Source of the DNA: Escherichia phage CMS-2020a
Sequence record: CP053388.1
DNA length: 64,000 nt
Strand: one strand, 5' to 3'
The notes under the pieces were generated by a model. That model saw only the letters and a program-made list of their open reading frames with translations, did no database searches and had not been told where the DNA came from. Both the position numbers and the translations under genes were made by a program. Numbering within the stretch: position 1 is the first letter of the stretch; every line of letters starts with the position of its first letter. Shown here in pieces: positions 1 through 64,000 of this stretch.

Positions 1-214
1 TTACAATCGGCAGATCGTCGACAAAAATAGATCTTGCGCCATTTACCAAGCCGCCAATTACACCTTCCCCAAGAAGATCGAGGATAGCGGCCATTGCACG
101 AGAATTTACGGTATCGTCGGCTTCAACCGGTGTACGGCTAGAGCTTTTGCTGCTTTTTTTACCACCCGCACCTGCAATAAACAGCGGTAACTTTTTCTTC
201 TTGAACTGTTCCAT
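1..214 (-). CDS. Tail tip central fibre protein, lambda gpJ-like (5' end only; gene continues past the window start)
   Basis: Minus-strand ATG at 214 directly downstream of the gpI-like gene; N-terminus MEQFKKKKLPLFIAGAGGKKSSKSS...DLLGEGVIGGLVNG resembles the lambda J N-terminus. Partial, so not in the ORF track. Confidence 0.5.
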   Translation of the reverse strand, partial: MEQFKKKKLPLFIAGAGGKKSSKSSSRTPVEADDTVNSRAMAAILDLLGEGVIGGLVNGARSIFVDDLPIV

Positions 215-232
215 GTTCAAAAAAATCCTTGT

Positions 233-826
233 TTACATTAGCTGGTCAATCGTGATTGAAGAACTCACAACCTGTGAGCCAACCAGAATTTCCTCGCCAT
301 AGATAAGTTGTACTGGGTTGCCCTGGTTTTCTGTATTTTGAGGGCCGTCGAAATAATAAGAGTTCGAGTTATCTGCCTGTCTCACACTTTCGTTAGTGGC
401 TTGCGGCGATATGATTTGTGATATGCCGCCCATCATCAGTGACAAACCGAGAGGTGCTAAAGCAGGCATCACTACCGCCGATACAACCAACAAAGCGGCC
501 CCTACTACCGTCTGAAACCACCCAAAAGCAGATCCACCGCTTCCTCGCGGAACAGGTGTAATGCGGATTTTGGCAATGTTGTCAGACTGCCCCATCATCT
601 GATATTCACTTTCGTCAACAGACCACTTGTGGCCCTGTTTATTGGTGATCTGGATGTGGTAACGGTCATAGGTTTTGATATTGCGCTTCATCCATGCTTT
701 AAACCCAGGCTTGTTGGCCTCAATTAAATCCAGAGCCTGTTTTGTATTGCGCACCTTTAGATGCCAGTGGCGGCCAAAATGTTTGGCCATAGGGCCGCCA
801 AGCTGCACATGAACTAACTCAGACAC
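233..826 (-). CDS. Tail assembly protein, lambda gpI-like
   Basis: 197 aa, hydrophobic C-terminal half, sits between the K-like and J-like genes in lambda M-L-K-I-J order. Confidence 0.55.
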   Translation of the reverse strand: MSELVHVQLGGPMAKHFGRHWHLKVRNTKQALDLIEANKPGFKAWMKRNIKTYDRYHIQITNKQGHKWSVDESEYQMMGQSDNIAKIRITPVPRGSGGSAFGWFQTVVGAALLVVSAVVMPALAPLGLSLMMGGISQIISPQATNESVRQADNSNSYYFDGPQNTENQGNPVQLIYGEEILVGSQVVSSSITIDQLM

Positions 827-1638
827 GTCTCATCTCCCTTGAGCAAGTCTCTGTGACGCAAGTGATGCGTCGTATGTTTCTGATACATTCCGCCGTAATA
901 AGCACGACAACTAAGGCGGTCGATCTGGTGATGAAGAATCATTCCATCGCCGATATAAACCGCGCAGTGGTCAGGCATTTTCCCGTATTGGATAAAGAAG
1001 ATGTCCCCACGTTGAGGCTCTGTTCCGGGAGCAAGACGCACCAATCCCTCGTTACGGTAGTTCTGATCGAGAATGTCGTTATCGCCGGTGTACCACGATG
1101 GAATATGCAGGTGTGCGTTCGGGTTTAGTTCGACGTTAAACTCACGCTTCAAATAGTCCCGACACAACATCCAGCAATCGAATACGCCAAATACATACGG
1201 TCTGCCCAGGTATGGCATTTCGAAACCATCAGGTGTGATCACATTCATCTCGCTAAAATGGAAAGGGGCATCTCCCTCAACATTCTTGCGAATAGCCAGA
1301 ATCATCCACGGAACTTCCGTCGCTTCGCAGCCTGCACGATCGGCATCAGATGCTTCTGCTGATTCATCAGTATGTGAATGCCAGATTGCGATAACATCAC
1401 CCGCATCCTCTGCCGCCATAATGTCGTCAACGTGCATTACAAAAGTGTTCTGCGGGTTCTCCGAAACATTCCGCGCTTCCATAAAGCGATATTTGTCGCC
1501 ATTAGTTCTAACCAGAAAGCCACACGCTTCATTAGGGTAGCGATTTATGGCGCAGAGATAGATTTGCTGCATAACGTCAGAGCCAAGCTCAGGGATTGCT
1601 TTATTACCCATACCGCGTAGCTCCAATAAATCCGCCAA
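814..1638 (-). CDS. Tail assembly protein, lambda gpK-like (JAB/MPN metalloprotease plus NlpC/P60 domain)
   Basis: JAMM-like motif (IAIWHSHTDE...SDAD) followed by an NlpC/P60-like Cys/His region (GVFDCWMLCRDY...HCAVYIG); position after the L-like gene. Confidence 0.75.
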   Translation of the reverse strand: MADLLELRGMGNKAIPELGSDVMQQIYLCAINRYPNEACGFLVRTNGDKYRFMEARNVSENPQNTFVMHVDDIMAAEDAGDVIAIWHSHTDESAEASDADRAGCEATEVPWMILAIRKNVEGDAPFHFSEMNVITPDGFEMPYLGRPYVFGVFDCWMLCRDYLKREFNVELNPNAHLHIPSWYTGDNDILDQNYRNEGLVRLAPGTEPQRGDIFFIQYGKMPDHCAVYIGDGMILHHQIDRLSCRAYYGGMYQKHTTHHLRHRDLLKGDETCLS

Positions 1639-2335
1639 AATGGATCACACCGTCGGCAAAATAATTCCGACGCGCATTACAGGCGTCATAACGTTTTGTG
1701 CAGTAATCCGCACCAGACATAGACGTCTGCTGGTTATTTTTGTCGAAATATGGACCGGTATAGCCGCATTCTGGCCCTCGGTATTTCCACGGGCAGGTGT
1801 TTTTAATGATCTGACGATACGGCAGTTGCACCCCCATCAAATCGAACACACTAGACAATTCAAACTCGACAACCTGATGAGTTTCGAGAGTTTTCTGTTC
1901 GATAAACCACATTTCATCCGGGAAATGTTGGTTTGGATCTGCTGTTGGGTTGCCGTCTTTAAAATTAACGGCATCGAGGAAGCGAGCCAGCGTCATCTTG
2001 CGAATAATGCGGCAGCCAACAAGATCGTCGTTTGCCTGAACTTCCGCAGAGACAGTTCCGGCAAAGTTCGATACCTGAATTTTTGGACGTGGCAACGTTC
2101 CCTGGCCAGTTTTGTCAAAGCCTGATGCTTTGATTGGCCACGGCTCGTATGTCACTCCTTGCCAGACGACCGGTTGCATCAGTTCGTTTGTTCCGGCGTG
2201 GAAGAATAACTTCCCCCCTGAAGTTGTGTTCGACATATCCAGTACGAACAACTCAATGAGTGCAGAGGGAGATAAGCTCTGAATATCAGCTTTAATTCCC
2301 ATTGTTTCATCCTTGAAATAAGTAGGCGCTAACAT
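1604..2335 (-). CDS. Minor tail protein, lambda gpL-like
   Basis: 243 aa with a C-terminal cysteine cluster (CPWKYRGPECGYTG...C...C) as in the gpL Fe-S region; order M-L-K. Confidence 0.7.
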   Translation of the reverse strand: MLAPTYFKDETMGIKADIQSLSPSALIELFVLDMSNTTSGGKLFFHAGTNELMQPVVWQGVTYEPWPIKASGFDKTGQGTLPRPKIQVSNFAGTVSAEVQANDDLVGCRIIRKMTLARFLDAVNFKDGNPTADPNQHFPDEMWFIEQKTLETHQVVEFELSSVFDLMGVQLPYRQIIKNTCPWKYRGPECGYTGPYFDKNNQQTSMSGADYCTKRYDACNARRNYFADGVIHFGGFIGATRYG

Positions 2336-2384
2336 CCTGTCAGCGCCACAATGATAGTAAATTAGTACTTACTTATCCAGATAC

Positions 2385-2720
2385 TTAAGCCTCAAATACT
2401 TGTCTGAATGTAGCAGTTAAGACACAGTACCCCTGATATCGCTTGACCGTATGACTGTCACATACAACTACAATCCGTTTTCCTCTTGGATTAACCCAAT
2501 AGAACGACTCAACGCCTGCTCGCTCAGTCAGGAAGTCATCGATTGCATTAATTTCGTTGTATGATCTGGTAAAGGTTAACGACCATTCTTCTTTAATACG
2601 ATTAAGACCTTGAGCCTGTCTCTGCTCGTAGTCATCACCAAAATTAAGTACCGTTACATTCGGTTTTACGCTCTTTTCAGATTCGTAATCTGGATACCAA
2701 TTAAACGTTTGTCTTTCCAT
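2385..2720 (-). CDS. Minor tail protein, lambda gpM-like
   Basis: 111 aa ORF immediately downstream of the tape measure gene; size and position match gpM. Confidence 0.6.
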   Translation of the reverse strand: MERQTFNWYPDYESEKSVKPNVTVLNFGDDYEQRQAQGLNRIKEEWSLTFTRSYNEINAIDDFLTERAGVESFYWVNPRGKRIVVVCDSHTVKRYQGYCVLTATFRQVFEA

Positions 2721-2762
2721 CTCACATCCTTGTGAGACTGCCCCGGTCGGGGCAGTCGATAG

Positions 2763-5700
2763 TTAGTTACGTTGAGTGTTTGGGTTGAGTGATCCGCCAG
2801 GGCGTTTCTCTTGAGCGATAGTCTCAAGCGCGATTGCTTTCATCCGTTGAGCGGCATTGTTCCATATGCTTTCTGTATCGCCGGATTCAGTTGTGCTACC
2901 GTCACTATGGACGTTGATCTCAATTGATACCGGAGAAAGAACATTTCCTCCTCCACTCATACCATCGGTACTGAGCGTTACAGGGATTGTTCGACCATCA
3001 GGCAATGGAACATACGCCTCATTCATATCGCCTTCCCCAAACAACGCCAATTGAGGTGAGTTGGCGATACCGCCTTTCTGGTATGCCCGGAGCGGGATCA
3101 CGCCGTCTTTTCCGAATATGCCACCATTTGCAAACTTCGGAATTGCAGGAATACCATTCGTGCCATCGGCAGCAGAACTGGTCAGATTGTTGAACCCGGA
3201 AGTTGAGCCAGAAGAACCGGACATCAATCCATCGAATCCACCACCAGCCCATACTGAAACCAAACCAGATGCAACTGTCGCGCCGAAATTCAACCACTTA
3301 TTACCAGAGCCGGAAGCATTAGCTCCAAGCATTGCAAACGCGGCAGACAGAGCGCCGGTAACAGAGCTGAGGTTCTGCATCGAGAAGATGGAGTCCTTCA
3401 CTGCTTTTGTCTCAGCATCTTTGGCTTCGGTGCTATCAAATAGCCCCGATACCCAGCTACCAATCGCATTTGTTGCTGTGCCAATTGCGCTGGTGGTCTG
3501 CTGTGTTGTTTGCCCCAATCCAGTTACCGAACTGGACGTCTCCTTCGTGGCTTCTCCTACCGACTTGTCGCCATTAACAGTGTTGCCCATTCGTACACCT
3601 TGATTGGCAACGGCAGAAGCAACTCCAGTGAGCAAATTGCCACTCTGTGAACTACCAGCTGCGGTGGTTCCCATCCCCAACATGTTCATTAGAGGCAGCG
3701 TGATTTGCGACTTCACGACCATATTGGTGATATCTTTCAAAATGGACTGAGATAGGCTGGAGAAGCTCATCTTCCCGTTAATAACGAAATCAGTCAGGAC
3801 ATCAGTTAAGCCACTAAACAAATCAGTCCAGGTGCTTTCGATCTGCTCTGCCAAGTTTTCGTATTCCAGTGCCAACTTCTGCGTCGCAGTCCCCGTCTCT
3901 TTAATAAGCGCGGTATTGCCAGCAGCAATCAGTTGATTGATTTTCTTTGTATAAAGCGCCACAACTTTAGGATCAGACGCCTTATCACGAAGTTCTATCA
4001 ACGCTTTGAGATTGCGGTTGTAGGTGTCTTCGAAATCAGCAACTTTCTCTTCGCGAGACGGCGTATAGCCAGCACTAATAATGGAATCCGCCTCCGGTGC
4101 CCAAGTGGAGATCATCTGCTCAACATTGCGGCGATTAAACATCTCGCGATATTCAGGTGTCGCATTTTTGAGGTCTTCAAGACGTTTTTTCGCCTTGTCG
4201 ATCATCTCTTGAGTGATGAACTCGTTAGGTACCGCATTAGCCAAATCTGTCAGCGATTTCGTTGTATCGCGAAGAGACTGATCAAACGATACCGTAGCCT
4301 TAGAGCTTTCACCCATTTGCCCCATAAGCTGATCAGCTTTGTCCAGAGCCTTCTGGTATCCGGCTGCCAGTTTCTGTTGCGCTGCCTGTTCCTTCTTGGC
4401 CGCACGCTGCGAGGCGTTAGCTGATCGTTGGGCTGCTTTCTCGGCAGCTGCTGCATCCTGTTCACGAGCTTTAGTAAGTGCGGCAATGGCTGCGGCACGC
4501 TCTTCATCGCTCATTTTCTCCAGAGAGCTGGCACTGGATGCTTTCTGCAAATTAAGCTGCGTCTTGAGTTGTTTAGGCCCAATAATCGGCTTACCTTCGA
4601 AGTCCATCATCGGAGTGCCGTCAGGCAAAGTACGCTGATAAGTCGCAGAATCCATCTGGTTTCGCATATATTGCGCCAACGCCTTCTGAGCAGCTTTATC
4701 AGTTGTACCTAACCCAAGAACAGTCCCCTGGTTTGACATTACGCCCTTACCAGTTTTGGCCGCGTTATCTCTCTCGAACTCTGCCTGAGTCAGCTCCTGA
4801 GCAACGGCTTCCAAATGCTCCTGATAACCACGAATACTGCCTTGCAGTTTCTGGATCTGCTCGGTATTTCCATCCTTTTTGGCTTTTTCAAGCTGATCAT
4901 TAAGAGTCGCAATTTGCTTCTCGGTCGCATTCTTACGAGAAGAAAGTGAATCAACCAGTTTTTGCGCAGGCTCCAGATAGCTTTTGTTTACCGTTTCACG
5001 TAACGGTGCCAATAGCTTGTTCTTTTCGTCATCTGAAAGTGAACCGTCATCATTGATTTTCTGGATCTTATCCAGAGCCTCTTGCCGGGCTTTCACGAAT
5101 GTTGCCGCGAAAATCTGGTTTTCCGCTCGAATTTTCTCAATCTGAGATTCGGCAGCCTCTTTAGCCAAACGCTTTGCTACAGCGCCGTCACCAAGAGCTA
5201 TCGTGCCGGTTATCTTTTGATACTCCTCCTGATTTTTTTTCAGGCGTGCTTCGATGTCAGCCTTCGACTCTTTGTGAGTAATAACACCGGCAGAGTTAGA
5301 TACGTAATTAACACCCTCACCAGTTTTTAATGCTCGTTGATCAGCAAGAATCTGCTTTTCGAGCTTTTCTGCGCGGTCGGCCATTTGTGCACGTTTGGCC
5401 GCTGTCATCGCTTCTGGTATTTTCCTAATCTCGTCAACGACCTTTGAAGTTTCGCTGCGGAGCATGGTCATGTACGTGATTAGGCCAGCAACAGCTACAG
5501 TGGCAACTGTAAATGCTGCCCCTATAGGGTTTGCTGCAATGAACGCCGTTAATCCAGCAAAAGCGCCTTTAAGCCCCGTAATCGCCCCACGGATGGCGAA
5601 AATAAGAGAGGGGATCGGAGCCAGCCCCATACGTGCCGCACGATTGAATCGAGTTACTGCTGTAGCGCCGAGGTTAAATGGAGTCTGTATGGCGGTCGCC

Positions 5701-7352
5701 ATCGTGGCAAAGGTGCTAACCATCTGGCTCCCAGCGCCAACTACCCCCATGATCCCTGCTCGCATCAGTTTGAACGCAACCATCGCGGCCACGACCTTAC
5801 CGAGATTAATTACCAGCTCTTGGTTCTTTGCTAACCATTGAGCAAGCTGACGCAACCCATCGATTGCCGTTGTTAACCCCGAACCTAAAGAATTGGCAAA
5901 CGAAATCCCTTCGGCGCTATTCATGATTGAAGCCAGTTCTTTCATCCCCTTCGATAGAGAATCCAGATATCCGGCCTGACCAACCCGATCAGCAAATAAC
6001 GTGAATGACGTCTGAAGTTGCGCCAGCGCACCTGTGTAGGTTTGCATCATGTCTTTCGCTGCGTTCTCATTCTCCGCACGCAGACCAACAAACATCAGAG
6101 ACAACGCCTGTTTTGCCTCAACCGTACCGCTGGCAACGGCTTTAGTCAGTTCCCCCATAGTGATGCCTGCGGCGTCTGCCATTGCCTGCATCGCGTTAGG
6201 AACGGCTTCACCTAATTGCTGACGTAGCTCTTCCATTGACACGACGCCCTTACCGGACATCTGCTGAACGGCCACAGCCGCACGTTTCAACAGCTCACTA
6301 TCACCACCAAAACGAGCAACGGAGTCCACCAGCGCCTTCAGAGAGCCATCGGTTGGATCTAAGCCAGCAGAACGAAACTTCACGAAGGAATCTGTTAACG
6401 CCTGCATCGCGAACGGCGCATTTTGAGCCATGTCTACGATGTACTTCATGTCATCGGCGGCAGCCTGGCCAGGGTTAGACTTCTCCTTATTCAACCCACG
6501 AAGCATCACCCGCATACGTTCCATTTCGGCCGCAGCTTCAACAATAGGCTTCTGCCATCCAAACATGATGTCAGTAACCGTTCTGGCTGCATCTCCGATC
6601 TCGCCAAGCAGGAAAATGTTGCCACGAAGGCCAGAGAACATACCTCCTTCGTTACTTTTACCGCTATGGCCAGAGCCGCTACGCCGCCCGCTGCCACCAT
6701 CGCCACTTCCAGATGTACGAACGCGTACCGGCTTGCTAATCAGTTGCTGACGTCCGATAACTTCGTCCATCTGCTCACGAACCTTTTTCAGTCCCTCGGC
6801 AGCCTGACTCGTTGTGACACCCCAATTACTGAGTCGCTTCGTCGTGGTATTAAGGCGCGTATTCATGCCACTCACGGACGCAGAGGCTTCTTTGACCTCC
6901 GTACCAAAGCGGCTTGCGCTTTTGCTTGCATAGGTCGCCCAATCAGAGAAATCATTTAGCTCTGATTGCACTTTACGTAATGACGCGGTGAGTTTATCTA
7001 CTGAAGAAGTTGTCGTATCGACGCGCTCAATCAGGGCTTTAAGACCAGAATTGAGGCTGGTGATGTTGCCACGCATTTTACGCGTAGCATCTGAAGCAAG
7101 CTCAAAACCGGCAGCTACATCCTGTAGTTTATCTGCCGTAGAATCGAGCTTGCTTTCCAGAACGCCAATGATACGGGCGACCGAACCCAAAGAGCGTTCA
7201 AAGGTTTGGATTTTTTGAGCAGGCTTTGTTACCTGCTCACCAAATCGAGTAAGCAGTTTCCCCGCACGATCGATTGACGCTGTAAACTGTTTGTCTTCCA
7301 GCGACAGGATAAACTCTACGTTTTGTGACATTCCCTTGTCATCCTCTGCCAA
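2763..7352 (-). CDS. Tail tape measure protein
   Basis: 1529 aa, long helical and coiled-coil regions, Gly-rich C-terminal segment, hydrophobic mid-region; follows the chaperone pair. Confidence 0.85.
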   Translation of the reverse strand: MAEDDKGMSQNVEFILSLEDKQFTASIDRAGKLLTRFGEQVTKPAQKIQTFERSLGSVARIIGVLESKLDSTADKLQDVAAGFELASDATRKMRGNITSLNSGLKALIERVDTTTSSVDKLTASLRKVQSELNDFSDWATYASKSASRFGTEVKEASASVSGMNTRLNTTTKRLSNWGVTTSQAAEGLKKVREQMDEVIGRQQLISKPVRVRTSGSGDGGSGRRSGSGHSGKSNEGGMFSGLRGNIFLLGEIGDAARTVTDIMFGWQKPIVEAAAEMERMRVMLRGLNKEKSNPGQAAADDMKYIVDMAQNAPFAMQALTDSFVKFRSAGLDPTDGSLKALVDSVARFGGDSELLKRAAVAVQQMSGKGVVSMEELRQQLGEAVPNAMQAMADAAGITMGELTKAVASGTVEAKQALSLMFVGLRAENENAAKDMMQTYTGALAQLQTSFTLFADRVGQAGYLDSLSKGMKELASIMNSAEGISFANSLGSGLTTAIDGLRQLAQWLAKNQELVINLGKVVAAMVAFKLMRAGIMGVVGAGSQMVSTFATMATAIQTPFNLGATAVTRFNRAARMGLAPIPSLIFAIRGAITGLKGAFAGLTAFIAANPIGAAFTVATVAVAGLITYMTMLRSETSKVVDEIRKIPEAMTAAKRAQMADRAEKLEKQILADQRALKTGEGVNYVSNSAGVITHKESKADIEARLKKNQEEYQKITGTIALGDGAVAKRLAKEAAESQIEKIRAENQIFAATFVKARQEALDKIQKINDDGSLSDDEKNKLLAPLRETVNKSYLEPAQKLVDSLSSRKNATEKQIATLNDQLEKAKKDGNTEQIQKLQGSIRGYQEHLEAVAQELTQAEFERDNAAKTGKGVMSNQGTVLGLGTTDKAAQKALAQYMRNQMDSATYQRTLPDGTPMMDFEGKPIIGPKQLKTQLNLQKASSASSLEKMSDEERAAAIAALTKAREQDAAAAEKAAQRSANASQRAAKKEQAAQQKLAAGYQKALDKADQLMGQMGESSKATVSFDQSLRDTTKSLTDLANAVPNEFITQEMIDKAKKRLEDLKNATPEYREMFNRRNVEQMISTWAPEADSIISAGYTPSREEKVADFEDTYNRNLKALIELRDKASDPKVVALYTKKINQLIAAGNTALIKETGTATQKLALEYENLAEQIESTWTDLFSGLTDVLTDFVINGKMSFSSLSQSILKDITNMVVKSQITLPLMNMLGMGTTAAGSSQSGNLLTGVASAVANQGVRMGNTVNGDKSVGEATKETSSSVTGLGQTTQQTTSAIGTATNAIGSWVSGLFDSTEAKDAETKAVKDSIFSMQNLSSVTGALSAAFAMLGANASGSGNKWLNFGATVASGLVSVWAGGGFDGLMSGSSGSTSGFNNLTSSAADGTNGIPAIPKFANGGIFGKDGVIPLRAYQKGGIANSPQLALFGEGDMNEAYVPLPDGRTIPVTLSTDGMSGGGNVLSPVSIEINVHSDGSTTESGDTESIWNNAAQRMKAIALETIAQEKRPGGSLNPNTQRN

Positions 7353-7608
7353 ATATTTGCATCAGTTGCTCTTTGGCGTCAGGGTCTGCCTTATCCTGGC
7401 TTGGATCGTAGACTTTATCTGTTACGACTGGTCTTCCAATCCTGAGTTGCAAACCCTCCATGAACGCCTTCACAGCCTCGCCATCCGCCTGGGACGCACG
7501 AGCGACTTGTAAGTTGCGGACATCCTCTTCCGCACGCAGACGGTCTATATTGCGACTGAGCATCCAGAACATCGTGAGAGGAACGTTCAGTAGCTCTAAT
7601 GGCGACAC
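7339..7608 (-). CDS. Tail assembly chaperone, T-like segment (probable -1 frameshift extension of the G-like ORF)
   Basis: ORF starts with GTG; its frame stays open upstream to about 7725, overlapping the 3' end of the G-like ORF in the -1 frame. Confidence 0.45.
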   Translation of the reverse strand: MSPLELLNVPLTMFWMLSRNIDRLRAEEDVRNLQVARASQADGEAVKAFMEGLQLRIGRPVVTDKVYDPSQDKADPDAKEQLMQIFGRG

Positions 7609-7688
7609 GGCGTAGTGAGCAACTACACGACTGAAATAGAATCCGAGATCTATTGAGACGGTCCTTGTCCCGGATTCATCGCGGGAAA

Positions 7689-8006
7689 TTACTTTGCCCC
7701 TTCGCCAGCCGCTTTTTCGTTTTCTTCATCAATCACTTCCATAGCGAAGGTGAAGATCTGCTGGAGTTGCGGAACAGTCAGTTTTTCAAGAACTTCGTCA
7801 GGTACTGAAGGGATAACCTTACGAACCAGATCTGCATAAGCTGTCACTTGCTCAACAGGAGACATGTTCATGAGATCTTTGCCTTCCATCTGCTTGATGG
7901 AAACGAACAGACCTACCGTCATTTCAACGATGGGATATTCCTGACCGCCAAATTTGATGCTTTTCTTCGGAGGCAGAATGGAATCGAGATCGAGTAATTT
8001 GGTCAT
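7689..8006 (-). CDS. Tail assembly chaperone, lambda gpG-like
   Basis: 105 aa acidic protein between the tail tube and tape measure genes. Confidence 0.6.
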   Translation of the reverse strand: MTKLLDLDSILPPKKSIKFGGQEYPIVEMTVGLFVSIKQMEGKDLMNMSPVEQVTAYADLVRKVIPSVPDEVLEKLTVPQLQQIFTFAMEVIDEENEKAAGEGAK

Positions 8007-8061
8007 TGGTTAAAATCCTTTTAAAAGAGAGGCCCATCCTGAGCCTCTGCTTAATTACTGA

Positions 8062-8844
8062 TTAATCTGCGGGGTTAATCGTTACTGACTTAGTTGCCTT
8101 CTTACCACCGCTATTGCTGGTGAAGGAGATATTTGTAGAACCCTGCGCCACACCACGTACCAGACCCGTTTGATCTACCGTGGCCTTTTTCTGGTCTTCG
8201 GATTCCCAAACACCGGTTTTGTCTGCGGCATCAGCTGGAGTAATTTCGACTGTCAGTTGCACAGTCTCCCCTGCTTTTACAGTTGGAGATTCCTGTTTGA
8301 TCGACACGGTTTTTACCGGTTTAGGACCGCTCATTTTGCCCAGAACGCCTTCATCATCCGGGTATGCGCTGAACTGAACAGAGAACACACGAACATCATC
8401 AGACTGGTAGGTCATAGTGAAGTTGCCCGCGGTTGCCGCTTTCGGGATGGTCAACACATAGTCGGTGGTGTCCTGCGGAGTCAGAACCAGCTCCTTCGCC
8501 ACATCAATCAGGTTAACGCCCTGTGCAGATGTGATCGTGACAGAGCTGTCATCTTCGCTCAGAGTAGAACCAGGCATCAGGTCAACCATGTTTTGGAGTA
8601 CAGACTCAGCCAGAGGCGCGGTGATGGTAATGTTGCGCCCCTGAACTAATTCGGAAATTACGGTCTGCCCCAACTGATCGACGGTGACTTTCAGCGTTTC
8701 AGTGGCTACTTCAACCTGAACACCACCTTTGGTGTAACCCAAATCCACACCACCAAACGACACCTTACAGGCACCAAGTTTGATGTTTTTTACATGGGTA
8801 TTAGACATTGATGGAAAACTCCTTTTTCCGTTAATTCTACGCAT
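8062..8844 (-). CDS. Major tail tube protein, lambda gpV-like, with C-terminal Ig-like (Big_2) domain
   Basis: 260 aa; C-terminal about 80 aa show the Big_2 pattern (VKAGETVQLTVEITPADA...ATVDQTGLVRGVAQGSTNISF); palindromic motif upstream at 8868-8885. Confidence 0.75.
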   Translation of the reverse strand: MRRINGKRSFPSMSNTHVKNIKLGACKVSFGGVDLGYTKGGVQVEVATETLKVTVDQLGQTVISELVQGRNITITAPLAESVLQNMVDLMPGSTLSEDDSSVTITSAQGVNLIDVAKELVLTPQDTTDYVLTIPKAATAGNFTMTYQSDDVRVFSVQFSAYPDDEGVLGKMSGPKPVKTVSIKQESPTVKAGETVQLTVEITPADAADKTGVWESEDQKKATVDQTGLVRGVAQGSTNISFTSNSGGKKATKSVTINPAD

Positions 8845-8882
8845 TCATTGCGCTAATAGTAAGTATATACTTACCAATTGAG

Positions 8883-9239
8883 TTAATTCAATAAATAGCC
8901 AGCAAATTCAACAGGAATGCCTGCTTCTATTAATGCCCCATCATTTTTGGGATAAATGATTGGCATCGCCATCGGTCGTACAAGTCGAAAATAAACACCA
9001 CCAGATTCCGTTTCCTCTACTGGAAACATCTCAATGATTTTATTGGCTTTCTCAACCGTCGTAGTAATTGACGAACCACGCACAATGATTGTGAATGATT
9101 CGTGATAAAAGCCCTGTAGCTCATGATCGATGCTGATACCGGTATTTGGGTTAATAAGCAGGACGCCAGATTTCACATTGGCAGGCAAGTAGTGACAGAA
9201 AATGTCAGTCCCGACCGTGCCAATCTTTGCCTTCTGCAT
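8883..9239 (-). CDS. Tail terminator protein, gpU-like (start adjusted to internal ATG at 9239)
   Basis: Track ORF 8883-9389 overlaps the upstream gene by 122 nt; the internal Met (MQKAKIGTVG...) at 9239 removes the overlap. Position just before the tail tube gene. Confidence 0.45.
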   Translation of the reverse strand: MQKAKIGTVGTDIFCHYLPANVKSGVLLINPNTGISIDHELQGFYHESFTIIVRGSSITTTVEKANKIIEMFPVEETESGGVYFRLVRPMAMPIIYPKNDGALIEAGIPVEFAGYLLN

Positions 9240-9267
9240 CAAACTTGCAAACGCTTCAATAAACACA

Positions 9268-9741
9268 TTAACCTCTCGTAAATCCGGCTTTTCTGGCAGC
9301 CTCAAGAATCGCTTCTGAGAACTGCTTCTCGCTAATTTCCACCGCTCTTTCCAGAAAGTGTGGCCCAACACGGGGTTTAACACCGGCAATTGGTGGGTTT
9401 GTCACGTTCTTCATTCGAGAAAGATAACCGAGTCGGTATTTACCCAGCTCCATGTACTTAGCATAGTCACCGACTTCTACGCCCGGATGCCCCTGACGTG
9501 GTTTTGCTCCAGACACAGAAAGCTCAATGCGCAGCCCTGAATAACCTTCTTTAATCACCCTGGCAAAGATGGCTGTCTCCAGAGATCCGGTTTCCAGCGG
9601 GGCCATTGCACGGCTGAGGCGCTCAACCAAACGCGCCAGCTTTTCCATGTCCCGAATAAGATATCGCTTAAATGCTTTCTGGCTGTTGTTGAGTCTATTC
9701 CCCGCACGTTTGAACTGATGCGCATCGTATTTCAGACCCAT
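9268..9741 (-). CDS. Head-tail connector or tail completion protein (putative)
   Basis: 157 aa ORF in the connector block between capsid and tail tube genes; function by position only. Confidence 0.4.
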   Translation of the reverse strand: MGLKYDAHQFKRAGNRLNNSQKAFKRYLIRDMEKLARLVERLSRAMAPLETGSLETAIFARVIKEGYSGLRIELSVSGAKPRQGHPGVEVGDYAKYMELGKYRLGYLSRMKNVTNPPIAGVKPRVGPHFLERAVEISEKQFSEAILEAARKAGFTRG

Positions 9742-10172
9742 ATATTCGCCCCTACTTCAAGATGCCCAGGTCTTCCTCGTAGCCCCCAGCGGCGATGAAC
9801 ACTGGACGCCTTTAATTTTTGACCTTCAAGGATCAGTACATCATCAAGTTGTACAGCCGCTTCTAAAGGGACTACTAACACAGCATCAAACAGCTCCAGA
9901 CTCGCCTTACCACGACTACCAGAGCTATCAGCACGAACTGACGATTTCTCATTACTCTGTTCGAACTTAACCACGCCGACATTCGTCTTCCTGACGAATT
10001 GTAATTGCGCCTCACCGTAAACGTTCTTTGCGCCAAAGCGGTAGATCGCAATTTCTGTTTGCCATGAAATATTCATGCTCTCTCCCTGTTGTTGTCGGTC
10101 GCTCTCATTACTGGCCAAAAACCCTTTCGACCAAAAGTAAATAATGCGACTGGCGTTACGCACGGCGAACAA
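9732..10172 (-). CDS. Head-tail joining protein (putative)
   Basis: 146 aa, coupled to neighbours in the connector block. Confidence 0.4.
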   Translation of the reverse strand: MFAVRNASRIIYFWSKGFLASNESDRQQQGESMNISWQTEIAIYRFGAKNVYGEAQLQFVRKTNVGVVKFEQSNEKSSVRADSSGSRGKASLELFDAVLVVPLEAAVQLDDVLILEGQKLKASSVHRRWGLRGRPGHLEVGANIWV

Positions 10173-10989
10173 TCATACGGTTGTTGATGTAACTGACCAG
10201 CAAGCGCCAGGTACTACGAGCCACATGCACGTTTGCAGCTTTACCGGTACGGTACATGTTGGTTGTTTCACCGATGGACTCTGACAAAATGCCATCCTCT
10301 CGTGCTGCGGCTACATCATTGCCATTTGCGATCTCACACGCTTCGTTGACAACGGCAAGCATCAACGCTTCTTTGAAGTAGTCAGGGAACTCTTCAAACT
10401 TCTCCTGCGTCATCTTTTCCCAATCGACTAAATCATGCCGGTACGCTCCATCTGCTCCCCACGGAATGTCATACACATTCAGCATATTTTGAGGGCGATC
10501 GTATCGGTCAAAGTCGATACGTAGAATTTTGCGGATTGAGAACGGTAAAGTTTTAATTCGTCTGGTAGCCTCAATGAGACGCTTGCGCATTAAGCCTTCA
10601 CCATCCGACAGCAAAGTGTCCCCATTCAGCATATCGATCGCCTGCATTTGAGCATCAGCGACAGTTGCAAACGACTGTTCTGGTATCGACAGTTCAAAAC
10701 TATTCAGCAGAACATACATTTGCCGCTCTTCATGCGTCAGACCCGATGCAACAGCCTTCACAATGACGTACCGCAGATCTCGCTCTTTCTCAGAGAGCTG
10801 GTTATATTCAGCCGACACGACAACCGGAATCGACATTTGACCGCTGGTAATTTCTAGCGGCTCGCCATCAACGAGAATAGCCCCGGTGCTGTCCTTTACT
10901 GTGTAGGTAGCAGATTCGATATCCAGCACGTTGAAGGCAAATGAAAGAGAAACAGCTTCACCGCTACGATACGAGTCGATCTGCGCCAT
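10156..10989 (-). CDS. Structural protein of unknown function
   Basis: 277 aa ORF coupled (ATGA overlap at 10989) to the upstream gene in the head module. Confidence 0.4.
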   Translation of the reverse strand: MAQIDSYRSGEAVSLSFAFNVLDIESATYTVKDSTGAILVDGEPLEITSGQMSIPVVVSAEYNQLSEKERDLRYVIVKAVASGLTHEERQMYVLLNSFELSIPEQSFATVADAQMQAIDMLNGDTLLSDGEGLMRKRLIEATRRIKTLPFSIRKILRIDFDRYDRPQNMLNVYDIPWGADGAYRHDLVDWEKMTQEKFEEFPDYFKEALMLAVVNEACEIANGNDVAAAREDGILSESIGETTNMYRTGKAANVHVARSTWRLLVSYINNRMIVRRA

Positions 10990-11423
10990 TACTCACCGCC
11001 TTGTGCTTTCAGGATGCCTTCAATCATCTCGACAATTCCTTTCGCTTTGACACCAACCTGATTACCAATAACTCGTAGACCGGCAATACCTTCGTTGTCT
11101 GCAATGGACTCCAGCTCTTCTCGTGTGAAAGCCTGGATCTGTTTGGCCGGTTCATCTGGTGTTCCACGTTTCATTGGCACAATGTCAGGCGCTGCTGGCT
11201 CGGTAATCAGGTCTGCTGTCAATTCACCACGATCACTGTATGCGGCAGACGGAGAAACATTTTTGCCCTCTACTGTTGACGCTCGCATTGAAGCACAAAT
11301 CCTCTGCTGATCGATAAAAGGCAACTCCGCTACGGATACCCCGTTCTCGAACTGAACGCCGCACAGCATTCCCGAATAACCGGAAAATTGCGGTTCTAAT
11401 AAAACAATTTTTGCTGGTTTCAT
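10989..11423 (-). CDS. Structural protein of unknown function (possible head-tail adaptor)
   Basis: 144 aa ORF downstream of the Ig-like protein gene. Confidence 0.4.
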   Translation of the reverse strand: MKPAKIVLLEPQFSGYSGMLCGVQFENGVSVAELPFIDQQRICASMRASTVEGKNVSPSAAYSDRGELTADLITEPAAPDIVPMKRGTPDEPAKQIQAFTREELESIADNEGIAGLRVIGNQVGVKAKGIVEMIEGILKAQGGE

Positions 11424-11467
11424 AACGCTTTCTCTCCTCTTGGGCGGCTTTCGCCGCCCAATGTCGG

Positions 11468-12388
11468 TTATTCCTGTGCGGCAGTGACCTCTACGGTCGC
11501 TGTCGCTTTGTGGCTACCATCTTGGGTAGTAACCTCGATTGTGGCAGTACCAGCCGCAACACCAGTTACAACACCGGTTTCGCTGTCCACCGTTGCAAAC
11601 TCGGTATTTTTAGATTCCCAAGTAACGGTTTTATTTGTGGCTCCTGCCGGCTCGACATTTGCGGTCAGCTGAACAGTTTTGTTTGCCTCAACGGTTGTGC
11701 TATTTGGGTCGATTCCGACGCCGGTAACAGCCACAACAGGCGCAGTTACTTCCACCGTTGCAGTTGCCTTTTTGCTGCCATCTTGGGAAACGATCTCAAT
11801 CGTCGCAGTGCCAACTTCTACACCAGTAACGTTCCCGCTCTGGTCTACCGTTGCCTTGTCTTCATTTTTGGAAGACCAGGTAACTGCCTTATTCGTCGCA
11901 TTTGACGGCTGAACATTCGCTTTCAGACTGACTGATTTCCCTTTCTCAACAGAGGTTGAGTCTGGCGTTACCGTTACGGATTTAACGGCTACCGGATTTA
12001 CGGTGACTTCCACTGACGCGGAAAGCTGGGTTTCCTGATCAGTTGCGGTAATTTTCACTTTGCCTGGGGCTACGCCAGTTACTAATCCAGTGCCGTTAAC
12101 GGTTGCAATTTGATCATTGGCTGACTTCCAGGTAAATGAACTGGCACTCTTACCCATACTAATACCTGCACTAAGTTGAACAGTTTTCCCAACCAAAACT
12201 GATGGTGAAGCCGGAGTTATGTTTACGGATTGGGAGAAGGGAACCGCCTGCAAACAAGCAGATAGCTGACTTTGTTGCCGCTCGGTTAAAGGTTCATCGG
12301 AGATAGAATTGGTAAATCCGGCGCGGCACATATGCCCCGTAAAATCCGAAAATGCCTCTTCCGTAATCTTCATCTTTTGTTCTGGCAT
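11468..12388 (-). CDS. Ig-like (Big_2) tandem-repeat protein, putative capsid decoration protein
   Basis: Three tandem about 90-aa repeats with the Big_2 pattern (KTVQLTANVEPAGATNKTVTWESKN...ATVD..G.VTGV..GTATI); directly downstream of the capsid gene. Confidence 0.65.
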   Translation of the reverse strand: MPEQKMKITEEAFSDFTGHMCRAGFTNSISDEPLTERQQSQLSACLQAVPFSQSVNITPASPSVLVGKTVQLSAGISMGKSASSFTWKSANDQIATVNGTGLVTGVAPGKVKITATDQETQLSASVEVTVNPVAVKSVTVTPDSTSVEKGKSVSLKANVQPSNATNKAVTWSSKNEDKATVDQSGNVTGVEVGTATIEIVSQDGSKKATATVEVTAPVVAVTGVGIDPNSTTVEANKTVQLTANVEPAGATNKTVTWESKNTEFATVDSETGVVTGVAAGTATIEVTTQDGSHKATATVEVTAAQE

Positions 12389-12461
12389 TTCTTGCTCCTA
12401 CAAAAAGGGTGGGCGTATAGCCCACCCTTAAACATAGATAATTACTTATCTACAACACTGA

Positions 12462-13337
12462 TTAAATTTTTACATTGGTCAGTGCAGCGATAGCCTTATC
12501 GTGCTTATTCGCCAGAGAGCAGTACCACTTCACACGGGTACGTACTGCGTCTTTGTTCTGTACAGTACCAATGTTTTCAACAACGATACCTGCGTTGTCG
12601 CCGCCATACAGACCAGTAACGCCGTTCTCTTCTGACAGATGCAGGCAGTAGATGCTTGCTTTGCCAGCATCGGTCGGAATGAAGTCGTTTACGATAAACG
12701 GAACGCCGTTATGGCACAGCATCGGACGACCGAAGTTCTCCATCATGATTTCAGACGGACCTACGTTTACTGTACGCAGCAGCGCACGGTAAGCACGCAG
12801 GTGCTCTGAACGCATCATGATGCAGTCAGCACCAAGATCTTTCACCGCATCGACCAGTTCGTCGAACATGGAGAAAGTCATAGATGCACCGGCGATATCG
12901 ATCTTCTGATCTGCGTGCATCAGGCGTGGAATGCCGTCAAACGCCTTGTTGTTAGTGGTGGAGTCGCCAACAATCAGATTGCGACGGAAGGCACGAGCCA
13001 GACCTTTGACTTTCTGACGAACCTGGATAGCCAGCTGGTTGTTGGTATCAGCCATAGTGGTAGCCAGGAATTTGTCGACGTCAACGTCGCCAGCCAGAAT
13101 GCGCAGCTTCGCAACTTTCTCTTCGAAGGTTGCTGCACCTTCGGTGATGGTGTCGTTCACATCAATGAAAGTAGCTTCGCTCAGCGTTTTTTCACGGTTG
13201 TACAGATATGCCTTTGAATTAATTTTCATAAAAGGCAGGATGGCAAACAGGTCATCGCGATCGATGATAGTTTCGATCACACCCTGTTCAAGTTCGTTGT
13301 TAGACAGCTTTTCAGCTTCTTCACGCAGTAATGGCAT
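12462..13337 (-). CDS. Major capsid protein (putative)
   Basis: 291 aa ORF after the scaffold-like gene and before the decoration-like gene; assigned by gene order and size, no motif recognised. Confidence 0.55.
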   Translation of the reverse strand: MPLLREEAEKLSNNELEQGVIETIIDRDDLFAILPFMKINSKAYLYNREKTLSEATFIDVNDTITEGAATFEEKVAKLRILAGDVDVDKFLATTMADTNNQLAIQVRQKVKGLARAFRRNLIVGDSTTNNKAFDGIPRLMHADQKIDIAGASMTFSMFDELVDAVKDLGADCIMMRSEHLRAYRALLRTVNVGPSEIMMENFGRPMLCHNGVPFIVNDFIPTDAGKASIYCLHLSEENGVTGLYGGDNAGIVVENIGTVQNKDAVRTRVKWYCSLANKHDKAIAALTNVKI

Positions 13338-13362
13338 CTATCAATTCCCTTTGATTTAGATG

Positions 13363-14250
13363 TTACTTAAGTCCAATTTTCCCCAGACCGGAGGCCAACT
13401 TATCCATAGTCGACTTGTTCTTCGGTTGGGATATTGTGTAGGTCGATTTGGAATGTGAGCCTACACCCTGCTTGGCTTCGCTACGCATCAATGCGTCAGC
13501 TTCCGGATCTGCCCGCACAATGCGTTCAATCGCGGATTCAAACGGCAACGGCTTACCTTCACCGTCAACCAGAACAGCTCGTTCTTTATGACCTGCCGGT
13601 TTGTCATAACCCACTACGCTACCGTCTTCACCCACTTCAAAATGAGAACCGTAGATCACGCGGGCTTTTGCCGGGGTCATCAGAACTTTGTCACGTAGGA
13701 AGAGAGAGTTACTGAAGGAAGCGCCCACGGTCATCTCGACTAATTGAGATTTCAGTGATGCGTTTTCACTTTCCAGTGCTGTATAACGTTCGTCACGCTG
13801 TGCCAGCTCTGCCTGGTGTGCTTCGATCATCTGTTTTTTAACAGCATCGAACTCACCACGACGCTCCAGTTCAGCTTGCTCCGCCTCACGACGTGCATTT
13901 TCTGCGGCCTGTTCAGCTTCTAAAAGCTGGCGAGCACGCGCCGGGTCGATATCACCGTACTGAGCAAGCTGATCGGCCAATGTGCGCTCTTTCTCTTTGC
14001 GCTTCATGTTCTCCTTCAGCAGTTCAGCACCAGCTTTCTTGGTTTTACGAAGTTCGGCCAGTAACTCTTCCTGAGTCATGCCAGCGTATTCGTCATCGCC
14101 CTTCGGCTGCTCTTTTTGTTCACCCTGTTTGTCAGGATCTTGTGTGCTCTGCTCATTATCAGCAGCTACACCGCCAGCGCCTCCACGCTCATGCGCTTCA
14201 GCGACATCCATCAGACCACGACGGGCCAAAAGCATTTGCCACAGATTCAT
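13363..14250 (-). CDS. Scaffolding protein (putative)
   Basis: 295 aa, highly charged with a long E/A/R/Q-rich coiled-coil region; sits between portal and capsid genes. Confidence 0.5.
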   Translation of the reverse strand: MNLWQMLLARRGLMDVAEAHERGGAGGVAADNEQSTQDPDKQGEQKEQPKGDDEYAGMTQEELLAELRKTKKAGAELLKENMKRKEKERTLADQLAQYGDIDPARARQLLEAEQAAENARREAEQAELERRGEFDAVKKQMIEAHQAELAQRDERYTALESENASLKSQLVEMTVGASFSNSLFLRDKVLMTPAKARVIYGSHFEVGEDGSVVGYDKPAGHKERAVLVDGEGKPLPFESAIERIVRADPEADALMRSEAKQGVGSHSKSTYTISQPKNKSTMDKLASGLGKIGLK

Positions 14251-14271
14251 AAAAATTCCTTTTGTTACTTA

Positions 14272-15846
14272 TCACTCGTTCTCTTGAGTAGATGAGTCCC
14301 CATTCCCTCGGGGTTGATCTTGCCCGCTTTCTTGGGCTGCACCACGATAATAAGTAAGTACTGACTTATTTTCAAGGGTATTTAGATCATTTTTTGGAGG
14401 AAAATTCAAGAGATCTTTATCAAATTCCTTTTTCATCGCCTCAGTAATGTTCGGGAAAATCTTCTCAATAAGCATTTCCATCTGGTGACGACGTACAGAG
14501 TCCGGTGCCTGAAGTAATGACAGTTTCTCGGCAACAGAAAATTCATCAGTAAGGCCACGAATATCGAAACTTTCTGGATACGCAATTAAAGAGTGGTCTT
14601 CGTCCAGATCTGCCCCCATCCATTTCGCAACCAGTAGCATGATTTGGCGTTCAGCCCTTTCCAGACGCTCTGCTTTTGTGACAAGCAAGCTATTTACACG
14701 CTGGAAGTCATACATTTTTGCGGCACCAGATGAATTATCGATTCCCTGTGCGTTGTCCTGCTTCGTTCGCTCACCAGCTACACCAACTGAATGGTAGATT
14801 TCGTTAATCACCGTCTTAATCGTAGTGATGATCATCTGAGCTTGTTTCGGGTCTGGTGACAGATAAAACGGCTGGTTTCCACCTTCAGAATCGTAGGTGA
14901 AGACTCGCTTTGTGCCCATTTCAAGCACTTTAGTGTGGTTTTCATCACCAGGTAAAAGCGACTGTACCGGTATAGCCAACTGGCTAAATGTCTGATCCTG
15001 AATAATGGCATCAAGGTTTGACAGATAGTTTGCAACCGCACGATCAAGATAAGCGATATCATCGATCAACGATGGGCTGAAATACGGTGATTCACTTTCT
15101 CCAATACAATCAACAGGAAACACAGGAACTACGCCGAGATTATGCTCACCGCTATCCTCTAAAATAACTTTTGCCTGACGGCGACCTGCTCCACCAGCGC
15201 CCTTCTTCACTTCCTCACGGAACAGATACCACTCGTTTTGTGTCCACAGACGATAACGTTGGTATTCCTGACCTGTAGAAGTAAAAGGATCTGCGTCATC
15301 ACGAGCGACTTCCACAATTAACGCCCACAACATATTCCCGTCGTCGTCCCATGCCACATCCAGCATTTGCTGAGGTGAAATCCAGTAGGCGTAGGCGCGA
15401 GCATCTTTCTTTTTCTCGTCAGCTACTGACTCAACATCACCACTCATCGTGCTATCGACAACAACCCATATGCGACCGTAAATAGACGACTGCAAATCAA
15501 TAGCGGCCATAAATGAGTCAATAGAGGCATTCTGGCGAGTCGCACGTTTCCAGAAATTGCGGATCTGCTCTGGTGCCTCTTCGATATTTCTATGAATGTC
15601 TTCTTTAAAGAGATATTTGTTGATGAGGTTTACCACCTCACGAGTGTGGTTGAAGCGATAAGCACGTTCAACTCGCTCCTTAAACTCCTGATCTCCCTCT
15701 TTAAAGTAACGAAAGATATTGTCTGTAAACCAACCACGCCCGCCAGCGTAAGTGCTGGCGAGGAAGTCCCAATGTTCTTTTTTCTTTTCGTATTCCGGGT
15801 GGCGTCGCGCCACCAGATCCTTAATTTGTTTGTCGTTCAATTCCAT
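14272..15846 (-). CDS. Portal protein
   Basis: 524 aa ORF immediately downstream of the terminase large subunit; size and position typical. Confidence 0.7.
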   Translation of the reverse strand: MELNDKQIKDLVARRHPEYEKKKEHWDFLASTYAGGRGWFTDNIFRYFKEGDQEFKERVERAYRFNHTREVVNLINKYLFKEDIHRNIEEAPEQIRNFWKRATRQNASIDSFMAAIDLQSSIYGRIWVVVDSTMSGDVESVADEKKKDARAYAYWISPQQMLDVAWDDDGNMLWALIVEVARDDADPFTSTGQEYQRYRLWTQNEWYLFREEVKKGAGGAGRRQAKVILEDSGEHNLGVVPVFPVDCIGESESPYFSPSLIDDIAYLDRAVANYLSNLDAIIQDQTFSQLAIPVQSLLPGDENHTKVLEMGTKRVFTYDSEGGNQPFYLSPDPKQAQMIITTIKTVINEIYHSVGVAGERTKQDNAQGIDNSSGAAKMYDFQRVNSLLVTKAERLERAERQIMLLVAKWMGADLDEDHSLIAYPESFDIRGLTDEFSVAEKLSLLQAPDSVRRHQMEMLIEKIFPNITEAMKKEFDKDLLNFPPKNDLNTLENKSVLTYYRGAAQESGQDQPRGNGDSSTQENE

Positions 15847-15872
15847 TTGAATAACCTTAGATAACTACTTAC

Positions 15873-17129
15873 CTATCGAGAACCACCAAGAATAACACGG
15901 TTTTTGACTGGATACCTACGATGTACTGGATAGCCCAATGCGTCTGCACTATGCTCAATGCCACCTGTCTTATCCATATCTCGTGTTCCAGGCTTGTAGA
16001 TGACTTTTTCCAGTGAATCAATCAAATGCTTGCACTTCGGATCGATATACAGCCGGATATCTCCAGATGCGGACATCAGCATTCGGTTAACAGCATTAAC
16101 ACGATCCGCAATTGGCGGGTGCTTTTTCGAATAATCGACACGTAAGAATCCCTTCTCTTTGAATATGTCTACGTCAGACTCCCCACGAGCATGTTGGCGA
16201 TAAGCACCTGCCGGATCTGGAAATACCGTTACCTGTGATTTCCAGCGCCAGAAGCGTCTCTCAAGCTCATCACAAACTTCTGCCGTGTTAGAGGAAAAGA
16301 GCACCAATTCATCAATTGCCCATAGCTCACCATTTGGCTGAGGTTGCAAAATTACTGAAGACATCGGGTCAATGTTGAAGTCCTGCCCTACCCATATAGG
16401 CAACCGAGGGTTGAACTGAAGCGGTTTTACATGCACGTTACGATCGAACGGGTAGTAAACGCGCCCGGACATGTTCTCAAAGCTGGCCAGGTACTCCTGA
16501 GCGAACGATTTGGGGTCCATATCGTTCTTAGCAGCTTCAATTTCCGCCGTAGGTACAAACGGAGAATCGGCAGTTACAAACTGCCAGCTCTTCCACTGTC
16601 CCTTTCTTTGCAGCTCTACGTTCTGGCCTATCGTCCACAGTTTGTGAAATTCCGAGAAGCCTTTTGGCGTACCAATGATCAGTGCACCGCCGCGTGTCGA
16701 TGAAAGAGTAGGTCGTAACACCTTGTACCAGGTGTCAGCCTTCATATCCTGAAATTCATCAAGCACTACAAAATGCAACGCTACGCCGCGCAGAGTGTCA
16801 GGCTTATCAGCACCTTTGAGGGCGATCTCCGAACCGTTCTTCAACACGATTGTCATCGTGGTGTCGTTCTTTTTCCTAACCCACTTACGAGGCAGAACTT
16901 CCTGTAGATCGTCCCACAAAATCTGGCGAGCCATCTGGTAAGTAGGAGCGACATACCAGACCCTTTGCTTTTTTTCCTTTGCCGCCGCACGAATAATAGT
17001 GGAGATCGACAACCGGGATTTTCCCCAGCGTCGACCAGCACAAACAACTTTAAATCGATGCGGAGACTGGAAGACTTTCATCTGTCCAGAATGCAGTTGC
17101 ACAAGACTGAGCGAGGACGGGATTGCCAT
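15873..17129 (-). CDS. Terminase large subunit
   Basis: Walker A (VVCAGRRWGKS) and Walker B (HFVVLDEFQD) in the N-terminal ATPase, acidic residues in the C-terminal half; ATGA overlap with the upstream small subunit. Confidence 0.85.
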   Translation of the reverse strand: MAIPSSLSLVQLHSGQMKVFQSPHRFKVVCAGRRWGKSRLSISTIIRAAAKEKKQRVWYVAPTYQMARQILWDDLQEVLPRKWVRKKNDTTMTIVLKNGSEIALKGADKPDTLRGVALHFVVLDEFQDMKADTWYKVLRPTLSSTRGGALIIGTPKGFSEFHKLWTIGQNVELQRKGQWKSWQFVTADSPFVPTAEIEAAKNDMDPKSFAQEYLASFENMSGRVYYPFDRNVHVKPLQFNPRLPIWVGQDFNIDPMSSVILQPQPNGELWAIDELVLFSSNTAEVCDELERRFWRWKSQVTVFPDPAGAYRQHARGESDVDIFKEKGFLRVDYSKKHPPIADRVNAVNRMLMSASGDIRLYIDPKCKHLIDSLEKVIYKPGTRDMDKTGGIEHSADALGYPVHRRYPVKNRVILGGSR

Positions 17130-17761
17130 TATTCGTCCTCCCCTTCACTTCCATCATCTGTCGCATCAAATTCGCTTAGAGCTTCTTCTTCCAACGTCTC
17201 AAGCAATTCGTCATCGATGATTTCAGGCTCGTCGTCTTCCTGACGTAATTTCGCCACCTGGGAAGGCGTAAGCTCACCAAATACCAGGTTCGGAATTTCT
17301 TCCTCGTCATTTTCCGCATGATCCATGCCCAATGCTTTGGACGAAACTTCAAAGCATTTTGCAAGGGTATTACTGGCTCTCTGTAAGCTCTTGAGAGAAT
17401 CCTCAATCGCCCCTAAAGGCTTACCCTCACGTTTGGCCGTAGTGACTTCGACCATCACCATCTGCCCCAACGCATACGCCCAGCCGTCATAACGTGTACG
17501 ACGTTCTTCTATCTTTTCCGCACGGGCTTTAGCGCGAAGCTCTGCGTCAGATTTAAGAGACTCACGAACCATCTTCCCAACAGAGTCCGCGCCTTTCTCT
17601 AATCCTCGCTTTTTGAAATGTCTGGAGAGTGTTTCACGACGAATGCCGTACTCTTCCTCCAGCTTTGAGAGTGTATATTCGCCTGACGTCCATTTGGCTT
17701 CAGCTTCGGCCCACTCCGCTGGTGTCAGGCGAGTTTTTACCTCGTCTTTTTCGACCGTCAT
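17129..17761 (-). CDS. Terminase small subunit (putative)
   Basis: 210 aa, N-terminal HTH-like segment (YTLSKLEEEYGIRRETLSRHFKKRG), very acidic C-terminus, coupled to the large subunit. Confidence 0.6.
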   Translation of the reverse strand: MTVEKDEVKTRLTPAEWAEAEAKWTSGEYTLSKLEEEYGIRRETLSRHFKKRGLEKGADSVGKMVRESLKSDAELRAKARAEKIEERRTRYDGWAYALGQMVMVEVTTAKREGKPLGAIEDSLKSLQRASNTLAKCFEVSSKALGMDHAENDEEEIPNLVFGELTPSQVAKLRQEDDEPEIIDDELLETLEEEALSEFDATDDGSEGEDE

Positions 17762-17867
17762 AGATCCCTCTAAAACACACAGAGCGCGTCCATGCGCTCT
17801 AAAACAACTTGTTTACTGCATCTGCTAACCAACTTGTTTTCTGGGGTGTTTAATTAGGTCTGGCATG

Positions 17868-17922
17868 TCTTACGAAGCCTGCTTCCGTATATATTTAATA
17901 AGTTACTTATTATTTATATATA
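17868..17922. promoter_or_regulatory. Imperfect 55-bp palindrome, copy 1 (probable bidirectional terminator or regulator site)
   Basis: cctgcttccgtatatat...atatatacagaagcagg with an AT-rich centre; near-identical copy at 47953-48020. Confidence 0.5.
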
Positions 17923-17956
17923 CAGAAGCAGGTCTTTAAATAAGCTCCCAGACCGA

Positions 17957-18223
17957 TTACATCACCAGTAACTTCGCTTTGGCTCGACCTAAAGTAGTTA
18001 ACCCAAGAGTTCGGCGGTGATAGCGATTGTCACTGCGTTGGCGCGTATGCCCTTTCTCCACCAGCCCCTTTTTTATCAGAGCGCGAATTGAGAACTGGAT
18101 ACTTTGCTTGGTTGTCTTGTACGGCAAAACTTCAAGCAATTCGTCCAGGTCAAGTAGATGACCTCGCTCATAACCGAGATTGAGCGTTTTGATGATGTCC
18201 TTTTGTTTATCGGTTAACGTCAT
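17957..18223 (-). CDS. Small DNA-binding protein (winged-HTH-like), hypothetical
   Basis: 88 aa basic ORF, last gene of the ParB/ATPase operon. Confidence 0.4.
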   Translation of the reverse strand: MTLTDKQKDIIKTLNLGYERGHLLDLDELLEVLPYKTTKQSIQFSIRALIKKGLVEKGHTRQRSDNRYHRRTLGLTTLGRAKAKLLVM

Positions 18224-18232
18224 GGCAAATCC

Positions 18233-19132
18233 TTATGCCGGTAAAGCAATTTCTAACGGTTTATCCAAAGGTTGTTTGTCGAATGCCAGCAGTGGCAGCG
18301 TGTCAGGCAGTCGACGACCAAAGTCAGGGTTTCGATACACACCATACAACGGAGACGTAAAGCTCAGGTTGTGAATGTCCTTGAGCAGCTTCACAATGCT
18401 GGCCTCGTCCACCAGACTGTCGGCAATGTCCTGAATCGTCGTGCCACGATTCCGCCCAGCTTTTGCCAGGGAACTGTTCTTGTGGTAGTCCGCCACCAGA
18501 TCACGCAGTGCACGGCGACGACGAGACTCGCTCATAGCGAACAACTCTTTGACGATCGCCTCGTTATCACCCGGGTCGGAGCGGAAATGGCGCTGGAACA
18601 CACGCAGTGCACTTTCATAGCTCTTCGGTCGCTCAGGGCGGATGAACTTAAACCCTGCTTTCATGGCGAAGGGATTGTATTTGCTCATCGATGACTGGAT
18701 CTCAATGATTGGCCGGTCATGCATCCTGCTAACCAGGTTAATCATTCGATAAGAGACGCCTACGCCACGGTACTGAGTATCCACAACTGAGCGGCTGATC
18801 ACCGCAAAGTTGTTATTCACGTACCGGCCCCAGTACTGGTTAGCCACGGTGGTATTGGTAGTTGGTTTCAACTTAGGAAACATGCGATGGCGAGGTGCCA
18901 GCAGAAGTTTCGGGTAAGCCATAACCACGACGCCCACCAGACGGTCATCCAGTTCGCAGCGATAGTATGTTGGCGCGAAAGGTTTGCCGTCTGTTTTGTA
19001 GTGAAGCGATTTAAGAGCGTGCCAGTCCTCTACAGTTCCCTTTGTGACAGTCATTCGCTCCAGAAAGTCCAGATGACGCGGAAACTCTTCAGGGCGGTAG
19101 CGTTTGATGATGATATCTGCCATCTCGATCAC
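18233..19132 (-). CDS. Hypothetical protein with GNAT-like acetyltransferase motif
   Basis: 299 aa; segment RSVVDTQYRGVGVSYRMINLV resembles GNAT motif A; weak assignment. Confidence 0.35.
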   Translation of the reverse strand: MIEMADIIIKRYRPEEFPRHLDFLERMTVTKGTVEDWHALKSLHYKTDGKPFAPTYYRCELDDRLVGVVVMAYPKLLLAPRHRMFPKLKPTTNTTVANQYWGRYVNNNFAVISRSVVDTQYRGVGVSYRMINLVSRMHDRPIIEIQSSMSKYNPFAMKAGFKFIRPERPKSYESALRVFQRHFRSDPGDNEAIVKELFAMSESRRRRALRDLVADYHKNSSLAKAGRNRGTTIQDIADSLVDEASIVKLLKDIHNLSFTSPLYGVYRNPDFGRRLPDTLPLLAFDKQPLDKPLEIALPA

Positions 19133-19383
19133 CTGCGCTCGATATTGGCATTGATGAAATCCAGGCGAAGAGACTCCATCGCCCCTACCATGACATACGG
19201 GCGCCCGCCGTTATGCCAGCAATCAAGAACACTGCCGTCGTTGTTGATCATCAACAGCGCCAGGCTCTGGCTTTTTCCTTCTCTGGCGTGCTGAAGTGCT
19301 TCTTCCAGCAGGCGGATGACTTCCACGTTGTTGTTATCAGTCTCTTTCGATGGCTTCAGCTCTACGATCTTCAAATCAGGCAT
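19129..19383 (-). CDS. Hypothetical protein
   Basis: 84 aa ORF translationally coupled on both sides. Confidence 0.4.
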   Translation of the reverse strand: MPDLKIVELKPSKETDNNNVEVIRLLEEALQHAREGKSQSLALLMINNDGSVLDCWHNGGRPYVMVGAMESLRLDFINANIERR

Positions 19384-20014
19384 ATTCCACCTTCACGCGT
19401 TCTTTGTAGTGCTTGGTGATCTGCATATCCGGGCGCAGCGCGTTCTTCAGGTCTTCGTGAGTCGTCGCCACCATTACCGTCGCACCAACCTTTCGAGCGG
19501 CACGCTGGAGGTTAGATGCCACAACCTGAGCGGTTACACGGTCGAGAACAGCGCCGAACTCGTCAGCAGCCCACACTTTAGCGCCTGACTCAATCAGTTT
19601 GGCAATCTTGAGACGATATTTCTGACCGTCTGACATTTCAGAAGGCTTGCGAACAAACAGATATGCATCGTTCAGACCAGCCATAGATAACAACCCAAGC
19701 GCATCACTGGTAGTTTTGCCCAGTTGGTCAATGACGTTAACCTCATTATCGAAGGTAAAATCATCGATGGAGGCCACAGATAGCCCTTCATCCTTCATCT
19801 GGTGTTGCAGCTCGCGCAGCACAACGGATTTGCCGGAACCGGATTGGCCGGTAATGTACACCACATCGCCCTGCTTCACTTCCAGCTCCAGATTGTCGTA
19901 AAGCGTCCACTCTTTTTCGTCCAGGCCAAGCCCGAACGACTCAGCGATTTCCAACGTGCGCGTGGTTTTATTTACGCGTGTCTGAAACGATACGTTGATG
20001 ATGTATTTGCTCAT
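19376..20014 (-). CDS. Minimal ABC-type ATPase
   Basis: Walker A GQSGSGKS, signature-like SDGQKYRLKIA, Walker B VWAADEFG, H-loop ATTHE within 212 aa. Confidence 0.65.
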   Translation of the reverse strand: MSKYIINVSFQTRVNKTTRTLEIAESFGLGLDEKEWTLYDNLELEVKQGDVVYITGQSGSGKSVVLRELQHQMKDEGLSVASIDDFTFDNEVNVIDQLGKTTSDALGLLSMAGLNDAYLFVRKPSEMSDGQKYRLKIAKLIESGAKVWAADEFGAVLDRVTAQVVASNLQRAARKVGATVMVATTHEDLKNALRPDMQITKHYKERVKVEYA

Positions 20015-20679
20015 GCAGCCATCTCCCCGGAAGAGATCTTCTCCGCATATGCCACAAATGCGTCTACCCCGCTTTCTCCCGTCATTTCTTCCATGTGGGC
20101 AAGCAAATCACCAACAACAATGGCAGAGCCAGCAGGGAGCGTTTTAAAGCCCAATACGTCGACAACACGTACTTCTTCCGCTGCAACTTCACGACTGATC
20201 TCGGTGTGTTCATCCTTCTGTCGTTTAGTTTCTTCGCCAAGATCGATAACTAGCGAGTCGGTGTCCATTTCTTCTGTCATACTGCCAACGAGAACATTCA
20301 ACTCACGCTCTTCAAAGCCGAAAACCTCGATATCGTCCAGAACAAGCGACTCAAGCTCTTTCTGTAGCTTAATTGCATCGTAATCAATGCTGGCAAGTCG
20401 GTTATCTTCAAGGCGCTTCGCACGAACCTCGTCATCACTGAGATCATCGCGAACAATAACCGGTACGCGCTCAAGTCCAGCAAAAATTGCAGCCTCACGG
20501 CGGCCGTGGCCAGTAATAATTACGTCGTTCTTATCGACCGTAATTGGCTGGTCAAATCCGCGCTTTTTAATGGCTGCGGCTAGATCTCGGATCTGCTGTT
20601 CATCATGCTTTTTGGCATTCATCTCATAGGGAATAAGATCTGCCGGGTCGCGATATACGATTTCAAACTTTTTGGTCAT
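20011..20679 (-). CDS. ParB-like N-terminal domain protein (paralog 2; start adjusted to Met at 20679)
   Basis: ParB/Srx motif ITGHGRREAA; 1-nt overlap with the upstream ParB-like gene and 4-nt overlap with the ATPase gene. Confidence 0.65.
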   Translation of the reverse strand: MTKKFEIVYRDPADLIPYEMNAKKHDEQQIRDLAAAIKKRGFDQPITVDKNDVIITGHGRREAAIFAGLERVPVIVRDDLSDDEVRAKRLEDNRLASIDYDAIKLQKELESLVLDDIEVFGFEERELNVLVGSMTEEMDTDSLVIDLGEETKRQKDEHTEISREVAAEEVRVVDVLGFKTLPAGSAIVVGDLLAHMEEMTGESGVDAFVAYAEKISSGEMAA

Positions 20680-21377
20680 TACATACGCTCCTTGTAGTAG
20701 TCGACCAGCCATACCAGAGCCTCACCAGCGTTCTCCATTTCATTACCGGTGTTAATAGCCTGCTCTTTGATGATGTTTTTTATGGTTTCTGCAACACGAT
20801 CTGACGCATCGAAAGTTACTTTGAAGCGCATGGTCTGATGTTCCGCACCCACACGTTCGGTTTTCTCTCGTTTGTCGGTATCGACAGGCTCATCACTACC
20901 ACGAGACAACGCCTCCAGTGCTTCAAGGTCGATTGCCGCCTCTTTTGCTAAAACCATCGAGATTTCGTCGTCATACGGGGCGATTTCAGACAGTTGATAG
21001 TCAAGTTCTGACTGAATTTCTTCAATGAAGCGTTGCAATGCGATTTGGTCGTCTTCACCGTATCGCTCGTTGTCCACCAGTGACATCTGTTTAGCTACGA
21101 CATCGCTAATTTTGCCCACAGAAAGCACCGGAACCGTTGAAATTCCTTGCTCAATAGCAGCACGCCAGCGATGTTCGCCGCCGAGGATTTCAAAAAATCC
21201 ATCTTCAAGTTCACGAGCCAAAATTGGCTTAAAAAAGCCCAATTTTTCGATAGAACCTTTCAGTTTTTCAAAATTCTGCGCACCAACCGAATTGGTGTTC
21301 CAGGTATTCGGGCGAAGGTTGGCAACATCAACCTGCAAAATCGTGATTTTTACATCCATTTTATTGCTACAATCCAC
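20679..21377 (-). CDS. ParB-like N-terminal domain protein (paralog 1)
   Basis: Classical ParB box ILGGEHRWRAA; first gene of the operon, divergent from the helicase gene. Confidence 0.7.
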   Translation of the reverse strand: MDCSNKMDVKITILQVDVANLRPNTWNTNSVGAQNFEKLKGSIEKLGFFKPILARELEDGFFEILGGEHRWRAAIEQGISTVPVLSVGKISDVVAKQMSLVDNERYGEDDQIALQRFIEEIQSELDYQLSEIAPYDDEISMVLAKEAAIDLEALEALSRGSDEPVDTDKREKTERVGAEHQTMRFKVTFDASDRVAETIKNIIKEQAINTGNEMENAGEALVWLVDYYKERM

Positions 21378-21392
21378 TAAGTAATCACTTAC
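21367..21392. promoter_or_regulatory. Palindromic motif B in the divergent promoter region
   Basis: actaagtaatcacttacttat between the divergent ParB-like and helicase genes. Confidence 0.45.
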
Positions 21393-21441
21393 TTATTATA
21401 ATAGCCAAATAACATACAAAAGGCACTAAGGAAAGAGGTTT

Positions 21442-23001
21442 ATGACTGTTCGGATTGTATCTAACGCAGTAAATGCGCTTATTTCTGGCGCAGATGACAA
21501 GGTAAAGCAACTGGTGCAGCAAATGTTGAGCTACGAAGTCGAGACTGGCGACTGGAAGGGCACAAGCACGATGTTCAACTGGAGTAAAAACTCGTTCCCT
21601 GCTGGCTTTGCCAAGCCTGTAGCGGCGAACTTGAACAAGGCGGGCATCAAATGTGTTCATATCCGCAAAGACAAAGCCCCGGCGCTTGGTAAACCAAATC
21701 CGGCGGTTAACCCATTCCCATACAATCCTGATTATGCGTATCAGGATCAGACTGTGGAAACACTGGTTCGAGAGGGAATGATGATTGCGCAGATCGCTAC
21801 TGGTGGCGGGAAATCTAACGTTGCCTGCAAAGCAGCTGCACGTATCGGTCGAATGACATTATTTTTAACAACTCGCTCTGTTCTGATGTTTCAAATGGCC
21901 GAAAACTTCCAGAGATCCATCGACTACCGCGCCGAAAATGGCGAACCGTGGTTAAAGGGCCAAAAGGTTGGAGTCATTGGCTCGGGTGAGTTCCAGGTAT
22001 CACGACATATCAACGTCGCTACAGTTCAAACTCTGGCAAGTTTCCTTGAAGAACCACCACGCGATGCAACACCAGATAAAAAGAGCTACCATCTCAAACG
22101 TCGGGAGTTGGTGAAACGCTTCCTTTCAAGTGTGTCTCTGCTTATTCTGGAAGAAGCGCATGAGTCTTCAGGCTCTAATTTCTATGACATTGCCAGATTA
22201 TGTGTGAACGCAGACTATCGTCTGGCGCTTACAGCCACGCCGTTCATGAAGGATTCGACGGAAGCCAACATGCGCCTGATGGCGGTGGCCGGGCGAATTG
22301 AAATTAAAGTCACAGAAAAGTACCTGATTGATCGAGGCATTCTGGCAAAGCCGTACTTCCTTTATCATAAAGTTGCCTACAAGCCAGACGAGGCCAGAAT
22401 CAAGGCCGAACTTGCCAACAAACACCTCAATTTTAGAGTTGGTATGAGCACCGCCTACCAAAAGGCTTATCAGTTGGGGATCGTGTATAATTTGGGACGT
22501 AACGAGGCCATAGTGCGCGAGGCATTGCTTTATAAGCAACATTCACTCAACTGCATGACTCTGGTTCGTCTTAAACGCCACGGGCAAATCCTGATGGAGA
22601 TGATGAAGGAGTCAGGTCTTAAAGTTGATTTCATCTATGGGGAATCTAACCAGACGACAAGGCAAGCAAAGCTGAATAGTTTAGCGTCTGGTGAAATAGA
22701 TGTTTTAATAGGCTCGACTATTCTGGATGTTGGTGTTGATGTGCCAAGCGTTGGTGCGGTCATTCTTGCTGGTGGTGGGAAAGCAGAAGTTGAAATGAGA
22801 CAGCGTGTCGGTCGTGGCTTACGAGCCAAAAAAAATCAGGCAAACGTGTGTTTTATCACTGATTTCATTGACATTAGCAACAAATACCTGTTGTCTCACT
22901 CTTATGAGCGAAAACACATCATCGACACCACACCTGGCTTTGCAGAAGGTGTATTGCCTATTGATGGAGCATTCGATTTTGGAGTTCTGAAACGAGATTA
23001 G
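21442..23001 (+). CDS. SF2 DNA helicase (DEAD/DEAH-box type)
   Basis: Motif I ATGGGKSNV, motif II LILEEAHE, motif III LTATP, motif VI QRVGRGLR. Confidence 0.8.
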   Translation: MTVRIVSNAVNALISGADDKVKQLVQQMLSYEVETGDWKGTSTMFNWSKNSFPAGFAKPVAANLNKAGIKCVHIRKDKAPALGKPNPAVNPFPYNPDYAYQDQTVETLVREGMMIAQIATGGGKSNVACKAAARIGRMTLFLTTRSVLMFQMAENFQRSIDYRAENGEPWLKGQKVGVIGSGEFQVSRHINVATVQTLASFLEEPPRDATPDKKSYHLKRRELVKRFLSSVSLLILEEAHESSGSNFYDIARLCVNADYRLALTATPFMKDSTEANMRLMAVAGRIEIKVTEKYLIDRGILAKPYFLYHKVAYKPDEARIKAELANKHLNFRVGMSTAYQKAYQLGIVYNLGRNEAIVREALLYKQHSLNCMTLVRLKRHGQILMEMMKESGLKVDFIYGESNQTTRQAKLNSLASGEIDVLIGSTILDVGVDVPSVGAVILAGGGKAEVEMRQRVGRGLRAKKNQANVCFITDFIDISNKYLLSHSYERKHIIDTTPGFAEGVLPIDGAFDFGVLKRD

Positions 23002-23003
23002 TT

Positions 23004-23282
23004 ATGAGTGAAAAGAAAACAACTTACTGTCAGGTAGCATTGTCTGATAAGGCCAATGACAAACTTGGAAAGTTTCAAGTGAAACTAAAAGAAAAAAATA
23101 TCAAAATGTCTAAGGCTGAAGTCATAAATACCATTCTGGAACAATTGACAATGGCCGACTTTGACAAGGTTATATCTTCTGTCGGGGCTTCCGCTAAGAC
23201 TCGTGAGAAAATCATGCGTATCTATGAGAACTCTAATATGACAAAGGAAGATCTCGAAACGCTATTAAGCAGATTAAAATAA
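23004..23282 (+). CDS. Hypothetical protein
   Basis: 92 aa ORF starting 3 nt after the helicase stop. Confidence 0.45.
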   Translation: MSEKKTTYCQVALSDKANDKLGKFQVKLKEKNIKMSKAEVINTILEQLTMADFDKVISSVGASAKTREKIMRIYENSNMTKEDLETLLSRLK

Positions 23283-23350
23283 TCACGCTATCAATTAGGG
23301 AGACAAAGATGAAGTCTCCCATACTGTTCACTTTCTGTTCTAAAACTATC

Positions 23351-23773
23351 ATGAAATACTCGCTTCTCCCTCTACTAACGTTACCAGTGTTGATGCTTAC
23401 CGCGTGCCAATCACGCCCAATATCAATCCATGACGCCAAACCAGCACCGCAGGCCAAAGTGTTCAAGTATCAAAGCGCAGCGCCAGCTACGTTGGTGGTA
23501 ATGAGAGACACAGGTTTTGTAGGAGCTGGATGTGATGCTTCCATTTTCATCAACGGCGAAACTGTCGCAAAACTGGCTACAGGCGAAAAAGCGACTTTCC
23601 ATTTAAATGCCGGAGTATTAATTGTGGGTGCATCTCTTGAAGGTGCAGGTTTATGTGCTCTAAACCCCGCTCGTCAAGAGCGAGAAACGACTCTGAAGAA
23701 TGGAGACACAAAAGCGTTCAGGGTGTTCACCAGCAATTCTGGTGACATCGACATTCTGCCAACAACTCTGTGA
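23351..23773 (+). CDS. Putative lipoprotein (start adjusted to MKYSLLPLLTLPVLMLTAC)
   Basis: Signal peptide with lipobox L-T-A-C; track ORF begins 14 codons earlier. Confidence 0.55.
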   Translation: MKYSLLPLLTLPVLMLTACQSRPISIHDAKPAPQAKVFKYQSAAPATLVVMRDTGFVGAGCDASIFINGETVAKLATGEKATFHLNAGVLIVGASLEGAGLCALNPARQERETTLKNGDTKAFRVFTSNSGDIDILPTTL

Positions 23774-23777
23774 TGAC

Positions 23778-24302
23778 ATGACAACCAAAGATATTACCTA
23801 CGGTATCCAAGCTGAACTCTGGCCGCGAGATTACACTAACGTTGAAAAACTACTGATGTTCTGGCGCAGAGAACAAATTCCTGTAAGGGTCACTCTCGAA
23901 GATGGCCAGGCGTTTTGCATGTACGTTTATGGCCTCATGCCATCTCGTAACAAAGTTGACCTTTGCCCAGCCCCTTTTGACAAAGAAAATCGTATAAGGC
24001 TCCCACTTGAACGCATTAGTACAATTGAATCAGGTGTGGTTGACAGTATCGCTCACGATTTCAAAGGTCGACTAACAGTTCACCCTGATTATGTCGATAA
24101 TCGGCCATCACGCCGCGATTTTTTTGCAATTTGCAACCAAGCCTACAAAGCAAACAAATCTATAAGGGTGTACATGGCGGATGGCCGTGAAATTGAGGGG
24201 GTGTCAGCAGGTGCAGATGCTTGTCAGGTTACACTACGTGTCGAGAACGGTAGAAAAATAGTTGTTTTGTTCGATTGGGTTGAACGAATTTTGCCTTTTT
24301 GA
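23778..24302 (+). CDS. Hypothetical protein (start adjusted to MTTKDITYG)
   Basis: Track ORF 23700-24302 overlaps the lipoprotein gene; in-frame ATG at 23778 follows the lipoprotein stop. Confidence 0.45.
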   Translation: MTTKDITYGIQAELWPRDYTNVEKLLMFWRREQIPVRVTLEDGQAFCMYVYGLMPSRNKVDLCPAPFDKENRIRLPLERISTIESGVVDSIAHDFKGRLTVHPDYVDNRPSRRDFFAICNQAYKANKSIRVYMADGREIEGVSAGADACQVTLRVENGRKIVVLFDWVERILPF

Positions 24303-24305
24303 GTT

Positions 24306-24614
24306 ATGAAATCGATATTGTTACCACCATTATTTTTACTTTGCTCAGTTGCAGCAAATGCAATGGACTATAAGCCTGTCATTCAGTCGCTGATGAATGA
24401 CGTGTGCTCAACGTCTCAGAATGTATCAGTTTGCATGTATCAATTTTCGGCAGCCGTAAAAGCAGGAAAAGCGATAGGCGAGAATGTGGAACTGTGTAAG
24501 AAAGTGGCAAATGAAGAACGGGCAATGTTGGATTGCGAATCTAGCGAGTCATCGGCACAGTTCGTTGATGCGCTATTTGACACCAATCGTAAGGCTGTAG
24601 AGTCTGTTCAATAA
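24306..24614 (+). CDS. Small secreted, cysteine-containing protein
   Basis: N-terminal signal peptide MKSILLPPLFLLCSVAANA with A-x-A cleavage motif; 102 aa. Confidence 0.5.
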   Translation: MKSILLPPLFLLCSVAANAMDYKPVIQSLMNDVCSTSQNVSVCMYQFSAAVKAGKAIGENVELCKKVANEERAMLDCESSESSAQFVDALFDTNRKAVESVQ

Positions 24615-24626
24615 ATCTATAAGGTT

Positions 24627-24657
24627 AATAACCGGCTAAGTCCGGTTATTATTTTTC
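24627..24657 (+). terminator. Rho-independent terminator
   Basis: Hairpin aaccggctaagtccggtt followed by attattttt. Confidence 0.6.
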
Positions 24658-24805
24658 ACATCACTTCTTTATATCTACAAATCAAATAACCTAAATATAT
24701 ATAAGGTCTAAAGCCGCAATCGATTATTTATTTAGGGAACACCTTCGACGATCTCGCTTTTATTTCTAGGACTTTCATCCCTGCAAAAAATTTTAAAAAA
24801 AACAC

Positions 24806-24833
24806 TTGCAATCTTTTTTCGTATATCGATAAT
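24806..24833 (+). promoter_or_regulatory. Sigma70-like promoter of the moron operon
   Basis: TTGCAA, 16-17 bp spacer, GATAAT, preceded by an A/T-rich UP-like tract; about 65 nt upstream of the ATG at 24899. Confidence 0.5.
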
Positions 24834-24898
24834 TGAACTCGTCGAAAGCGAAGACGCTAACGACAATAAATTTTAAATTTACATAAGGAAAAATCATC

Positions 24899-25549
24899 AT
24901 GGCTAACATTATCATTTCTAAAAAATCCATCGTTGAAGCTGCTTCCATTGTATCCGATGAACTGCGCGAAAAAGCAGATCTGGCAACTCAAACATACAAC
25001 GAACATTATAAAAATGGTACGCACACTAAAGCAGACAAAGCAAATATGCAAGCTGCGACCACTAAACTAGCTTACTTCATCAACAACGTTGTAAACGCTG
25101 TAGAAGACGAAAAATTGTGCTCTGTTTTCTACTATGCGATTAAAGCAAGCAAACAAGCGCCAGAAGTATTTTTTCGTGATGCAATGACTAATAGTTATTC
25201 TCTGGAAAAACTGGTTTATCTGGTTAAATCAATTAAATCTGGTAAATGCATTTATTCCATCGCTGATATGTCTGGATCTCGTGTATTCGCTTTAATCGAT
25301 ATGATTAACGACGAGATCGACACGTTCACCAATGGCGCTGTTTTCGATTTAATGAATGAAGCTAAAAAAGCGTGTGAAATTAAATTGGACGCTGGCTATA
25401 CTCAAGCCAACCAGTTGATCAATCTTTGCGAACGTCTCGGACTTGTTGAAAAAGTCAAAGGAGCTGGGAGCGCCAAAGCTGGTACACAGCAATATCGCTT
25501 TATCAAGAATGATTTCTACAATTATTTAGCTGATGCTTTTAAAGCGTAA
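24899..25549 (+). CDS. Moron protein 1, unknown function
   Basis: 216 aa ORF with strong RBS (aagga) in an AT-rich segment; no motif recognised. Confidence 0.6.
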   Translation: MANIIISKKSIVEAASIVSDELREKADLATQTYNEHYKNGTHTKADKANMQAATTKLAYFINNVVNAVEDEKLCSVFYYAIKASKQAPEVFFRDAMTNSYSLEKLVYLVKSIKSGKCIYSIADMSGSRVFALIDMINDEIDTFTNGAVFDLMNEAKKACEIKLDAGYTQANQLINLCERLGLVEKVKGAGSAKAGTQQYRFIKNDFYNYLADAFKA

Positions 25550-25597
25550 TTAATGGAATCAAGCGCCCACAATGGGCGCTTTAAAGGAGCTTTAAAG

Positions 25598-25801
25598 ATG
25601 GTCAGCTATGACAAGATCCGCGCAGAATATCGCGCAAATTATCGCGCTTATAAACTGGAATTAATCGACGATTTGATCGCGCAACGCGACCAATTAAATT
25701 TTACGTTTTCTGATTTGCTTAACAGCAAGCGAGATTGCAAGCGCAAACGTGAATACTTACGCTTAAGCGCATTAATCGGAAAACTTCAAAATTCTATTTA
25801 A
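25598..25801 (+). CDS. Moron protein 2, small basic protein of unknown function
   Basis: 67 aa from ATG at 25598 with RBS aaggag; the track ORF begins earlier at 25553. Confidence 0.45.
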   Translation: MVSYDKIRAEYRANYRAYKLELIDDLIAQRDQLNFTFSDLLNSKRDCKRKREYLRLSALIGKLQNSI

Positions 25802-25822
25802 TTTTTTTTAAGGAGCTTAATC

Positions 25823-26053
25823 ATGTTTGTTCTTATCGCTGGCGTTAACGTCCATAATGAATATTATGTTAATCGCATCGCTGGGATCGCTGGTTACGCT
25901 GGGCGCGTAGTCGAGCTTATAGACGAAACGACGCGCAAAATTGACTTATTGAGCGACCAGGAGCGAAAAAAAGCAGACGTGAACGACGCTGATATATTTT
26001 TAATGTTAAAAGCGTTCGTAGAAATGGGATTTAAAATCAGTTTACACAAATAA
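25823..26053 (+). CDS. Moron protein 3, small protein of unknown function
   Basis: 76 aa with RBS aaggag 7 nt upstream. Confidence 0.5.
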   Translation: MFVLIAGVNVHNEYYVNRIAGIAGYAGRVVELIDETTRKIDLLSDQERKKADVNDADIFLMLKAFVEMGFKISLHK

Positions 26054-26056
26054 AAT

Positions 26057-26084
26057 CGAGCGCCCACTATGGGCGCTTTTTTCG
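26057..26084 (+). terminator. Rho-independent terminator
   Basis: Hairpin agcgcccactatgggcgct followed by tttttt. Confidence 0.65.
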
Positions 26085-26103
26085 TTTCCAATACACCTAC
26101 CAT

Positions 26104-26129
26104 AACGCGCCAATGATGGCGCGTTTTTA
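26104..26129 (+). terminator. Second stacked rho-independent terminator
   Basis: Hairpin acgcgccaatgatggcgcgt followed by ttttat. Confidence 0.55.
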
Positions 26130-26540
26130 TTGTCTTTAACTCACTCCAACAACATAAAAATAAGCGCCAAAATAACGCCATAGACGCGCTTTTATATCCT
26201 TACCAGTACATGCCCATTACTTAACACATTAACGCGCTTAAAACGCGTTATATTGCGCTATAGAGTATGGTTAATCATTGGCTTTTAGTCTTGCTATGTG
26301 ATCCGCGCTTATTTGTCGGTGCGGATCGGTATTTTGTTTTGTTCTGTATCCGCTCGCGTATTATGTGCGCGTGATTTTTCACTTAATCACACCACTTAAT
26401 CACGTATGTGATTATGCTACGAAAGAAATCTGGATGTCTCAGGTGACGAAAGTCATCATAATTTTCCCCGCTCACCTGTCCGACAACCGCTGGTTGGATT
26501 CCACCAGCTTCCCGATGTTTTTTCTACACAAAGGCGAATG

Positions 26541-26623
26541 CAGCCGTTTCCCGAAAAAATCCTGGCCGTTCCCCCGTCGGCTCATGAATACGTTCCTCGC
26601 CGCTTCTGAAAATTTCCCTGCGG
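26541..26623. repeat. Iteron-like array, type 1, cluster 1
   Basis: agccgtttcccgaaaaa, ggccgttcccccgtcgg, acgttcctcgccgc, cgcttctgaaaatttccctgcgg at about 22 bp spacing. Confidence 0.5.
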
Positions 26624-26669
26624 CAGCTGGTGGCTATAGAGAAAGGGCCGTTTCTGGCCCTCTTCTCAG

Positions 26670-27152
26670 TTACACGCCATCAAGGATGTGGATGCGGTTG
26701 CTTGCGTATACATTCAGCATAAAGTTAGCGCAAAACAGTTTCCATGTATCAACGCCAGCGGTATACGTAATGTTTTTGCATTTAATCGCATTGTTGGCGA
26801 TCCGCATCCCCTGCGATACTGCTTCATCGTCGGAAAATTTGAACGACGATTGAGTTTTAATCCAGACAGAAATCTGCGTAGCGAACTCAATCAGCTTGGA
26901 CTGGCAGAATCGCCCGGAGCGCACCGGAAAGACGAACGTTCCGAATCCAGAATTTACCACATATGCTTTCTCAAATACCCTCGAGTAACGACGATTGCCA
27001 ATGATGTCGCGTGCAATAATGCATTTTTCTTGTGCTGACAGTTCTACCGTCTCATTGTCGCGCCATGCACCAAGTACTCGTTTTTCAATGTCAGAGAACG
27101 TTACAGCGATATTGCCATGTGCGGGTGCGTTTACAGTAGCGATAAAATTCAT
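26670..27152 (-). CDS. Hypothetical protein
   Basis: 160 aa with RBS (aagga) before ATG at 27152 and motif A at 27174-27187; preferred over the overlapping plus-strand ORF. Confidence 0.5.
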   Translation of the reverse strand: MNFIATVNAPAHGNIAVTFSDIEKRVLGAWRDNETVELSAQEKCIIARDIIGNRRYSRVFEKAYVVNSGFGTFVFPVRSGRFCQSKLIEFATQISVWIKTQSSFKFSDDEAVSQGMRIANNAIKCKNITYTAGVDTWKLFCANFMLNVYASNRIHILDGV

Positions 27153-27356
27153 GATTAATTCCTTATCGTAAATAACAAATTGTTTTCTTGTTGGTGTTAA
27201 TTATCGTTGTACGAATAAGGCGTCAAAGTGGAAAGTTGCGGTAGCCGGACGGGAACAGGTGGGTTTGTCGGTTGCCTGGAGGTAAGAGGTTGGTGTTTTT
27301 AGCCTGCGGGAAACAAGATGGTCATTTAAGGCCACCAATGCTGATGGCCTTAATAA

Positions 27357-27500
27357 TTATCGCACGATTACGCTAAGGATCTTTTCCTCAACTGATTTGT
27401 TGTTGCGACTAAACTGCCTTGCGTATCTGATGACAGAAGAGGCGTTTTGCTTTCTGACCATCTCGGCTCTTTCCTTCAGGCGTTTCTTGAAATCGCCCAT
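27357..27500 (-). CDS. Small basic protein (47 aa), hypothetical
   Basis: MGDFKKRLKERAEMVRKQNASSV...; ATG 2 nt after the stop of the upstream gene; below the ORF-track length cutoff. Confidence 0.3.
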   Translation of the reverse strand: MGDFKKRLKERAEMVRKQNASSVIRYARQFSRNNKSVEEKILSVIVR

Positions 27501-27502
27501 AT

Positions 27503-27877
27503 TTACCACCAGGCGCAGAAGGTCAGTCTGTTATTGTGAAAGTCGTGGTTCTTAATCAGATCTTCCACAAGCTCTTTCAACTGCCCCACATCATGCCAGT
27601 AACCTTCATCGTACTCCTGACTGCCGAAGAAAAAACCTTCCCGGGTAGGCAAGTACTCTTCGCAATTACTTTCGTTTATGTGCATCAAATGAGCCTTCAG
27701 AAAACAAATGTCATTCATCGTTAATTCTAAAAGCTCACAATTTTCGACTTCACCTACGTTGCGCTCCATCCACCCAACGAGCGCATTGAACTTACGGAAG
27801 TAAGCAACCTGCTTTCTGGATGCCTCGTTATTCAGATCGTTTTTAGGCTGTGTCTCGATATAGATATCAAGTCCCAT
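27503..27877 (-). CDS. Hypothetical protein (start adjusted to MGLDIYIE)
   Basis: RBS (aagga) before ATG at 27877; motif A at 27934-27947 upstream. Confidence 0.5.
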   Translation of the reverse strand: MGLDIYIETQPKNDLNNEASRKQVAYFRKFNALVGWMERNVGEVENCELLELTMNDICFLKAHLMHINESNCEEYLPTREGFFFGSQEYDEGYWHDVGQLKELVEDLIKNHDFHNNRLTFCAWW

Positions 27878-27994
27878 GATGGTTTCCTTATTAAGTTGCT
27901 TCAGTGAAATCATTTTCACAAATCAGATAAGGCAGAAAACAAATTGTTATCGGGCTTAATAAAATGGCGCGGTTTACGCGCCATTTAAAGAGGA

Positions 27995-28390
27995 TTAAGC
28001 GAATACGCTTTCAGGGATTAAGGTGTCGGCAGGAATGCCAGAGGTAATGCGCAGGCCGTACTGACCAATCCAGGTAGTGTTGGTATTCAGGTTGGAGGCG
28101 AATACGGTGTTAACCATATTCATCATGGTTTCAAACACCTCTTCATCAACCTGGCGGAAGTAGTTCTCGATTTTCAGCAGCAGCGGGTCAGTTGCATCGA
28201 GAATGGACTGGTATTGAGTCGCGTACTCGCCGTCGGAGGCATCACCTTTACGCACGATCGTACTGGCCTGGACTTCGGCACCAGTTTCGGTGTTGTACGT
28301 AACAACGGTGATTTTTGCCACATTCTTACCTTCGGCGGTTTCAGAGGCATAGTAAACATCAACTGTCAGTTTTTCGCGTTTAACGGTCAT
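27995..28390 (-). CDS. Hypothetical protein (start adjusted to MTVKREKL)
   Basis: RBS GGAGAG before ATG at 28390; palindromic motif B at 28430-28452 upstream. Confidence 0.5.
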   Translation of the reverse strand: MTVKREKLTVDVYYASETAEGKNVAKITVVTYNTETGAEVQASTIVRKGDASDGEYATQYQSILDATDPLLLKIENYFRQVDEEVFETMMNMVNTVFASNLNTNTTWIGQYGLRITSGIPADTLIPESVFA

Positions 28391-28455
28391 TTCACTCTCC
28401 GTAGTGTTTTGGTTATTTTTATATTCTATGATAGTAAGTATGTACTTACAATACA

Positions 28456-28484
28456 AAAAAGCCCCGTAAGGATGGCGGGGCTGT
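28456..28484 (-). terminator. Rho-independent terminator
   Basis: Minus strand reads hairpin gccccgccatccttacggggc followed by ttttttg. Confidence 0.6.
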
Positions 28485-28516
28485 CGTACTGTCGACTAAT
28501 TGCCACTTGCACATTA

Positions 28517-28828
28517 TCAGGCTATTGCCATCACTGATGCTCTCTGAATCTCTTGCTGGGCCACGCGGTTAACTTCCATCAAAGCCAGTTCGAGCTGATG
28601 TTCCGGCCACATTCTTTGAAATGCCACCCAGCCTTTTCCACGCTGGCGACGAACATTCATTACATAACGAGTAAAGGTGTTTTTATCGAAAGACACCGCT
28701 GTTTCACGGAACAGACGAATAGAGGTTCCATTGGCAACGATGTCCAGCAAAGTTAATTGAGCAACCAGCGCAGGCTTCTCTTTTCTCTTCTGGTCTTTGT
28801 CCAGACCAAGAACCAATGATTTTTTCAT
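28517..28828 (-). CDS. Hypothetical protein (start adjusted to MKKSLVLGL)
   Basis: RBS GGAG 7 nt before ATG at 28828; motif A at 28840-28854 immediately upstream. Confidence 0.5.
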   Translation of the reverse strand: MKKSLVLGLDKDQKRKEKPALVAQLTLLDIVANGTSIRLFRETAVSFDKNTFTRYVMNVRRQRGKGWVAFQRMWPEHQLELALMEVNRVAQQEIQRASVMAIA

Positions 28829-28981
28829 TACAACTCCGTAAACAACTTGTTTTCTCAATGGCGTAAATAATACCAGTAAGAAAACGGCTACAAAGCATAT
28901 TGATCAGGTGCATGAGCGATATGCAGGTTCTTCCCTGCGGCTATAGAGAAATTAAGCCAGCATTGCTGGCTTTGGTTGGGG

Positions 28982-29311
28982 TTACTCGAATACTTCAAGA
29001 AACTCCTGAACGTCCCAATGCTGGACGAGGTGAAGATAGACCTTAGAAATCACGTCATTTTCGCTATCGCATGTGAAGTAGTACTTCTGGCTGCGGTTGT
29101 ATGTGTCCACACAAAATTCGCTCATATCCATAAAGTCAGCATCTTCACCCAGGTCGCTGATCATCAAAGCAGGTGCGTCATCACGAGTCATCAGTTCCAG
29201 CACCCATCTTGAATTGATCAGAGTGGAAGACCAACCTTCTAACTCATAAAACTGATCAAACTCTTTTTGAGTTAATTTCTTGATTTGGTTGATGTCGATA
29301 TTTGTAAACAT
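28982..29311 (-). CDS. Acidic hypothetical protein (start adjusted to second Met)
   Basis: RBS aagga before ATG at 29311; motif A variant at 29324-29338. Confidence 0.5.
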   Translation of the reverse strand: MFTNIDINQIKKLTQKEFDQFYELEGWSSTLINSRWVLELMTRDDAPALMISDLGEDADFMDMSEFCVDTYNRSQKYYFTCDSENDVISKVYLHLVQHWDVQEFLEVFE

Positions 29312-29671
29312 AAAGCAATCCTTAAACATGTTGTTTTCTTGATGGTGTTATTATCGCAATAACACACAGGCGGAAAAGGATTTTATTCCGGTGAATGTGG
29401 TTTTGGCAGTGAGTTTTCAGGTTCAGTACCGAGTACACTTTTTACATTATTCTGATTTAGTGGCCGAAAGTGGCTGGTGGCAGAGTAATCCTCTCCCCAA
29501 AAACCTACTGAAATCGATTGTGCCCCGTTGGCTGTCTGGCACAATTACGCTGTAGCTGGGCATTCAGAGGGAATCCAGCGGTAAGCAAGTCCGCCTACGT
29601 GAGCGCCTCTCTTCTTCCCGCACATTACAGGTGGGTAGCCGCAACTCTCCCTCTCGCTATACCGGTACGCC

Positions 29672-29806
29672 ACCGTTCCTGAACCGGCATCGAGCCTTCT
29701 CCCGAAATCCACACAGGCAACTCGACCGTTTCTCTGAAAACCTCCAGCCGTTCCCCGAAGGCAACCCAGCCGTTTCTGTAGCGGGATGCAGCCTTTTCCC
29801 TGTATG
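29672..29806. repeat. Iteron-like array, type 1, cluster 2
   Basis: Six copies of (A/G)(G/A)CC(G/T)TT(T/C)(C/T)C: accgttcctgaacc, agccttctcccgaaatcc, gaccgtttctctgaaaacc, agccgttccccgaagg, agccgtttctgtagcgg, agccttttccctgtatgg at about 21-22 bp spacing. Confidence 0.5.
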
Positions 29807-30131
29807 GACCGAAGGCTGACCGTAGGGGTGTTACGGGGGGATAAAATCAGGAGTTGAATAAATACGAAAAAGGAGGCGACACCTCTCCTTCCCTCCCCAC
29901 TTATACATACCTGGCTTCTTCGCTATACATGTTGTGTTTTCTTCGTGTTTTATCTGTCTCAACCTCTCTATAGGCGTTAATGCTCACTCCTTCCAGAACG
30001 TTCTATACGGCGACTATTTCTGTTGGTGAATTGGGTGTGTTGTTTTCTCTGTCGGTGTATGTGGTTTCGTTCGTTTTGCGGTGGTTCTTCTAGGGGGTGT
30101 TCTCGTCGTTTTGGTGATTGTTCTTCTCCAT

Positions 30132-30490
30132 GTATGGAGTAATGGCAGGTGGGCGATTCCTTTCGTTGTTGTGTTTGAGTTGTTTGTCTGGAGTGCGTGA
30201 AGGGCTTTTGTAGTTATTCGTGTATTGGGTAATGGCGTTTCCCGTGATTGTTATGTTTCGTGTCTTTTGGGATTGAGAGAATCCTTGTGGTTACAGGCTT
30301 CGTTGGGGTTTCAGTGATTCTGGTGTTTCTTCGCTGTTTGGGTAATGGCCTGTCGTGGGTATCGCGCGTATGAATGTTTTCGGATTGCCTGTGAAAGTTA
30401 GGTTGGTTGTCCGGTAGCCTGGGGAGAAGAGGTGGGTCTTTTCGGTAGCCTGCCATAAAGAGGTTGGTTGTTTTTGGGAATGGCATGTGT
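30132..30490. repeat. Degenerate tandem repeats in a GT-skewed non-coding tract
   Basis: ggagtaatggcaggtggg (30132), ttgggtaatggcgtttcc (30222), ttgggtaatggcctgtcg (30338), ttgggaatggcatgtgtg (30473) about 100-130 bp apart; only short low-complexity ORFs. Confidence 0.5.
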
Positions 30491-30864
30491 GTTATTTAGT
30501 TGTTTTGTTATACCTGAAAATGAGTTGTTTATATGGTTGTGTAACGCAACGGGAGCGATTTTGAGCGTGTGTTTTTGTTGGTAGTGTGTTGGGTCGTCTG
30601 TGGTGAAAATTGGACGCTGTGGCGCTGTCTGCTGCGTAGAGTTACGGGTATAAGAAGTGATGTGTGAAAACGTCAATTTTTTAGACCAAATCGGGTGAAA
30701 GCGTTGACGTTTCGTTGATCTGTTATTTAGTTGTTTTCTTATTTGTATAAACAACCATAACCTATTGATATTTAAAGATATGATTGCAGCTATGGAAGGG
30801 GAGTAGTGGCGATCAACGGATTCTTATAGAAAAGAATCAAATTGTGACCGCCATTATCAATGTT

Positions 30865-31599
30865 TTACATAGTTTTGTTTAGCAGAGAGAGAATTTCATC
30901 ACTAATTTCACTCGCCTGTTTTATAGCCAATGCAGTTACCTCTTCTATGGTTGGTGACTGTTGATGCTCATGTTTGGTTTCAGTTATGACAATGTGTTCT
31001 TCACCTGAATTTGCGCATAGTGCCGCATTGACGATAAGGTTTGAGTAAGAATTTAGCAGAGCACTGTTGATAAACGCTTTCACGGTATTACTGTCTGCAC
31101 CAAATACATCTTTTCTGACCGCTTCAGCCTCACAGCGAACCCCTGCAGCAACATCGTGAAGAACATGTATGGCCTTGGGGCTTGTTTGTTCACAGTACTC
31201 AATCATTATTGTCGAATTGTTCTGTTCAACAAACGATCTGATGCCTGACGATTCACCCATAGCATCGAAGGCAGCGTGACCCGCACTGGTAGAGATATCT
31301 TCATAGAGTTCTTCATCGCTATCTTTTTCTTCAGGTGTCGAGGTGTCTTCATCGTCGTAATAGATATTGCCTTTAATCAGTGTTTTGGACACTTGATATA
31401 AACAATAAGAAACGAGATTTAAGCATTGGATTTTAGCTGTATTGTCCTTTGTCGCCTCGCTCTTCAGTTCTTTCGCTTCTTCAGTAAGGCTGTTGATAAG
31501 ACTTTGTATTTTTTCCAACGCGTTAGGCGCACACTCCGCGTTGTCCATAAAGAATTTATAACCAGTCCCAGGGATTTCTAAACTTTTCAACTTTTTCAT
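30865..31599 (-). CDS. Hypothetical protein
   Basis: 244 aa ORF downstream of the 99-aa gene. Confidence 0.5.
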   Translation of the reverse strand: MKKLKSLEIPGTGYKFFMDNAECAPNALEKIQSLINSLTEEAKELKSEATKDNTAKIQCLNLVSYCLYQVSKTLIKGNIYYDDEDTSTPEEKDSDEELYEDISTSAGHAAFDAMGESSGIRSFVEQNNSTIMIEYCEQTSPKAIHVLHDVAAGVRCEAEAVRKDVFGADSNTVKAFINSALLNSYSNLIVNAALCANSGEEHIVITETKHEHQQSPTIEEVTALAIKQASEISDEILSLLNKTM

Positions 31600-31644
31600 T
31601 TCTTTGATAATCCTAAAAACAAACTACCAATGCTTTAATATCTG

Positions 31645-31944
31645 TTACCAGTTCCAGCACTCAAGCCCTTCAACGACTGGTGCTCCACAATCAAAATGTA
31701 CAGAGTCAAAGCCTACATCAAGTACTTTCTGAATGTTAGCAATCGCGCCTTCGGATATACCATATCGACGCAAGTCGTCTTTCCAGACATCATCCTGTAA
31801 CCCGGCGTGAACAATACAACCGCCATCAATTTGTGAAACCCAATCCAGCTCATTGCTTGCGATCATGAATCGGCGAGCATCTTCCTCTGATGTATGAGAT
31901 GAACTGATCAATGCCACCTGGTAGGCTTGGGTAATGTTCAACAT
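31645..31944 (-). CDS. Hypothetical protein
   Basis: 99 aa; two copies of motif A upstream (31957-31972 and 32007-32022). Confidence 0.5.
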   Translation of the reverse strand: MLNITQAYQVALISSSHTSEEDARRFMIASNELDWVSQIDGGCIVHAGLQDDVWKDDLRRYGISEGAIANIQKVLDVGFDSVHFDCGAPVVEGLECWNW

Positions 31945-31956
31945 TTCAACTACTCC

Positions 31957-32022
31957 AAAACAAGTTGTTTTCTTATGTGGCTTATTATCTCAATCAACAA
32001 AAGGTAGAAAACAAATTGTTTT
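31957..32022. promoter_or_regulatory. Tandem motif A sites (AACAAGTTGTTTTC type)
   Basis: aaaacaagttgttttc and gaaaacaaattgtttt upstream of the 31944 start; same motif upstream of at least ten other genes. Confidence 0.5.
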
Positions 32023-32053
32023 AGGGCTTGTGTAAATCAGGAGGGATTGTGTC

Positions 32054-32083
32054 TATATGAAAATGCCCGGCGTGTTGCCGGGC
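32054..32083 (-). terminator. metG rho-independent terminator
   Basis: Minus strand hairpin gcccggcaacacgccgggc followed by attttcatata. Confidence 0.7.
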
Positions 32084-32105
32084 ATTGTGAAAAATGGTTG
32101 TTTAG

Positions 32106-34139
32106 TTACTTAACTTGGTGGCCTGGTTTAGCACCAGCATCCGGGCTTAACAGGAAGATATCTTTTCCGCCAGGGCCAGCAGCCATCACCATGCCTTCGG
32201 AGATACCGAAGCGCATTTTACGCGGTGCCAGGTTAGCCACCATAATGGTGTGACGACCAATCAGTGCCTGTGGATCTGGATAAGCGGAACGAATGCCTGA
32301 GAAGACATTACGTTTTTCTCCGCCGAGATCCAGTGTCAGGCGCAGCAGTTTGTCAGAACCTTCGACAAACTCCGCGTTTTCAATCAGCGCCACACGCAGG
32401 TCAACTTTGGCGAAGTCGTCAAAGGTGATGGTTTCCTGAATCGGGGCGTCAGCCAGTGGGCCAGTTACCGGTGCAGCTGTGGCTTTCACTTCTTCTTTGG
32501 ATGCTTCCACCAGTGCTTCCACCTGTTTCATATCGATACGGTTATACAGTGCCTTGAACGGATTCACTTTATGGCCCAGCAGCGGTTGCTGGATACCATC
32601 CCAGGTCAGTTCTGTATTCAGGAATGCTTCTGCACGTTCAGTCAGTTTCGGCAGTACCGGTTTCAGGTACGTCATCAGCACGCGGAACAGGTTAATGCCC
32701 ATAGAGCAAATCGCCTGCAGATCGGCATCGCGTCCTTCCTGCTTCGCCACCACCCACGGAGCCTGTTCATCAACATAGCGGTTAGCCAGGTCAGCCAGTG
32801 CCATGATTTCACGGATAGCTTTGCCAAATTCGCGGCTTTCCCATGCTTCGCCAATCACTTCAGCGGCATCAGTAAAGGTTTTGTACAGTTGCGGGTCAGC
32901 CAGTTCGCTTGCCAGCACGCCGTCAAAACGCTTGTTGATAAAGCCTGCATTACGGGAGGCCAGGTTAACCACTTTGTTCACGATATCGGCATTCACGCGC
33001 TGAACGAAATCTTCCAGGTTGAGATCGATATCATCAATGCGCGAAGAGAGTTTCGCAGTGTAGTAGTAACGCAGGCTGTCGGCGTCAAAATGATTCAGCC
33101 AGGTGCTGGCTTTAATAAAGGTGCCGCGAGACTTGGACATCTTCGCACCGTTCACCGTCACATAGCCATGAACAAACAGGTTGGTCGGCTTGCGGAAGTT
33201 GCTGCCTTCTAGCATGGCAGGCCAGAACAGGCTGTGGAAGTAAACGATATCTTTGCCGATGAAGTGGTACAGCTCGGCGGTGGAGTCTTTCTTCCAGTAT
33301 TCGTCGAAGCTGGTAGTGTCGCCGCGTTTGTCGCACAGATTCTTGAAGGAACCCATGTAGCCAATCGGCGCGTCCAGCCAGACGTAGAAGTATTTGCCCG
33401 GTGCGTTCGGAATTTCAAAACCGAAGTAAGGTGCGTCACGGGAGATATCCCACTGTTGCAGGCCAGATTCAAACCACTCCTGCATTTTGTTTGCCACCTG
33501 CTCCTGCAACGCACCGCTGCGGGTCCATGCCTGCAACATTTCGCTGAAAGAAGGCAGATCAAAGAAGAAGTGTTCGGAATCACGCATTACCGGTGTAGCG
33601 CCAGAAACTACCGATTTCGGCTCGATCAGTTCCGTCGGGCTGTATGTCGCGCCGCAGACTTCACAGTTATCGCCGTATTGATCCGGCGCTTTACATTTCG
33701 GGCATGTGCCTTTTACAAAACGGTCCGGCAGGAACATGCCTTTTTCCGGGTCGTACAGCTGAGAGATGGTGCGGTTTTTAATAAAACCGTTCTCTTTCAG
33801 GCGAGTGTAGATAAGCTCGGACAACTGACGGTTCTCTTCGCTGTGCGTCGAGTGATAGTTGTCATAGCTGATGTTAAAGCCTGCGAAATCAGTCTGATGT
33901 TCCTGACTCATTTCGCCAATCATCTGCTCCGGTGTGATACCAAGCTGCTGTGCTTTCAGCATGATCGGCGTACCGTGGGCATCGTCGGCACAGATGAAAT
34001 TAACCTCGTGGCCGCGCATTCGCTGGTAACGAACCCAGACATCAGCCTGGATGTGCTCCAGCATATGGCCGAGGTGGATTGAGCCGTTAGCGTACGGCAG
34101 CGCGCACGTCACCAGAATTTTCTTCGCGACTTGGGTCAT
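32106..34139 (-). CDS. metG: Methionyl-tRNA synthetase
   Basis: 677 aa from [29 protein letters not shown] (HIGH motif) through KMSKS to the C-terminal dimerisation/tRNA-binding domain; matches E. coli MetG nearly residue for residue from memory. The track ORF (to 34268) adds a spurious 43-aa extension. Confidence 0.95.
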
Positions 34140-34296
34140 AGTAGGCATTACTTCTTTGTAGTGAAAAGGGGCTTGATAGTAACAAAATGGCCTTATGTCT
34201 GCCATGTGATAACAGCATTTCTCATAAATGATTAAATGTCGTAGCTGGAGTACACTACAAGGCGACAATTGCGCAAATTAAAATAAAGGAGACGGG

Positions 34297-35397
34297 ATGA
34301 GCGAGTCCAAATCGCCGGATGCCCTGAGAGCAATGGTAGCCGGTACGCTGGCTAATTTTCAGCACCCAACCCTGAAACACAACCTGACTACGCTTAAAGC
34401 GTTACACCATGTTGCGTTGATGGATGACACACTGCATGTCGAACTAATCATGCCTTTCGTGTGGAATAAGCCTTTTGAAGACCTGAAAGAGCAATGTAGT
34501 GGTGATCTGCTCCGTATCACTGGCGCAAAGGCTATTGACTGGAAGCTGTCGTACAACATTGCCACGCTTAAGCGTGTCAAAAACCAACCAGGCATTAATG
34601 GCGTTAAGAACATTATCGCCGTCAGCTCAGGCAAGGGCGGCGTGGGTAAATCCTCCACGGCGGTAAACCTGGCACTGGCGTTGGCTGCTGAAGGTGCGAA
34701 AGTTGGTATTTTGGATGCCGATATCTATGGTCCATCAATTCCAACCATGCTGGGCGCGGAAAACCAACGTCCAACCTCACCTGACGGTACTCACATGGCA
34801 CCTATCATGTCTCATGGCCTGGCAACCAACTCTATTGGTTATCTGGTCACCGACGACAATGCAATGGTGTGGCGTGGACCGATGGCCAGCAAGGCGCTGA
34901 TGCAGATGTTGCAGGAAACATTGTGGCCTGATCTGGACTATCTTGTTCTCGATATGCCGCCGGGCACTGGTGATATTCAGTTGACGCTGGCGCAGAACAT
35001 TCCTGTAACTGGTGCTGTTGTGGTAACTACGCCGCAAGACATCGCGCTGATCGATGCGAAGAAAGGCATTGTGATGTTCGAAAAAGTCGAAGTGCCGGTA
35101 CTGGGTATCGTTGAAAACATGAGTGTGCATATTTGCAGTAACTGCGGTCATCACGAGCCAATTTTTGGCACCGGTGGCGCACAGAAACTGGCCGAGAAAT
35201 ACAACACGCAGTTGTTAGGCCAAATGCCACTTCATATCTCTCTTCGTGAAGATCTGGATAACGGAACACCAACCGTTATTAGTCGTCCAGATAGCGAATT
35301 TACAGCTATTTATCGTGACCTCGCAGATCGCGTTGCCGCCCAAATGTATTGGCAAGGTGAAGTAATACCTGGCGAAATCGCATTCCGCGCAGTGTGA
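34297..35397 (+). CDS. apbC: Fe-S cluster carrier ATPase ApbC/Mrp
   Basis: Deviant Walker A SGKGGVGKSSTAVNLA, CxxC motif (ICSNCGHH); divergent from metG exactly as in the E. coli mrp-metG locus. Confidence 0.9.
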   Translation: MSESKSPDALRAMVAGTLANFQHPTLKHNLTTLKALHHVALMDDTLHVELIMPFVWNKPFEDLKEQCSGDLLRITGAKAIDWKLSYNIATLKRVKNQPGINGVKNIIAVSSGKGGVGKSSTAVNLALALAAEGAKVGILDADIYGPSIPTMLGAENQRPTSPDGTHMAPIMSHGLATNSIGYLVTDDNAMVWRGPMASKALMQMLQETLWPDLDYLVLDMPPGTGDIQLTLAQNIPVTGAVVVTTPQDIALIDAKKGIVMFEKVEVPVLGIVENMSVHICSNCGHHEPIFGTGGAQKLAEKYNTQLLGQMPLHISLREDLDNGTPTVISRPDSEFTAIYRDLADRVAAQMYWQGEVIPGEIAFRAV

Positions 35398-35423
35398 TAA
35401 AAAGGCGGTGCATTGCACCGCCT
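35395..35423 (-). terminator. Terminator hairpin between apbC and the UmuD'-like gene
   Basis: Palindrome aggcggtgcattgcaccgcct; minus-strand reading is followed by tttttatca. Confidence 0.55.
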
Positions 35424-35434
35424 AATCAGTTCTC

Positions 35435-35824
35435 CTACATCACGGGACAATCATCAAACTCGCCACTTCTTGCGTCGTTGATAATGTGAGTGATCACACC
35501 AAACACGGCATTGCTGCCCGTGCATCCATCGTCATCCTTTGGCAATGCTTCCTTCTTACCGGTTCTTAAATCCTCCAGATGCTGACGTGGGTACTTCCGG
35601 TATCTTTTTACGCGATATTCCCCATCCAGAGCGCATACAAGCAGAGAACCATCAACCGGGGTAAGTGAGGAATCGACCACCAGCAATGCACCCTGTAATA
35701 TTCCCTCACGATGATGACTATCAGCTGCCCTCATGAAGTAGGTCGCTGAAGGATGTCTAATTATCTGCTGATCAAGAGAAATACGGCTCTCAACATAATC
35801 CGCCGCAGGAGAAGGGAAGCCCAT
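35435..35824 (-). CDS. umuD: UmuD'-like protein (pre-truncated UmuD analog, P1 HumD-like)
   Basis: Starts MGFPSPAADYVE, i.e. at the Gly after the UmuD Cys-Gly cleavage site; Ser and Lys of the catalytic dyad conserved in alignment; LexA box immediately upstream. Confidence 0.8.
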   Translation of the reverse strand: MGFPSPAADYVESRISLDQQIIRHPSATYFMRAADSHHREGILQGALLVVDSSLTPVDGSLLVCALDGEYRVKRYRKYPRQHLEDLRTGKKEALPKDDDGCTGSNAVFGVITHIINDARSGEFDDCPVM

Positions 35825-35840
35825 AATACTCGCCTCTTAA

Positions 35841-35860
35841 TACTGTATACACATACAGTA
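35841..35860. promoter_or_regulatory. LexA (SOS) box
   Basis: TACTGTATACACATACAGTA = CTGT-N8-ACAG palindrome, 17 bp upstream of the UmuD'-like start codon. Confidence 0.8.
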
Positions 35861-36180
35861 TATATTGAAGCTATATATTTTTGAACTCTATCTCTTAAAA
35901 AAGATGTTAATAAGATGCTAACTATTGAAAGGCATAAATATATACAATTCAAACAAACGTTATTTTTAACAAATTTTTTCTTCCCATTGACTTTTTCGAA
36001 CGCCTTGTCCGGTCTAAAGTGCGCAGAAGTCACTTTTTCCTTCCTGAGTTATCCACAGGCTTATGCACTTGCATGAAAAATCTATTCACACTATCTTAAT
36101 TCGCAAGACACTGATGTTGCAGTATTGAGGGTATGTTGGGTTAAAAATAGACATTAAAAAGCCCAGTTGACTAGGCTGGG

Positions 36181-36212
36181 CTTTTTAAAAGGAAACAGAG
36201 TTTGCGGCTCTG
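36181..36212 (+). terminator. Rho-independent terminator (plus orientation) in the AT-rich non-coding region
   Basis: Hairpin agcccagttgactaggctgggct followed by ttttt. Confidence 0.5.
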
Positions 36213-36582
36213 TTCCTGAGCCATAAGTATCTGGCGACTGAGCTAAGATTAACCGAATGTACTGGATTCATCAAGAAACGTTGAGTGGTCATACTAGGTA
36301 ATAATGACCATTTACTAAACATCGTTGTTCTCAAAGAAGATTTAAGTCCAGGTTTTTGGTGACTCTAAAACCTTACCTTAACTCGAAATCGTGCCGTAAG
36401 TATCTGGCGACTACAGATATTGCAACTGCAAAGGCAAGCTCAAAGGTATTTGCAGCTAGGTGCGATAAAACTAAGTGAGGCCTATAGTGCTTAACTTACT
36501 TTTCAAAATCGTGCCGCCTATGTTCGCAATCATCGAAGCGATCATTGAGTACGTCAACCAGCGCCCATAATGCTAGTTGTTA

Positions 36583-36612
36583 CCGGCCCCATCCAAATGG
36601 GGCCATTTTATT
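36583..36612 (+). terminator. Rho-independent terminator (plus orientation)
   Basis: Hairpin ggccccatccaaatggggcc followed by attttatt. Confidence 0.45.
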
Positions 36613-36619
36613 GTATTGA

Positions 36620-37252
36620 CTACATACTTTCTGATCTAATTGAGTTGTTCACTGCTCTGGCAATCTTCTCCCGCAATTGCTGCGCTCCGTGGTACTGAAC
36701 CGCAATATCCCGCAACTCGTTCACCAGTTCTCTAATCTGGTGATCTTTAAGCTCATTATTTGGGTGATGGGTAACAACTCTGGTTAATTCACCCTTGTCT
36801 TTTGCTCTTACGTATGCAGCTCTTGTGCATTCGACCCATGTATTACCGCCTACATTAACTTCGTAGATTAGGCTGGACTTATCTGTCAATTCGGAACAAA
36901 TACGGGCCGTGGTCTGGCAACTAGAGCATTCGCAGTTATCGCGGAAACCGTGATCTACCGGTCGAGAAAGAGGTTTAACTTTTTCATCCAACTTCATCAC
37001 AGCATCGTGATAAGCGTTCCAGCCGTCATCTTTACCAAGTTGATAAATCTCTGAAGGCTCCATGTAGTCTATATCGCAACCTTCTTCATCCGATCTATCT
37101 GGTCGCTTCCCTGGTAATCGCTCATAAAAACGTTTTCTGTCTCGACGTTCGGCTCTCAGAGCTAACGCAAGAAGTTGCTCAAGCGAGGTATTTGCACCAG
37201 CAATAATTTCATTGAGAATATCTTCTGTGAGATCTTTCGCTACCGTGCTCAT
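36620..37252 (-). CDS. Hypothetical protein
   Basis: 210 aa ORF coupled to the upstream gene. Confidence 0.5.
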   Translation of the reverse strand: MSTVAKDLTEDILNEIIAGANTSLEQLLALALRAERRDRKRFYERLPGKRPDRSDEEGCDIDYMEPSEIYQLGKDDGWNAYHDAVMKLDEKVKPLSRPVDHGFRDNCECSSCQTTARICSELTDKSSLIYEVNVGGNTWVECTRAAYVRAKDKGELTRVVTHHPNNELKDHQIRELVNELRDIAVQYHGAQQLREKIARAVNNSIRSESM

Positions 37253-37632
37253 TTATCTCTCTCAGTATGTTGCGATGGCGTAAATTTGACGACATCAAAT
37301 ATTTTGGATGGCATCAACTTTATCCGCGAGCTTAGTTCGGCTCTTCTCTGTAATGCGGTTAATAATGTTTTCGTTCTGACGCCTTCGTGTATCCTCATCC
37401 CTGGCACAAGAACTACATCGCAGGGGAGATGCTCAGGTGACAAATCATTTTGGGCATCGCTAATCAGTCGTGTAATCTCTCTTTCAAGCCGACCGCCTAG
37501 CTCTGTTTTAGTGCAATGTTCTGACCAATCGCCAGCCTCAAGCAGCGCGAGAATGCTTAAAATATCGTCCAATAGAACGGTAGTATTATCGACTTCCTTC
37601 TGAAACTCACCGGCTACTGATTTATGCATCAT
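37249..37632 (-). CDS. Hypothetical protein
   Basis: 127 aa ORF, ATGA-type overlaps on both sides. Confidence 0.5.
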   Translation of the reverse strand: MMHKSVAGEFQKEVDNTTVLLDDILSILALLEAGDWSEHCTKTELGGRLEREITRLISDAQNDLSPEHLPCDVVLVPGMRIHEGVRTKTLLTALQRRAELSSRIKLMPSKIFDVVKFTPSQHTERDK

Positions 37633-38282
37633 TCGTCATCCTCATCCGAGTCATCCTCATCACAGGATGAGAGTAGTGGGTTAGTCATTCGCCCTACTTG
37701 AGTGGCGTAGCCACGCCGACAGAGATTGCGCAGCACACTGTATATTTCGAACATCTCGGTTCGTTCATCGCCAACATCAAGCTCAGATGCTATAGCGTGG
37801 CATTCAGTCGCGAGAGCCGATATTTTCTGAAATAACTCTGCATTATTCACTGTTCGACTCCTGCGGCGTTCTGGTAGTGACATCCAGTGTGTGACATTGC
37901 TAATCAGACCATATTCATTAGTTTGAGGATGGTTGCCGTTAGCGTCTCCGTATTTAAGACTCTCCATAAAGCCATAATGCCTATCACCATTAACGCTCAC
38001 AAAGCCGTAATAAGCAGGTATAACGCCGATCTCACACGTAACCAGTAAAGGAAAACTAGTTCTCCAATTTAGCTCGCCAATTACAGGCATTCGCTCACTA
38101 CAGCTTATCCAACCATCCTTAGATGCGGCTGTATTGGCATAGGCCTTACGGTGCTTCTGTAGCTCTGCTGCAATCGCTCTCACGACTTCAACTGGTGCTC
38201 TTGCAGCAAACTCAATGTTGGTGATCAGCTCATTAAGATATTTCTCGCTTGGGTAGCATTTCTTATTGTTAACGGTGGTCAT
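37629..38282 (-). CDS. Hypothetical phage protein (possible DUF551-like)
   Basis: 217 aa with WISCSERMP ... WMSLPE segments and an acidic tail; family assignment from memory only. Confidence 0.4.
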   Translation of the reverse strand: MTTVNNKKCYPSEKYLNELITNIEFAARAPVEVVRAIAAELQKHRKAYANTAASKDGWISCSERMPVIGELNWRTSFPLLVTCEIGVIPAYYGFVSVNGDRHYGFMESLKYGDANGNHPQTNEYGLISNVTHWMSLPERRRSRTVNNAELFQKISALATECHAIASELDVGDERTEMFEIYSVLRNLCRRGYATQVGRMTNPLLSSCDEDDSDEDDE

Positions 38283-38467
38283 TAGGCAGCTCTCTCAACA
38301 ACAAGCAATTCGTCGTAGTCATAATCAGTTTCGGAACCATCCGTACCGAACAGAGTCACTTTGTCATTTTCCATCCAAAAAGATTTAACCGCACATTGTT
38401 GACCTTTAGATGTTATGAGCACATCACCAGGGATTACGTCTTCAGCGCGAACCTCTAGTGTTCTCAT
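38282..38467 (-). CDS. Small hypothetical protein
   Basis: 61 aa ORF coupled between neighbours. Confidence 0.35.
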   Translation of the reverse strand: MRTLEVRAEDVIPGDVLITSKGQQCAVKSFWMENDKVTLFGTDGSETDYDYDELLVVERAA

Positions 38468-38994
38468 CGTGCTGCCCCCTCTTTGGTGAAAATGCCTGCT
38501 GCAATGCTGTTTATGATGCTGTCAGTGCATGGAGTAGAAAGCTGGGCATCTCCAGCAATTTTCATGACCTCAACATCCGCATATCGAATACCGAGGTGTA
38601 TCAGACCGGCTATACCTGACTTAAGTCGAACATTTTCCATAAACAGATCTTTTTCCCGCTGTTTAGCGCCTTCCAACTCCATCGACAATTTTTCCAACTG
38701 CTCTTTATGCTTCTTGTATTCCTGATACGCGTGCCAAGACTGACCTTTGCGCACACTATCAGTGATATCAGCAACCTGCTCTGGTGTTAGCGTGGTCAGT
38801 GGCTGTGCTGGAAAAATCATCACTTGCCCGGCATCCCAATCAAAACCCGCCTGAATTGACTGAACCTCAACTGATGGTGTTGAACCGATGCGACCAGGCG
38901 AATGAACAACGATCGTTACATCCATATCGCGACGATGGCTGTGGTTGTTGGACAAAATACGATTCACCAACTCAGAAAATTTGGATAATTTCAT
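38464..38994 (-). CDS. Hypothetical protein (start adjusted to [10 protein letters not shown])
   Basis: Internal Met at 38994 gives an ATGA overlap with the upstream gene; the track ORF extends to 39123. Confidence 0.45.
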
Positions 38995-39314
38995 GCTGAT
39001 CTCTCTTTCTCTCCCCGGATAATTCTGTTGCACACATCCACACACTCGTCGCAGATGAAAACGGCGTCCCCAGCAATTAACTTTTTGACGGCGTACTGGG
39101 ATTTGTTGCAGAAGCTGCAACAAAGTGTTCGCCTGACTGATAAGGATGGAGCGCCAGATGTCAGCCGCTCCATATCGTTCTTGCGACGCAATATCACACG
39201 GCTGAACTCAACCAGTTTCTCCGGGGATATCTCCTCCTCCGTAGCGAGCGTCTCTAGTCGTTCGAGTATGTTGAAGGCTTTTTCTTGGGTAATAGCAGAG
39301 TGCGATGTGGTCAT
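38991..39314 (-). CDS. ClpX N-terminal zinc-binding-domain-like protein
   Basis: C-terminal [38 protein letters not shown] closely matches the E. coli ClpX C4 zinc-finger region ([37 protein letters not shown]); no AAA+ domain follows. Confidence 0.7.
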
Positions 39315-39712
39315 TTTCTTTCACCTTCAATGTTCGTGGCGCTGGCACGATTGTCCTTGCGAAGAAGAGCGGCTATGCGCTTACTTCCATCCGAGATAAC
39401 GCCCTCGTAATACTCACGCTGCTCGTTGAGTTTTGATTTTGCCAACTCCAGTTGTTTTGTTAGTTCCGCAATACGGCAAACATCGTTGATACGCGTTTCC
39501 TCTAATGCGTTGATCTCATCCAGTAGTGCCAGCACGGTTTCTGGTCCGGCCAGAAATTTGAAGGCGTTGAGGGCATCAATATCAACACCGCTATCTTTAA
39601 GTTCCTGTTCGCATATCAGATCATCATCAACTGGCAACATTAACAGGCGTTCCATTGCCGGAATTGCACGCTCTGCCGCCTCACGCAGTGCCTGATAGTC
39701 AATCTTGCTCAC
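39311..39712 (-). CDS. Hypothetical protein
   Basis: 133 aa, coupled. Confidence 0.45.
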
Positions 39713-40209
39713 TGGATGACTCCTTTACGAAGCTGTTCAGCAATACTTACGCATATCTCTGCGCCTCTAATCAGCCCCGGAACGTTCTTGTTTGGCCCAA
39801 CTTCACCATCAACAAAATCAATCATCGCGTTACGAGCCATATCCACGCCCTGCGCACGTACTTCAGCCAGAAAAGCATCGGTGGCTGGAGTCTCCGTCAA
39901 TTCGCTAACCCAATTATCTCCGTGTTCCTCGGCACACATCGCATCGAATGCTCGCTCAGATTCTTTCAGGGCTGCATTCTCCGCCGCTAATGCGTCTCTT
40001 TGCGCCAGCAACTTCTCAATTTCGGCAGCCATGTAGTAACCAACCATAGCGAAGACGGCAAAAGAGTTATCTGCCTCATCAGGCGACACTGAGGCCATTA
40101 GCAGGCCATCGTAAAAATCGTGACTCCCATTGGTGATCGCCACCGCATAGGAGTCGTGGTTCTCGCGCTTGTGAATGAGAACTACGGGATTTTCGATTTT
40201 GTTACTCAT
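39709..40209 (-). CDS. Hypothetical protein
   Basis: 166 aa; motif A variant at 40282-40296 upstream. Confidence 0.5.
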   Translation of the reverse strand: MSNKIENPVVLIHKRENHDSYAVAITNGSHDFYDGLLMASVSPDEADNSFAVFAMVGYYMAAEIEKLLAQRDALAAENAALKESERAFDAMCAEEHGDNWVSELTETPATDAFLAEVRAQGVDMARNAMIDFVDGEVGPNKNVPGLIRGAEICVSIAEQLRKGVIQ

Positions 40210-40347
40210 GTGTTTTTCTCTTCTTTGCTGTTACATAAGCACTACCAAGTGCTGGTTTATTTTCACAAATAAGAAAAGGTAGAAAACAATTTATTTAAGG
40301 CCACAACTTATGGCCTTTATTTATTCATGCCGAAGGATTTGTAGCGT

Positions 40348-40728
40348 CTAATTGCCGGATAAAATGGGGTGAGGTGCTTGCCAGTAGGCTCCACCGTTCC
40401 ATGTGAACCCCATGCGAATAAGAGTGTTTATTGCGGCTTTGGTAGCCTCCGATTCGACACTGGCTTTTCGAAACTCTTGAACCTCTTTCGCCAACTTGTA
40501 TGTAATTGTGCAGGGGACGATTGCAGCCCAGCCTTTCTCATGACTGTTAATGACCATCTGGATGTGACCATCCAGAATAGGTTGATTAGGCATGTTATTG
40601 AAAATGTCTGCCTGTTTTTGAATGTGAAGAAAAAGCCTTGCCAGCTCCATTTGCTCACTCCGAGACAAGGGATTATCAAGAGGGCTTTTTGCAAAAGCGG
40701 CTACACGCTGTGCGTCAATGCCAAACAT
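40348..40728 (-). CDS. Hypothetical protein
   Basis: 126 aa ORF. Confidence 0.45.
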   Translation of the reverse strand: MFGIDAQRVAAFAKSPLDNPLSRSEQMELARLFLHIQKQADIFNNMPNQPILDGHIQMVINSHEKGWAAIVPCTITYKLAKEVQEFRKASVESEATKAAINTLIRMGFTWNGGAYWQAPHPILSGN

Positions 40729-41432
40729 CAGCGCACCTCACCATCTTTATGGCTGGAGTTAACTTCCGCCATTAAATGTCTGACGTAATCGACAAGAGAG
40801 CCACCTGGTGGAATCTGGCATTCCTCGACTAACTGGAAGTAGATATCCGCAGCATTACGTGTATTGCTACCCGCACATATTCTTTCTTCCCGAAGTGCAT
40901 GAAGCTCGTTGATCAAACGGTCACACTCTCCGTTACGCTGATCCACAACGGCCTCAAGCTCTGCGACGCGTTCACCTGGCGTCTTACCTTCTTTGCGTTG
41001 GATGGTAACGACGAAATCGCCAATTTCCGGGACGTTGTAATCCAGCTCAAGGTAGTTTTTGGCACCGCTGCGGACGAACTCACCCGCGAACATGGTAGCG
41101 AACATCGCAGAGGCCACTTCGCCGTTGAAAAGTGACTCCAGATCTAACGGAGTACCGGCAGCAAGAGCCTCTTTTGCTGTATCCATTGCATCCATGAACC
41201 GATCAAACTCATTGGCGCGCTTTTCCAGGTTTTTCCATTGCTCGCTCCAACGTTTGGCAACGAAGTCTATGAATGTTTTCGCGGATTCATCAAAATTCCC
41301 CTCAAACTTAACGATGCCTTTATCAATAATGATCTGGCCTACCGCATCCTCTGCATAACCTTTCAATGTAAACTTGAAAGGAAAATCGGAATGGCCTGTG
41401 ACGTTAAAATGCTCTAACTGGAGGTTGCTCAT
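40728..41432 (-). CDS. Hypothetical protein
   Basis: 234 aa; motif B at 41475-41495 upstream. Confidence 0.5.
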   Translation of the reverse strand: MSNLQLEHFNVTGHSDFPFKFTLKGYAEDAVGQIIIDKGIVKFEGNFDESAKTFIDFVAKRWSEQWKNLEKRANEFDRFMDAMDTAKEALAAGTPLDLESLFNGEVASAMFATMFAGEFVRSGAKNYLELDYNVPEIGDFVVTIQRKEGKTPGERVAELEAVVDQRNGECDRLINELHALREERICAGSNTRNAADIYFQLVEECQIPPGGSLVDYVRHLMAEVNSSHKDGEVR

Positions 41433-41492
41433 GTGTTTTCTCTTATCGTTTAGTTACTACATTCTTACATAAACTAAGTAAGTATTTACCTA

Positions 41493-43178
41493 TCATTTAA
41501 CGCGTTTGAAAACGTATACGCTGACTGTGATCCCTGTGTCTTCAAACTCGTTGGTAAACGACTTCCCTCTGGCATAAACGTAATTATCCATCGTCATCCA
41601 GTCCAGTATTGGCGCAGTGCCCGGCAATACTGCTACAAGACGCCCGCCGACTTTCAGATGCCCCAGCGCAGCCAGCGTGTGCTCTCTATGACGACCAAGC
41701 GAGTACGGCGGGTTCATAACGATTTTGTCGAACTGATAACCTACGTTGTCCTCAGACCACTTTATGAAGTCGCAGCAAATCGTGTTCGTATACCCTTTTC
41801 CGCGCAGGATATCAGCGAAGAGAGGTGCGATTTCTATGCAGGTAACATCTTCCAGATCGGCGTTGATATAGGCCAGAAGATCCCCACGTCCGGCTTGAGG
41901 CTCCAGCAGCTTCTCACCAGACTTCAATTCAGTGGCTCTGGCAACGTACTCAGCAATCAAGCGTGGGGTAGGGTAGAACTGGTGTGATTTTGTATCCGGT
42001 ATTAATCCGGTAGCCACAATCGTATTTAGCGTATGGCCGATCTCATACGGGAACTGCCAGTGTTTTTTCTCCTGCACGCCGCCAATGAAGCTCAGTGTGC
42101 GCTCAAGCTCTTCCACCTGCGACTTCTGGAGAGCTGAATCAGAGAAGTACCATACGCCTTTGTCTTTGCTCAATCGCCCGTCACGAAGCGCAGTGCGAAC
42201 CGGCACGGAGATCGTCTTCTGGATTAACCCGAACTGCTTTGGTGCCCGTGTTTTTGGCGCAGTTCGGCATGGCGCGGGGATTGCAGCAGGCATACTGTAA
42301 GCCAGCACCTCATTCAACTTCCAGGCCACGTCAGGATGTATTTCAAAGTGAACGTTGCCGTTCTTGAACATCTTCACGCGCATCAGATTTCCATCGACGT
42401 TCATCCAGTCACCGGTCTGGCAGTCGTTTGCTCGATACGCAGCTGATAGCACCTCAGCAGTGCGGTTGATGGTAATAAATTCTTTGTGCGCGAAGAAATG
42501 AAGCAAGACACGCAGATCGTCGATGTAGTCCTCTTTGCGATAGTTCACGCTAACGCTGTCCCGCCAGAAATCAGAAATGCAGTCAGCGATTATCAGACGC
42601 TCGCTGAAACCGTTTGTCTTATTTGTCTTGTGCGCAGGACTCAGCGCCTTAAACAAGCCATACACGCGCTCAGAGAGATATTTGTGCCTGTCATTCAGCA
42701 AATTAAGCATCGTGGGTATGACCGTTTCTGCTTTGAACTCCGGTACACCAACGAACTCTTTAACCTTCATCTGGTAGCCGGTTCTGTCAGTTTTGATGAC
42801 TTCCTGTTTGCCCTCTATAAACTGCTCGCGCCACTCATCTCGACGGGAAGCTGGCATGATCAGCAAAACGTTAGTCATGTCCGTGACCTTCCTCCAGTAC
42901 TCGGCCCAAATATTCTGTTTCACCCATTCCAGATCGACTTTATCCAACCAACCTCGATTTAAACGCGAGCGATCTTCATCTGGTCGATGGTTTAGTCTCA
43001 GCAGGCGATTAATCATGTTGTGGCGTTCGTCGCCATAAACGAAGTCGTGTACCTGATACATGAAGGCGATCTCTTTCTCGCACTCGGCCACAATTTCGTG
43101 GATGACGTTCATTTCCTGCCGATAGTCGATAGCAGTGTTTGAGTTGGCATCGTCGATGATGGAAAGGGCTGTATTCAT
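41493..43178 (-). CDS. Large protein with C-terminal N6-adenine (or N4-cytosine) methyltransferase domain
   Basis: FYPTPRLIAEY, motif I-like LEPQAGRGDLL, then motif IV IVMNPPYS within the last about 180 aa; N-terminal about 380 aa of unknown function. Confidence 0.55.
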   Translation of the reverse strand: MNTALSIIDDANSNTAIDYRQEMNVIHEIVAECEKEIAFMYQVHDFVYGDERHNMINRLLRLNHRPDEDRSRLNRGWLDKVDLEWVKQNIWAEYWRKVTDMTNVLLIMPASRRDEWREQFIEGKQEVIKTDRTGYQMKVKEFVGVPEFKAETVIPTMLNLLNDRHKYLSERVYGLFKALSPAHKTNKTNGFSERLIIADCISDFWRDSVSVNYRKEDYIDDLRVLLHFFAHKEFITINRTAEVLSAAYRANDCQTGDWMNVDGNLMRVKMFKNGNVHFEIHPDVAWKLNEVLAYSMPAAIPAPCRTAPKTRAPKQFGLIQKTISVPVRTALRDGRLSKDKGVWYFSDSALQKSQVEELERTLSFIGGVQEKKHWQFPYEIGHTLNTIVATGLIPDTKSHQFYPTPRLIAEYVARATELKSGEKLLEPQAGRGDLLAYINADLEDVTCIEIAPLFADILRGKGYTNTICCDFIKWSEDNVGYQFDKIVMNPPYSLGRHREHTLAALGHLKVGGRLVAVLPGTAPILDWMTMDNYVYARGKSFTNEFEDTGITVSVYVFKRVK

Positions 43179-43281
43179 AATTGCACCATTAAGAAGTGAT
43201 TTGTTTAATGGTGCAATTATTTCAAAAATGAAAAGGTACTAAATAGAAATAAACAGGCAATCGTTCAAATAAAGGCATTGG

Positions 43282-43953
43282 CTAATCATACTTGGAGGTA
43301 TTTATCACCAGAATTTTGTTTGTATAAATCTTCTTAATATCCCATGTGACATTACCGGAATACCATTGACCGTTATATACTTGGTTTCCAGTTGCACCTG
43401 TCATTGTTACATAGACAGGTCTGTCGTAATCGGTTCGTCTATAGTTATATACCCCAACCATAGCAGGCATTACCGCACATGGATACCCCATATCTATTGT
43501 AAATTGAGGGTCAGAAATAGTGATAAGTTTCGCATCAAGGGGCATCATCTCACCGTGATACACCATTGCGCCTGCGCTGTTATACATGGCAATGCCATAG
43601 CCAGAATGTGGTAACACCATATCAGAAAAAGCATAAACTGTTATTGTTCCGGGGCTACCATTTACCTGATGCAATCTGAGAGCATTGTATCCGTTACTAT
43701 GCTCATGAATAAACATCATGTTCGCCTTATTACTGCTTTTTATGAAGAAAAAGCATGATTTGTTTGATGGGATTGATGTTTGAAAAACAGAACCTTTAGA
43801 TGTAGACATTGTCCCTTTATTAATCAGATTTTGCGGAGTAAATTCTGGACTCATCCACAAACTTCCATCTGATTGAGTAATTGACATCCCGAACATAATT
43901 ATCCCCAGTATGTGTATATGTAAGAACCAAGCCCCGTATATAAATTTGACCAA
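43282..43953 (-). CDS. Beta-rich N/Y/G/T-rich protein, AT-rich gene (possible C-terminal part of a split gene)
   Basis: 223 aa ORF overlapping the 3' end of ORF 43899-44180 in another frame; AT-rich DNA. Confidence 0.4.
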   Translation of the reverse strand: MVKFIYGAWFLHIHILGIIMFGMSITQSDGSLWMSPEFTPQNLINKGTMSTSKGSVFQTSIPSNKSCFFFIKSSNKANMMFIHEHSNGYNALRLHQVNGSPGTITVYAFSDMVLPHSGYGIAMYNSAGAMVYHGEMMPLDAKLITISDPQFTIDMGYPCAVMPAMVGVYNYRRTDYDRPVYVTMTGATGNQVYNGQWYSGNVTWDIKKIYTNKILVINTSKYD

Positions 43954-44180
43954 CTAACCGTATTTCCATTAATAGTAACTGTTGGAACAGGTAAATTAAT
44001 GTAGTTGTCGTTGTTAAGAGGCATCAATGACCACACGGCATGTAGCGATTTACCCGGTGGCGGATTGGAGTACGTCTTAGAGCCTGATGACGCAGTAAAT
44101 CGATCAAGAAAAAAAATAGGAGTAAGGAAGCCAGTAACGTTAATTCCTTTATTGTTGTAAATCCCTGTACCGTATGACAT
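43899..44180 (-). CDS. N/Y/G/T-rich protein, possible N-terminal part of a split or frameshifted gene
   Basis: 93 aa ORF of similar composition overlapping the next ORF. Confidence 0.35.
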   Translation of the reverse strand: MSYGTGIYNNKGINVTGFLTPIFFLDRFTASSGSKTYSNPPPGKSLHAVWSLMPLNNDNYINLPVPTVTINGNTVSWSNLYTGLGSYIYTYWG

Positions 44181-44234
44181 TTTTCACCCTTGTTTTTATC
44201 AACACAATATGGCCGATCATGCGGCCATATCAGA

Positions 44235-44804
44235 TCAATTAGAGCTTTGAAAGACTTTGTGTGGTTGTGTTGCGAGGTTATGTCGATGGCTTAACTCACG
44301 CATCATGTCTTCAAGCCGACTCTTTGTGTCGTCGAGTTGGTCGGCCATTGCTCCCAAAAGCTGACGAACGGCCATCGGATCATCGCTGTTTAGTGATGGC
44401 ATTTTATAACCCGCCTGAGAAGACATAAGATTGAACGCAGACATCAACATCGTTAGAGAGGATTTAAGCCCAGCAATTTCACGATCTTTGCTGGCAATAA
44501 TCGCCTCACTCTTGTTAGTGTCATCAGTTCGTTGAGTCTCGCTCACCATATCCAAAGTCGCCTGCAACTTATCAGCGCGCTCTTTTTCAGCAAGATAATG
44601 AACACCGAAATGATGTGCTAAAGCTACAACCTGAGTTGGCTCTTCAAAGGTGGACTCAAAATTAAGTGCTGTAACCACTCTCTCAAATATGGAAACGTCT
44701 TCTATTCCTCGAAGAATGGCTAACATTTTGACCAGTTCATTAGCATCCATTTCTTCGAATAAGGCGTTTTGTTCATCAGCTATCGCTTTGCATTTCTTGC
44801 ACAT
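44235..44804 (-). CDS. Hypothetical protein
   Basis: 189 aa; motif A at 44823-44837 upstream. Confidence 0.5.
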   Translation of the reverse strand: MCKKCKAIADEQNALFEEMDANELVKMLAILRGIEDVSIFERVVTALNFESTFEEPTQVVALAHHFGVHYLAEKERADKLQATLDMVSETQRTDDTNKSEAIIASKDREIAGLKSSLTMLMSAFNLMSSQAGYKMPSLNSDDPMAVRQLLGAMADQLDDTKSRLEDMMRELSHRHNLATQPHKVFQSSN

Positions 44805-44943
44805 GTGTTTTTCCTAATGCTTAAACAAGTTGTTTTCTTATTGGCTTTATTGTGATGTGGCATAAAAGGGGAGCAAGCTAAACGTAAAGGTGCAAACTCT
44901 CTATTTCGGTCAACGAAACACAAGGGCCATTTGGCCCTTGTCA

Positions 44944-45102
44944 TTAACACGTTGCTTTACGGACTAGCGGATAAGCGAAGTAGATCGCCAGACCAATGAG
45001 GACGCCATCAGAAATGACAGACATCATCTTTCCCGTAAAATCCACCAACACCGCCATCACCAGAAGAGCAATGACGATCACAAGCCGGAATCTCTCAAGC
45101 AT
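44944..45102 (-). CDS. Small hydrophobic membrane protein (52 aa)
   Basis: MLERFRLVIVIALLVMAVLVDF...; ATG overlaps the stop of the upstream gene; below the track cutoff. Confidence 0.35.
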   Translation of the reverse strand: MLERFRLVIVIALLVMAVLVDFTGKMMSVISDGVLIGLAIYFAYPLVRKATC

Positions 45103-45527
45103 TAGAGATAAGCATCCAGTGACAACTGAAGCGCCTGGGCGATCTTTTTCAGTGCCTGCTCTTCTTGTTCACCAATGCCGTCCTGATCGGCAATATCAAG
45201 GCACAGACACAGAACATCGACCGCCTCTGGAGTACCCGCAATATCAGACAGCTCACGAATAGCCTGTGCATTAGCAGAACGAGGGGACGCTTCGTAACGA
45301 GCACGGATATTGGCGCTCATTTGGGCAATTTCACCAGCAAACGGAGAAAACGCAGGCAGAGCTGCAATTGTCTTCTCAAGAATGGCAATTTCTTTTGCGT
45401 CACATGTGCCGTCGGCATAGGAGATCATGTACGCGCCCCACACGGTGGCCTCAACCGCATCACGGTTCTCCATTTTTTTGACTTCGATAACAGCTTTACG
45501 AGTTTTCTTTTTGAAGAAACCTAACAT
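45102..45527 (-). CDS. TerB-like protein (tentative)
   Basis: 141 aa with composition reminiscent of the tellurite-resistance TerB fold; motif A at 45551-45566 upstream. Weak. Confidence 0.35.
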   Translation of the reverse strand: MLGFFKKKTRKAVIEVKKMENRDAVEATVWGAYMISYADGTCDAKEIAILEKTIAALPAFSPFAGEIAQMSANIRARYEASPRSANAQAIRELSDIAGTPEAVDVLCLCLDIADQDGIGEQEEQALKKIAQALQLSLDAYL

Positions 45528-45620
45528 GTGCTTTCCTTTTATTATTTGTCAAAACAAGTTGTTTTCTAATTACATAAATTGCTTACGCAGAGATGGTCAA
45601 TGCATATGCACTAACAGCCG

Positions 45621-45809
45621 TCAGAAATAACCAAGTACCGAACCAACTGGAAAAACAAAAATCCCAACAACACGAGCCAAGGTCATACCAGCCTGAAACT
45701 GGAGATCGCCAGAGCAAACAAGTTTTATAATGTTCGATACCCAACCGGCGGCCATGAGGGCAAGAATTGCCAGCCAAATTTTTCCAAAGTGATTTGAAAA
45801 CCAGTTCAT
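45621..45809 (-). CDS. Small membrane protein (holin-like, tentative)
   Basis: 62 aa with two hydrophobic segments (IWLAILALMAAGWV, VVGIFVFPVGSVLGYF). Confidence 0.4.
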   Translation of the reverse strand: MNWFSNHFGKIWLAILALMAAGWVSNIIKLVCSGDLQFQAGMTLARVVGIFVFPVGSVLGYF

Positions 45810-45818
45810 ACAACCGCC

Positions 45819-46313
45819 TTAGTCACAGCATGATCCTGAGTAACTGGATGAACTTGAGGTATCGCATCCACCGTCATCCCATCCAGAGTGACAGGACGCT
45901 CTACTGGAGTGGTGGTAATTGTCGTCGACGAAGGTGTGGTGGTGGATGAATCCGGCATCAAAAGGCTCTGACCGGCTGGAACGGCTACCGTCGCCAGTGA
46001 AACTATAATGAGAACGTAGGCCATTGGTTTCAGCCTCTTTCTTTGAAAATTTTCCATTCGAACTGTCCTTGTTGTTTTTCTCCTTCACTAAAGGCCGTGC
46101 ATTTTTCGCTTCGCGTGAAGAACCAGAGGCAACAATCGCCCCCACGTTCGCAACAACTGACGCTTGATTATCTAAACGTTCATTCAGCAACCGAACGGTA
46201 GTCTCTAGTTCTTCAAGGCGTGACATAACACGACCGCTAAATAATTCGGCCAAAATTTGACGTAAAGAACGAGGGCGTTTAGTTACAGAAGTGAAATAGG
46301 TTTGACGTGCCAT
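45819..46313 (-). CDS. Hypothetical protein (reading frame uncertain)
   Basis: 164 aa ORF whose C-terminal low-complexity tail overlaps an 83-aa ORF (45806-46057) with an N-terminal hydrophobic anchor in another frame. Confidence 0.35.
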   Translation of the reverse strand: MARQTYFTSVTKRPRSLRQILAELFSGRVMSRLEELETTVRLLNERLDNQASVVANVGAIVASGSSREAKNARPLVKEKNNKDSSNGKFSKKEAETNGLRSHYSFTGDGSRSSRSEPFDAGFIHHHTFVDDNYHHSSRASCHSGWDDGGCDTSSSSSYSGSCCD

Positions 46314-46461
46314 GTGGACTCCATCCAGTGTCAGAAAGAGTTGCGGCTGGCGATTGCCAGCCGCCTTTCTCGTTCCATCCTGGAACTGTGTCTTACCGAC
46401 ACATTGTCATCCTGACGCCGATAAGATACATGATTTAAAATGATAGGTAAACACTTACTTA

Positions 46462-47052
46462 CTATTTATTATAAACAAAACCAATATCTTTCTTGTGAGG
46501 CATATCTGCTGCTGAAAAAGCTGCGATCTTCGCGAGTCGATCACATATTTCATTTTCACGATGCCCGGCGTGACCTTTAACCCACTTCCAGCGAACATTA
46601 TGTCGACTTGCGGCCTCATCCAGACGCTTCCACAGATCAACATTCTTTACCGGTTTTTTGTCAGAAGTCATCCATCCATTGCGTTTCCACCATTTCATCC
46701 ACTGTGTCATGCCGTTTTTCAGATACTGGCTATCAGAGTGCAAAATAACGTTGCATGGATATTTCAAACGCTCCAGCCCGATAAGTGCCCCCATCATCTC
46801 CATGCGGTTATTGGTGGTGCTATGAAAACCATCTGAGAACTCGCGTTCCTCTCCACGATACTGAAGAACGATACCGTAACCGCCCGGGCCACCCGGATTT
46901 TTAAGGCAAGAGCCATCACTGAAGATTTTCACGGTTTTAAGCTGGGGATTGAACTCTACGACAGGCGTTGTGGGATTGGTGCGGGGAGAATTTTTGTTTT
47001 TGGCTTTTTTGCGAGTTTTCGCTTGCGATCGGGCTGGTGTCTTCGTCGTCAT
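46462..47052 (-). CDS. rnhA: Ribonuclease HI (start adjusted to MTTKTPARS)
   Basis: Strong match to E. coli RnhA ([75 protein letters not shown]) with a basic N-terminal extension. Confidence 0.9.
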
Positions 47053-47136
47053 ATAAACTCCTGAATCAAGCGCCGCGCCGATTTTTCCTCGCGCGTGCGC
47101 ACACGCGTGCGTGTTAATAATTATTAAAATAAACAA

Positions 47137-47635
47137 ATTACTTCCCAGAACAGGTTTTTATAAACCTGAACTGAACGAACGAAGTGAGTGAAGTTCACCT
47201 CGAACGAAGTGAGAGGTTGTCTTTTCAGGTAATACTCTCCCAGGGAGGTGAGTATAAAAATCTCTCACCAACCTGGTCGTTTCATAACCTGAAAAGTTAT
47301 GGTCTAAGTCTACTGCCAGCTTAGACTTGGGAAGTTATGGATGACAGCACCCCAGAACCGAGATCTTCCCACACTTTATGAAGGGGAGTACTGGATTCAA
47401 CCTCTCGAAACACCCCAGACTCGACAATCATAAAGTGACCCTTGTCTCTGCTCACTTTGGTTCCCCCTTCCCCGACACCTAAACGGCACCAGTTCTACGC
47501 TGGTAGTGAGCTTTTTTTAAACCTGACGCCAGTGACGCTTACCCCCACCCATCAGGTCGAGTCTCCAGTCTACGACTGGAAACTATCAGATCTTAGCACT
47601 TACAATTCACTTTATGAATAGTTTGTACTTATCTA
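47137..47635. other. About 500-bp non-coding region with several stem-loops and short direct repeats
   Basis: Direct repeat cgaacgaagtgag (x2), hairpin caggtttttataaacctg, long-range inverted repeat cttttcaggt...acctgaaaag; no ORF of 60 aa or more with an RBS. Confidence 0.4.
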
Positions 47636-47866
47636 TCATTGTGATTGATTATTTTCTCTACCATGTAGTTGAACATTCAAGGCAAACACCTCATTGATCA
47701 ACTCACCTAAAAGCTGTTCAACAAGTTCGCGATGCTCGCCAAGATGCAAGCACTTAATTGCCCATTCGTACAAGTTGAAAGCCTGCTCACGATCTTTCAT
47801 CATTTCACGAGCCTGGGCCAGAAAATCGCTCTCTACGAGCGCAACGACATTAGTCGGGTATGACAT
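47636..47866 (-). CDS. Hypothetical protein (start adjusted to MSYPTNVV)
   Basis: RBS AAGGAAA before ATG at 47866. Confidence 0.45.
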   Translation of the reverse strand: MSYPTNVVALVESDFLAQAREMMKDREQAFNLYEWAIKCLHLGEHRELVEQLLGELINEVFALNVQLHGRENNQSQ

Positions 47867-47952
47867 GTTGGTTTCCTTAAAGTGGTTCATAAAATCGATT
47901 TTAAAGCGTCTGGGAAGGGGTTCTAGTGGATTCTGTAGTGATGTTCAGGTCT

Positions 47953-48020
47953 GGAGTCTCTGATACAAAGCTGCCTGCTTCCGTATATTAATAATTAATA
48001 TGTAGTTATTTATATATACA
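47953..48020. promoter_or_regulatory. Imperfect palindrome, copy 2
   Basis: gcctgcttccgtatatt...atatatacagaagcaggc; near-identical arms to the 17868-17922 copy. Confidence 0.5.
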
Positions 48021-48051
48021 GAAGCAGGCTAATTACAGACGCCAGAACAAA

Positions 48052-48645
48052 CTAAGCAGCCTTCTTTGATGGTCTTTTTTTCCTGATCACATTCGCAGGA
48101 TCATACCCTCCCAGACTTTTCATGACGTCCAAAGGGATCTTGCTTATAGAGTGCCCAGCGTCCTGACAGAATCCTCGAAAAACAACGAGCATACTGCCAC
48201 CTGGGTTGATGTTTACTTCTACCTGACCCAGATTTACGTCAGGCTCGACAAACGCTACGCGGCCACCAGACAGAATAATCGTCTCATTCGCACACTCTGT
48301 TGCACGCTCATACCACTTTGTATCTAGGGATTGAGGAATTAGCATCACTGTTGTAACTCCACGAGCCTGCTCACGTATAGCCGCATCAATCCAGGGGGAG
48401 ATTTTGGAGTAGGGTGGATTGAGGAAGGCAATTGTACCTGGCTGTCCCCATTCAGATTTCAAAGCATCACGCTCAACGCCTATGAAATTAGGCAGCTTTG
48501 CATTGTCCTTGTTGCAGGCAACGTCAACATCAAATGTCACTCCAAGATAACGTTGAATGGCAGAAAACAGCCAGTCAGGTGTTCTCCAGAGGTCACGAAG
48601 AGAGTTGTCGCGCTTTCGCTGTTTGATTTTTTCGGCTGCAATCAT
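48052..48645 (-). CDS. dam: Phage-type DNA N6-adenine methyltransferase
   Basis: WRTPDWLF and FLNPPYS motifs in a 197-aa protein typical of small phage Dam-family enzymes; motif B at 48655-48677 upstream. Target sequence not determinable. Confidence 0.8.
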   Translation of the reverse strand: MIAAEKIKQRKRDNSLRDLWRTPDWLFSAIQRYLGVTFDVDVACNKDNAKLPNFIGVERDALKSEWGQPGTIAFLNPPYSKISPWIDAAIREQARGVTTVMLIPQSLDTKWYERATECANETIILSGGRVAFVEPDVNLGQVEVNINPGGSMLVVFRGFCQDAGHSISKIPLDVMKSLGGYDPANVIRKKRPSKKAA

Positions 48646-48708
48646 CTTCTTTCTCGATAGGTAAGTATATACCTATTTTTGCATTTGATTTTATGTCTGG
48701 CAATCAAA

Positions 48709-48757
48709 TAAAACGCGCCAGAAATGCAAACGAGAAGCTCTCTGGCGCGTTTTTGTG
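48709..48757. terminator. Hairpin terminator (bidirectional)
   Basis: aaacgcgccagaa...ctctggcgcgttttt. Confidence 0.5.
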
Positions 48758-48828
48758 GTGCTGGGTATGTGATTGGCTTACCCAGTACTATAAAGCTCTC
48801 TATGGGCTTTATTTTAAGTAGGGGAACG

Positions 48829-49638
48829 TCATCCAATAGTGTACTCCGCGACAAACTTCTTAACGATCGGTGATTCTTCGTTCAATGTTAGATTTCCACC
48901 GTCTCTAACGGCAATTCCTGTCGCTGGAAATACAGCCATCATTTGCCCAGCCTGAGTTGACGCAGTATTAAGCGGATACGGTTTTTCTGGATTGCTCATT
49001 AAAGCAATCTTAATACTATTACTTGTAGCCTTCTTTTCTGTGAGAAGGTGTCTCATGGAAATTACCGTGTAAACACTAATATCTGGACCTCCGCTAAACC
49101 AATTAAGAAGGTTTAATATCTTATCCTTTGCTTTGACAGGCGCGTTATCGTAAGCGTCTAAGAAAATATCTTTTTCTAAGCCCGCTTTATTGAAAAACGA
49201 ATCATCTTTATCACTTAAAGTAAAACGAGGACCTCTTGCAGTACGCGCTTTTTTATTTGTATTGCTATCATTTGACTGTTGAACTTTTAATTCATCATTA
49301 ACCTCAACACACTCTTCAACCTCAATAAATCCCAATTGTTCTGGCTCGTTTTCGGCAGCTTCAACACTTTCAGCGTTAATTACGTTTATAGGCTCATGCG
49401 CTAACTCCAACTCATTTAAAGCAGAGCTGAAATCACCTGCTTTTTCTTCATTGAACAGTTCTTCGGCAACATCATCAGAACTCATGGCTACGCCAGCATC
49501 TAGGCCGAGCAGCAGATCGTCAATATCATCAGTATTTTCAACCTGTGCAGCTTTTTTTACTGGTTCATCAAGTGATTGCAACATGGCTGTCAGCTCGTCC
49601 AGATCAGCATTTGTCATTACATTTTCAACCGAACTCAT
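48829..49638 (-). CDS. Acidic hypothetical protein
   Basis: 269 aa, very acidic N-terminal 120 aa. Confidence 0.5.
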   Translation of the reverse strand: MSSVENVMTNADLDELTAMLQSLDEPVKKAAQVENTDDIDDLLLGLDAGVAMSSDDVAEELFNEEKAGDFSSALNELELAHEPINVINAESVEAAENEPEQLGFIEVEECVEVNDELKVQQSNDSNTNKKARTARGPRFTLSDKDDSFFNKAGLEKDIFLDAYDNAPVKAKDKILNLLNWFSGGPDISVYTVISMRHLLTEKKATSNSIKIALMSNPEKPYPLNTASTQAGQMMAVFPATGIAVRDGGNLTLNEESPIVKKFVAEYTIG

Positions 49639-49796
49639 GTAAGTCTCCTTCTGTTTGGTTACATTTGCGTTTCGATGGCTGCATTTTGACTAAACCTATC
49701 AGGCGGAAAAGTATTAAATACAGGCAGGAAATGATTGAAAGGCGACTGTTCTTTAAAAAAAAGCCTACTTTAAACTTTTTAAAGTAGGCTTTTGTT

Positions 49797-50354
49797 TTAC
49801 ACAATTTCAGAGGGTAATTTAAAAAATCCGTACTTATTACGTGCCTTAAAGAAGCATTGCATCATTAAGTTTGTGTCATATAAGGCACTATGTGCTTTGG
49901 CATGATCGTATATAAAGCCAAGAGAGAAGGCCAACTCTTCAAGGCGGGGACGTTTACCGTCTTCTGTGGCCCACAATCCCGATAACATAGTATCTATAAC
50001 AGGAACTTCTGGCAGTCTTACTCCATACCCTGAAAACTCGTGTCGAATAAATGGTATATCAAATGCTTCGCCGTTATGAGCAACCCACACACTACATGCC
50101 CCCATATAAGCGCCAATTTCGCTGGCATGATTTGACAACAAAGGTTCAGCTGCGAGCTGTTCCAATGAAATGCCATGAACGGCTTGAGCTTTCGGATCTA
50201 TGTTTCTGCGAGGGTTAAAACGCATCTCCAGACTATCAATATGTCTCTGTGTCTCCAGTTCATAGCGGGTAATTGCGATTTCAATAATTTTATGACCAGC
50301 AAGGAAATCCAGTCCCGTAGACTCGATATCGATGCCTGCAACAATCGTTGTCAT
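49797..50354 (-). CDS. DnaQ-like 3'-5' exonuclease (DEDDh family)
   Basis: Exo I GIDIESTGL, Exo II HNGEAFDIPF, Exo III HSALYDTN. Confidence 0.85.
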   Translation of the reverse strand: MTTIVAGIDIESTGLDFLAGHKIIEIAITRYELETQRHIDSLEMRFNPRRNIDPKAQAVHGISLEQLAAEPLLSNHASEIGAYMGACSVWVAHNGEAFDIPFIRHEFSGYGVRLPEVPVIDTMLSGLWATEDGKRPRLEELAFSLGFIYDHAKAHSALYDTNLMMQCFFKARNKYGFFKLPSEIV

Positions 50355-50363
50355 CAGAACTCC

Positions 50364-50783
50364 TTACAACTTCTTAGCGCCCTTAAGTAGTGCGCTACGT
50401 ACAAATTGAGCCGCTTTTTTCAAAGTTTCTTCACTGGTTTCACAGACAATCGGATCTTTCCACTTACCTGACACAGTGTTGAGAATATTGATTTGGTTGC
50501 TATCCAGACAAACAGAGATATAAAGCACCGTGCCACCAGCCAGCATCAAATGCATAGGAAACAGAGGCTTTTTACTGCCTTCACTGAACTGAGACATGGC
50601 GATGTTAATGGCTTCACCCACTTGTGTACCAACAAGCCCCTGCGCAGTTTCGAATATGGCACGAATAGCCAGACGAGCCTCTCGATCGCTCATAAGCGAC
50701 CGGGAATGTTCGTCCGCTACACGAATCAAAGCCTCTGTTGTTTTCCGATCCAGTTCATCTTCAAGCAACATTTCACTAAACAT
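50364..50783 (-). CDS. Hypothetical protein
   Basis: 139 aa ORF. Confidence 0.45.
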   Translation of the reverse strand: MFSEMLLEDELDRKTTEALIRVADEHSRSLMSDREARLAIRAIFETAQGLVGTQVGEAINIAMSQFSEGSKKPLFPMHLMLAGGTVLYISVCLDSNQINILNTVSGKWKDPIVCETSEETLKKAAQFVRSALLKGAKKL

Positions 50784-50844
50784 TTTTTATCCTTAACCCA
50801 TTTTGAGAGTTTTATTGTCGCAATGTCGAAGAGGCGAACAATTT

Positions 50845-51489
50845 CTAATGAACGGTCACTCGGCCACAGAACCGGTTTTCTATCTTTTCTACAGCGTTAT
50901 CTAGCATTCTCATCACTGATCTGGCTCTTGCTTCAACCGTGCGATATCGGTTGGAAACGACGAAGGTTTGCAGATCTCCCCTTTGCGGATGCAGGTGAAT
51001 TTTTGTCAGTTCCCCGCACATCAACGCATCAATACGAGCGACATACAGACGGTCTAATGATGCTCGTTGTGATCGCAAGTAATCTCGCTCTGAGAGAGCG
51101 ACTCCCGGGCGTAAGCCAGCAATGGCGTTAAAGTTTGAAATAGCAGTTTTGTGGCAAAACTTTTCGATATCGAGGGCTAACTCAATACACCGATCTTCAT
51201 TTGTATGGCCGACCAAATCCAACGTGTAGGCCATAACATCAGCAGGTGTGCGATCGATAACAAAGCCTTCAACACCACGCGTAAGTAGCTCTATATGCTT
51301 TGCTATTTCCATTTGAATCTGAAGCCGCTCATATAGAGGCATAGAATCACCTACTCGAACACCGAGGCGGCTCATCAAACTTCCGACACCAGCATCCACG
51401 TAAGGGATTCCGTAATGTTTGTCGATATATTTAGCCAGGGTTGTTTTCCCACTGCCCTGAGCACCAGTGATCCCAATCCGGTAATCCAT
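50845..51489 (-). CDS. P-loop nucleotide kinase, putative dNMP kinase
   Basis: Walker A GAQGSGKTT at the N-terminus; placed in the nucleotide-metabolism cluster; substrate inferred. Confidence 0.55.
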   Translation of the reverse strand: MDYRIGITGAQGSGKTTLAKYIDKHYGIPYVDAGVGSLMSRLGVRVGDSMPLYERLQIQMEIAKHIELLTRGVEGFVIDRTPADVMAYTLDLVGHTNEDRCIELALDIEKFCHKTAISNFNAIAGLRPGVALSERDYLRSQRASLDRLYVARIDALMCGELTKIHLHPQRGDLQTFVVSNRYRTVEARARSVMRMLDNAVEKIENRFCGRVTVH

Positions 51490-51965
51490 TACGACCTTCT
51501 GTATACGATCTGCGAAAAGCCAGGCTCTTCCTCGCTGGCTCGTTGGGTATAAGCTGTTTCAACAGGCACAAAGCCTAAATTACGCATCATGCTTGCCGGG
51601 AAGAATGCATCGGCGTTTGGCACATCAACGCCGATGTGGGAGAGCCAAATCTCTTCAACATGCGGCATGAATAGCGAGTAAATTTGTTCCCCGCCAATCA
51701 CCCACACAGGCTCTGGTAATCGCAACACATCATCCACACCAGCAGGGTAGAATCCATTTGGTACAAAGCCATGAGAGCGCGTCAAAACGAGGTTATGACG
51801 CTCTGGAAGAGGGCGTTTGAGACTTTCCATCGTTTTACGCCCCATAACGACAGTGGCGTTTTTGGTGAGTCTCTTAAATAGCTTCAGATCGGTAGAACAA
51901 CGCCAGGGCAGTTCGTTCGCTATGCCGATCTCATAGTTACGGCCAACAGCAGCTATCATCTTCAT
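51489..51965 (-). CDS. folA: Dihydrofolate reductase
   Basis: MIAAVGRNYEIG...LPW, VVMGRKTMESL, VWVIGGEQIY motifs; 158 aa. Confidence 0.9.
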   Translation of the reverse strand: MKMIAAVGRNYEIGIANELPWRCSTDLKLFKRLTKNATVVMGRKTMESLKRPLPERHNLVLTRSHGFVPNGFYPAGVDDVLRLPEPVWVIGGEQIYSLFMPHVEEIWLSHIGVDVPNADAFFPASMMRNLGFVPVETAYTQRASEEEPGFSQIVYRRS

Positions 51966-52375
51966 TTGCTCACCTCATAGATGACCGGTCTATGATGAGA
52001 GTCAGCTAAAGCGGCACGGAGTCGAGGATCGTGCACCAGCGCAGCGATAAGCAGATCGCCTTTATGCTCCGCTAATGTGCGCTTAATATGCTTCTCATAA
52101 CTGGTGCCATTCGGTACTAGATGAAGCCAGTCATAATCAACACCAAAATCTTTCAGCCATCGTTTAGTGGGCGCTTCAAGAGTTTCAGAGCGGCTACTGA
52201 TAAGCACCACTTCAGCCCCTGAGCGAGCAAAACCACGCAACATACGGCTGGTGGGGAAAATGAGTTCATCACCGGCAATGAATTGGCCTGCATCCGAGTC
52301 AGATACAGATTTACGATGGCTGGTATTTGCCAGCACACCTTCAATTTCGCATAAGACATACATACCTCTTGCCAT
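51962..52375 (-). CDS. Hypothetical protein (start adjusted to MARGMYVL)
   Basis: Internal ATG at 52375 lies just after the thymidylate synthase stop; the track ORF to 52471 would overlap by about 95 nt. Confidence 0.4.
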   Translation of the reverse strand: MARGMYVLCEIEGVLANTSHRKSVSDSDAGQFIAGDELIFPTSRMLRGFARSGAEVVLISSRSETLEAPTKRWLKDFGVDYDWLHLVPNGTSYEKHIKRTLAEHKGDLLIAALVHDPRLRAALADSHHRPVIYEVSK

Positions 52376-52376
52376 A

Positions 52377-53480
52377 TCACACCGCCACTGGAACCTTGAT
52401 CCACGGTAGAGGGGCATAGCCAAGAATAAGAATCTCGTCCCATTTGAAATCATCCAGCTCAGACCATTCATTAGGGAATATAACGACCGGATCTGAATGC
52501 TCTGGAGCCTGTCGTTGCATTAGCTCACACACACCTTCCATGTGGTTGTTGTACAAATGCACGTCAAAGCCAAAATGCACAAATGCACCGGCCATGTGAC
52601 CCGTAATCTTCGCGAGAAAATGAGTGAGAATGCCATAGCCAGCAATATTGAATGGCATACCAACAAAAGTGTCTACGCTACGCTGTACGAGGCAGGAGTT
52701 GAGGATGCGTTTGGGGATTCCAAGTGCATCCAGTTCAGTTTCAGTAACACTGCCGTCCATCTCCAGATCGTATAGCATCTTGGTGTAGATAGACTCATAA
52801 CCGAGGCGACTGTGTTGAAGACCAATGTCAGTTGCCATCGTTAAACGGGTTTCAAAATCCAGTTCACGACTCCACAAAGAGAAGACAAAGTGGCAAGGTG
52901 GCAGTTTCATATCCTCAAGCTCGCCTACGTTCCATGCGTTAAGCATGATGCGACGATCGGTAGGGTTCGTGCGCAGTGTATCGACAATACGCTGTAGCTG
53001 ATCGATTTCACGGGACAGCACTACGCGATCTTCACTGATACCCAGGTATCCCTCGACTTTGTACCCGCGTTCACGGAAAGTAGCGATCTTGCTCAGATAT
53101 TCACTATGGCTCACGATGCGGGTATCTTCCCATCGACGCCACTGCTTACCGTAAACCGGCCCCAAATCGCCATTCTCATCGGCCCATGCATCCCAAATCT
53201 TAACGCCGTTATCCTTGAGAAATTGGATGTTGCCCGTGCCTTTCAGATACCACTCAAGTTCGACAAGCAGTGGCTTAAGATTTACCGCCTTTCCAGAAAT
53301 AAGCGGCACAGTCCCACCAGTAAGCATGTAGTAAGAGGGAACGTAGCAGGTGCTTAAAGTACCAGTGCCTGTGCGATCATCAGCCTGCACGCCGCTTTTA
53401 AGCACCGTCTCAATAACTTTTGCATACGATGCGTTTGTTACCTGACCGTTCGTATGCTCACGATTCAAAAGGAGTGACAC
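52377..53480 (-). CDS. thyA: Thymidylate synthase with two insertions relative to E. coli ThyA (start adjusted to GTG at 53480)
   Basis: DRTGTGTLS, DLGPVYGKQWR, catalytic LPPCH, PFNIAGYGILTHFLA; SD GAGG before GTG 53480; motif B at 53493-53512 lies upstream of this start. Confidence 0.85.
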   Translation of the reverse strand: MSLLLNREHTNGQVTNASYAKVIETVLKSGVQADDRTGTGTLSTCYVPSYYMLTGGTVPLISGKAVNLKPLLVELEWYLKGTGNIQFLKDNGVKIWDAWADENGDLGPVYGKQWRRWEDTRIVSHSEYLSKIATFRERGYKVEGYLGISEDRVVLSREIDQLQRIVDTLRTNPTDRRIMLNAWNVGELEDMKLPPCHFVFSLWSRELDFETRLTMATDIGLQHSRLGYESIYTKMLYDLEMDGSVTETELDALGIPKRILNSCLVQRSVDTFVGMPFNIAGYGILTHFLAKITGHMAGAFVHFGFDVHLYNNHMEGVCELMQRQAPEHSDPVVIFPNEWSELDDFKWDEILILGYAPLPWIKVPVAV

Positions 53481-53651
53481 AAAAACCTCACAAAGATAAG
53501 TAACCACTTATTCATTGCGTGAGTTTACATTTATTGAGAGAACAAGACCAGACAGATAAAAAAATGGTGGCCATAGGCCACCAAAAACGAATAGTTGTTT
53601 CAGAAATTTAACGCGCCAGCGCAATATACACAGATAGATAACTACCTACAA

Positions 53652-54521
53652 TTATTTTTTGATCATTCCGTACATTGCTGAGGCTTTAGCTTGCTCAACA
53701 AAGGAGGATAAATCGACATCACTATAGGTTGGAGACTTCAGAATCTTTCCATCGGAAATTCGAAAACCGATCATCTTATCGGTGCCATCAGCATGGCGAA
53801 ATCCCAGGTCAGAAGAGTCGTATTTGCAGTTGGCCACAGCATGGCGACGCTCTTCGGCATCTGCAGGCCATAATTTTGTCATGTTGGACCGATGAATTTC
53901 GCCAACCAGCTCGACGACATTGATACCGAGAAAATCAGCCAGTCGATAAGTCATCATGCACGCCACATAGATTTTGTTCATTACACGGCGCAGTTCCTGA
54001 ATCAGCTCAGAATCCTTAACAGTCTTCTTCTCAAGTTTATCTGCCAGCTCTTCGAGCATACATGACGCCTCACGAGCTTCCTGAAATGGCATTGCCATAT
54101 CATCGAAAACAGTGTTACCAGGCACAAAAATTGTCTGCATAAAGCGATCAATGCTCTGTTCCTGCGTGTAATAAGTCATGCCGGTAGAAATACCACCTTT
54201 GATGGCGACCATCGTACCAACACCAACGTATAAAAAGTCGGCCATTGCATCCAGCAGTTGCTCAATATCCCCATTCATTGCGGCTGGAATACCTTCCACT
54301 ACAGCTTCTTCATGAATCAGGCTTGCACGGAGACGAAGCAGCTCTGGTGTCGGCATAACGCGTCTCGGATGCTGGAAGAGTTCATGAAACTGATCGACCA
54401 TCTTGTAAATACTTTCAGTGGCTACACCATGGCCTTCATGCAACTCATATGGTTCTGGCTTAAATCCAATGAGTCGATCGGTGGCAAGTTTCAGGTGGTC
54501 AGTCAGTTTGGTAAAGTTCAT
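53652..54521 (-). CDS. MazG-like nucleoside triphosphate pyrophosphohydrolase (tentative)
   Basis: 289 aa with EExxE...ExxD-like segments (LIHEEAVVE...DIEQLLDAMADFLYV), apparently duplicated; weak. Confidence 0.4.
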   Translation of the reverse strand: MNFTKLTDHLKLATDRLIGFKPEPYELHEGHGVATESIYKMVDQFHELFQHPRRVMPTPELLRLRASLIHEEAVVEGIPAAMNGDIEQLLDAMADFLYVGVGTMVAIKGGISTGMTYYTQEQSIDRFMQTIFVPGNTVFDDMAMPFQEAREASCMLEELADKLEKKTVKDSELIQELRRVMNKIYVACMMTYRLADFLGINVVELVGEIHRSNMTKLWPADAEERRHAVANCKYDSSDLGFRHADGTDKMIGFRISDGKILKSPTYSDVDLSSFVEQAKASAMYGMIKK

Positions 54522-54598
54522 GCTAGTTTTGCTCCTTCTTAATTCTTGTGATCCATTGTGGCCCAGCGTTGCCAGGCCACATAATGCTTTGTATCGGT

Positions 54599-55741
54599 TT
54601 ACAGGTCTGCAAACTGGCTTAGAGAAGCCTTATCCACGGTAGAATCGATCTGACCTACCAGATATGTGCTTTGCTCTGCCTCTTGTGGCGCAATTTGCAG
54701 TGTGTCGGTTAACAACCACTTGTTCATCCAGACCAGCGGATCAGTGGTAACTTCTGGAAATAAAGCCTTCAGGCCAAGACGATTCATAGCCAGATTGGTG
54801 CGGTATTTTACATAGGTTTTGAGAATATCCGCGTTTAAACCAATCATCGAACCGTCTTTGAAGAGATAGTCTGCCCAGTTCATTTCTTGTTCGGCGACTG
54901 ATTTCATGGTGTCGTAAATGACGTTTTCTTCATCAGCAGCAATCTCTTTCCACAATAAACCTTCGCGACCGGTACGCATGAAGCGGATCATGCGTTCAGT
55001 TCCTTCGCAATGCAGAGCTTCATCACGGGCAATAAAGCGCATAATTTTGGTGTTACCCTCAAGCAACTTCCGTTCACCAAAGGCAAACGTACATGCAAAA
55101 CTTACGTAGAAACGGATCGCCTCAAGCGCATTAATGGACACCAACGTGCGGAAAAGCTGACGATGCAAAGGGTATGGCTCCCAGCCATATTCATTTACGT
55201 ACAGACGCTCAAATTCCTTCTCACCTAACGACTGGCGCTCGCAGGTCATCCCATAAAGCCTGTCATATTCAGCAGAGATACTGATCGCTCGGTTGATGAT
55301 TTCTTCATCCGTAACAATACCGTCAAAAACAATGCTCGGATCGTCCACCATGCCACGAATAATGTGGGTGTAGCTGCGGCTATGGATAGTCTCAGAGAAA
55401 GACCACGTTTCAACCCACGTTTCCAGTTCAGGAATAGAGATAAGCGGCAACAGCGTTGCATTTGGACTACGTCCCTGAACTGAATCGAGTAACGTTTGAT
55501 AACGGAGATTGCTCAGAAAAATGTGACGTTCGTGGTCCCGCAGCTTCGTGTTGAAGTCGATACGATCGCTCGAAATATCAACTTCTTCCGGCCGCCAGAA
55601 GAAAGACAATTGACGTTCAATCAACTTTTCAAAATCACGGTATTTTTGCTGATCGTAACGTGCCACGTTGACAGATTGTCCGAGGAACATAGGCTCTTTG
55701 GTTGCATCATTAGCACCCAAACGGAACGTTGAATATGACAT
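54599..55741 (-). CDS. nrdB: Ribonucleotide reductase class Ia beta subunit
   Basis: Collinear with E. coli NrdB ([35 protein letters not shown]-terminal SQF.DL); motif A at 55773-55787. Confidence 0.95.
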
Positions 55742-55847
55742 GTGTTTTTCCTTTTTCTTTTTTGGTGTGTTTAAACAAGTTGTTATCTTATGTGTTTAAA
55801 CAAGGCTTACAAATCAAAGAGAAGGTGGGGATATCCCCCACCATATG

Positions 55848-58163
55848 TCAGATTTTGCAGGCTCCGTCGCACTCATCTTCTGGCTCGACGGCTACAGCTT
55901 GCGCCAGTGGATTCTGCGGTTCGTCGTCATCACGCTTTCCTGCACCATCTCTGGTGTTGTGGTAGTAAAGCGTTTTAACTCCCATCTTGTAGGCGAGAAG
56001 CAAATCTGACAGTAGCGTCATCATTGGGACTTTATCGCCTTCAAAGCGAGAAGGGTCATAGTTGGTATTGGCTGAAATAGCCTGGTCAAAGAACTTCTGG
56101 ATGATCGCCACCTTTGTCAGATAGCCGCGGTTGTCCGGCATATCCCACAGGTATTCATACTGTTCCTTCAGTTTTTCAAACTCAGGCACGACCATCTTAA
56201 CGATGCCGTCCTTAGAAGATTTCACCGACACCGGGCCACGAGGCGGTTCGATGCCGTTGGTGGAATTAGTGATCTGGCTGGAAGTCTCGCATGGCATTTG
56301 TGCCGTCAGTGTGGAGTTGCGAAGGCCGTATTTTGCAATACGTTCACGCAGTTCTTCCCACGGCATCTTTAACTCAAAGTTGGTTTCGCCACTTTCGTCT
56401 AATGAAGAACGGTAATGGTCGATCGGCAACTGACCAATTGCGTATTTGGTCTGCTCAAACCAGTCACACTCACCTTTTGCTTCAGCAAGTCGGCAGCTGG
56501 CATCAAGAAGGTAATACTGGATAGCTTCGAATGTTTCATGCACCAGTTTATTGCCAGCGGTATCAGAATAACGAACGCCATTCTTTGCCAGGTAATAAGC
56601 AAAGTTGGTTACACCAATTCCCAAGCTACGACGAGCTTTGGCAGGCACTTCGGCTGCCTCCATCGGATAGTCTTGATAATCCAGTAACGAATCCAGTGCA
56701 GCAACGGCATAGAACGCCACCTCTTTAAGAGACTCCAGTGAACGGATGGCTCCGAGGTTAAAAGCGGATAAAGTGCATAGCGCGATCTCACCGTTCGGGT
56801 CGTCGGTAAATGCCAGTGGACGGGTGGGTAGGGTGATCTCCATACACAGGTTTGACTGGCGGACAGGTGCAAGAGCAGGAATGAAAGCGCCATGCTCATT
56901 AATATGATCGACGTTCGCAATATACATTCGGCCCGTGGACGCTCGTTCCTGCATCAGAGATGAGAACAGCTCAATGGCAGGTACTGACTTCTTGCGAATT
57001 GAATCATCGGCTTCGTATTTATGGTACAGCTTTTCAAACAGCTCCTGGTCTGTGAAGAAGGCTTCGTACATATCAGGCACATCATGCGGGCTGAACAGAG
57101 TGATGTTCTCGCTTCTGACGAGTCGACGGTACATTAGACGGTTACTCATGACGCCGTAATCAAGATGGCGAACGCGGTTTTCATCAATACCACGGTTATT
57201 TTTCACCACCAGCAGACTTTCAACTTCAAGATGCCAGATCGGGTAAAACGCTGTTGCTGCGCCACCACGAACACCACCTTGCGAACAAGATTTAACAGCC
57301 GTCTGGAAATGCTTCAGGAATGGAATAACTCCGGTATGGGTGGCTTCACCATTGCGGATCTCGCTGCCCAGCGCACGGATACGGCCAAAACCAATACCAA
57401 TTCCAGCACGACGTGAAACGTAGTCGATAATTGCGGCTGAAGCTGCACTAATCCCTTTCAGACTATCGCCAGACTCAATCAGCACACAACTGGAGAACTG
57501 ACGGGTTGGAGTACGGACGCCGGCCATGATTGGTGTGGGCAGAGACAGTTTGAACGTACTTGTAACGTCATAGAAACCTTTGACCATCTCCATACGTGTT
57601 TTGCCAGCGCAGTCGTCTTCCCAATTCTGGAACAGACACATGCCTACCAGCATATAGATATGTTGCGGCCCCTCATGAATCTCACCAGTAACACGGTTTT
57701 GAACGAGGTATTTGCTTTGCAACTGCACCGTAGCTGCATAGCCAAAAAGATCGTCACGTTTAGGCTTAATGTAATTGCCGAGTTCTTCGATCTCTTCAAA
57801 CGAATAATGTGTCAGCAAATCCTTGTCATAAACGCCCTTGTTAACGTTCTTGACAATGTGTTGGTAGAAGTTCGGATAGTCGTAACGACCGAAGGCATCT
57901 TTGCGGATTTTAAAAATGTTCAGGCGGGCAGCCACCTGTGAGTAATTTGGTGCTTCTGGTGAGATCAAATCAGCGGCAGATTTAACCAAAGCCTCATGTA
58001 ACTGGCTGGTGGTCATCCCATCAAAAATGCTGGCCGCAGCTCCCATTGCTACAGCGGATGCGCTTACACCACGAATGCCTTCTACGCCATACATTACGAC
58101 GCGGTTATATTTTTCTTCGGATAACGGCTCTGTTTGGCCGTTACGTTTTACGATGCTTATCAT
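55848..58163 (-). CDS. nrdA: Ribonucleotide reductase class Ia alpha subunit
   Basis: 771 aa collinear with E. coli NrdA (QFSSCVLIE, SQGGVRGGAAT, NLCMEI, C-terminal CDGACKI); motif B at 58208-58233. Confidence 0.95.
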   Translation of the reverse strand: MISIVKRNGQTEPLSEEKYNRVVMYGVEGIRGVSASAVAMGAAASIFDGMTTSQLHEALVKSAADLISPEAPNYSQVAARLNIFKIRKDAFGRYDYPNFYQHIVKNVNKGVYDKDLLTHYSFEEIEELGNYIKPKRDDLFGYAATVQLQSKYLVQNRVTGEIHEGPQHIYMLVGMCLFQNWEDDCAGKTRMEMVKGFYDVTSTFKLSLPTPIMAGVRTPTRQFSSCVLIESGDSLKGISAASAAIIDYVSRRAGIGIGFGRIRALGSEIRNGEATHTGVIPFLKHFQTAVKSCSQGGVRGGAATAFYPIWHLEVESLLVVKNNRGIDENRVRHLDYGVMSNRLMYRRLVRSENITLFSPHDVPDMYEAFFTDQELFEKLYHKYEADDSIRKKSVPAIELFSSLMQERASTGRMYIANVDHINEHGAFIPALAPVRQSNLCMEITLPTRPLAFTDDPNGEIALCTLSAFNLGAIRSLESLKEVAFYAVAALDSLLDYQDYPMEAAEVPAKARRSLGIGVTNFAYYLAKNGVRYSDTAGNKLVHETFEAIQYYLLDASCRLAEAKGECDWFEQTKYAIGQLPIDHYRSSLDESGETNFELKMPWEELRERIAKYGLRNSTLTAQMPCETSSQITNSTNGIEPPRGPVSVKSSKDGIVKMVVPEFEKLKEQYEYLWDMPDNRGYLTKVAIIQKFFDQAISANTNYDPSRFEGDKVPMMTLLSDLLLAYKMGVKTLYYHNTRDGAGKRDDDEPQNPLAQAVAVEPEDECDGACKI

Positions 58164-58236
58164 GTATCACCAAATAAAGAGGGCCACTAAATATAGTGGC
58201 CCATGTTAATAGATAAGTACTTACCTATCAATGAAA

Positions 58237-58806
58237 TCAAATGAGAGACTTAAGAACATCGCGCACCTGGCGGAACTGATCTGTTTGCATACCGGTATGG
58301 ATGGCAGCCACCGCATCAGCCAAATGTTCGTTTTTGTTCACGAGAACATCCTGTCCAGATTGCTTACGACGCAGCCACGGTGCTTTAGGGTGTTTTTTCG
58401 TAGCCCACTGGATAATCTCTTCTTTCGATGTAGTAAGTTTATTGCCGACAAAATGCTTAATTTCGTTTGGAGTAACCTGGATCAATGGCTTATCCACACA
58501 CGCAAGTACACCGATACAAATACCGTAAGACGTCTGCGAACGAGAGCTTTGGCTCCCAACCGGTAGCTCACAAAAAACCATATTTGCCTTATCAATGATT
58601 GGCTTCGCAACACGCCATATTTCACTGGCTCGGCGCAGATCGTCACTGTTCACACGAACGGTCTTTTTGTTACTCCCCGCTTTAGTCTCAACAAGAGTAA
58701 GGCCGTGAATCTCAAGTTCGTCCGTCTCAAGGTCTAAAGTGCCCACAGCAAGCCCAAAGTTGCTCATTGAGGGATCAACACCAACTACGCTGATTTTTTT
58801 ACTCAT
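58237..58806 (-). CDS. RuvC-like Holliday junction resolvase (putative)
   Basis: VGVDPSMSNFGLAV N-terminal Asp motif, internal acidic residue (CELPVG), C-terminal ADAVAAIHTG as in RuvC-fold resolvases. Confidence 0.6.
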   Translation of the reverse strand: MSKKISVVGVDPSMSNFGLAVGTLDLETDELEIHGLTLVETKAGSNKKTVRVNSDDLRRASEIWRVAKPIIDKANMVFCELPVGSQSSRSQTSYGICIGVLACVDKPLIQVTPNEIKHFVGNKLTTSKEEIIQWATKKHPKAPWLRRKQSGQDVLVNKNEHLADAVAAIHTGMQTDQFRQVRDVLKSLI

Positions 58807-58815
58807 ATAGTCTCC

Positions 58816-59559
58816 TTACCATGTTCCCCATATAGGGTTTTCCAATAATCTCGCCTCCAACGAATTGGTTACTATTGCCGTTTGCAACGTTGGTTGGGGA
58901 GAGTTTGCAAAGTCTGAATACTCATTTTCCTGCGTGACACGTTTATCTACGGCATGTTTAACGCCACTTGCTATGAAATGACGCATGATGCCCAACAGCC
59001 TCCGACTGTCTGCACTATCGTTTGCTAAAACATGCGGGAGCTGAAGTTCGATTTCTACCATTTCTCCATACTTACCAACAAACTGTAGTTTGTCCGCACT
59101 GTACTTTTTATCCCTCCTTTGGATAAGGAAACCAGTAAAAGCATCACCTGGCGATGCCAAACTATCCACCCGCTTATTGGCAAGTCGAATAAGGTTCGTG
59201 AAAGCCATACAGTGATGCGCACCCATTCCCCCAAAGAACCCTTCGCTATTAATGTTAAGATCTTCATTTTCATGGGATGCAATAAACCCAGGCCCGACGT
59301 TGGGAAGATATCCCCCCTCAACAAAAGGATTAATCAGGATCGGCGCAATACATCCAGGTGGTAGTGATTTCAAACTTTGCATCAATGGCGTCTCGGATAT
59401 TAGACCAAGCAACGCGGCAAATTGTACTCCGTCAATATTGTTGCTGCCCCACAGAATACGTGGAGCCGCACCATTGGAAGTATGCCCATTGATCAGTTTT
59501 ATCGACTGCATCACTGCAAATACCTGCAAAAACTGCGAGCGGCTTAATTTAAACGACAT
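58816..59559 (-). CDS. Hypothetical protein
   Basis: 247 aa ORF between the resolvase-like and SbcC-like genes. Confidence 0.45.
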   Translation of the reverse strand: MSFKLSRSQFLQVFAVMQSIKLINGHTSNGAAPRILWGSNNIDGVQFAALLGLISETPLMQSLKSLPPGCIAPILINPFVEGGYLPNVGPGFIASHENEDLNINSEGFFGGMGAHHCMAFTNLIRLANKRVDSLASPGDAFTGFLIQRRDKKYSADKLQFVGKYGEMVEIELQLPHVLANDSADSRRLLGIMRHFIASGVKHAVDKRVTQENEYSDFANSPQPTLQTAIVTNSLEARLLENPIWGTW

Positions 59560-61465
59560 AGCTGCGCCCCTCTTTAACTTCCAGCGTAATAGTTTCCCGG
59601 AACCATGACTTCATCTCTTTATGGGAGATAATCAGCACAGTACCTCGCTCGCGAGCTTTGGACTCCAGAATACCCATGAGGCGTTCAAGACCGGCTGTAT
59701 CGAGTGCATCGTCAATTTCGTCGCCGATAAACAAATCGATGTTTTTACTCGCCCGGTTACTAACCAGATCCTGCAATGCCAAAGAACACGCAATGCGAAC
59801 CTTCCGCTTCTCACCACCAGAGAGGGTCTGGAACGACTTACTTGAACCTTTCTTCTGCACACTAATGTTGAATTTGTCGCGATACTCACCTTTTTTGGTG
59901 ACATCCATCGTCGACCACTCAGCAGTAATATTCCCGTCAGACAACGTATTGAGATACTCGGCAGTGCGTGTATTCAGGAAAGGCGTAACAGACGTCAAAA
60001 TATGAGAACGCACCCCGGCAGGAGAGTAGACCTGACGAGCTTTTTCCAATAGCAACGTTTGTTCCTGAATAGCCTTCAACTCATCTTTTAAGGACTTGAA
60101 GGTAGACTTACTGGATACCAAGTTATCTTCGTGTCTGGCGATAAGAGCAATAAACGGATTAATCTCTTTTGATATACGATCGACCTCAGTACGAGCACGA
60201 GTCACAAGAGACTCAATAGCAACAACCTCCTTCTCACGATGACGCAAAGATGAGAGTTGTTTCGTAAGCTCTTCAATCCGGGCAATGATAGCCGTTACAT
60301 CAGGTGTCGTTTTAACAAGGGCAGACTCAATGCTTAACGCTTTCTCAAGATTCGTTTTGTGTTTAGCCATTGCCTCTGCAAGTGTCTTCGCCTGACCAAT
60401 TTCCTGACGTGCTTGTTCAATGAAATTCTCCTTCACCGTTGATAGATCTTCTTCGCAGTAGGCTTTGCCACAAGTAGGGCATGGTGATCCCACTTTAGTA
60501 CCAACCTCTTCTGCTTTGGTCTTAAAATTACGCGCGCGGTTCATTGCATCAGCCTGACTATTTTCTGTAGCTTTGATGCTTGCCCGAATATCAGTTATCG
60601 CACCACGAACTTTGAGCAACTTGGCGTCATGTTCTTCTTTTGAGGCTAACTTTTTGCGCTCACTTTCGATTGCCTTCTCGGTATCACGGATCTGTTCGGG
60701 AAGAGTGCGGATCTCAAGTTCAACTTCCGTTAACTCAACTTCGGCACTGGCCAGCCCAGCCAGGGCATCGTCATAACGTTTAGAACGCTCTTGCTCCCAT
60801 GATTCAGAGGAGGCTTTCGCTGACTCAATTTCTGACTGTGTTGCCTCAATGGTCGAGATTGTCGACTCCAATTTGGTTTTAACCACATCCATACGTGCGG
60901 CAGCTGCATTAGCTCGCTCACGAGCAATAGCGTAGGCGCGTGTCAGTCTGTCAACGCCAGCGGCTTCTTCTACGATGGTTTTGAGGTTTTTGTCGGACAT
61001 TCCAGGTAAATCTGGCATAGCTTCTTGGCTCGCATAGATGGAAGCCATGAAAACCTCTTTAGATGCACCGATCAGACGCTCGACGAACTCTTGCGTCAGC
61101 GCATCTTTGCCTTTCGTCATATCGCCGTCTTCACCACGAACGATAAGCCGATTTTTGAACTCTTTGTGTTTACGGTGACGAATGATCGCATATCTCTTGC
61201 CTTCATCCTCGATGGTTACTGCAACACGACAGTTCTTTTCATGGTCGGTAGACAACACATCGTCACCCTTCACACCATGAGCTGTTTCGCCATAAAGACA
61301 CCACATCAGGCTATTCATTAGCGTTGACTTTCCAGAGCCATTACTTGATGCGGAACTATCATCACTATTAACACCCTGAATGAGCACTAAACCACGCTGA
61401 TCTAACTCGACCTCCGCGCTGGCGATAGCCATAAAATTCTCAACCTGGAGCTTTAAAAACTTCAT
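59549..61465 (-). CDS. sbcC: SbcC/Rad50-like recombination ATPase
   Basis: Walker A NGSGKST, long coiled coil with central CPTCG hook-like motif, signature LSGGEKRKV, Walker B LFIGDEIDDALD. Confidence 0.9.
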   Translation of the reverse strand: MKFLKLQVENFMAIASAEVELDQRGLVLIQGVNSDDSSASSNGSGKSTLMNSLMWCLYGETAHGVKGDDVLSTDHEKNCRVAVTIEDEGKRYAIIRHRKHKEFKNRLIVRGEDGDMTKGKDALTQEFVERLIGASKEVFMASIYASQEAMPDLPGMSDKNLKTIVEEAAGVDRLTRAYAIARERANAAAARMDVVKTKLESTISTIEATQSEIESAKASSESWEQERSKRYDDALAGLASAEVELTEVELEIRTLPEQIRDTEKAIESERKKLASKEEHDAKLLKVRGAITDIRASIKATENSQADAMNRARNFKTKAEEVGTKVGSPCPTCGKAYCEEDLSTVKENFIEQARQEIGQAKTLAEAMAKHKTNLEKALSIESALVKTTPDVTAIIARIEELTKQLSSLRHREKEVVAIESLVTRARTEVDRISKEINPFIALIARHEDNLVSSKSTFKSLKDELKAIQEQTLLLEKARQVYSPAGVRSHILTSVTPFLNTRTAEYLNTLSDGNITAEWSTMDVTKKGEYRDKFNISVQKKGSSKSFQTLSGGEKRKVRIACSLALQDLVSNRASKNIDLFIGDEIDDALDTAGLERLMGILESKARERGTVLIISHKEMKSWFRETITLEVKEGRSYVV

Positions 61466-61694
61466 ATAACACCTTTGATACCGTGTGTTAGCTTTTGACC
61501 TTCTTTCAATCTGAACTCCGTATGCGCCGGGAAGGATCTGCGCCTCAATACGCCTTTTCTGGTTAACCTTCCAAGATAAAACGCTACGGGATTTCCTTGT
61601 GGCGGGTAGGGCTTGTGAAACATCACCGTCTGGCCTCGTTCAAGTCTTTTCATCGTGATGGCAAAGTCTCGAAAGCTCCCATAACGACTTTGCC

Positions 61695-62780
61695 TCACAC
61701 AGCCTCCGAACTCTCCGCTTCGGTGAGGATTTCCTGACACAAAATATCCAACTTGCTCAGATCAAATCCGCCGTCAGTATCGTGGACAATCTTGCAATAA
61801 GCAGATACCGACTCTCCCAGGCTATCGATTTTGCTGGTTTCCGTTGTGCTTGCTGTCCCTTCCATCATTGATGACTTACGGATGAAGTTGCACACGACAC
61901 CTTTTGCACCCATTGTTTTGAGGATGTTCTGGTACTTAATGCCTTCTTCATCGTTCTCAATTACGGCGCGGAAACGCACGTAGTTGCCGCGAATTTGGTC
62001 ATCGGCAACATAATCTTCCAGGTTAATGAATTTAGGCGCACTGGTTTCGTAGTGACTGAAACTGCCGTCCGGGTTTACGATCATGTAACCAGCCAGAGAT
62101 CCAACATCTCCCCAATTTTGATGGGTCAGCGCACCGACACTGATAACTCCAGGAATGACCTCTTTGTGGTTGTGGTAATGCCCACTAAGCACGAGACGAA
62201 AGCCGATATCCTTTAACTCCTGCGCATCGATACCGACGTCAGGCATTGTTGGAATGGCTTTGTTAATGGATGTATGGATAACAACGTCATGATTATCACC
62301 TTCTACACTCTTACGTAATGCTTTCAGATCGCTGATAAGCTCCGCATGATTGTTACGCCAGCTAATCAGGTGGACAGTCACATCACCAATTTTTATTGAG
62401 TGTGGGCGTTTGCCACATACGATTACCACGCCGATAGAACTCAGCGATGCTGCTGCGTTGGCGCTATATACTGAATCGTTGGTTTCAAGATCGTGATTAC
62501 CGGCCAGCATTACTACTGTCAGATCAAGCTCGTTGATAATCCACTTGTACGTTTCAGTTACGTAATGCAAAACAGAAGGGGACACAGTTCCTCGGACGTG
62601 AAATGTATCACCGGCAACCAACATGTACTTACAACCGGCCTTCTTCATGGCGATGGCTGCTTCTTTCGTTGCTTCCAACTGTATTTCAAGTCTGGAGTTA
62701 AGCCCCTCTGCGTTCGTCGTGGAGAACGCATCCCATTTGTGGTAGTGGCAGTCAGAAATGACGCCGTATGGCAAAGTCAT
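61695..62780 (-). CDS. sbcD: SbcD/Mre11-like nuclease (calcineurin-like phosphoesterase)
   Basis: Phosphoesterase motifs LVAGDTFH, MLAGNHD, SGHYHNH; motif B at 62893-62916. Confidence 0.85.
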   Translation of the reverse strand: MTLPYGVISDCHYHKWDAFSTTNAEGLNSRLEIQLEATKEAAIAMKKAGCKYMLVAGDTFHVRGTVSPSVLHYVTETYKWIINELDLTVVMLAGNHDLETNDSVYSANAAASLSSIGVVIVCGKRPHSIKIGDVTVHLISWRNNHAELISDLKALRKSVEGDNHDVVIHTSINKAIPTMPDVGIDAQELKDIGFRLVLSGHYHNHKEVIPGVISVGALTHQNWGDVGSLAGYMIVNPDGSFSHYETSAPKFINLEDYVADDQIRGNYVRFRAVIENDEEGIKYQNILKTMGAKGVVCNFIRKSSMMEGTASTTETSKIDSLGESVSAYCKIVHDTDGGFDLSKLDILCQEILTEAESSEAV

Positions 62781-63034
62781 GTGTTTTTCCTTTGTGGTTA
62801 TTTTGATACAAATTTTAAGAGCAATGAGAAGGTAAACAACTATGCATAACGGTATGTTATGAATGAAACGAGCGCCTTAATATACAAAATTTATAAGTAA
62901 GTATATACCTATTTATTGTGGCGCAACTTTGCTTGTCTGTATGACTAAAAATAAGACAGGATCACTGTAGAACGCTATGAGAGCTATTTTGAGGAGGCGT
63001 AGATTCTATCTACGCCAATATACGATCTGGAGGG

Positions 63035-63679
63035 TTACAGCGCGTCAGTGGGCTTTTTACGCGCTGCGTTTATGCTTATGACGCCAGCTTTTGGACGTGG
63101 GTCAACAAGGTTAAGCTCTTCTTCGCTGTGGTATTCGAGGTCGAACTCACGTTTTACATGTCTGATGTAGATTGCGGTGAGCAGGCTATCTTTGGTCAGA
63201 AAGTGTCCGTAGGATTTGCGGATCACTTCTTCTACCTTCTCGATTTTCTCACCACCCATACAGAGATGATTAAACCGGCTGTGTTTCCGCAACATTTCGT
63301 CTACTGGGCCTGAGTAAACCTTGTCTACTTTCCCAAAACGGATGATTTTCCCTGTGTCTGCGGATACGAGGCAAATCAGCTTGTCTGGTGATAAACGATC
63401 TCGCCACGTCACACCTGAACGGAGTGTGTTGAAGTAGGGGGCATCCAATCCGATGATCGGTTTACGAAATGCGAGTAATGGAACGTACCTGATGCAACTG
63501 TTTAAATGAAAATTCACACCAGCCTTATCAAGTTTAATTCTGGTTTCGTAGATCGGGCACTTCGCCGCTATACCGCAGATGTCACAAAGCAACTTCTGCT
63601 TATTCAGGTTGGAATTTGATTCGATAGTGTAGGAGCCGTCTTCAAGACGACGAACCCAGCGCGTGCGTTTTAGATCCAT
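63035..63679 (-). CDS. Hypothetical protein with Cys-rich putative zinc-binding segment
   Basis: 214 aa; CDICGIAAKCPIY...C pattern; function unknown. Confidence 0.45.
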   Translation of the reverse strand: MDLKRTRWVRRLEDGSYTIESNSNLNKQKLLCDICGIAAKCPIYETRIKLDKAGVNFHLNSCIRYVPLLAFRKPIIGLDAPYFNTLRSGVTWRDRLSPDKLICLVSADTGKIIRFGKVDKVYSGPVDEMLRKHSRFNHLCMGGEKIEKVEEVIRKSYGHFLTKDSLLTAIYIRHVKREFDLEYHSEEELNLVDPRPKAGVISINAARKKPTDAL

Positions 63680-63765
63680 ATGTCATTTTTCTGTGATTGT
63701 TAGCCGAGGCAACGATAACCCACCAGGTGCGCCGAAGGTAGTAAATGCCTGTTTTAATTATTCAC

Positions 63766-63774
63766 ATATCCACA
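63766..63774. promoter_or_regulatory. DnaA box-like site
   Basis: ATATCCACA, 8 of 9 match to TTATCCACA, directly before the GATC cluster. Confidence 0.45.
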
Positions 63775-63779
63775 GGATA

Positions 63780-63838
63780 GATCCTAATAAAGAGATCCAT
63801 AGATAGATCCTTATATAGATCAAATAAGATCCCCGATC
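63780..63838. repeat. GATC cluster (six Dam sites in 59 bp) in AGATCC-type short repeats
   Basis: GATC at 63780, 63794, 63806, 63818, 63828, 63835. Confidence 0.7.
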
Positions 63839-63880
63839 GCTGTAAGCCGCGCCACGACTGGTCTAAAGTCATGTTCATGT

Positions 63881-63980
63881 ATGCTGTCAGCGGTAATTGA
63901 TAGTCTGTCAGCGGTTCACCGTATGCTGCCAACTGTTTTTGGTATTCTGTCAGCGGCAAATCAAGTATGCTGTCAGCGGT
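63881..63980. repeat. Iteron array, type 2 (TGTCAGCGG core)
   Basis: atgctgtcagcggt (63881), gtctgtcagcggt (63904), degenerate gtatgctgccaac (63921), ttctgtcagcggc (63946), atgctgtcagcggt (63967); 21-22 bp spacing; array may continue past the window end. Confidence 0.65.
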
Positions 63981-64000
63981 TGAATGACAAAGGTGTCCAC

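Follow-up and report, generated by a model that had tools for sequence, protein, structure and literature searches.

Dispersed-operator networks are already known. The OB sites bound by KorB in RK2 and the Sop sites of N15 are palindromes scattered around the plasmid, which are bound by ParB-family proteins and have a global effect on transcription. Winged-helix dimers of the MarR type bind palindromes of 16–20 bp that overlap −35 and −10 elements, and repress by occlusion. The phage-plasmid P1 carries two classes of site, 17-bp C1 operators for early genes and 11 late promoters, in which a −10 element is accompanied by a 9-bp inverted repeat (AAGTnACTT) centred on −22 (PMC10695390). In mycobacteriophage L5 and cluster A the repressor acts at more than 20 short sites genome-wide and silences lytic genes in the lysogen, these stoperators are found in promoter regions and in the short gaps between genes of early as well as late operons (PMC9283540).

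Here we describe a new example in SSU5-like phage-plasmids, motif B, a palindrome of 16–24 bp (RTARGTA-NN-TACYTAY) present in about 15 copies in the 64-kb stretch of DNA analysed (the window). The window derives from an SSU5-like phage-plasmid 97–98% identical to Escherichia phage Cyrano. Elements of this group carry about 28 copies of motif B per genome, nearly always between lytic genes, and account for more than 800 PLSDB records, many from clinical Klebsiella, E. coli, Enterobacter and Salmonella. Most likely, motif B is a putative binding site of one phage regulator controlling lytic genes.

Enrichment and symmetry of motif B

Searches of the window with the degenerate 16-mer RTARGTANNTACYTAY (≤2 mismatches) returned 17 loci, compared with 2.8 in whole-window shuffles, and GTAAGTANNTACTTAC at the same threshold gave 11 matches where 0.09 were expected. 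Fifteen of the 17 loci are intergenic and fall in the 11% of the window that is non-coding, whilst shuffles of intergenic DNA only yielded 0.49 (maximum 3), which bears out the intergenic over coding enrichment proposed as a check in the earlier note. This placement is not forced, since only 4 of the 15 sites close all three reading frames and most can be read in at least one.

Across 135 distinct sites the symmetrised consensus is RTAAGTA-NN-TACTTAY, two inverted RTAAGTA half-sites at a fixed 2-bp spacing, in each arm of which T2, A3, G5, T6 and A7 are each found in about 86–99% of sites. The 16-bp dyad is often extended outward in 4-bp xTAx units, reaching 24–30 bp.

A palindrome between cistrons, often abutting the upstream stop codon and followed at several sites by a GC-rich hairpin, might act in RNA, as an AU-rich intercistronic hairpin for processing, stability or termination in long operons, and in the lysogen expression does often fall across motif B boundaries in some conditions. 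These falls, however, coincide with separate terminator hairpins, and the arms do not behave as a paired stem: R/Y positions in the left and right arms vary independently, the variable positions show no excess of complementary combinations, and G:T mismatches, which are G:U-compatible on the sense strand, are no commoner than A:C (27 vs 26 and 15 vs 24). The arms keep one sequence and not merely their pairing, without the compensatory or G:U changes of a structured RNA; an Rfam search with motif B matched no family, and one site lies in a divergent promoter region upstream of a ParB-like gene. We regard action at the RNA level as highly improbable. Motif B works at the DNA level, and symmetric half-sites with fixed spacing and independently varying arms fit a protein dimer, not a hairpin. 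Two conserved inverted half-sites at fixed spacing, over-represented and confined to non-coding DNA near promoters, are the features of a dyad-symmetric operator.

Positions of the sites relative to genes

The earlier note had listed 15 copies, 12 of which correspond to good sites, although several of its coordinates were only approximate and the true cores differ. The other three did not hold up. One (14265–14275) is a half-site only, and the second (47618–47638) is a weak copy (47613–47640; 3 mismatches in the Cyrano copy, PWM score 18.7) in which the left arm alone is good; it overlaps the preceding gene's stop codon, and the small gene that follows (CYRAN_81 homologue) is expressed in the lysogen. 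The third (17890–17905) is the centre of a different element, a longer inverted repeat CCTGCTTCTGTATATA...TATATACGGAAGCAGG. This longer repeat occurs in three copies per genome and is distinct from motif B. Sites at 14350–14365 and 53634–53649 were absent from that list, as was a weak one at 63799–63814.

All sites are given here for the minus strand. Amongst the structural genes, the site at 2353–2380 (core 2361–2376; 1 mismatch to the 16-mer) lies between tail genes M and L, separated by 8 nt from the upstream stop codon and by 25 nt from the start codon that follows; it has a sense promoter-like TGGATA-17-TATCAT and is kept in Cyrano and SSU5. The perfect copy GTAAGTATATACTTAC (8855–8878, core 8859–8874; 0 mismatches) does exist as claimed, but 9 bp away from the 8868–8885 given previously; it is upstream of a tail protein gene (CYRAN_12 homologue), in TTGAAT-18-TATACT, whose −10 element coincides with the centre of the palindrome. 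A site at 12430–12453 (core 12434–12449; 1 mismatch), kept in SSU5, lies 12 nt past the stop codon of the major capsid gene and is followed by a terminator hairpin (12411–12427). In the 3′-terminal part of the portal gene, with the next gene 99 nt further on, the site at 14346–14375 (core 14350–14365) falls inside the best sigma-70-like promoter of the region (TTGAAA-17-TATTAT, score 13.7), and TCA replaces TAA, leaving the in-frame reading open. It is nearly identical in SSU5 and Cyrano, where one base differs, the predicted −10 element being TATGAT there and TATTAT here. The site at 15853–15880 (core 15861–15876; 1 mismatch) overlaps the stop codon of the large-terminase gene and is separated by 14 nt from the portal start codon; sigma-70 scoring found no promoter-like context around it, and in SSU5 it is conserved with base changes that preserve the palindrome. 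Another (21373–21400, core 21377–21392; 2 mismatches) lies 17 nt upstream of the first of two ParB-like genes, in a region divergent from a UvsW-like helicase gene, and is abutted by a TATAAT hexamer. Further along, a site with 0 mismatches (28430–28453, core 28434–28449) follows a terminator, inside TTGTAA-17-TAGAAT.

The remaining sites begin with one matching the degenerate 16-mer with 0 mismatches (41470–41497, core 41478–41493), which overlaps the stop codon of a DUF4942 gene 45 nt before the next start codon, and one abutting the RNase H gene stop codon (46439–46466, core 46443–46458; 1 mismatch), which is kept in SSU5. The site at 48653–48680 (core 48661–48676; 0 mismatches) precedes the Dam methylase start codon by 15 nt and closely follows the −10 element predicted in TTGCCA-17-AAAAAT. 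Around thyX there are two: 53492–53515 (core 53496–53511; 1 mismatch), 15 nt before the ThyX start codon and with an orthologous site in SSU5, Klebsiella and Moellerella, and 53626–53653 (core 53634–53649), 2 nt past the MazG stop codon inside TTGTAG-17-TATATT, where the arrangement of promoter and site is common to four lineages. Upstream of nrdA, the site at 58205–58232 (core 58213–58228; 0 mismatches) is inside TTGATA-17-TAACAT and is followed by a hairpin (58181–58202), with TTGATA and its 17-bp spacer again common to four lineages. The last good site (62889–62916, core 62897–62912; 0 mismatches) is 116 nt upstream of an SbcD-like gene, and a possible weak copy (63795–63818, core 63799–63814; 2 mismatches) lies upstream of an ASCH-domain gene. 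Motif B serves both structural and DNA-metabolism genes, as the earlier note had observed, and not one temporal class.

A distance of 10–50 bp upstream of a start codon, also claimed there, applies to 8 of 14 good cores, but the full range is 14–153 nt, reaching 164 nt with the weak copy at 47621, and genome-wide in Cyrano it is 1–164 nt. Numerous copies are placed instead against the stop codon of the gene before them (−4 to +18 nt); likewise, many of the 28 loci in Cyrano are within 0–20 nt of an upstream stop codon.

Promoter context

A sense sigma-70-like score of at least 9 bits was found at 39 of 75 motif B sites and antisense at 8 of 75, a bias present in each lineage, with the scores coming from a simple PWM in which the AT-rich motif B itself raises values, the antisense mean also being above random. 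About half of the sites have no convincing promoter. Where one is predicted, the palindrome occupies the spacer or covers either the −35 element or the transcription start, and offsets from the −10 element to the dyad centre (range −17 to +33) group as +9 to +13, +22 and negative values, three classes that suit steric repression and not a fixed-geometry activator.

The same promoters bear on the idea that motif B marks phage-specific, activator-dependent promoters, at which a dimeric phage activator bound to the dyad near −22 to −25 would turn on middle and late genes, like Lpa in P1. The AAGT/ACTT tetramers of the P1 late-promoter repeat also form the motif B core, some of the sites have a register in common, their dyad centres lying near −25, and accessory-region promoters carry a second repeated motif (motif A) and not motif B, as C1 operators do in P1. 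A gene for a small winged-helix protein (see below) lies just upstream of the small terminase gene, a frequent place of late activators, is off in the lysogen in LB and rises in macrophages at 6 h; genes after motif B sites are likewise raised by partial induction. Against this, AAGT and ACTT are 4 nt apart in motif B but 1 nt apart in P1, the sites differ in their register to the −10 element, and the genes served do not form one temporal class. At many sites a good TTGnnn −35 hexamer is followed by a 17-bp spacer, and near-consensus promoters such as TTGAAA-17-TATCAT would need no activator; several dyads are placed over or after the predicted start, or 1–15 nt from the start codon, where an activator could not work. 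Comparison of P1 Lpa with all open-reading frames of the window, Cyrano and SSU5 (blastp, phmmer) gave a best E-value of 0.9, in searches that could miss a remote homologue, and no C1 homologue was detected either. Activator-dependent promoters are unlikely on this evidence, if well short of negligible.

Expression of genes downstream of motif B

Gene-level expression values were taken from published LF82 RNA-seq (PMC9928086, S1 table). In macrophages at 6 h, an SOS-on condition in which the LexA-box gene is up, genes just after motif B sites were induced more than others (p = 0.004; p = 0.018 against gap-matched boundaries) and induction tracked the predicted promoter score (rho 0.43, p 0.05), a modest significance for values that come close to the noise floor and were measured in cells with little or no induction. 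At the Cyrano boundary of the 8859–8874 site, for example, the downstream gene rose by 2.5 log2. Broth conditions in the same dataset showed no systematic change at motif B boundaries. Motif B is thus linked to published expression data, modestly.

Conservation in diverged relatives

Motif B occurs at the same gene boundaries in Cyrano, SSU5, the Klebsiella OW968253 plasmid (70% identity) and the Moellerella plasmid pW1-b (67%), so that orthologous boundaries are kept among lineages only 67–78% identical. Conservation at orthologous positions in diverged relatives is a further property of an operator.

It also bears on the suggestion that the copies have no binding function, and are promoter cassettes or short homology linkers spread to gene boundaries by recombination. 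T4-type phages carry mobile promoter-stem-loop cassettes, motif B sites are at module boundaries, and slippage could produce the 4-bp periodic structure. The flanks of separate copies are, however, unrelated, with the dyad alone common to them; the symmetric consensus is kept at varied registers to the −35 and −10 elements, and even between deeply diverged lineages the dyad stays at orthologous positions in intergenic DNA that has otherwise changed. Such an origin without function appears very improbable.

A host transcription factor could also account for a motif that persists across elements from hosts of several enterobacterial genera, given that the phage-encoded binders are candidates only. 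The 7-2-7 sites of NarL/NarP are heptamers arranged TACYYMT-NN-AKRRGTA, and the motif B arm TACYTAY fits this heptamer with its 2-bp gap. The order is everted, however, motif B reading AKRRGTA-NN-TACYYMT, and nitrate control of phage lytic genes has no obvious reason. Paired sites similar to motif B are also found in unrelated phages with GC contents from 33 to 59%, suggesting phage-borne regulators, and we consider a host factor improbable.

Candidate binding proteins

One candidate binder, on structural modelling, is an 88-aa minimal winged-helix protein (17957–18223, minus strand), whose gene belongs to the operon following the 21377–21392 site. The AlphaFold2 model (mean pLDDT 82) gave Foldseek matches to MarR/MepR-type regulators (TM about 0.74), whilst a Pfam search returned no match. 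The protein is 88% identical in SSU5 and its family is confined to SSU5-like elements. Lysogens grown in LB do not express its gene, which rules the protein out as the lysogenic repressor.

Two ParB_N-domain proteins are encoded at 20011–21359, and the proximity of motif B to the first is the sole link between them. Sixteen-bp palindromes in many dispersed copies recall parS and OB sites, and motif B could on this basis be a set of ParB-family loading sites, centromere-like and doubling as global transcription control in the manner of KorB or N15 Sop. Motif B has no similarity to known parS or OB sequences, however, and the ParB-like genes, unlike a partition system, have ATPase and terminase genes as neighbours and are not expressed in the lysogen, whilst a separate ParA operon on the element is expressed there; a ParB-loading role is improbable. 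Also named as candidate binders are CYRAN_37 and CYRAN_45, both outside the window. The latter is an HTH repressor with a B-like site 33 bp upstream of its gene, and a homologue was not found in SSU5.

A putative operator network and its relation to known systems

The earlier note had attributed the repeated dyad to one dimeric phage regulator or a phage-specific promoter class, and the computational tests that could have refuted this all came out in its favour (intergenic placement, independently varying symmetric half-sites, orthologous conservation, sense promoters and RNA-seq rises). The two alternatives are not mutually exclusive, and the evidence points to an operator within ordinary sigma-70-type promoters more than to a novel class of promoters served by a polymerase factor of their own. 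More specifically, we put at about even the chance that motif B is the operator of a single dimeric phage-encoded regulator, probably a repressor, gating many internal lytic promoters. A dimer of this regulator probably binds the 16-bp dyad at some 28 sites per genome, at the boundaries of lytic modules for packaging, head, tail, lysis, replication, recombination and nucleotide metabolism. Roughly one copy in two would be inside a sigma-70-type promoter pointing along the operon, where protein bound between the −35 and −10 elements, on the −35 element or on the transcription start would block RNA polymerase, making repression the most likely mechanism. Internal lytic promoters would then most likely be repressed in the plasmid (lysogenic) state and released upon induction, and copies without promoter context may serve as additional binding sites or as roadblocks. 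The operator of the lysogeny repressor could equally be motif A, leaving motif B to a lytic-phase regulator.

Compared with described systems, motif B shares dispersed palindromes with RK2 and N15, with two ParB_N-domain proteins encoded beside one site, but its sequence is unrelated. As in MarR systems, the window encodes a MarR-like winged-helix protein, although this lacks a full dimerisation domain. P1 late promoters have tetramers in common with motif B but differ in arm spacing, register and −35 hexamers: motif B is not fixed at −22 without a −35 element, no Lpa-family activator was detected in the element, and C1 operators, unlike motif B, are asymmetric.

The resemblance to stoperators lies in number and placement, with more than 20 copies in short intergenic spaces across operons (28 loci in Cyrano). 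Stoperators, however, are asymmetric 13-bp sites bound by a monomer, their orientation to transcription matters and they block elongation, whereas motif B is a symmetric dyad in which only the flanking promoter elements are oriented. Falls in gene-level RNA-seq across some motif B boundaries coincide with separate terminators. It is possible, and we say so tentatively, that the whole lytic programme of SSU5-like phage-plasmids is under one palindromic operator network of about 28 sites whose binder comes from an uncharacterised regulator family, which may be exemplified by the minimal winged-helix protein beside the terminase genes or by a ParB-like protein. If so, this network would be the symmetric counterpart of mycobacteriophage stoperators, and a master switch between the plasmid and phage lifestyles.

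Family and layout of the element

In megablast searches the window shared 97–98% identity over 20 kb with Escherichia phage Cyrano (pLF82, the phage-plasmid of LF82), whilst Salmonella phage SSU5 and its Klebsiella relatives shared ~78%; by sequence, the window belongs to the SSU5 group of phage-plasmids. Mapping of Cyrano genes placed the window in the opposite orientation to the Cyrano record and nearly all genes therefore lie on the minus strand, with tail, head and packaging genes at 1–17.8 kb, a ParB-like/ATPase operon at 18–21.4 kb, a variable accessory region at 21.4–41 kb and DNA-metabolism genes at 41–64 kb. Non-coding DNA makes up 11% of the window. The family is large, as 826 PLSDB records match the nrdA region, and SSU5-like phage-plasmids, which carry genes for resistance and toxins, are frequently found among enterobacterial pathogens. 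We found no description in the searchable literature of how ~100 kb of lytic genes are silenced in the plasmid state and switched to phage production.

The product of an open-reading frame at 23700–24302 (+) strongly matches the FljA (“repressor of phase-1 flagellin”) family (PF03614, E-value 2.5e-84). The gene has conserved counterparts in Cyrano (CYRAN_114) and SSU5 (SSU5_121), is expressed in the LF82 lysogen and is possibly a host-motility moron.

A recurrent palindrome at conserved gene boundaries

Motif B, the recurrent palindrome RTAAGTA-NN-TACTTAY, was highly significant in the core form given by the earlier note: with ≤2 mismatches, GTAAGTANNTACTTAC matched the window 11 times against 0.09 expected, and a degenerate 16-mer, also with ≤2 mismatches, identified 17 loci in the whole window against 2.8 in shuffles. 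Enrichment in intergenic over coding DNA, proposed as a check, was borne out by 15 intergenic loci where shuffles of intergenic DNA alone predicted 0.49, and the motif words were also recovered by unbiased 7-mer enrichment in intergenic DNA. Twelve of the 15 copies first listed were sound, with coordinates up to 9 bp off; the other three are a half-site, a weak copy and (17890–17905) the middle of a different, long inverted repeat, and three sites had been missed. Placement 10–50 bp upstream of a start codon held for 8 of 14 good cores (9 of 15 with the weak copy at 63799) and the rest fell outside that range, the distance being 14–153 nt in the window (164 nt with the weak copy at 47621) and 1–164 nt genome-wide. 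Many copies abut the stop codon of the upstream gene.

The separate repeat, CCTGCTTCTGTATATA-(about 25 nt, AT-rich)-TATATACGGAAGCAGG, occurs three times per genome (window 17878–17930 and 47973–48029, and Cyrano 31150–31210), is conserved in SSU5 and has an AT-rich centre that is sometimes motif B-like.

The motif that emerged from Gibbs alignment of sites in gene orientation, and then from symmetrised counts of 135 distinct sites taken from all related sequences, was aTAr-RTAAGTA-(a/t)(a/t)-TACTTAY-yTAt, a 16-bp dyad in which T2, A3, G5, T6 and A7 are near-invariant in each arm and which is often lengthened outward by 4-bp xTAx units to 24–30 bp. Stop codons in all frames were ruled out as the cause of the intergenic restriction, as just 4 of the 15 sites close all three sense frames. 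A coding copy is possible, for the portal gene contains a good one, with TCA in place of the translation-stopping TAA.

Cyrano carries ~28 motif B loci and SSU5 ~27, at the same gene boundaries in both. In the structural genes these are TerL|portal, inside the portal 3′ end, MCP|Ig, Tc1|tail and tailM|tailL, followed in the fibre and lysis genes by tailJ|fibre and fibre|holin. The others lie before the helicase-primase operon, at primase|34, UvsY|SSB, RecA|56 and 59|60 (numbers denote Cyrano genes), before SbcD, at RuvC|NrdA, twice between MazG and ThyX, before Dam, at RNaseH|83, DUF4942|Ead and 106|107, and before ParB. B sites (single copies of motif B) are absent from the plasmid-maintenance, toxin-antitoxin and replication-initiator regions and from the accessory block bearing a second palindrome, motif A. 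B sites are kept at orthologous boundaries in two further plasmids, one from Moellerella (67% identical at nrdA) and a divergent one from Klebsiella (70%), although the intergenic DNA around the sites has changed in both.

Motif A, AAGAAAACAAnTTGTTTT, has ~18 copies in Cyrano and occurs in the window at 55770–55800, 45540–45570, 44820–44850, 31950–32060, 28835–28870, 27160–27200 and 17790–17850, 5–15 nt downstream of -10-like hexamers and ahead of nrdB, the small terminase gene and genes of the accessory set; it may function as another operator or as a hairpin in the 5′ UTR.

Each arm is selected as DNA

If the palindrome acted as an RNA hairpin, covariation between its arms and, on one strand, tolerance of G:U pairs would be expected. 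G:T and A:C arm mismatches numbered 27 and 26 in Cyrano and 15 and 24 in SSU5, which we regard as equally common. Among 96 distinct cores, complementary combinations at the two variable R/Y positions were not enriched over independence, with mixed combinations at positions 1/16 in 59% (50% expected) and at positions 4/13 in 40% (35% expected), and Rfam had no match in the window. The absence of arm covariation, G:U bias and any Rfam match makes the RNA hairpin very unlikely. The arm statistics imply instead that each arm is selected on its own towards the same sequence, which is the signature to be expected of a protein dimer on two half-sites with centres 9 bp apart.

Predicted promoters at B sites

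In a simple consensus scan, 5 of 25 minus-strand promoter-like matches fell on motif B sites, including the best match of the structural region (TTGAAA-17-TATTAT), on the B site inside the portal gene. We then scored 90-bp windows around 75 sites from four lineages with a position weight matrix, using a threshold of 9 bits, which exceeds the 95th percentile of random windows. On the gene strand 39 of the 75 sites scored ≥9 bits and on the opposite strand only 8, a difference seen in each lineage (Wilcoxon p = 0.002, 0.001, 0.07 and 0.003). A symmetric dyad cannot by itself favour one strand, and the bias must therefore originate in -35 and -10 elements selected in its flanks. The idea of a -10 element at one set distance after the palindrome was rejected, since counts of TAnnnT by offset showed nothing outside the motif, and the matrix scan with both hexamers was required to reveal the promoter context. 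On this model, transcription would start 7–40 nt downstream of about half of the dyads, on the gene strand alone.

The dyad takes three positions relative to these promoters. With the -10 at +9 to +13 (also +5 and +8) from the dyad centre, the dyad lies in the spacer, centred near -20 to -26; at +22 the right arm TTTACY is itself the -35 element; and at negative offsets the dyad covers the start site, as in the promoters of Dam and of ParB, the latter with TATAAT directly adjoining the dyad. At nrdA, TTGATA-17-TAnnAT is kept in all four lineages whilst the dyad shifts by 3–4 bp among them. A protein bound at any of the three positions would hinder RNA polymerase, a geometry that favours a repressor over an activator with fixed register, and we give a putative repressor operator about an even chance. 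An activator site or promoter class we consider rather unlikely, because the near-consensus promoters would need no activator and the register of the dyad varies.

GC-rich hairpins directly follow several B sites (58181–58202, 12411–12427, 2325–2347 and about 8835–8850), and in SSU5 the hairpin ahead of the tail protein gene has another sequence and the same fold. Predicted starts of the B-site promoters would fall within the 5′ arms of some hairpins, so that read-through from upstream would terminate there, whereas locally initiated transcripts might not. The MazG-ThyX interval (53565–53651, -) holds a conserved promoter-like TTGTAG-17-TATATT with a strong terminator (53565–53583) ~60 nt downstream, a unit that may encode a small RNA or serve thyX as a leader/attenuator.

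Expression on partial induction

Cyrano is reported to be induced by genotoxic stress (PMC9928086), and the same study provides gene-level RNA-seq of Cyrano in LF82 in broth and inside macrophages (S1 table). In the broth conditions there was no systematic change or step-up across B boundaries (gene boundaries with a B site), and some expression drops at these boundaries coincide with separate terminators. At 6 h in macrophages the SOS response was on, as an S24/UmuD-like gene with a LexA box rose by 3.5 log2. Genes directly after B sites were then induced more than others (Mann–Whitney p = 0.004; p = 0.018 against boundaries with comparable gaps), and rises across B boundaries tended to be greater where the predicted promoter scored higher (Spearman 0.43, p = 0.05). 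The best-scoring sites showed the greatest rises, 59|60 (+4.1), 55|56 (+3.9) and 11|12 (+3.1), followed by 71|72 (+1.7) and 80|81 (+1.5), with smaller ones at portal|4-5 (+1.1) and 106|107 (+1.0). These results are modest and indirect evidence for real B-site promoters that fire on partial induction; alone, the 6 h data do not separate derepression from activation. Motif B is real, DNA-level, conserved and promoter-linked, and the original proposal of a dimeric regulator or a promoter class stands. In the window, a perfect LexA box (CTGTATGTGTATACAG) lies at about 35840–35870, before the S24/UmuD-like gene (35435–35824, -).

Candidate binders

An 88-aa protein encoded at 17957–18223, directly upstream of the small terminase gene, is predicted to adopt a MarR/MepR-type minimal winged-helix fold (pLDDT 82, Foldseek TM ~0.74) and is 88% identical in SSU5. 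Its operon has a B site in front. The gene is at background level in LF82 lysogen RNA-seq and its product would therefore be a lytic-phase regulator rather than a lysogenic repressor. The gene of CYRAN_45, a Cyrano HTH repressor encoded outside the window, starts 33 bp after a B-like dyad (GGTAAG-TG-CTTACC); CYRAN_45 has no homologue in SSU5, although SSU5 has motif B. A small CYRAN_37-like protein is a further candidate. Small-ORF scans with Pfam and PHROG returned only ParB_N, S24 peptidase, FljA-like and a weak HTH_19 match, and no homologue of Lpa, the P1 late-promoter activator, was detectable.

The probability left by the repressor and activator readings is shared by ParB-type sites, a host factor, RNA signals and passive repeats. 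The winged-helix gene shares its operon with the genes of two ParB_N-domain proteins. Of the host factors considered (LexA, Fur, PdhR/UxuR, H-NS, IHF and NarL), none is known to fit the dyad.

Pairs of GTAAGTAnnTACTTAC-like palindromes also occur in unrelated phages of 33 to 59% GC (IMG/VR loci L099/L048, L088, L057 and L042/L077), adjoining a primase-helicase gene or flanking an nrdB-nrdA-thyX cluster, so regulators reading this dyad may be more widespread. A search for the regulator through such phages failed, as the ORFs beside the pairs (L042, L048, L057, L077, L088, L099 and L119) have only nrdA and nrdB in common with SSU5-like elements.

Comparison with known operator networks

Nothing relevant to SSU5 or pHCM2 regulation, or to motif B strings, was found in the searchable literature, and on this limited evidence motif B appears not to have been described previously. 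As one well-defined sequence (e.g. GTAAGTATATACTTAC) mapped at ~28 positions, it could serve as bait for its putative regulator, its mutation or titration could force or block induction, and it marks out transcription units across hundreds of plasmids.

As a putative multi-copy dyad operator, motif B resembles in its arrangement the operator networks that span the genomes of temperate phages and plasmids, and it would be a second, symmetric example of such networks in temperate phages. It resembles the stoperators of mycobacteriophage L5 type in copy number and in intergenic placement across early and late operons, but those repressor sites are asymmetric, orientation-dependent and monomer-bound (PMC9283540). 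With the P1 late promoters it has in common a phage-plasmid lifestyle, two site classes and AAGT/ACTT tetramers (PMC10695390), but it differs in spacing and register, in having -35 elements and in lacking Lpa, whilst KorB/OB and the N15 Sop sites are functional analogies only.

Follow-up and report, generated by a model that had tools for sequence, protein, structure and literature searches.

What does a short palindrome do in front of many separate genes of one replicon? The window, i.e. the whole stretch of 64,000 nt analyzed here, represents a phage-plasmid that is 97–99% identical to Escherichia phage Cyrano (pLF82) and belongs to the Salmonella phage SSU5 family. The initial annotation had listed 12 copies of a recurrent element, here called motif A, and assigned them to one of two promoter or operator classes. 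All 12 copies are present, with coordinates shifted by 1–3 nt, and motif A is confirmed as a genuine repeated element of the window.

Occurrence and placement of motif A

The full unit is a 17-bp palindrome, GAAAACAAnTTGTTTTC, which bears out the inverted-repeat core proposed initially and is longer than the version first described. It occurs 12 times in the window, compared with ~1 copy expected. Searching for AACAAGTTGTTTTC with at most two mismatches yielded 19 strand-hits at 13 loci, against 1.09 ± 0.94 hits (maximum 3) in dinucleotide shuffles. For the core AACAANTTGTT, allowing at most one mismatch, we found 15 hits where 4.27 were expected, a number reached by 0 of 100 shuffles. The thirteenth locus (23015–23028) consists of a half-site only, within the first codons of an ORF, and was left out of the motif A count. 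The 12 sites are all intergenic, with intergenic DNA making up 13.1% of the annotated stretch; the chance of such a placement is approximately 0.131^10 to 0.131^12. Both orientations occur (forward and inverted type), and the better half-site always points toward the core promoter.

17780–17801, minus strand: terminator-like GC hairpin with TGTGTTTTAG, after the tandem sites and ahead of the terS start codon (17761)
17800–17816, minus strand: motif A (center 17808), GTAAACAAGTTGTTTTA; second of a tandem pair, 25 bp downstream of the first, abutting the terminator-like hairpin before terS
17825–17841, minus strand: motif A, forward type (center 17833), GAAAACAAGTTGGTTAG; first of the tandem pair in the terS leader, at ~+13 from the −10-like CCTAAT at 17853–17858
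27171–27187, minus strand: motif A, forward type (center 27179); 27 nt before the start of gene 26670–27152, −10 hexamer GATAAT at 27200–27205
27935–27951, minus strand: motif A, inverted type (center 27943), GATAACAATTTGTTTTC; at ~−38 from the extended −10 TGTGAAAAT, hexamer at 27912–27917
28838–28854, minus strand: motif A, forward type (center 28846); 18 nt before the start of gene 28517–28828, extended −10 TGGTATTAT, hexamer at 28867–28872
29322–29338, minus strand: motif A, forward type (center 29330), GAAAACAACATGTTTAA; extended −10 TGCGATAAT, hexamer at 29350–29355
31956–31972, minus strand: motif A, forward type (center 31964); proximal site of a 51-bp pair; the start of gene 31645–31944 follows after 20 nt
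31984–31989, minus strand: −10 hexamer GATAAT with TG extension, with site 32015 on its distal and site 31964 on its proximal side; shows the cassette most clearly
32007–32023, minus strand: motif A, inverted type (center 32015), TAAAACAATTTGTTTTC; distal member of the 51-bp pair, at ~−38
40282–40298, minus strand: motif A, inverted type (center 40290), TTAAATAAATTGTTTTC; directly after hairpin GGCCATAAGTTGTGGCC, at ~−38 from TGTGAAAAT, hexamer at 40259–40264
44821–44837, minus strand: motif A, forward type (center 44829); 25 nt before the start of gene 44235–44804
45550–45566, minus strand: motif A, forward type (center 45558); 31 nt before the start of the TciA-like gene 45102–45527
55771–55787, minus strand: motif A, forward type (center 55779), GATAACAACTTGTTTAA; in the nrdA–nrdB spacer, 38 nt before the nrdB start

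Because the genes of the window lie on the minus strand, the description of motif A as always just upstream of a ribosome-binding site and start codon is true only on the reverse complement, and there it applies to eight copies, whose centers lie 18–47 nt before the start codon. Of the remaining four, three are the inverted-type copies 27943, 32015, and 40290, which lie upstream of a −10 element and 71–81 nt from a start codon preceded by a Shine-Dalgarno (SD) sequence (for copy 27943, a GTG without SD is annotated at a distance of 30 nt); the fourth is copy 17833, the upstream member of its tandem pair, 72 nt from the terS start. Tandem arrangements had been noted correctly and are represented by the pairs 17808/17833 (25 bp apart) and 31964/32015 (51 bp apart). 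The association with mostly small early-region genes and nrdB proved too narrow. In the window, motif A also precedes terS, which encodes the terminase small subunit and is the first gene of the structural operon, and in the rest of this replicon type it precedes parA, a DnaB-like helicase gene, and cobT.

Regarding the surroundings of individual sites, SSU5, pJN2-26, and a Nissabacter-type relative retain the stem of the hairpin at 17780–17801, and the site at 27935–27951 comes after a GC hairpin ending the upstream gene. The Cyrano annotation places a start codon at an ATG inside the 29322–29338 palindrome; an SD-preceded ATG lies 30 nt further on.

Register to the −10 element and the proposed operator

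Relative to an extended −10 element (TGnGATAAT), motif A keeps a constant position, with its center at ~+13 or, in the inverted orientation, at ~−38, in support of the promoter-proximal position first proposed. As −10-like we scored hexamers with A at position 2 and T at position 6, with the TG extension one base upstream. Such a hexamer is located 24–26 nt upstream of the center at 7/13, 8/13, and 7/10 forward sites in three genomes (22/36 together; background at offset −24 to −26, 3–5%; P 1e-6 to 1e-9). The TG extension is present at 5/13, 6/13, and 6/10 of them (17/36; background 0.2–0.3%; P ≤ 1e-10). At inverted sites, the hexamer is exactly 26 nt downstream of the center. The distance to the start codon is variable (18–49 nt), unlike this register. 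Approximately 75% of the motif A sites are centered at ~+13, and ~40% of the forward sites, for example those of parA, nrdB, and the TciA-like gene, are without a clear −10 at the standard offset. A generic sigma-70 scan requiring at least 4/6 matches detected no −35 hexamer 16–18 bp upstream at motif A promoters; extended −10 promoters can work without one. A conserved CCA ~7 nt after the −10 hexamer, at the predicted transcription start, is only suggestive. The whole ~60-bp cassette is alike from gene to gene, and paired sites keep a spacing of exactly 51 bp in the window as well as in Cyrano, SSU5, and pJN2-26.

With its center either past the −10 element or on the −35 region, motif A behaves as an operator and not as a promoter recognition element. 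On balance, we favor with moderate confidence the reading of motif A as a double-stranded DNA operator, a 17-bp dyad of the form GAAAACAA-n-TTGTTTTC, which would be built into the promoter cassette and serve a symmetric dimeric regulator encoded by the element. This regulator is probably a repressor. Provided that the −10-like elements are working sigma-70 promoters, the cassette would comprise an optional inverted site (~−38), GCCTTTT, the extended −10 TGnGATAAT, AACACCA (probably the start site), a site at ~+13, the SD, and ATG. A protein at +13 would block the binding or escape of RNA polymerase. The −35 region would be covered by a second dimer at −38, and the two dimers could act cooperatively. 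Since 51 bp correspond to about five helical turns, both dimers would be positioned on the same face of the DNA. One regulon would then consist of ~20 promoters per genome (nrdB, the helicase gene, parA, cobT, many small genes, and the terS leader), and a second regulon would use a different palindrome.

The geometry could also be read as positive control, in which a factor made after induction switches on a temporal promoter class, for example by class II-type activation from −38, near which class II activators sit. In LF82 lysogens, the first gene downstream is at background for 14 of 15 site-bearing promoters (5.7–25, against a median of 9.8), which would fit a missing activator as well as a present repressor, and the MarR-fold candidate introduced below is poorly expressed there, in line with an activator. 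As evidence, this silence is weak because most genes of the element are silent in lysogens; the parA operon is expressed (50–89) although it carries a motif A site. The majority of the sites, however, are at ~+13, past the −10, a position from which a bound protein should repress, and a near-consensus extended −10 normally needs no activator. We therefore judge activation improbable.

Conservation and distribution

The same palindrome is found at orthologous promoters of Cyrano, SSU5, a Klebsiella relative, and more distant relatives, with ~20 sites in Cyrano and ~22 in SSU5, and it is also present in relatives whose proteins are only 35–60% identical. The site at 17825–17841 has an orthologous copy in Cyrano, SSU5, and pJN2-26, and the site at 55771–55787 is conserved in SSU5 and pJN2-26 although the downstream spacer has diverged. 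Comparing 16 orthologous sites of Cyrano and SSU5, we found an identity of 0.93 in one half-site and 0.88 in the other, which dropped to the random level of 0.25 at the central base and was 0.5–0.69 in the flanks. The information content is ~2 bits at positions ±1 to ±5. Conserved half-sites with a free center are the pattern that would be expected of a dimer contacting two half-sites and leaving the center uncontacted; motif A shares this dyad symmetry with the operators of dimeric repressors.

A palindrome of this kind might alternatively form a hairpin in RNA or DNA (a 5′ stabilizer, a processing site, or a terminator tail), or be a functionless relic of a duplicated promoter cassette. A perfect copy folds at −5.4 kcal/mol, inverted copies directly follow GC hairpins, to which they might add a U-rich tail, and the similarity of the cassette between genes would suit a duplication. 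Typical copies, however, reach only −0.7 kcal/mol, and in the native context the hairpin is absent from the minimum-energy fold (z-scores −0.85 to +1.0). Among 46 distinct 17-mers, we counted 92 one-sided deviations breaking complementarity and only 4 compensatory ones, showing that the sequence is conserved and not the pairing. Between orthologues, moreover, no part of the cassette is better conserved than the palindrome (0.9 vs. 0.69 for the −10 region), which places it under selection of its own. A hairpin function or a relic is therefore highly improbable. These counts, the z-scores around zero, and 0 matches for motif A in an Rfam search speak against a structured RNA element, be it an Rfam family or a conserved hairpin.

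Elements from Escherichia, Salmonella, Klebsiella, and Nissabacter-type hosts carry motif A in identical form, which would suit a conserved host protein, a transcription factor or nucleoid protein recruited by the element. Against this, a search of 5426 complete E. coli genomes, sensitive to ~18 or more matched bases, yielded 908 motif places on plasmids of ~100–114 kb, carried by 259 of the genomes, but only 12 on chromosomes. Such a distribution makes a host regulon unlikely, and we rate the recruitment of a host factor as very unlikely overall. To our knowledge, no known E. coli operator consensus matches motif A; KdgR (GAAACAnTGTTTC), which we take to be the nearest, differs in spacing. 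Looking at viral contigs, 103 of the 120 stretches carrying motif A are SSU5-like, and the other 17 represent single, chance-like matches. Motif A is found almost only in the SSU5-like family.

Candidate regulators, the second palindrome and known systems

Candidate binders of motif A include two proteins encoded in the window.

17957–18223, minus strand: CYRAN_123 homologue of 88 aa, predicted MarR/PadR-type winged helix; candidate binder at the DNA level
23778–24302, plus strand: FljA-family protein (Pfam Flag1_repress, PF03614; E 2.5e-84); candidate binder at the RNA level

For a DNA operator, the predicted MarR-fold protein is our leading candidate, a tentative assignment. Its gene ends ~120 bp before the tandem sites, and its recognition helix is invariant. 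The protein has no Pfam match, and its NCBIfam hits are all below the cut-off. In LF82 lysogens it is at background (7.8) in overnight culture and only ~5-fold over its operon neighbors in other conditions.

A point against a DNA operator is that just one protein of the family combines a repressor annotation with conservation throughout, and this protein is an RNA binder of the Sm fold and not a DNA binder. This FljA-family protein, predicted to fold into two Sm/Hfq-like barrels without a helix-turn-helix (HTH), was present in all relatives examined, among them Klebsiella elements from hosts that lack a flagellin as target, and its gene is expressed in LF82 lysogens and transcribed opposite to the lytic genes. 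Motif A might hence be an operator in the 5′ UTR that this protein reads in RNA, blocking ribosome binding and destabilizing lytic mRNAs in the lysogen. Yamamoto and Kutsukake as well as Aldridge et al., both in 2006, are said to have described Salmonella FljA as acting on fliC mRNA in this manner. Forward sites would occupy ~+5 to +21 of the predicted transcript and run into the SD (TTGTTTAAGGAG), and motif A would present an A-rich followed by a U-rich tract. Yet an exact dyad with a free central base has no rationale in single-stranded RNA recognition, the inverted sites lie upstream of the −10, outside the transcript to be controlled and with reversed asymmetry, and the spacing is fixed to the −10 element and not to the SD or AUG. 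The Salmonella and Citrobacter fliC 5′ UTR has no match to the motif matrix (score −3.0, equalled by 34% of random windows). Control at the RNA level is therefore unlikely. Slightly less likely still is an extended version, in which the palindrome would be the recognition sequence of the FljA-family protein with its two Sm domains on the 5′ leaders of ~20 phage-plasmid genes, possibly in the transcription bubble or single-stranded DNA; the FljA family would originally have been a global post-transcriptional silencer of lytic genes, and the flagellar phase-variation repressor of Salmonella a domesticated offshoot.

A second palindrome, motif B (TAGGTAAGTACTTACCTA), has 8 copies where 0 are expected and precedes other genes than motif A. 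In Cyrano, the CYRAN_45/46 spacer at the gene of a CI-like repressor (Xre HTH) carries GGTAAGTGCTTACC, a motif B sequence; motif A is absent from this spacer, where its best matrix score is 3.8. Motif A as a CI-type immunity operator of CYRAN_45 was rejected, as the repressor's own divergent promoter region contains no copy. This second palindrome, GGTAAGnnCTTACC, probably serves the CI-like repressor as its operator, which supports the initial idea of two recurrent classes. In the LF82 data, which cover the lysogen state only, the motif A and motif B gene classes are both silent.

SSU5/pHCM2-type phage-plasmids are common in Enterobacteriaceae, and the family includes carriers of CTX-M-15 and, judged from the phage name vB_Kpn_1825-KPC53, of KPC. 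We found no description of gene regulation in SSU5/pHCM2-type phage-plasmids in the searchable literature, the coverage of which did not extend to one 2026 preprint on an SSU5-like element. Motif A is most likely an ordinary kind of control element, not yet described for this clinically common family. An operator with a fixed promoter register would provide a map of ~20 transcription units and a handle for identifying the regulator. Together, the two palindromes suggest a testable two-regulon model, in which lytic, replication, and partition genes would be quiet in the plasmid state and released after DNA damage.

Among known systems, the Salmonella FljA–fliC pair has a counterpart in the FljA-family protein encoded by the element and in the forward sites just upstream of the SD in the predicted leader. 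It differs in that motif A is a DNA dyad in both orientations, the fliC leader lacks a match, and the targets would be phage genes, not flagellin. Operators of the MarR family (OhrR, MarR) are likewise palindromes, of 16–20 bp, which overlap the −10/+1 region and are recognized by winged-helix dimers, and the element itself codes for a MarR-fold protein. This candidate, however, is reduced to a winged helix of 88 aa; it lacks the dimerization and ligand domain of MarR proteins as well as family membership at the sequence level. In position, the +13 site resembles lac O1, centered at +11.

The KorA and KorB operators (OA, OB) of RK2/RP4 are odd-length palindromes at many promoters of one replicon, with two classes coexisting as in the window, and the class I sites of KorB at ~−39/−40 are comparable with the −38 site. 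Their sequences are unrelated, though, and most motif A sites are at +13. KorB, a ParB homologue, is made in the plasmid state, whereas in lysogens the two ParB-N proteins of the window (20011–21359) do not rise above the detection floor. The annotations of Cyrano and SSU5 contain no C1 homologue, so that with the ParB-N proteins silent, neither a C1 nor a KorB-type regulator expressed in the plasmid state was found. The operators of phage P1 are asymmetric 17-bp sequences bound by monomeric C1, in contrast to the perfect dyad of motif A. What motif A shares with the C1 and KorB types is the dispersal of many copies over separate promoters of a plasmid-borne replicon. P1, too, is a plasmid-prophage with ~20 scattered operator copies, each at a separate transcription unit, including replication and late-function genes, and with more than one immunity or regulatory circuit.

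The motif A palindrome and its distribution

Searching both strands of the window with AACAAGTTGTTTTC and allowing up to two mismatches, we obtained 19 matches at 13 loci, against 1.09 ± 0.94 in shuffled sequences. The recurrent promoter motif described in the initial annotation (motif A) is thus real and strongly enriched over shuffles, and all 12 loci listed there were recovered. The palindromic core AACAANTTGTT (up to one mismatch) was matched 15 times in the window compared with 4.27 expected. When the copies were aligned in gene orientation, the unit proved to be a 17-bp palindrome, GAAAACAAnTTGTTTTC, of which the inverted repeat noted before forms the core. Positions ±1 to ±5 each carry close to 2 bits of information, and the base at the centre varies freely. 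All 12 sites are intergenic, while intergenic DNA makes up 13.1% of the annotated stretch. The remaining locus is a half-site whose presence within a gene is probably coincidental:

23015-23028, + strand, perfect half-site AAGAAAACAAC from codons 3-7 (E K K T T) of a ribbon-helix-helix-like gene (23004-23282)

By megablast of 40000-60000, Escherichia phage Cyrano (pLF82, OV696614.1) matches with 98.4% identity and 100% query cover, two further E. coli phage-plasmids with 97%, and Salmonella phage SSU5 and Klebsiella phage-plasmids with about 77-78% identity. With the Cyrano genes mapped onto it, the window proved to be Cyrano in reverse complement, extending from tail genes and terS (terminase small subunit) through the "accessory/early" half. 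Nearly all mapped genes show 97-100% identity and are on the minus strand, so that "upstream" refers to the reverse-complement strand. Compared with Cyrano, CYRAN_110 (which has its own motif-A promoter), CYRAN_115 and CYRAN_116 are missing, and parts of CYRAN_93/94/97 are replaced. The regions differing from Cyrano by loss or replacement of its genes are:

26054-26669
35825-36619
38464-40209

The small-gene region resembles a series of swappable promoter-gene-terminator cassettes. Elsewhere, two long spacers (47053-47635) are unusual in content, with direct repeats of CACTTCGTTCG and a GC-rich palindrome, ACGCACGCGTGTGCGCACGCGCG. A GC-rich structured stretch there precedes a 44-codon ORF (47321-47455) that is 98% conserved in SSU5 and expressed in lysogens at 12 times background; neither a tRNA nor an Rfam match turned up.

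A matrix built from the window sites and applied to the whole Cyrano and SSU5 genomes found about 20 and 22 sites, respectively, at orthologous promoters, namely those of terS (two sites, 25 bp apart), parA, the DnaB-like helicase gene, cobT, nrdB and the run of small genes. The same sites occur in Klebsiella phage pJN2-26 and in elements of Nissabacter-type and Enterobacter hosts; in their small-gene products, the latter elements are only 33-62% identical to the window. Over 16 orthologous Cyrano/SSU5 sites, compared without gaps, the half-sites have identities of 0.93 and 0.88 and the central base one of 0.25; outside the palindrome, identity is 0.69 over the -10 region and 0.5-0.6 beyond. 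Within these spacers, constraint is thus strongest on the palindrome and absent at its central base. Motif A is strongly supported and conserved throughout the family.

Exact AAGAAAACAANTTGTTTA is present in at least 120 stretches in IMG/VR. Among the 120 matches listed, 103 are nucleotide-similar to SSU5-type elements, and the remaining 17 each stand alone in an unrelated contig, roughly at chance level. With a 35-nt probe, 5426 complete E. coli genomes yielded 908 places on plasmids, typically of 100-114 kb, and only 12 on chromosomes. Sites were carried by 259 of the 5426 genomes, almost all on plasmids of ~100-114 kb, with a median of four places per genome having any. Judged from this carriage, the prevalence of SSU5-type phage-plasmids among complete E. 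coli genomes is roughly 4.8%. We rejected a host regulon using motif A as its operator, which is unlikely given these plasmid versus chromosome counts, and we give hardly any weight to binding by a host factor. An NrdR box, a parS or centromere site, RepA iterons and a pac site were dismissed by eye since their consensus differs; these four readings are also at odds with about 20 promoter-locked copies genome-wide, none of them at repA.

Promoter register and RNA-level readings

Forward sites, lying downstream of a -10 element, read (A/T)AAGAAAACAAnTTGTTT(A/T)N in gene orientation. Their right half often merges into the Shine-Dalgarno (SD) sequence (TTGTTTAAGGAG), and their centre lies 18-47 nt from the start codon in the window, with an overall range of 18-49 nt. 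Inverted sites, placed upstream over the -35 region, read TAAACAAnTTGTTTTCT(G/A)CC and are often found directly 3' of the GC hairpin terminating the upstream gene. The earlier statement that copies always lie just upstream of a ribosome-binding site and start codon holds on the reverse complement, except that the inverted sites are 71-81 nt ahead of the next SD-preceded start. In forward and inverted sites alike, the half-site that fits better (AGAAAACAA) faces the same -10-like hexamer, usually GATAAT, TATTAT or GAAAAT, after TGn.

We compared hexamer position with site centre in Cyrano, SSU5 and pJN2-26, using binomial probabilities. The hexamer lies 24-26 nt upstream of the forward centres in 7 of 13 cases in Cyrano, 8 of 13 in SSU5 and 7 of 10 in pJN2-26 (background 3-5%, P 1e-6 to 1e-9). 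Counting only hexamers that have the TG extension gives 5/13, 6/13 and 6/10 (background 0.2-0.3%, P ≤ 1e-10). In inverted sites of these genomes, the centre is followed by the hexamer at a distance of exactly 26 nt. A clear -10 element at the standard offset is lacking in about 40% of forward sites, among them those of parA, nrdB and a TciA-like gene. None of the motif-A promoters was called by a generic sigma-70 scan, which requires a -35 match, and their assignment rests on this custom register test. Because the distance to the start codon varies and the -10 register is fixed, motif A is locked to the promoter and not to the translation start. Taking the hexamer as -12 to -7 places forward centres at about +13 and inverted centres at about -38. 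Where a forward and an inverted site occur together, they are exactly 51 bp apart in every pair (centres):

Window, 31964/32015
Cyrano, 93120/93171
SSU5, 85608/85659
SSU5, 88325/88376
SSU5, 93668/93719
pJN2-26, 24765/24816
pJN2-26, 28545/28596

Two gene starts in the Cyrano annotation fall inside these elements without an SD sequence: that of CYRAN_105 is an ATG within the palindrome (window 29327-29329, - strand), and that of CYRAN_108 a GTG within the -10 element (window 27911-27913, - strand). SD-preceded ATGs follow 30 nt and 45 nt downstream, respectively, and both annotated starts are probably mis-called. A weaker copy of the inverted type is found at ~24249-24273, within the 3' end of the FljA-like gene and antisense to it (matrix score 15.4). 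Its Cyrano counterpart at 100809-100833 (score 18.9) would face the oppositely oriented lipoprotein gene CYRAN_115, missing from the window.

A hairpin in RNA was also considered. The hairpin energy is -5.4 kcal/mol for a perfect copy and -0.7 for a typical forward copy. In six native leaders the motif hairpin was outside the minimum-energy structure, with z-scores of -0.85 to +1.0, no better than shuffles, and Rfam had no match within the window. In a set of 46 different 17-mers drawn from five genomes or loci, 92 deviations from the consensus break complementarity and four double changes keep pairing; selection acts on the sequence of motif A, not on its pairing ability. Owing to the weak folding and the lack of covariation, a structured RNA element was ruled out, and we see next to no chance that motif A is a hairpin or a relic.

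A further reading at the RNA level is that leaders with motif A are bound by the FljA-like protein:

23778-24302, + strand, FljA-family protein ("repressor of phase-1 flagellin") with two predicted Hfq/Sm-like barrels

This protein is encoded in every relative, Klebsiella elements included, and its gene reaches log2 7-8 in LF82 lysogens against a floor of 2.3. The DNA of the gene is only 77.5% identical to that of Cyrano; its neighbours reach 97-99%. The Salmonella fliC leader presumably contains CAAGTTGT. The fetched Salmonella/Citrobacter fliC leader does not match the motif matrix and gives no support to a link with the FljA target, and the E. coli fliC leader matched no better. Klebsiella hosts are non-flagellate, so the job of the protein there cannot be repression of fliC. 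We consider an RNA operator unlikely, since motif A is a dyad with a freely varying centre, its inverted copies fall outside the transcript, and its spacing is fixed to the -10 element.

Lysogen expression and candidate regulators

We favor, with moderate confidence, motif A as a DNA operator for a symmetric dimer. A dimer at about +13 would block polymerase binding or escape, and one at about -38 would cover the -35 region. As 51 bp correspond to about five helical turns, two dimers would be on the same face, flanking the -10 element, and this pairing suggests cooperation between them.

Normalized counts are available for every Cyrano gene in LF82 lysogens, in which ciprofloxacin induces Cyrano 39-fold (PMC9928086).

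Lysogen counts of the first gene downstream of each motif-A promoter (counts from PMC9928086; background median 9.8)
terS, 7.1
helicase gene, 21
cobT, 7.8
CYRAN_58, 5.7
nrdB, 12.9
CYRAN_85, 7.0
CYRAN_87, 7.1
CYRAN_93, 6.3
CYRAN_101, 7.5
CYRAN_105, 12.8
CYRAN_106, 12.2
CYRAN_108, 5.7
CYRAN_110, 6.7
CYRAN_111, 25.5
parA, 49.8 (the exception)

None of the units strongly expressed in lysogeny has motif A (toxin-antitoxin pairs, repA, CYRAN_43, CYRAN_45, CYRAN_98/99 and CYRAN_117/118). The silence of motif-A genes fits repression in the plasmid state, although as evidence it counts for little, since most of the element's genes are silent in that state. Positive control would need these promoters to depend on an activator, yet near-consensus extended -10 promoters should work unaided. 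That they are silent in lysogens thus points to repression and not to the lack of an activator, and we regard positive control as very unlikely.

A second palindrome, TAGGTAAGTACTTACCTA (core GGTAAG-nn-CTTACC), probably the "motif B" of the initial annotation, has eight copies in the window with up to three mismatches (none expected). It lies within the core promoters of nrdA, an sbcD-like gene, a dam-like methylase gene, thyX and several small genes. Copies in the window, and one in Cyrano, are at:

58210-58227
41475-41492
48658-48675
62894-62911
46444-46461
15858-15875
about 28420-28445
Cyrano 42606-42619, in the CYRAN_45/CYRAN_46 spacer

This divergent spacer has a perfect GGTAAGTGCTTACC plus extra GGTAAG/CTTACC half-sites and no motif A (best matrix score 3.8). 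CYRAN_45, an Xre-type HTH protein labelled "putative repressor", is the master repressor according to the Cyrano authors. It is absent from SSU5. This absence proves nothing, as SSU5 is described as virulent and all lysogenic relatives carry the gene, beside an integrase gene. Motif B is probably the operator of CYRAN_45 as a CI-like immunity repressor, judging from the promoter sequences. We rejected CYRAN_45 as the motif A binder, its own promoter region having motif B, and motif A would thus need another protein. The proposal of two operator classes is supported by motif B at other promoters and in this spacer.

The other candidate binders are:

17957-18223, - strand, MarR-fold protein of 88 amino acids (CYRAN_123 homolog)
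23004-23282, ribbon-helix-helix-like protein (CYRAN_117)
20011-21359, two ParB-N proteins

The MarR-fold protein is the leading DNA-level candidate, if a tentative one. About 120 bp separate the end of its gene from the tandem sites in the terS leader. Expression of this gene in lysogens is at the background level in overnight culture (7.8) and ~5-fold higher than that of its operon neighbors under other conditions. Motif A is unchanged in every relative found, and no homolog of the MarR-fold protein below 75% identity was found. With neither varying in these relatives, co-variation of motif and regulator is uninformative. The ribbon-helix-helix-like protein is highly expressed in lysogens and is an unlikely binder, since two of three predicted DNA-facing positions (Y/H/S/F, A/Q/K) vary where the motif is identical. 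The ParB-N proteins are at the detection floor in lysogens.

The terS leader and comparison with known systems

At the head of the structural operon, the terS leader has two motif A sites (+13 and +38), followed by a hairpin just before the start codon:

17780-17801, - strand, terminator-like hairpin (8 bp, 5 GC, plus TGTGTTTTAG) between the terS promoter/operators and the start codon

The hairpin is conserved in SSU5, pJN2-26 and a Nissabacter-type relative. With this arrangement, the structural operon may be under an additional level of control, and the hairpin is a possible attenuation or antitermination point of the late operon.

In the searchable literature we found no description of motif A or of regulation in the SSU5 family, though an earlier one may exist. 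Motif A falls in a family with uncharted regulation. As a probable repressor operator set inside a promoter cassette, it would be an element of an ordinary type. The many dispersed copies at separate promoters of a plasmid-borne replicon resemble those of P1 C1, and two classes of palindromes at many promoters of one replicon are also found in RK2 with the OA and OB operators of KorA/KorB. The system does not belong to either family, because it has no annotated C1 homolog and its ParB-type proteins are silent while it persists as a plasmid. The position of motif A at about +13 is similar to that of lac O1, and both the position and shape of the site are like those of MarR-type operators.

What the first reader, a model, noticed from the sequence alone, without database searches (positions are those of the whole stretch)
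17868..17922. Large imperfect palindrome present twice (second copy 47953-48020)
A 55-65 bp palindrome with arms cctgcttccgtatatat and atatatacagaagcagg occurs downstream of the ParB/ATPase operon and again downstream of the Dam gene, each time just before a motif-bearing promoter region. The arms resemble but do not match a LexA box (CCGT instead of CTGT). Likely bidirectional terminators or binding sites for a module-boundary regulator.
Basis: seen in the sequence. Interest (0 to 1): 0.4.

Follow-up and report, generated by a model that had tools for sequence, protein, structure and literature searches.

The report
Conserved boundary hairpin in SSU5-like phage-plasmids
A 55-base palindrome that sits between gene blocks of this E. 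coli phage-plasmid (twice in the window, three times per genome) is real and strongly conserved, and most likely acts as a hairpin transcription stop that shields the virus's lytic gene blocks from upstream transcription.

Summary
The palindrome is real, but the coordinates are about 10 nt off. The true positions are 17878-17932 and 47974-48028. The window is an SSU5-like phage-plasmid, 98-99% identical to E. coli phages CMS-2020a and Cyrano.

The element has three fixed positions per genome, always between same-strand gene blocks:
- upstream of terS (window copy 1);
- downstream of dam (window copy 2);
- upstream of the DnaB-helicase/primase operon (outside the window).

It is also larger than reported. 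TCTGG and CCAGA flank it, and about 110 nt folds as a unit.

The 14-nt arm cores are 89-98% identical across genera, while the flanks are only 49-76% identical. Distant relatives carry a different, co-varied palindrome at the dam position.

At the dam and helicase sites a T-run follows the hairpin on the sense side only. In Cyrano RNA-seq, transcript levels fall 9- to roughly 200-fold across the helicase-site copy. One lineage that lost the palindrome has a canonical terminator there instead.

Best reading (about 0.5): a family-specific long-hairpin terminator or insulator.

Caveats:
- The two window copies have weak U-tracts.
- The arm sequence is more conserved than a plain terminator requires, so a DNA-binding-site role is not excluded.
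- LexA-box and cos/pac readings are rejected, and bidirectional termination is not supported.

The parts
17878..17932 (-). Copy 1 (site 1) inner palindrome, 55 nt. Arms are 17878-17894 and 17916-17932. The apical mini-palindrome is AATAAGT-t-ACTTATT at 17897-17911. It lies 25 nt after the stop of the 88-aa winged-helix gene (17957-18223, -) and 117 nt before the terS start (17761).
   Evidence: (D14). The orthologous copy is present in all 74 terS loci that reach that far upstream.
17948..17954 (-). Site 1 outer inverted repeat, upstream half in the sense direction (CCAGACC on +, GGTCTGG on the sense strand). TCTGG lies 19-21 nt before the palindrome in 35 of 39 unique site-1 sequences.
17857..17863 (-). 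Site 1 outer inverted repeat, downstream half in the sense direction (GGTCTGG on +, CCAGACC on the sense strand). It pairs with 17948-17954 in the predicted 110-nt fold.
47974..48028 (-). Copy 2 (site 2) inner palindrome, 55 nt. Arms are 47974-47988 and 48012-48028, and one more G-C pair is possible at 47973/48029. It lies 23 nt after the dam stop (48052) and about 85-105 nt before the small ORF (start at 47866 or 47890).
   Evidence: (D14). The orthologous copy is present downstream of dam in 68 of 80 dam loci.
48042..48046 (-). Site 2 outer inverted repeat, upstream half in the sense direction (CCAGA on +, TCTGG on the sense strand).
47948..47954 (-). Site 2 outer inverted repeat, downstream half in the sense direction (GGTCTGG on +, CCAGACC on the sense strand).
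47959..47973 (-). Sense-side tail of copy 2 (CAGCTTTGTATCAGA). This is a degraded U-tract: the closest relatives have CTGTTTTGTATC and other lineages have CTTTTT.
   Evidence: tail score 1.1, 74th percentile, against a family median of 2.87, 98th percentile
17863..17877 (-). Sense-side tail of copy 1 (CTTCGTAAGACATGC). It is only weakly U-rich, and this holds across the family at this site.
   Evidence: tail score 1.98, 93rd percentile

Best explanation
The element is a family-specific, long GC-clamped and AT-topped hairpin. It acts in the sense transcript as a factor-independent transcription terminator or insulator. It sits at the three junctions between the large same-strand gene blocks of SSU5-like phage-plasmids.

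The proposed sequence of events is as follows. RNA polymerase arrives from the upstream block. That block is the par operon plus cargo genes at site 3, the nucleotide-metabolism and dam block at site 2, and the ParB_N/ABC-ATPase block at site 1. The polymerase transcribes the 55-nt palindrome. The 17-bp stem forms, with CCUGCUUC(U/C)G pairing to CGGAAGCAGG at its base. Where a U-run follows, the transcript is released. This keeps the next lytic block under the control of its own regulated promoter: helicase/primase at site 3, the small ORF and rnhA region at site 2, and terS and the late genes at site 1.

Transcripts that read through would contain the downstream CCAGA segment. They can then close the roughly 110-nt extended hairpin, which is a plausible RNase III or mRNA-stability element in the manner of lambda sib/tI.

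What is shown:
- the anatomy, conservation and positions of the element;
- the sense-side T-runs at sites 2 and 3;
- the expression drop across site 3 in Cyrano.

What is inferred:
- that the hairpin itself causes the drop;
- that sites 1 and 2 of this particular window, which have weak U-tracts, still terminate or attenuate;
- any role for RNase III.
For: 1. Position. The element is always intergenic and always between same-strand blocks, at three fixed positions per genome (12518, 39079 and 73729 of the 109,442-bp pGMI17-003_2).

2. Sense-side T-run.
- The T-run begins directly after the stem at site 2 (33 of 44 unique sequences have at least 5 T in 9 nt) and at site 3 (26 of 27).
- The tail-score medians sit at the 98th-99th percentile of the window background.
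- Antisense tails are ordinary.
- The T-run stays on the sense side even where the inner palindrome has flipped.

3. Experimental hint. In Cyrano, which is 98% identical, CYRAN_28-30 read 50-89 normalized counts (log2 up to 10.4). The next same-strand gene, CYRAN_31, is at background (6.2; log2 2.3-2.9). The 193-nt spacer holds the site-3 palindrome followed by TCTTTT, and the simple scan finds no other hairpin there (data from PMC9928086 S1 Table).

4. Replacement. In the lineage where the site-2 palindrome has decayed (L153-L159, L162), a canonical GC hairpin with a T-run sits right behind the remnant.

5. Substitution pattern. The tolerated arm substitutions are mostly C-to-T transitions. 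On the sense strand these give G.U about 3 times as often as A.C (80 against 32 cells; 35:1 at site 3).

6. Stability and covariation.
- The hairpin is strong (-26 to -29 kcal/mol, z -7.7 to -9.4).
- Distant relatives keep the architecture with different, complementary inner arms (GCCTTGCTCCCATA / TATGGGAGCAAGGC).
- They also carry a different outer repeat (CCGCAGTG / CACTGCGG).

7. Link to the downstream operon. At site 3 conservation begins at the element and continues into the downstream operon at a fixed 115-121 nt, while the upstream cargo is variable.
Against: - The two copies in this window have poor U-tracts: site 2 at the 74th percentile and site 1 at the 93rd. Site 1 lacks a U-tract across the family.
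- The distant lineage with the co-varied palindrome has no U-tract at all.
- The simple terminator scan does not call either copy.
- Arm positions 1-4, 7, 11 and 13 are invariant in both arms across 66 unique palindromes at three paralogous sites. Variation at positions 5, 6, 8 and 9 is mostly not compensated. A plain terminator does not need this, and it suggests sequence-specific recognition.
- Folding energy shows no consistent sense-strand preference. At site 2 the antisense strand is more stable in 41 of 44 sequences.
- The G.U bias rests on few independent events.
- The Cyrano evidence is gene-level read counts for site 3 only. Genes flanking sites 1 and 2 are all at background in the lysogen, so those sites are untested.
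Confidence: 0.5

Rival explanations
1. The element is a DNA-level recognition site. The conserved arms (CCTGYNTYYGTATA), and perhaps the TCTGG/CCAGA flanks, would be bound by a phage or host protein that marks module boundaries. Its role could be silencer, roadblock, boundary regulator or accessory partition site. One candidate is the 88-aa winged-helix protein encoded immediately upstream of copy 1.
For: - The arm sequence is conserved far beyond the flanks (0.89-0.98 against 0.49-0.76 identity). Its outer edge is sharp and several positions are invariant, while variable positions are mostly uncompensated.
- The same sequence is kept at three paralogous sites across genera.
- The 88-aa gene next to copy 1 models as a winged helix. 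Its best, though weak, fold matches are LexA N-terminal DNA-binding domains, and the arms contain a LexA-like half-site, CTGTATAT.
- There is precedent for dispersed palindromic protein sites in a phage-plasmid: N15 IR1-4 (PMC7205306).
- A bound protein could also explain the RNA drop at site 3 as a roadblock.
Against: - Arm-to-arm spacing varies from 49 to 57 nt through (TA)n slippage, and is about 45 nt of loop in distant relatives. This argues against a rigid dimer spanning both arms on B-DNA.
- The sense-only T-run and the replacement by a canonical terminator have no explanation under this model.
- The Foldseek E-values are not significant (0.14 or worse) and the model is single-sequence with pLDDT 72.
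- A better candidate for the par operator or centromere is the separate AAACAAGTTGTTT motif, which lies upstream of parA.
- pMT1 partitions with its own P7-type ParAB.
Confidence: 0.2
2. The element is primarily an RNA processing or stability element. The roughly 110-nt extended hairpin in polycistronic or read-through transcripts would be an RNase III site or a 3'-end protecting hairpin. It would uncouple the fates of upstream and downstream mRNAs, like the T7 R sites or lambda sib retroregulation, with termination being secondary.
For: - The flanks pair extensively. A median of 14-25 of the 35 upstream nucleotides pair with the downstream flank, and at least 96% of sequences show an outer stem.
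- Extended folds reach -41 to -49 kcal/mol, z -5 to -9.
- The outer repeat is conserved at all three sites despite asymmetric spacers. It is replaced by a different complementary pair in distant relatives that have no U-tract and only about 45 nt to the next start codon.
- Asymmetric internal loops suit RNA better than a DNA cruciform.
Against: - There is no direct evidence of cleavage.
- There is no sense-strand energy preference.
- Rfam returns only sub-threshold generic hairpin hits.
- In the main family the outer repeat is conserved in sequence rather than co-varying.
Confidence: 0.15
3. The element is a recombination linker or selfish repeat. The palindrome would persist because it is a hotspot for homologous or hairpin-mediated exchange that shuffles modules and cargo, as PeSLs do in T4-type phages, with little function of its own.
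For: - At site 3 the variable cargo ends exactly at or inside the element.
- Arms of different allele types are combined in one palindrome, which suggests crossovers in the loop, and whole palindromes are flipped.
- Cargo is inserted between the par operon and the element at 33-2040 nt.
- PeSL recombination in the loop is documented (PMC2839356).
Against: - There are only three copies, at strictly conserved positions in every lineage examined. No empty sites and no target-site duplications are seen.
- The purifying pattern on the arms and the sense-specific T-runs imply a selected function.
Confidence: 0.07
4. The element is a lytic replication origin, or a cruciform-forming element of one. 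AT-rich palindromes next to replication genes would be unwound or extruded to start replication, as with the AT-rich palindromic origins of herpesviruses.
For: - The centre is AT-rich with GC clamps.
- Site 3 lies directly upstream of the unknown-protein, DnaB-helicase and primase operon.
- Site 2 lies near rnhA and a 500-nt non-coding region.
- As single-stranded DNA the hairpins fold at -14 to -16 kcal/mol.
Against: - Three origins at gene-block junctions, one of them in front of terS, would be unusual.
- No iteron array surrounds the copies.
- The sense-only T-run and the RNA drop are unexplained.
- The outer repeats have asymmetric spacers, which disfavours extrusion beyond the inner 55 bp.
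Confidence: 0.04
5. The element is a packaging site (cos or pac). Copy 1 lies upstream of terS, and the SSU5 and Cyrano GenBank records begin and end inside it.
For: - The SSU5 record breaks in the loop (...GACTTATTA | AATATATACGG...), 133 nt before terS. Cyrano breaks at the same point.
Against: - Three copies per genome lie 27-48 kb apart.
- TerL is Terminase_6N (T4-type), with P74-26 and T4 gp17 as the nearest solved relatives. This type is usually associated with headful packaging (the link to packaging mode is from general knowledge).
- A 55-bp three-copy repeat is a natural assembly breakpoint, which explains the record ends.
- Cyrano was probably aligned to SSU5.
Confidence: 0.02
6. The element is a host LexA operator.
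For: - One arm contains CTGTATAT, a perfect LexA half-site.
- Cyrano is induced by ciprofloxacin (PMC9928086).
Against: - The half-sites are about 39 bp apart rather than CTGT-N8-ACAG.
- The partner arm has CCGT, and most family members (SSU5, pMT1, Klebsiella) have CCGT/ACGG in both arms.
Confidence: 0.02

Closest known systems
PeSLs (promoter-early stem-loops), the composite terminator/promoter cassettes of T4-type phages (PMC2839356, PMC4122927)
   Same: - Both are repeated, sequence-conserved intergenic elements about 100 bp long.
- In both, a stable stem-loop blocks upstream transcription and sits just before the regulatory region of the next gene.
- Both coincide with recombination junctions, including crossovers in the loop, and with variable cargo.
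   Different: - PeSLs occur in dozens of copies inside hyperplastic regions and carry a consensus sigma-70 promoter. Here there are only three copies at fixed junctions between major modules.
- No sigma-70 consensus is detected next to these copies.
- The stem here is AT-rich with a GC clamp rather than polyG/polyC.
- An extra outer inverted repeat is present here.
Intrinsic (Rho-independent) terminators, including long-stem phage terminators such as T7 T-phi (own knowledge)
   Same: - A GC-rich stem base is followed directly by a U-run on the sense side at two of the three conserved positions.
- The position is at the end of transcription units.
- There is an RNA drop across one copy.
   Different: - The hairpin is 55 nt, with a 17-bp stem plus an apical mini-hairpin.
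- The primary sequence is conserved across three paralogous sites and several genera.
- The U-tract is weak or absent at site 1 and in both copies of this window.
Lambda sib/tI retroregulator and the T7 RNase III (R) sites (own knowledge)
   Same: - A terminator hairpin can be extended by read-through into a longer imperfect duplex with internal loops.
- Homologous hairpins recur between gene blocks of a long same-strand transcription map.
   Different: - No cleavage data exist for this element.
- The sequences are unrelated.
- The function here is inferred from anatomy only.
Dispersed palindromic centromere sites IR1-IR4 of phage-plasmid N15 (PMC7205306 and the references in it)
   Same: - A few copies of one palindrome are scattered over a phage-plasmid genome, near the regulatory regions of phage genes.
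   Different: - N15 IRs are 16-bp perfect palindromes bound by SopB. This element is 55 nt with a variable AT-rich spacer and a sense-side T-run.
- The par operon of this family has a different palindrome (AAACAAGTTGTTT) in front of parA.

Membership tests
Intrinsic (Rho-independent) terminator | Stable GC-rich stem-loop in the transcribed strand | tested here: met
   - As sense RNA the hairpins fold at -29.0 and -26.1 kcal/mol, z -9.4 and -7.7.
- The basal 9 bp contain 6 G-C pairs.
- The apical loop is 3 nt in copy 1.
Intrinsic (Rho-independent) terminator | U-tract immediately 3' of the stem | tested here: inconclusive
   - Family level: site 2 and site 3 medians are at the 98th-99th percentile.
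- Site 1 is at the 93rd percentile.
- The window copies score 1.98 (site 1) and 1.10 (site 2, degraded).
- The simple scan does not call either copy.
Intrinsic (Rho-independent) terminator | Transcripts end there in vivo | tested here: inconclusive
   - Gene-level RNA-seq in Cyrano shows a 9- to roughly 200-fold drop across site 3.
- Sites 1 and 2 are uninformative because their flanking genes are silent in the lysogen.
- No 3'-end mapping is available.
PeSL-type terminator/promoter cassette | Stem-loop adjacent to a consensus sigma-70 early promoter | tested here: not met
   - No sigma-70-like site lies on the sense strand downstream of either window copy or of the Cyrano site-3 copy.
- Other conserved motifs follow instead.
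PeSL-type terminator/promoter cassette | Many copies concentrated in hyperplastic regions, flanking ORFans | tested here: not met
   There are three copies per roughly 109-kb genome at fixed positions. Only site 3 abuts variable cargo.
PeSL-type terminator/promoter cassette | Sites of recombination between otherwise unrelated sequences | tested here: met
   - The variable left flank at site 3 ends at the element.
- Some palindromes have chimeric arms.
- Some palindromes are flipped.
LexA (SOS) box | CTGT-N8-ACAG, a 16-bp palindrome | tested here: not met
   - CTGT and ACAG are about 39 bp apart.
- One arm is CCGT in the window.
- Both arms are CCGT/ACGG in SSU5, pMT1 and most other lineages.
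cos/pac packaging site | Single site per genome next to the terminase genes, matching the virion DNA ends | tested here: not met
   - There are three copies per genome.
- TerL is of the T4-like Terminase_6N type.
- Virion ends could not be examined.
ParB/parS-type or N15-type centromere | Short palindrome bound by the cognate centromere-binding protein | not testable with these tools
   - Binding cannot be tested here.
- Circumstantial evidence for: ParB_N genes lie upstream of copy 1, and the type Ib par operon lies upstream of site 3.
- Circumstantial evidence against: the parA promoter region carries a different palindrome.
RNase III processing site (T7 R sites, lambda sib) | Extended imperfect dsRNA of about 20 bp or more with internal loops in an intercistronic transcript, cleaved by RNase III | tested here: inconclusive
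   The structural requirement is met. Cleavage cannot be tested.
MITE / mobile palindromic repeat (ERIC or Correia type) | Terminal inverted repeats with target-site duplication, and presence/absence polymorphism among relatives | tested here: not met
   - The same three positions are occupied in all lineages.
- No duplicated flanks are seen.
- The element is absent from other genomes except SSU5-like replicons.
Any Rfam RNA family | Match at or above the gathering score | tested here: not met
   There are no gathering-level hits in the window. Only sub-threshold microRNA-precursor-like hairpin hits appear.

The most novel reading that the evidence does not exclude
The triple palindrome would be a dedicated DNA-level boundary element of SSU5-like phage-plasmids. 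The family includes Y. pestis pMT1, S. Typhi pHCM2 and Klebsiella AMR phage-plasmids. A phage-encoded protein would recognise the arms sequence-specifically. One candidate is the LexA-DNA-binding-domain-like 88-aa winged-helix protein encoded right next to copy 1. That protein would insulate or silence the three lytic gene blocks in the plasmid state, or fire them as origins on induction. The hairpin and U-run would be only one layer of its function.
Probability: 0.15. Interest if true: 0.6.

Novelty: new member of a known kind. Interest (0 to 1): 0.35.

Why it matters
SSU5-like phage-plasmids are widespread in Enterobacterales. About 800 PLSDB plasmids match this region, among them Y. pestis pMT1, Salmonella plasmids and Klebsiella plasmids that carry resistance genes. 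Their gene regulation is almost unstudied.

A conserved element that divides the genome into three blocks would explain two things. The blocks are replication and nucleotide metabolism, accessory and control genes, and virion genes. First, it would explain how constitutively expressed plasmid and cargo genes coexist with tightly silent lytic operons on one strand. Second, it would explain why cargo insertions accumulate at one of these junctions.

There is also a practical consequence. The 55-bp three-copy repeat is a likely cause of contig breaks, and of the arbitrary start of the SSU5 reference record.

Tried and rejected
- **LexA box.** Rejected on spacing and on the CCGT arms.
- **cos/pac site.** The SSU5 and Cyrano records break inside copy 1. 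Three copies per genome and a T4-type TerL argue against a packaging site. A repeat-induced assembly break is the simpler explanation.
- **Mobile MITE or wider repeat family.** The genome-contig scan found the element only in SSU5-like replicons. The apparent 'other plasmid' hits H60-H62 turned out to be site-2 and site-3 contexts of the same family.
- **Known RNA family.** Rfam at permissive E-values and at gathering level returned nothing. No tRNA was found.
- **Literature.** No paper in the library contains the arm sequences. Searches on SSU5, pHCM2 and pMT1 regulation, termini and repeats returned nothing on this element. One preprint could not be opened.
- **Strand test by folding energy.** There was no consistent sense preference, so it could not separate RNA-level from DNA-level function.
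- **A fourth degenerate copy.** A candidate near pGMI 67018 is a coding-region coincidence.
- **Scan for other sites in the distant lineage.** The two-arm scan found only the dam-side site.
- **Decay test in pMT1.** This was uninformative. Site 1 is identical to SSU5, and sites 2 and 3 were lost together with their modules.
- **Function of the flanking proteins.** Pfam, PHROGs and PDB searches gave no functional clue beyond Dam, ParB_N, ABC ATPase and TerL.
Full report
**What the window is**

Both regions are 97-99% identical to the E. coli phage-plasmids CMS-2020a, PhiR41_1 and Cyrano (pLF82). They are 77-87% identical to Salmonella phage SSU5 and to Klebsiella SSU5-like phages. About 800 PLSDB plasmids match the copy-1 region and about 700 match the copy-2 region. 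These come from Klebsiella, Escherichia, Enterobacter, Salmonella, Citrobacter and Cronobacter. Yersinia pMT1 matches the copy-1 region only. All genes around both copies lie on the window's minus strand, so 'sense' below means the minus strand.

**Checking the observation**

- The palindrome is real. Copy 1 is at 17878-17932 and copy 2 at 47974-48028. This is about 10 nt to the right of the reported start for copy 1, and 21 and 8 nt to the right of the reported ends for copy 2.
- The four arms are the only matches to the arm 15-mer at up to 2 mismatches, against 0.19 expected by chance. Nothing further appears at 3 mismatches.
- The arms differ by one position. It is C:A on the plus strand and U.G on the sense strand, and it is the same in both copies.
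- As sense RNA the 55-nt hairpins fold at -29.0 and -26.1 kcal/mol, with z-scores of -9.4 and -7.7. As single-stranded DNA they fold at -14 to -16 kcal/mol.
- The gene context is as described:
  - Copy 1 follows two ParB_N genes, ABC-type ATPase genes and an 88-aa gene, and it precedes terS, terL and portal.
  - Copy 2 follows a Pfam Dam methyltransferase.

**The element is larger and more numerous than reported**

I collected loci through the terS and Dam proteins and through a two-arm DNA pattern. Clustering by flanks gave three context classes rather than two:
- upstream of terS (site 1);
- downstream of dam (site 2);
- upstream of an unknown 246-aa gene followed by DnaB-like helicase and primase (site 3).

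Site 3 lies outside the window. In the complete plasmid pGMI17-003_2 the three copies are at 12518, 39079 and 73729 of 109,442 bp. They divide the one-strand gene map into three blocks: replication and nucleotide metabolism, accessory and control genes, and virion genes.

TCTGG lies 18-21 nt upstream at sites 1 and 2, and CCAGA lies 14-21 or about 30-35 nt downstream at all three sites. At site 3 the TCTGG distance is variable or the motif is missing. The flanks pair extensively, and the roughly 110-126-nt unit folds at -41 to -49 kcal/mol.

A scan of one genome per bacterial species found the palindrome only in SSU5-like replicons. These were two Kluyvera species with three copies each, Buttiauxella, Y. 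pestis and two MAG contigs.

**Conservation pattern**

- Across 66 unique palindromes, arm positions 1-4, 7, 11 and 13 never vary in either arm. Conservation stops abruptly at the outer edge of the arm.
- Positions 5, 6, 8 and 9 do vary, and mostly without compensation. At position 9 there are 31 T/C, 10 C/T, 18 C/C and 7 T/T combinations.
- The length ranges from 49 to 57 nt through TA slippage.
- Mean pairwise identity among lineage representatives is 0.89-0.98 for the arms, 0.73-0.83 for the loop and 0.49-0.76 for the flanks.
- On the sense strand, non-Watson-Crick cells are G.U 80 times and A.C 32 times. The split is 35:1 at site 3, 20:6 at site 1 and 25:25 at site 2. These are few independent events, because whole palindromes flip. 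Examples are pGMI site 3 and site 2 of Salmonella and Klebsiella lineages. Arm alleles also recombine.
- More distant relatives (Dam 61-64% identical) carry a different palindrome at the dam position: GCCTTGCTCCCATA, about 45 AT-rich nt, then TATGGGAGCAAGGC. It has a different outer repeat, CCGCAGTG/CACTGCGG. Both stems have therefore co-varied while the architecture is kept.

**Evidence bearing on function**

1. *T-run.* At sites 2 and 3 a T-run starts right after the stem on the sense side only. It has 5-7 T in 9 nt in most sequences. Tail scores sit at the 98th-99th percentile of the window background. The T-run stays on the sense side even where the palindrome itself is flipped.
2. *Replacement.* In the lineage where dam reads into the left arm and the palindrome has decayed, a canonical GC hairpin with a T-run sits directly behind the remnant.
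3. *Expression data.* The S1 Table of PMC9928086 gives RNA-seq for Cyrano in the lysogen.
   - CYRAN_28-30 are on the same strand: ParA, its 119-aa partner and a cargo gene. They read 50-89 normalized counts, with log2 up to 10.4 in other conditions.
   - The next gene, CYRAN_31, reads 6.2 (log2 2.3-2.9), which is background.
   - The 193-nt spacer holds the site-3 palindrome followed by TCTTTT. The scan finds no other terminator-like feature there.
   - This is a 9- to roughly 200-fold drop across a copy of the element.
   - Genes on both sides of sites 1 and 2 are at background in the lysogen, so those sites are not informative.
4. *Link to the downstream operon.* At site 3 the element keeps a fixed 115-121 nt distance to the downstream gene. 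The par operon lies 33-2040 nt upstream, with variable cargo in between. The element therefore belongs with the downstream operon and marks the edge of a cargo-insertion zone.

**What does not fit a plain terminator**

- Site 1 lacks a good U-tract across the family.
- The window's own copies score 1.98 (site 1) and 1.10 (site 2). The closest relatives of copy 2 still have CTGTTTTG.
- The distant co-varied palindrome has no U-tract.
- The arm sequence is conserved beyond what pairing needs.
- Folding energies show no consistent sense preference.
- The simple scan calls neither copy. It does call a separate GC hairpin with a T-run at 17801-17780 on the minus strand, just before the terS ribosome-binding site.

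**Conclusion on mechanism**

The best-supported reading, at a confidence of about 0.5, is a family-specific long-hairpin terminator or insulator. It would protect each regulated lytic block from transcription coming out of the preceding block. Read-through transcripts could close the extended hairpin, giving a sib-like or RNase III-type layer, but that part is inferred only.

The main rival, at about 0.2, is a DNA-level protein site. The 88-aa protein next to copy 1 models as a winged helix. Its best, statistically weak, fold matches are LexA DNA-binding domains, and the arms contain a LexA-like half-site. This is a lead, not a result.

Four readings were considered and set aside:
- *Centromere.* This is less likely because the parA promoter region carries a different palindrome, AAACAAGTTGTTT.
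- *cos/pac.* This is unlikely with three copies and a T4-type TerL. The SSU5 and Cyrano records probably break inside copy 1 because a three-copy repeat breaks assemblies.
- *LexA box.* This fails on spacing and on sequence.
- *Known family.* No Rfam family and no paper in the library describes the element.

**Comparison with known systems and novelty**

In concept the element is closest to the PeSL terminator/promoter cassettes of T4-type phages (PMC2839356, PMC4122927). It is also close to ordinary intrinsic terminators. It fails two PeSL-defining features: an adjacent sigma-70 consensus promoter, and many copies in hyperplastic regions.

I file it as a new member of a known kind, conserved intergenic terminator hairpins in phage genomes. 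It has unusual primary-sequence conservation and a fixed three-site layout. Interest is moderate (0.35). It offers a useful handle on the unstudied regulation of a clinically relevant phage-plasmid family, but it is not a surprise in kind.

Noticed in passing
window 17802-17814 and 17827-17846; also near 27166, 28833, 29317, 31951, 44816, 45532 and 55753; L423 258-273: A 13-bp palindrome, AAACAAGTTGTTT (extended form AGAAAACAAsTTGTTTWAG), recurs at least 9 times in the window. Two of these copies lie between copy 1 and terS. In Cyrano one copy sits about 35 nt upstream of the type Ib parA start codon. It could be the par operator, or dispersed centromere-like sites of the N15 IR1-4 kind, or the operator of a global regulator.
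   Followed up: partly
window, about 14 sites, e.g. 48658-48677, 62893-62911, 58209-58228, 41474-41493, 15858-15876, 21378-21396: A 20-22-bp palindrome, TAGGTAAGTA-NN-TACTTACCTA, lies 10-15 nt upstream of many start codons. Its centre resembles a -10 hexamer (TATACT). It is probably a dispersed operator/promoter set for early genes. The apex of copy 1 (AATAAGTtACTTATT) resembles it, but with different spacing.
   Followed up: partly
window 47137-47635 (minus strand), especially about 47321-47455: A 500-nt ORF-free gap lies between the small ORF after copy 2 and rnhA. It contains three sense-oriented TCTGGG(G) motifs. The matching Cyrano feature, CYRAN_81 (135 nt, annotated hypothetical), reads 12 times above background in the lysogen, with log2 up to 10.3. 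It is probably an abundant small RNA. No Rfam or tRNA hit was found.
   Followed up: partly
window 17780-17801 (minus strand): A canonical terminator-like hairpin, AGAGCGCatggacGCGCTCT followed by GTGTGTTTT, lies between the AAACAAGTTG motifs and the terS ribosome-binding site. It is conserved in SSU5 and pMT1. It looks like a leader terminator or attenuator of the late operon.
   Followed up: no
window 17957-18223 (minus strand): The 88-aa protein (phrog_900) encoded immediately upstream of copy 1 models as a winged-helix DNA-binding protein (pLDDT 72). Its top fold matches are LexA N-terminal domains, but the E-values are not significant (0.14 or worse).
   Followed up: partly
L002 1-20 and L003 2960-3000 (NC_018843); OV696614: The SSU5 and Cyrano reference records are linearised inside the loop of the copy-1 palindrome. 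This is most simply explained as an assembly or orientation artefact of a three-copy repeat.
   Followed up: partly
site-3 loci L006, L168, L180, L200, L204 and others; pGMI17-003_2 70933-73783: A type Ib ParA and its 119-aa partner always lie upstream of the third palindrome. Between them and the palindrome sit 33 to about 2040 nt of variable cargo, such as a KAP NTPase or hypothetical genes. This junction is a cargo-insertion hotspot.
   Followed up: yes
window about 36412-36801 (from Cyrano 89311-89700): The Cyrano annotation places a 129-aa LexA-like S24 peptidase here. It is UmuD/HumD-sized and has no DNA-binding domain, and it is among the most highly expressed genes in the lysogen (148 against a background of 10). 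I did not examine the window ORF itself.
   Followed up: no
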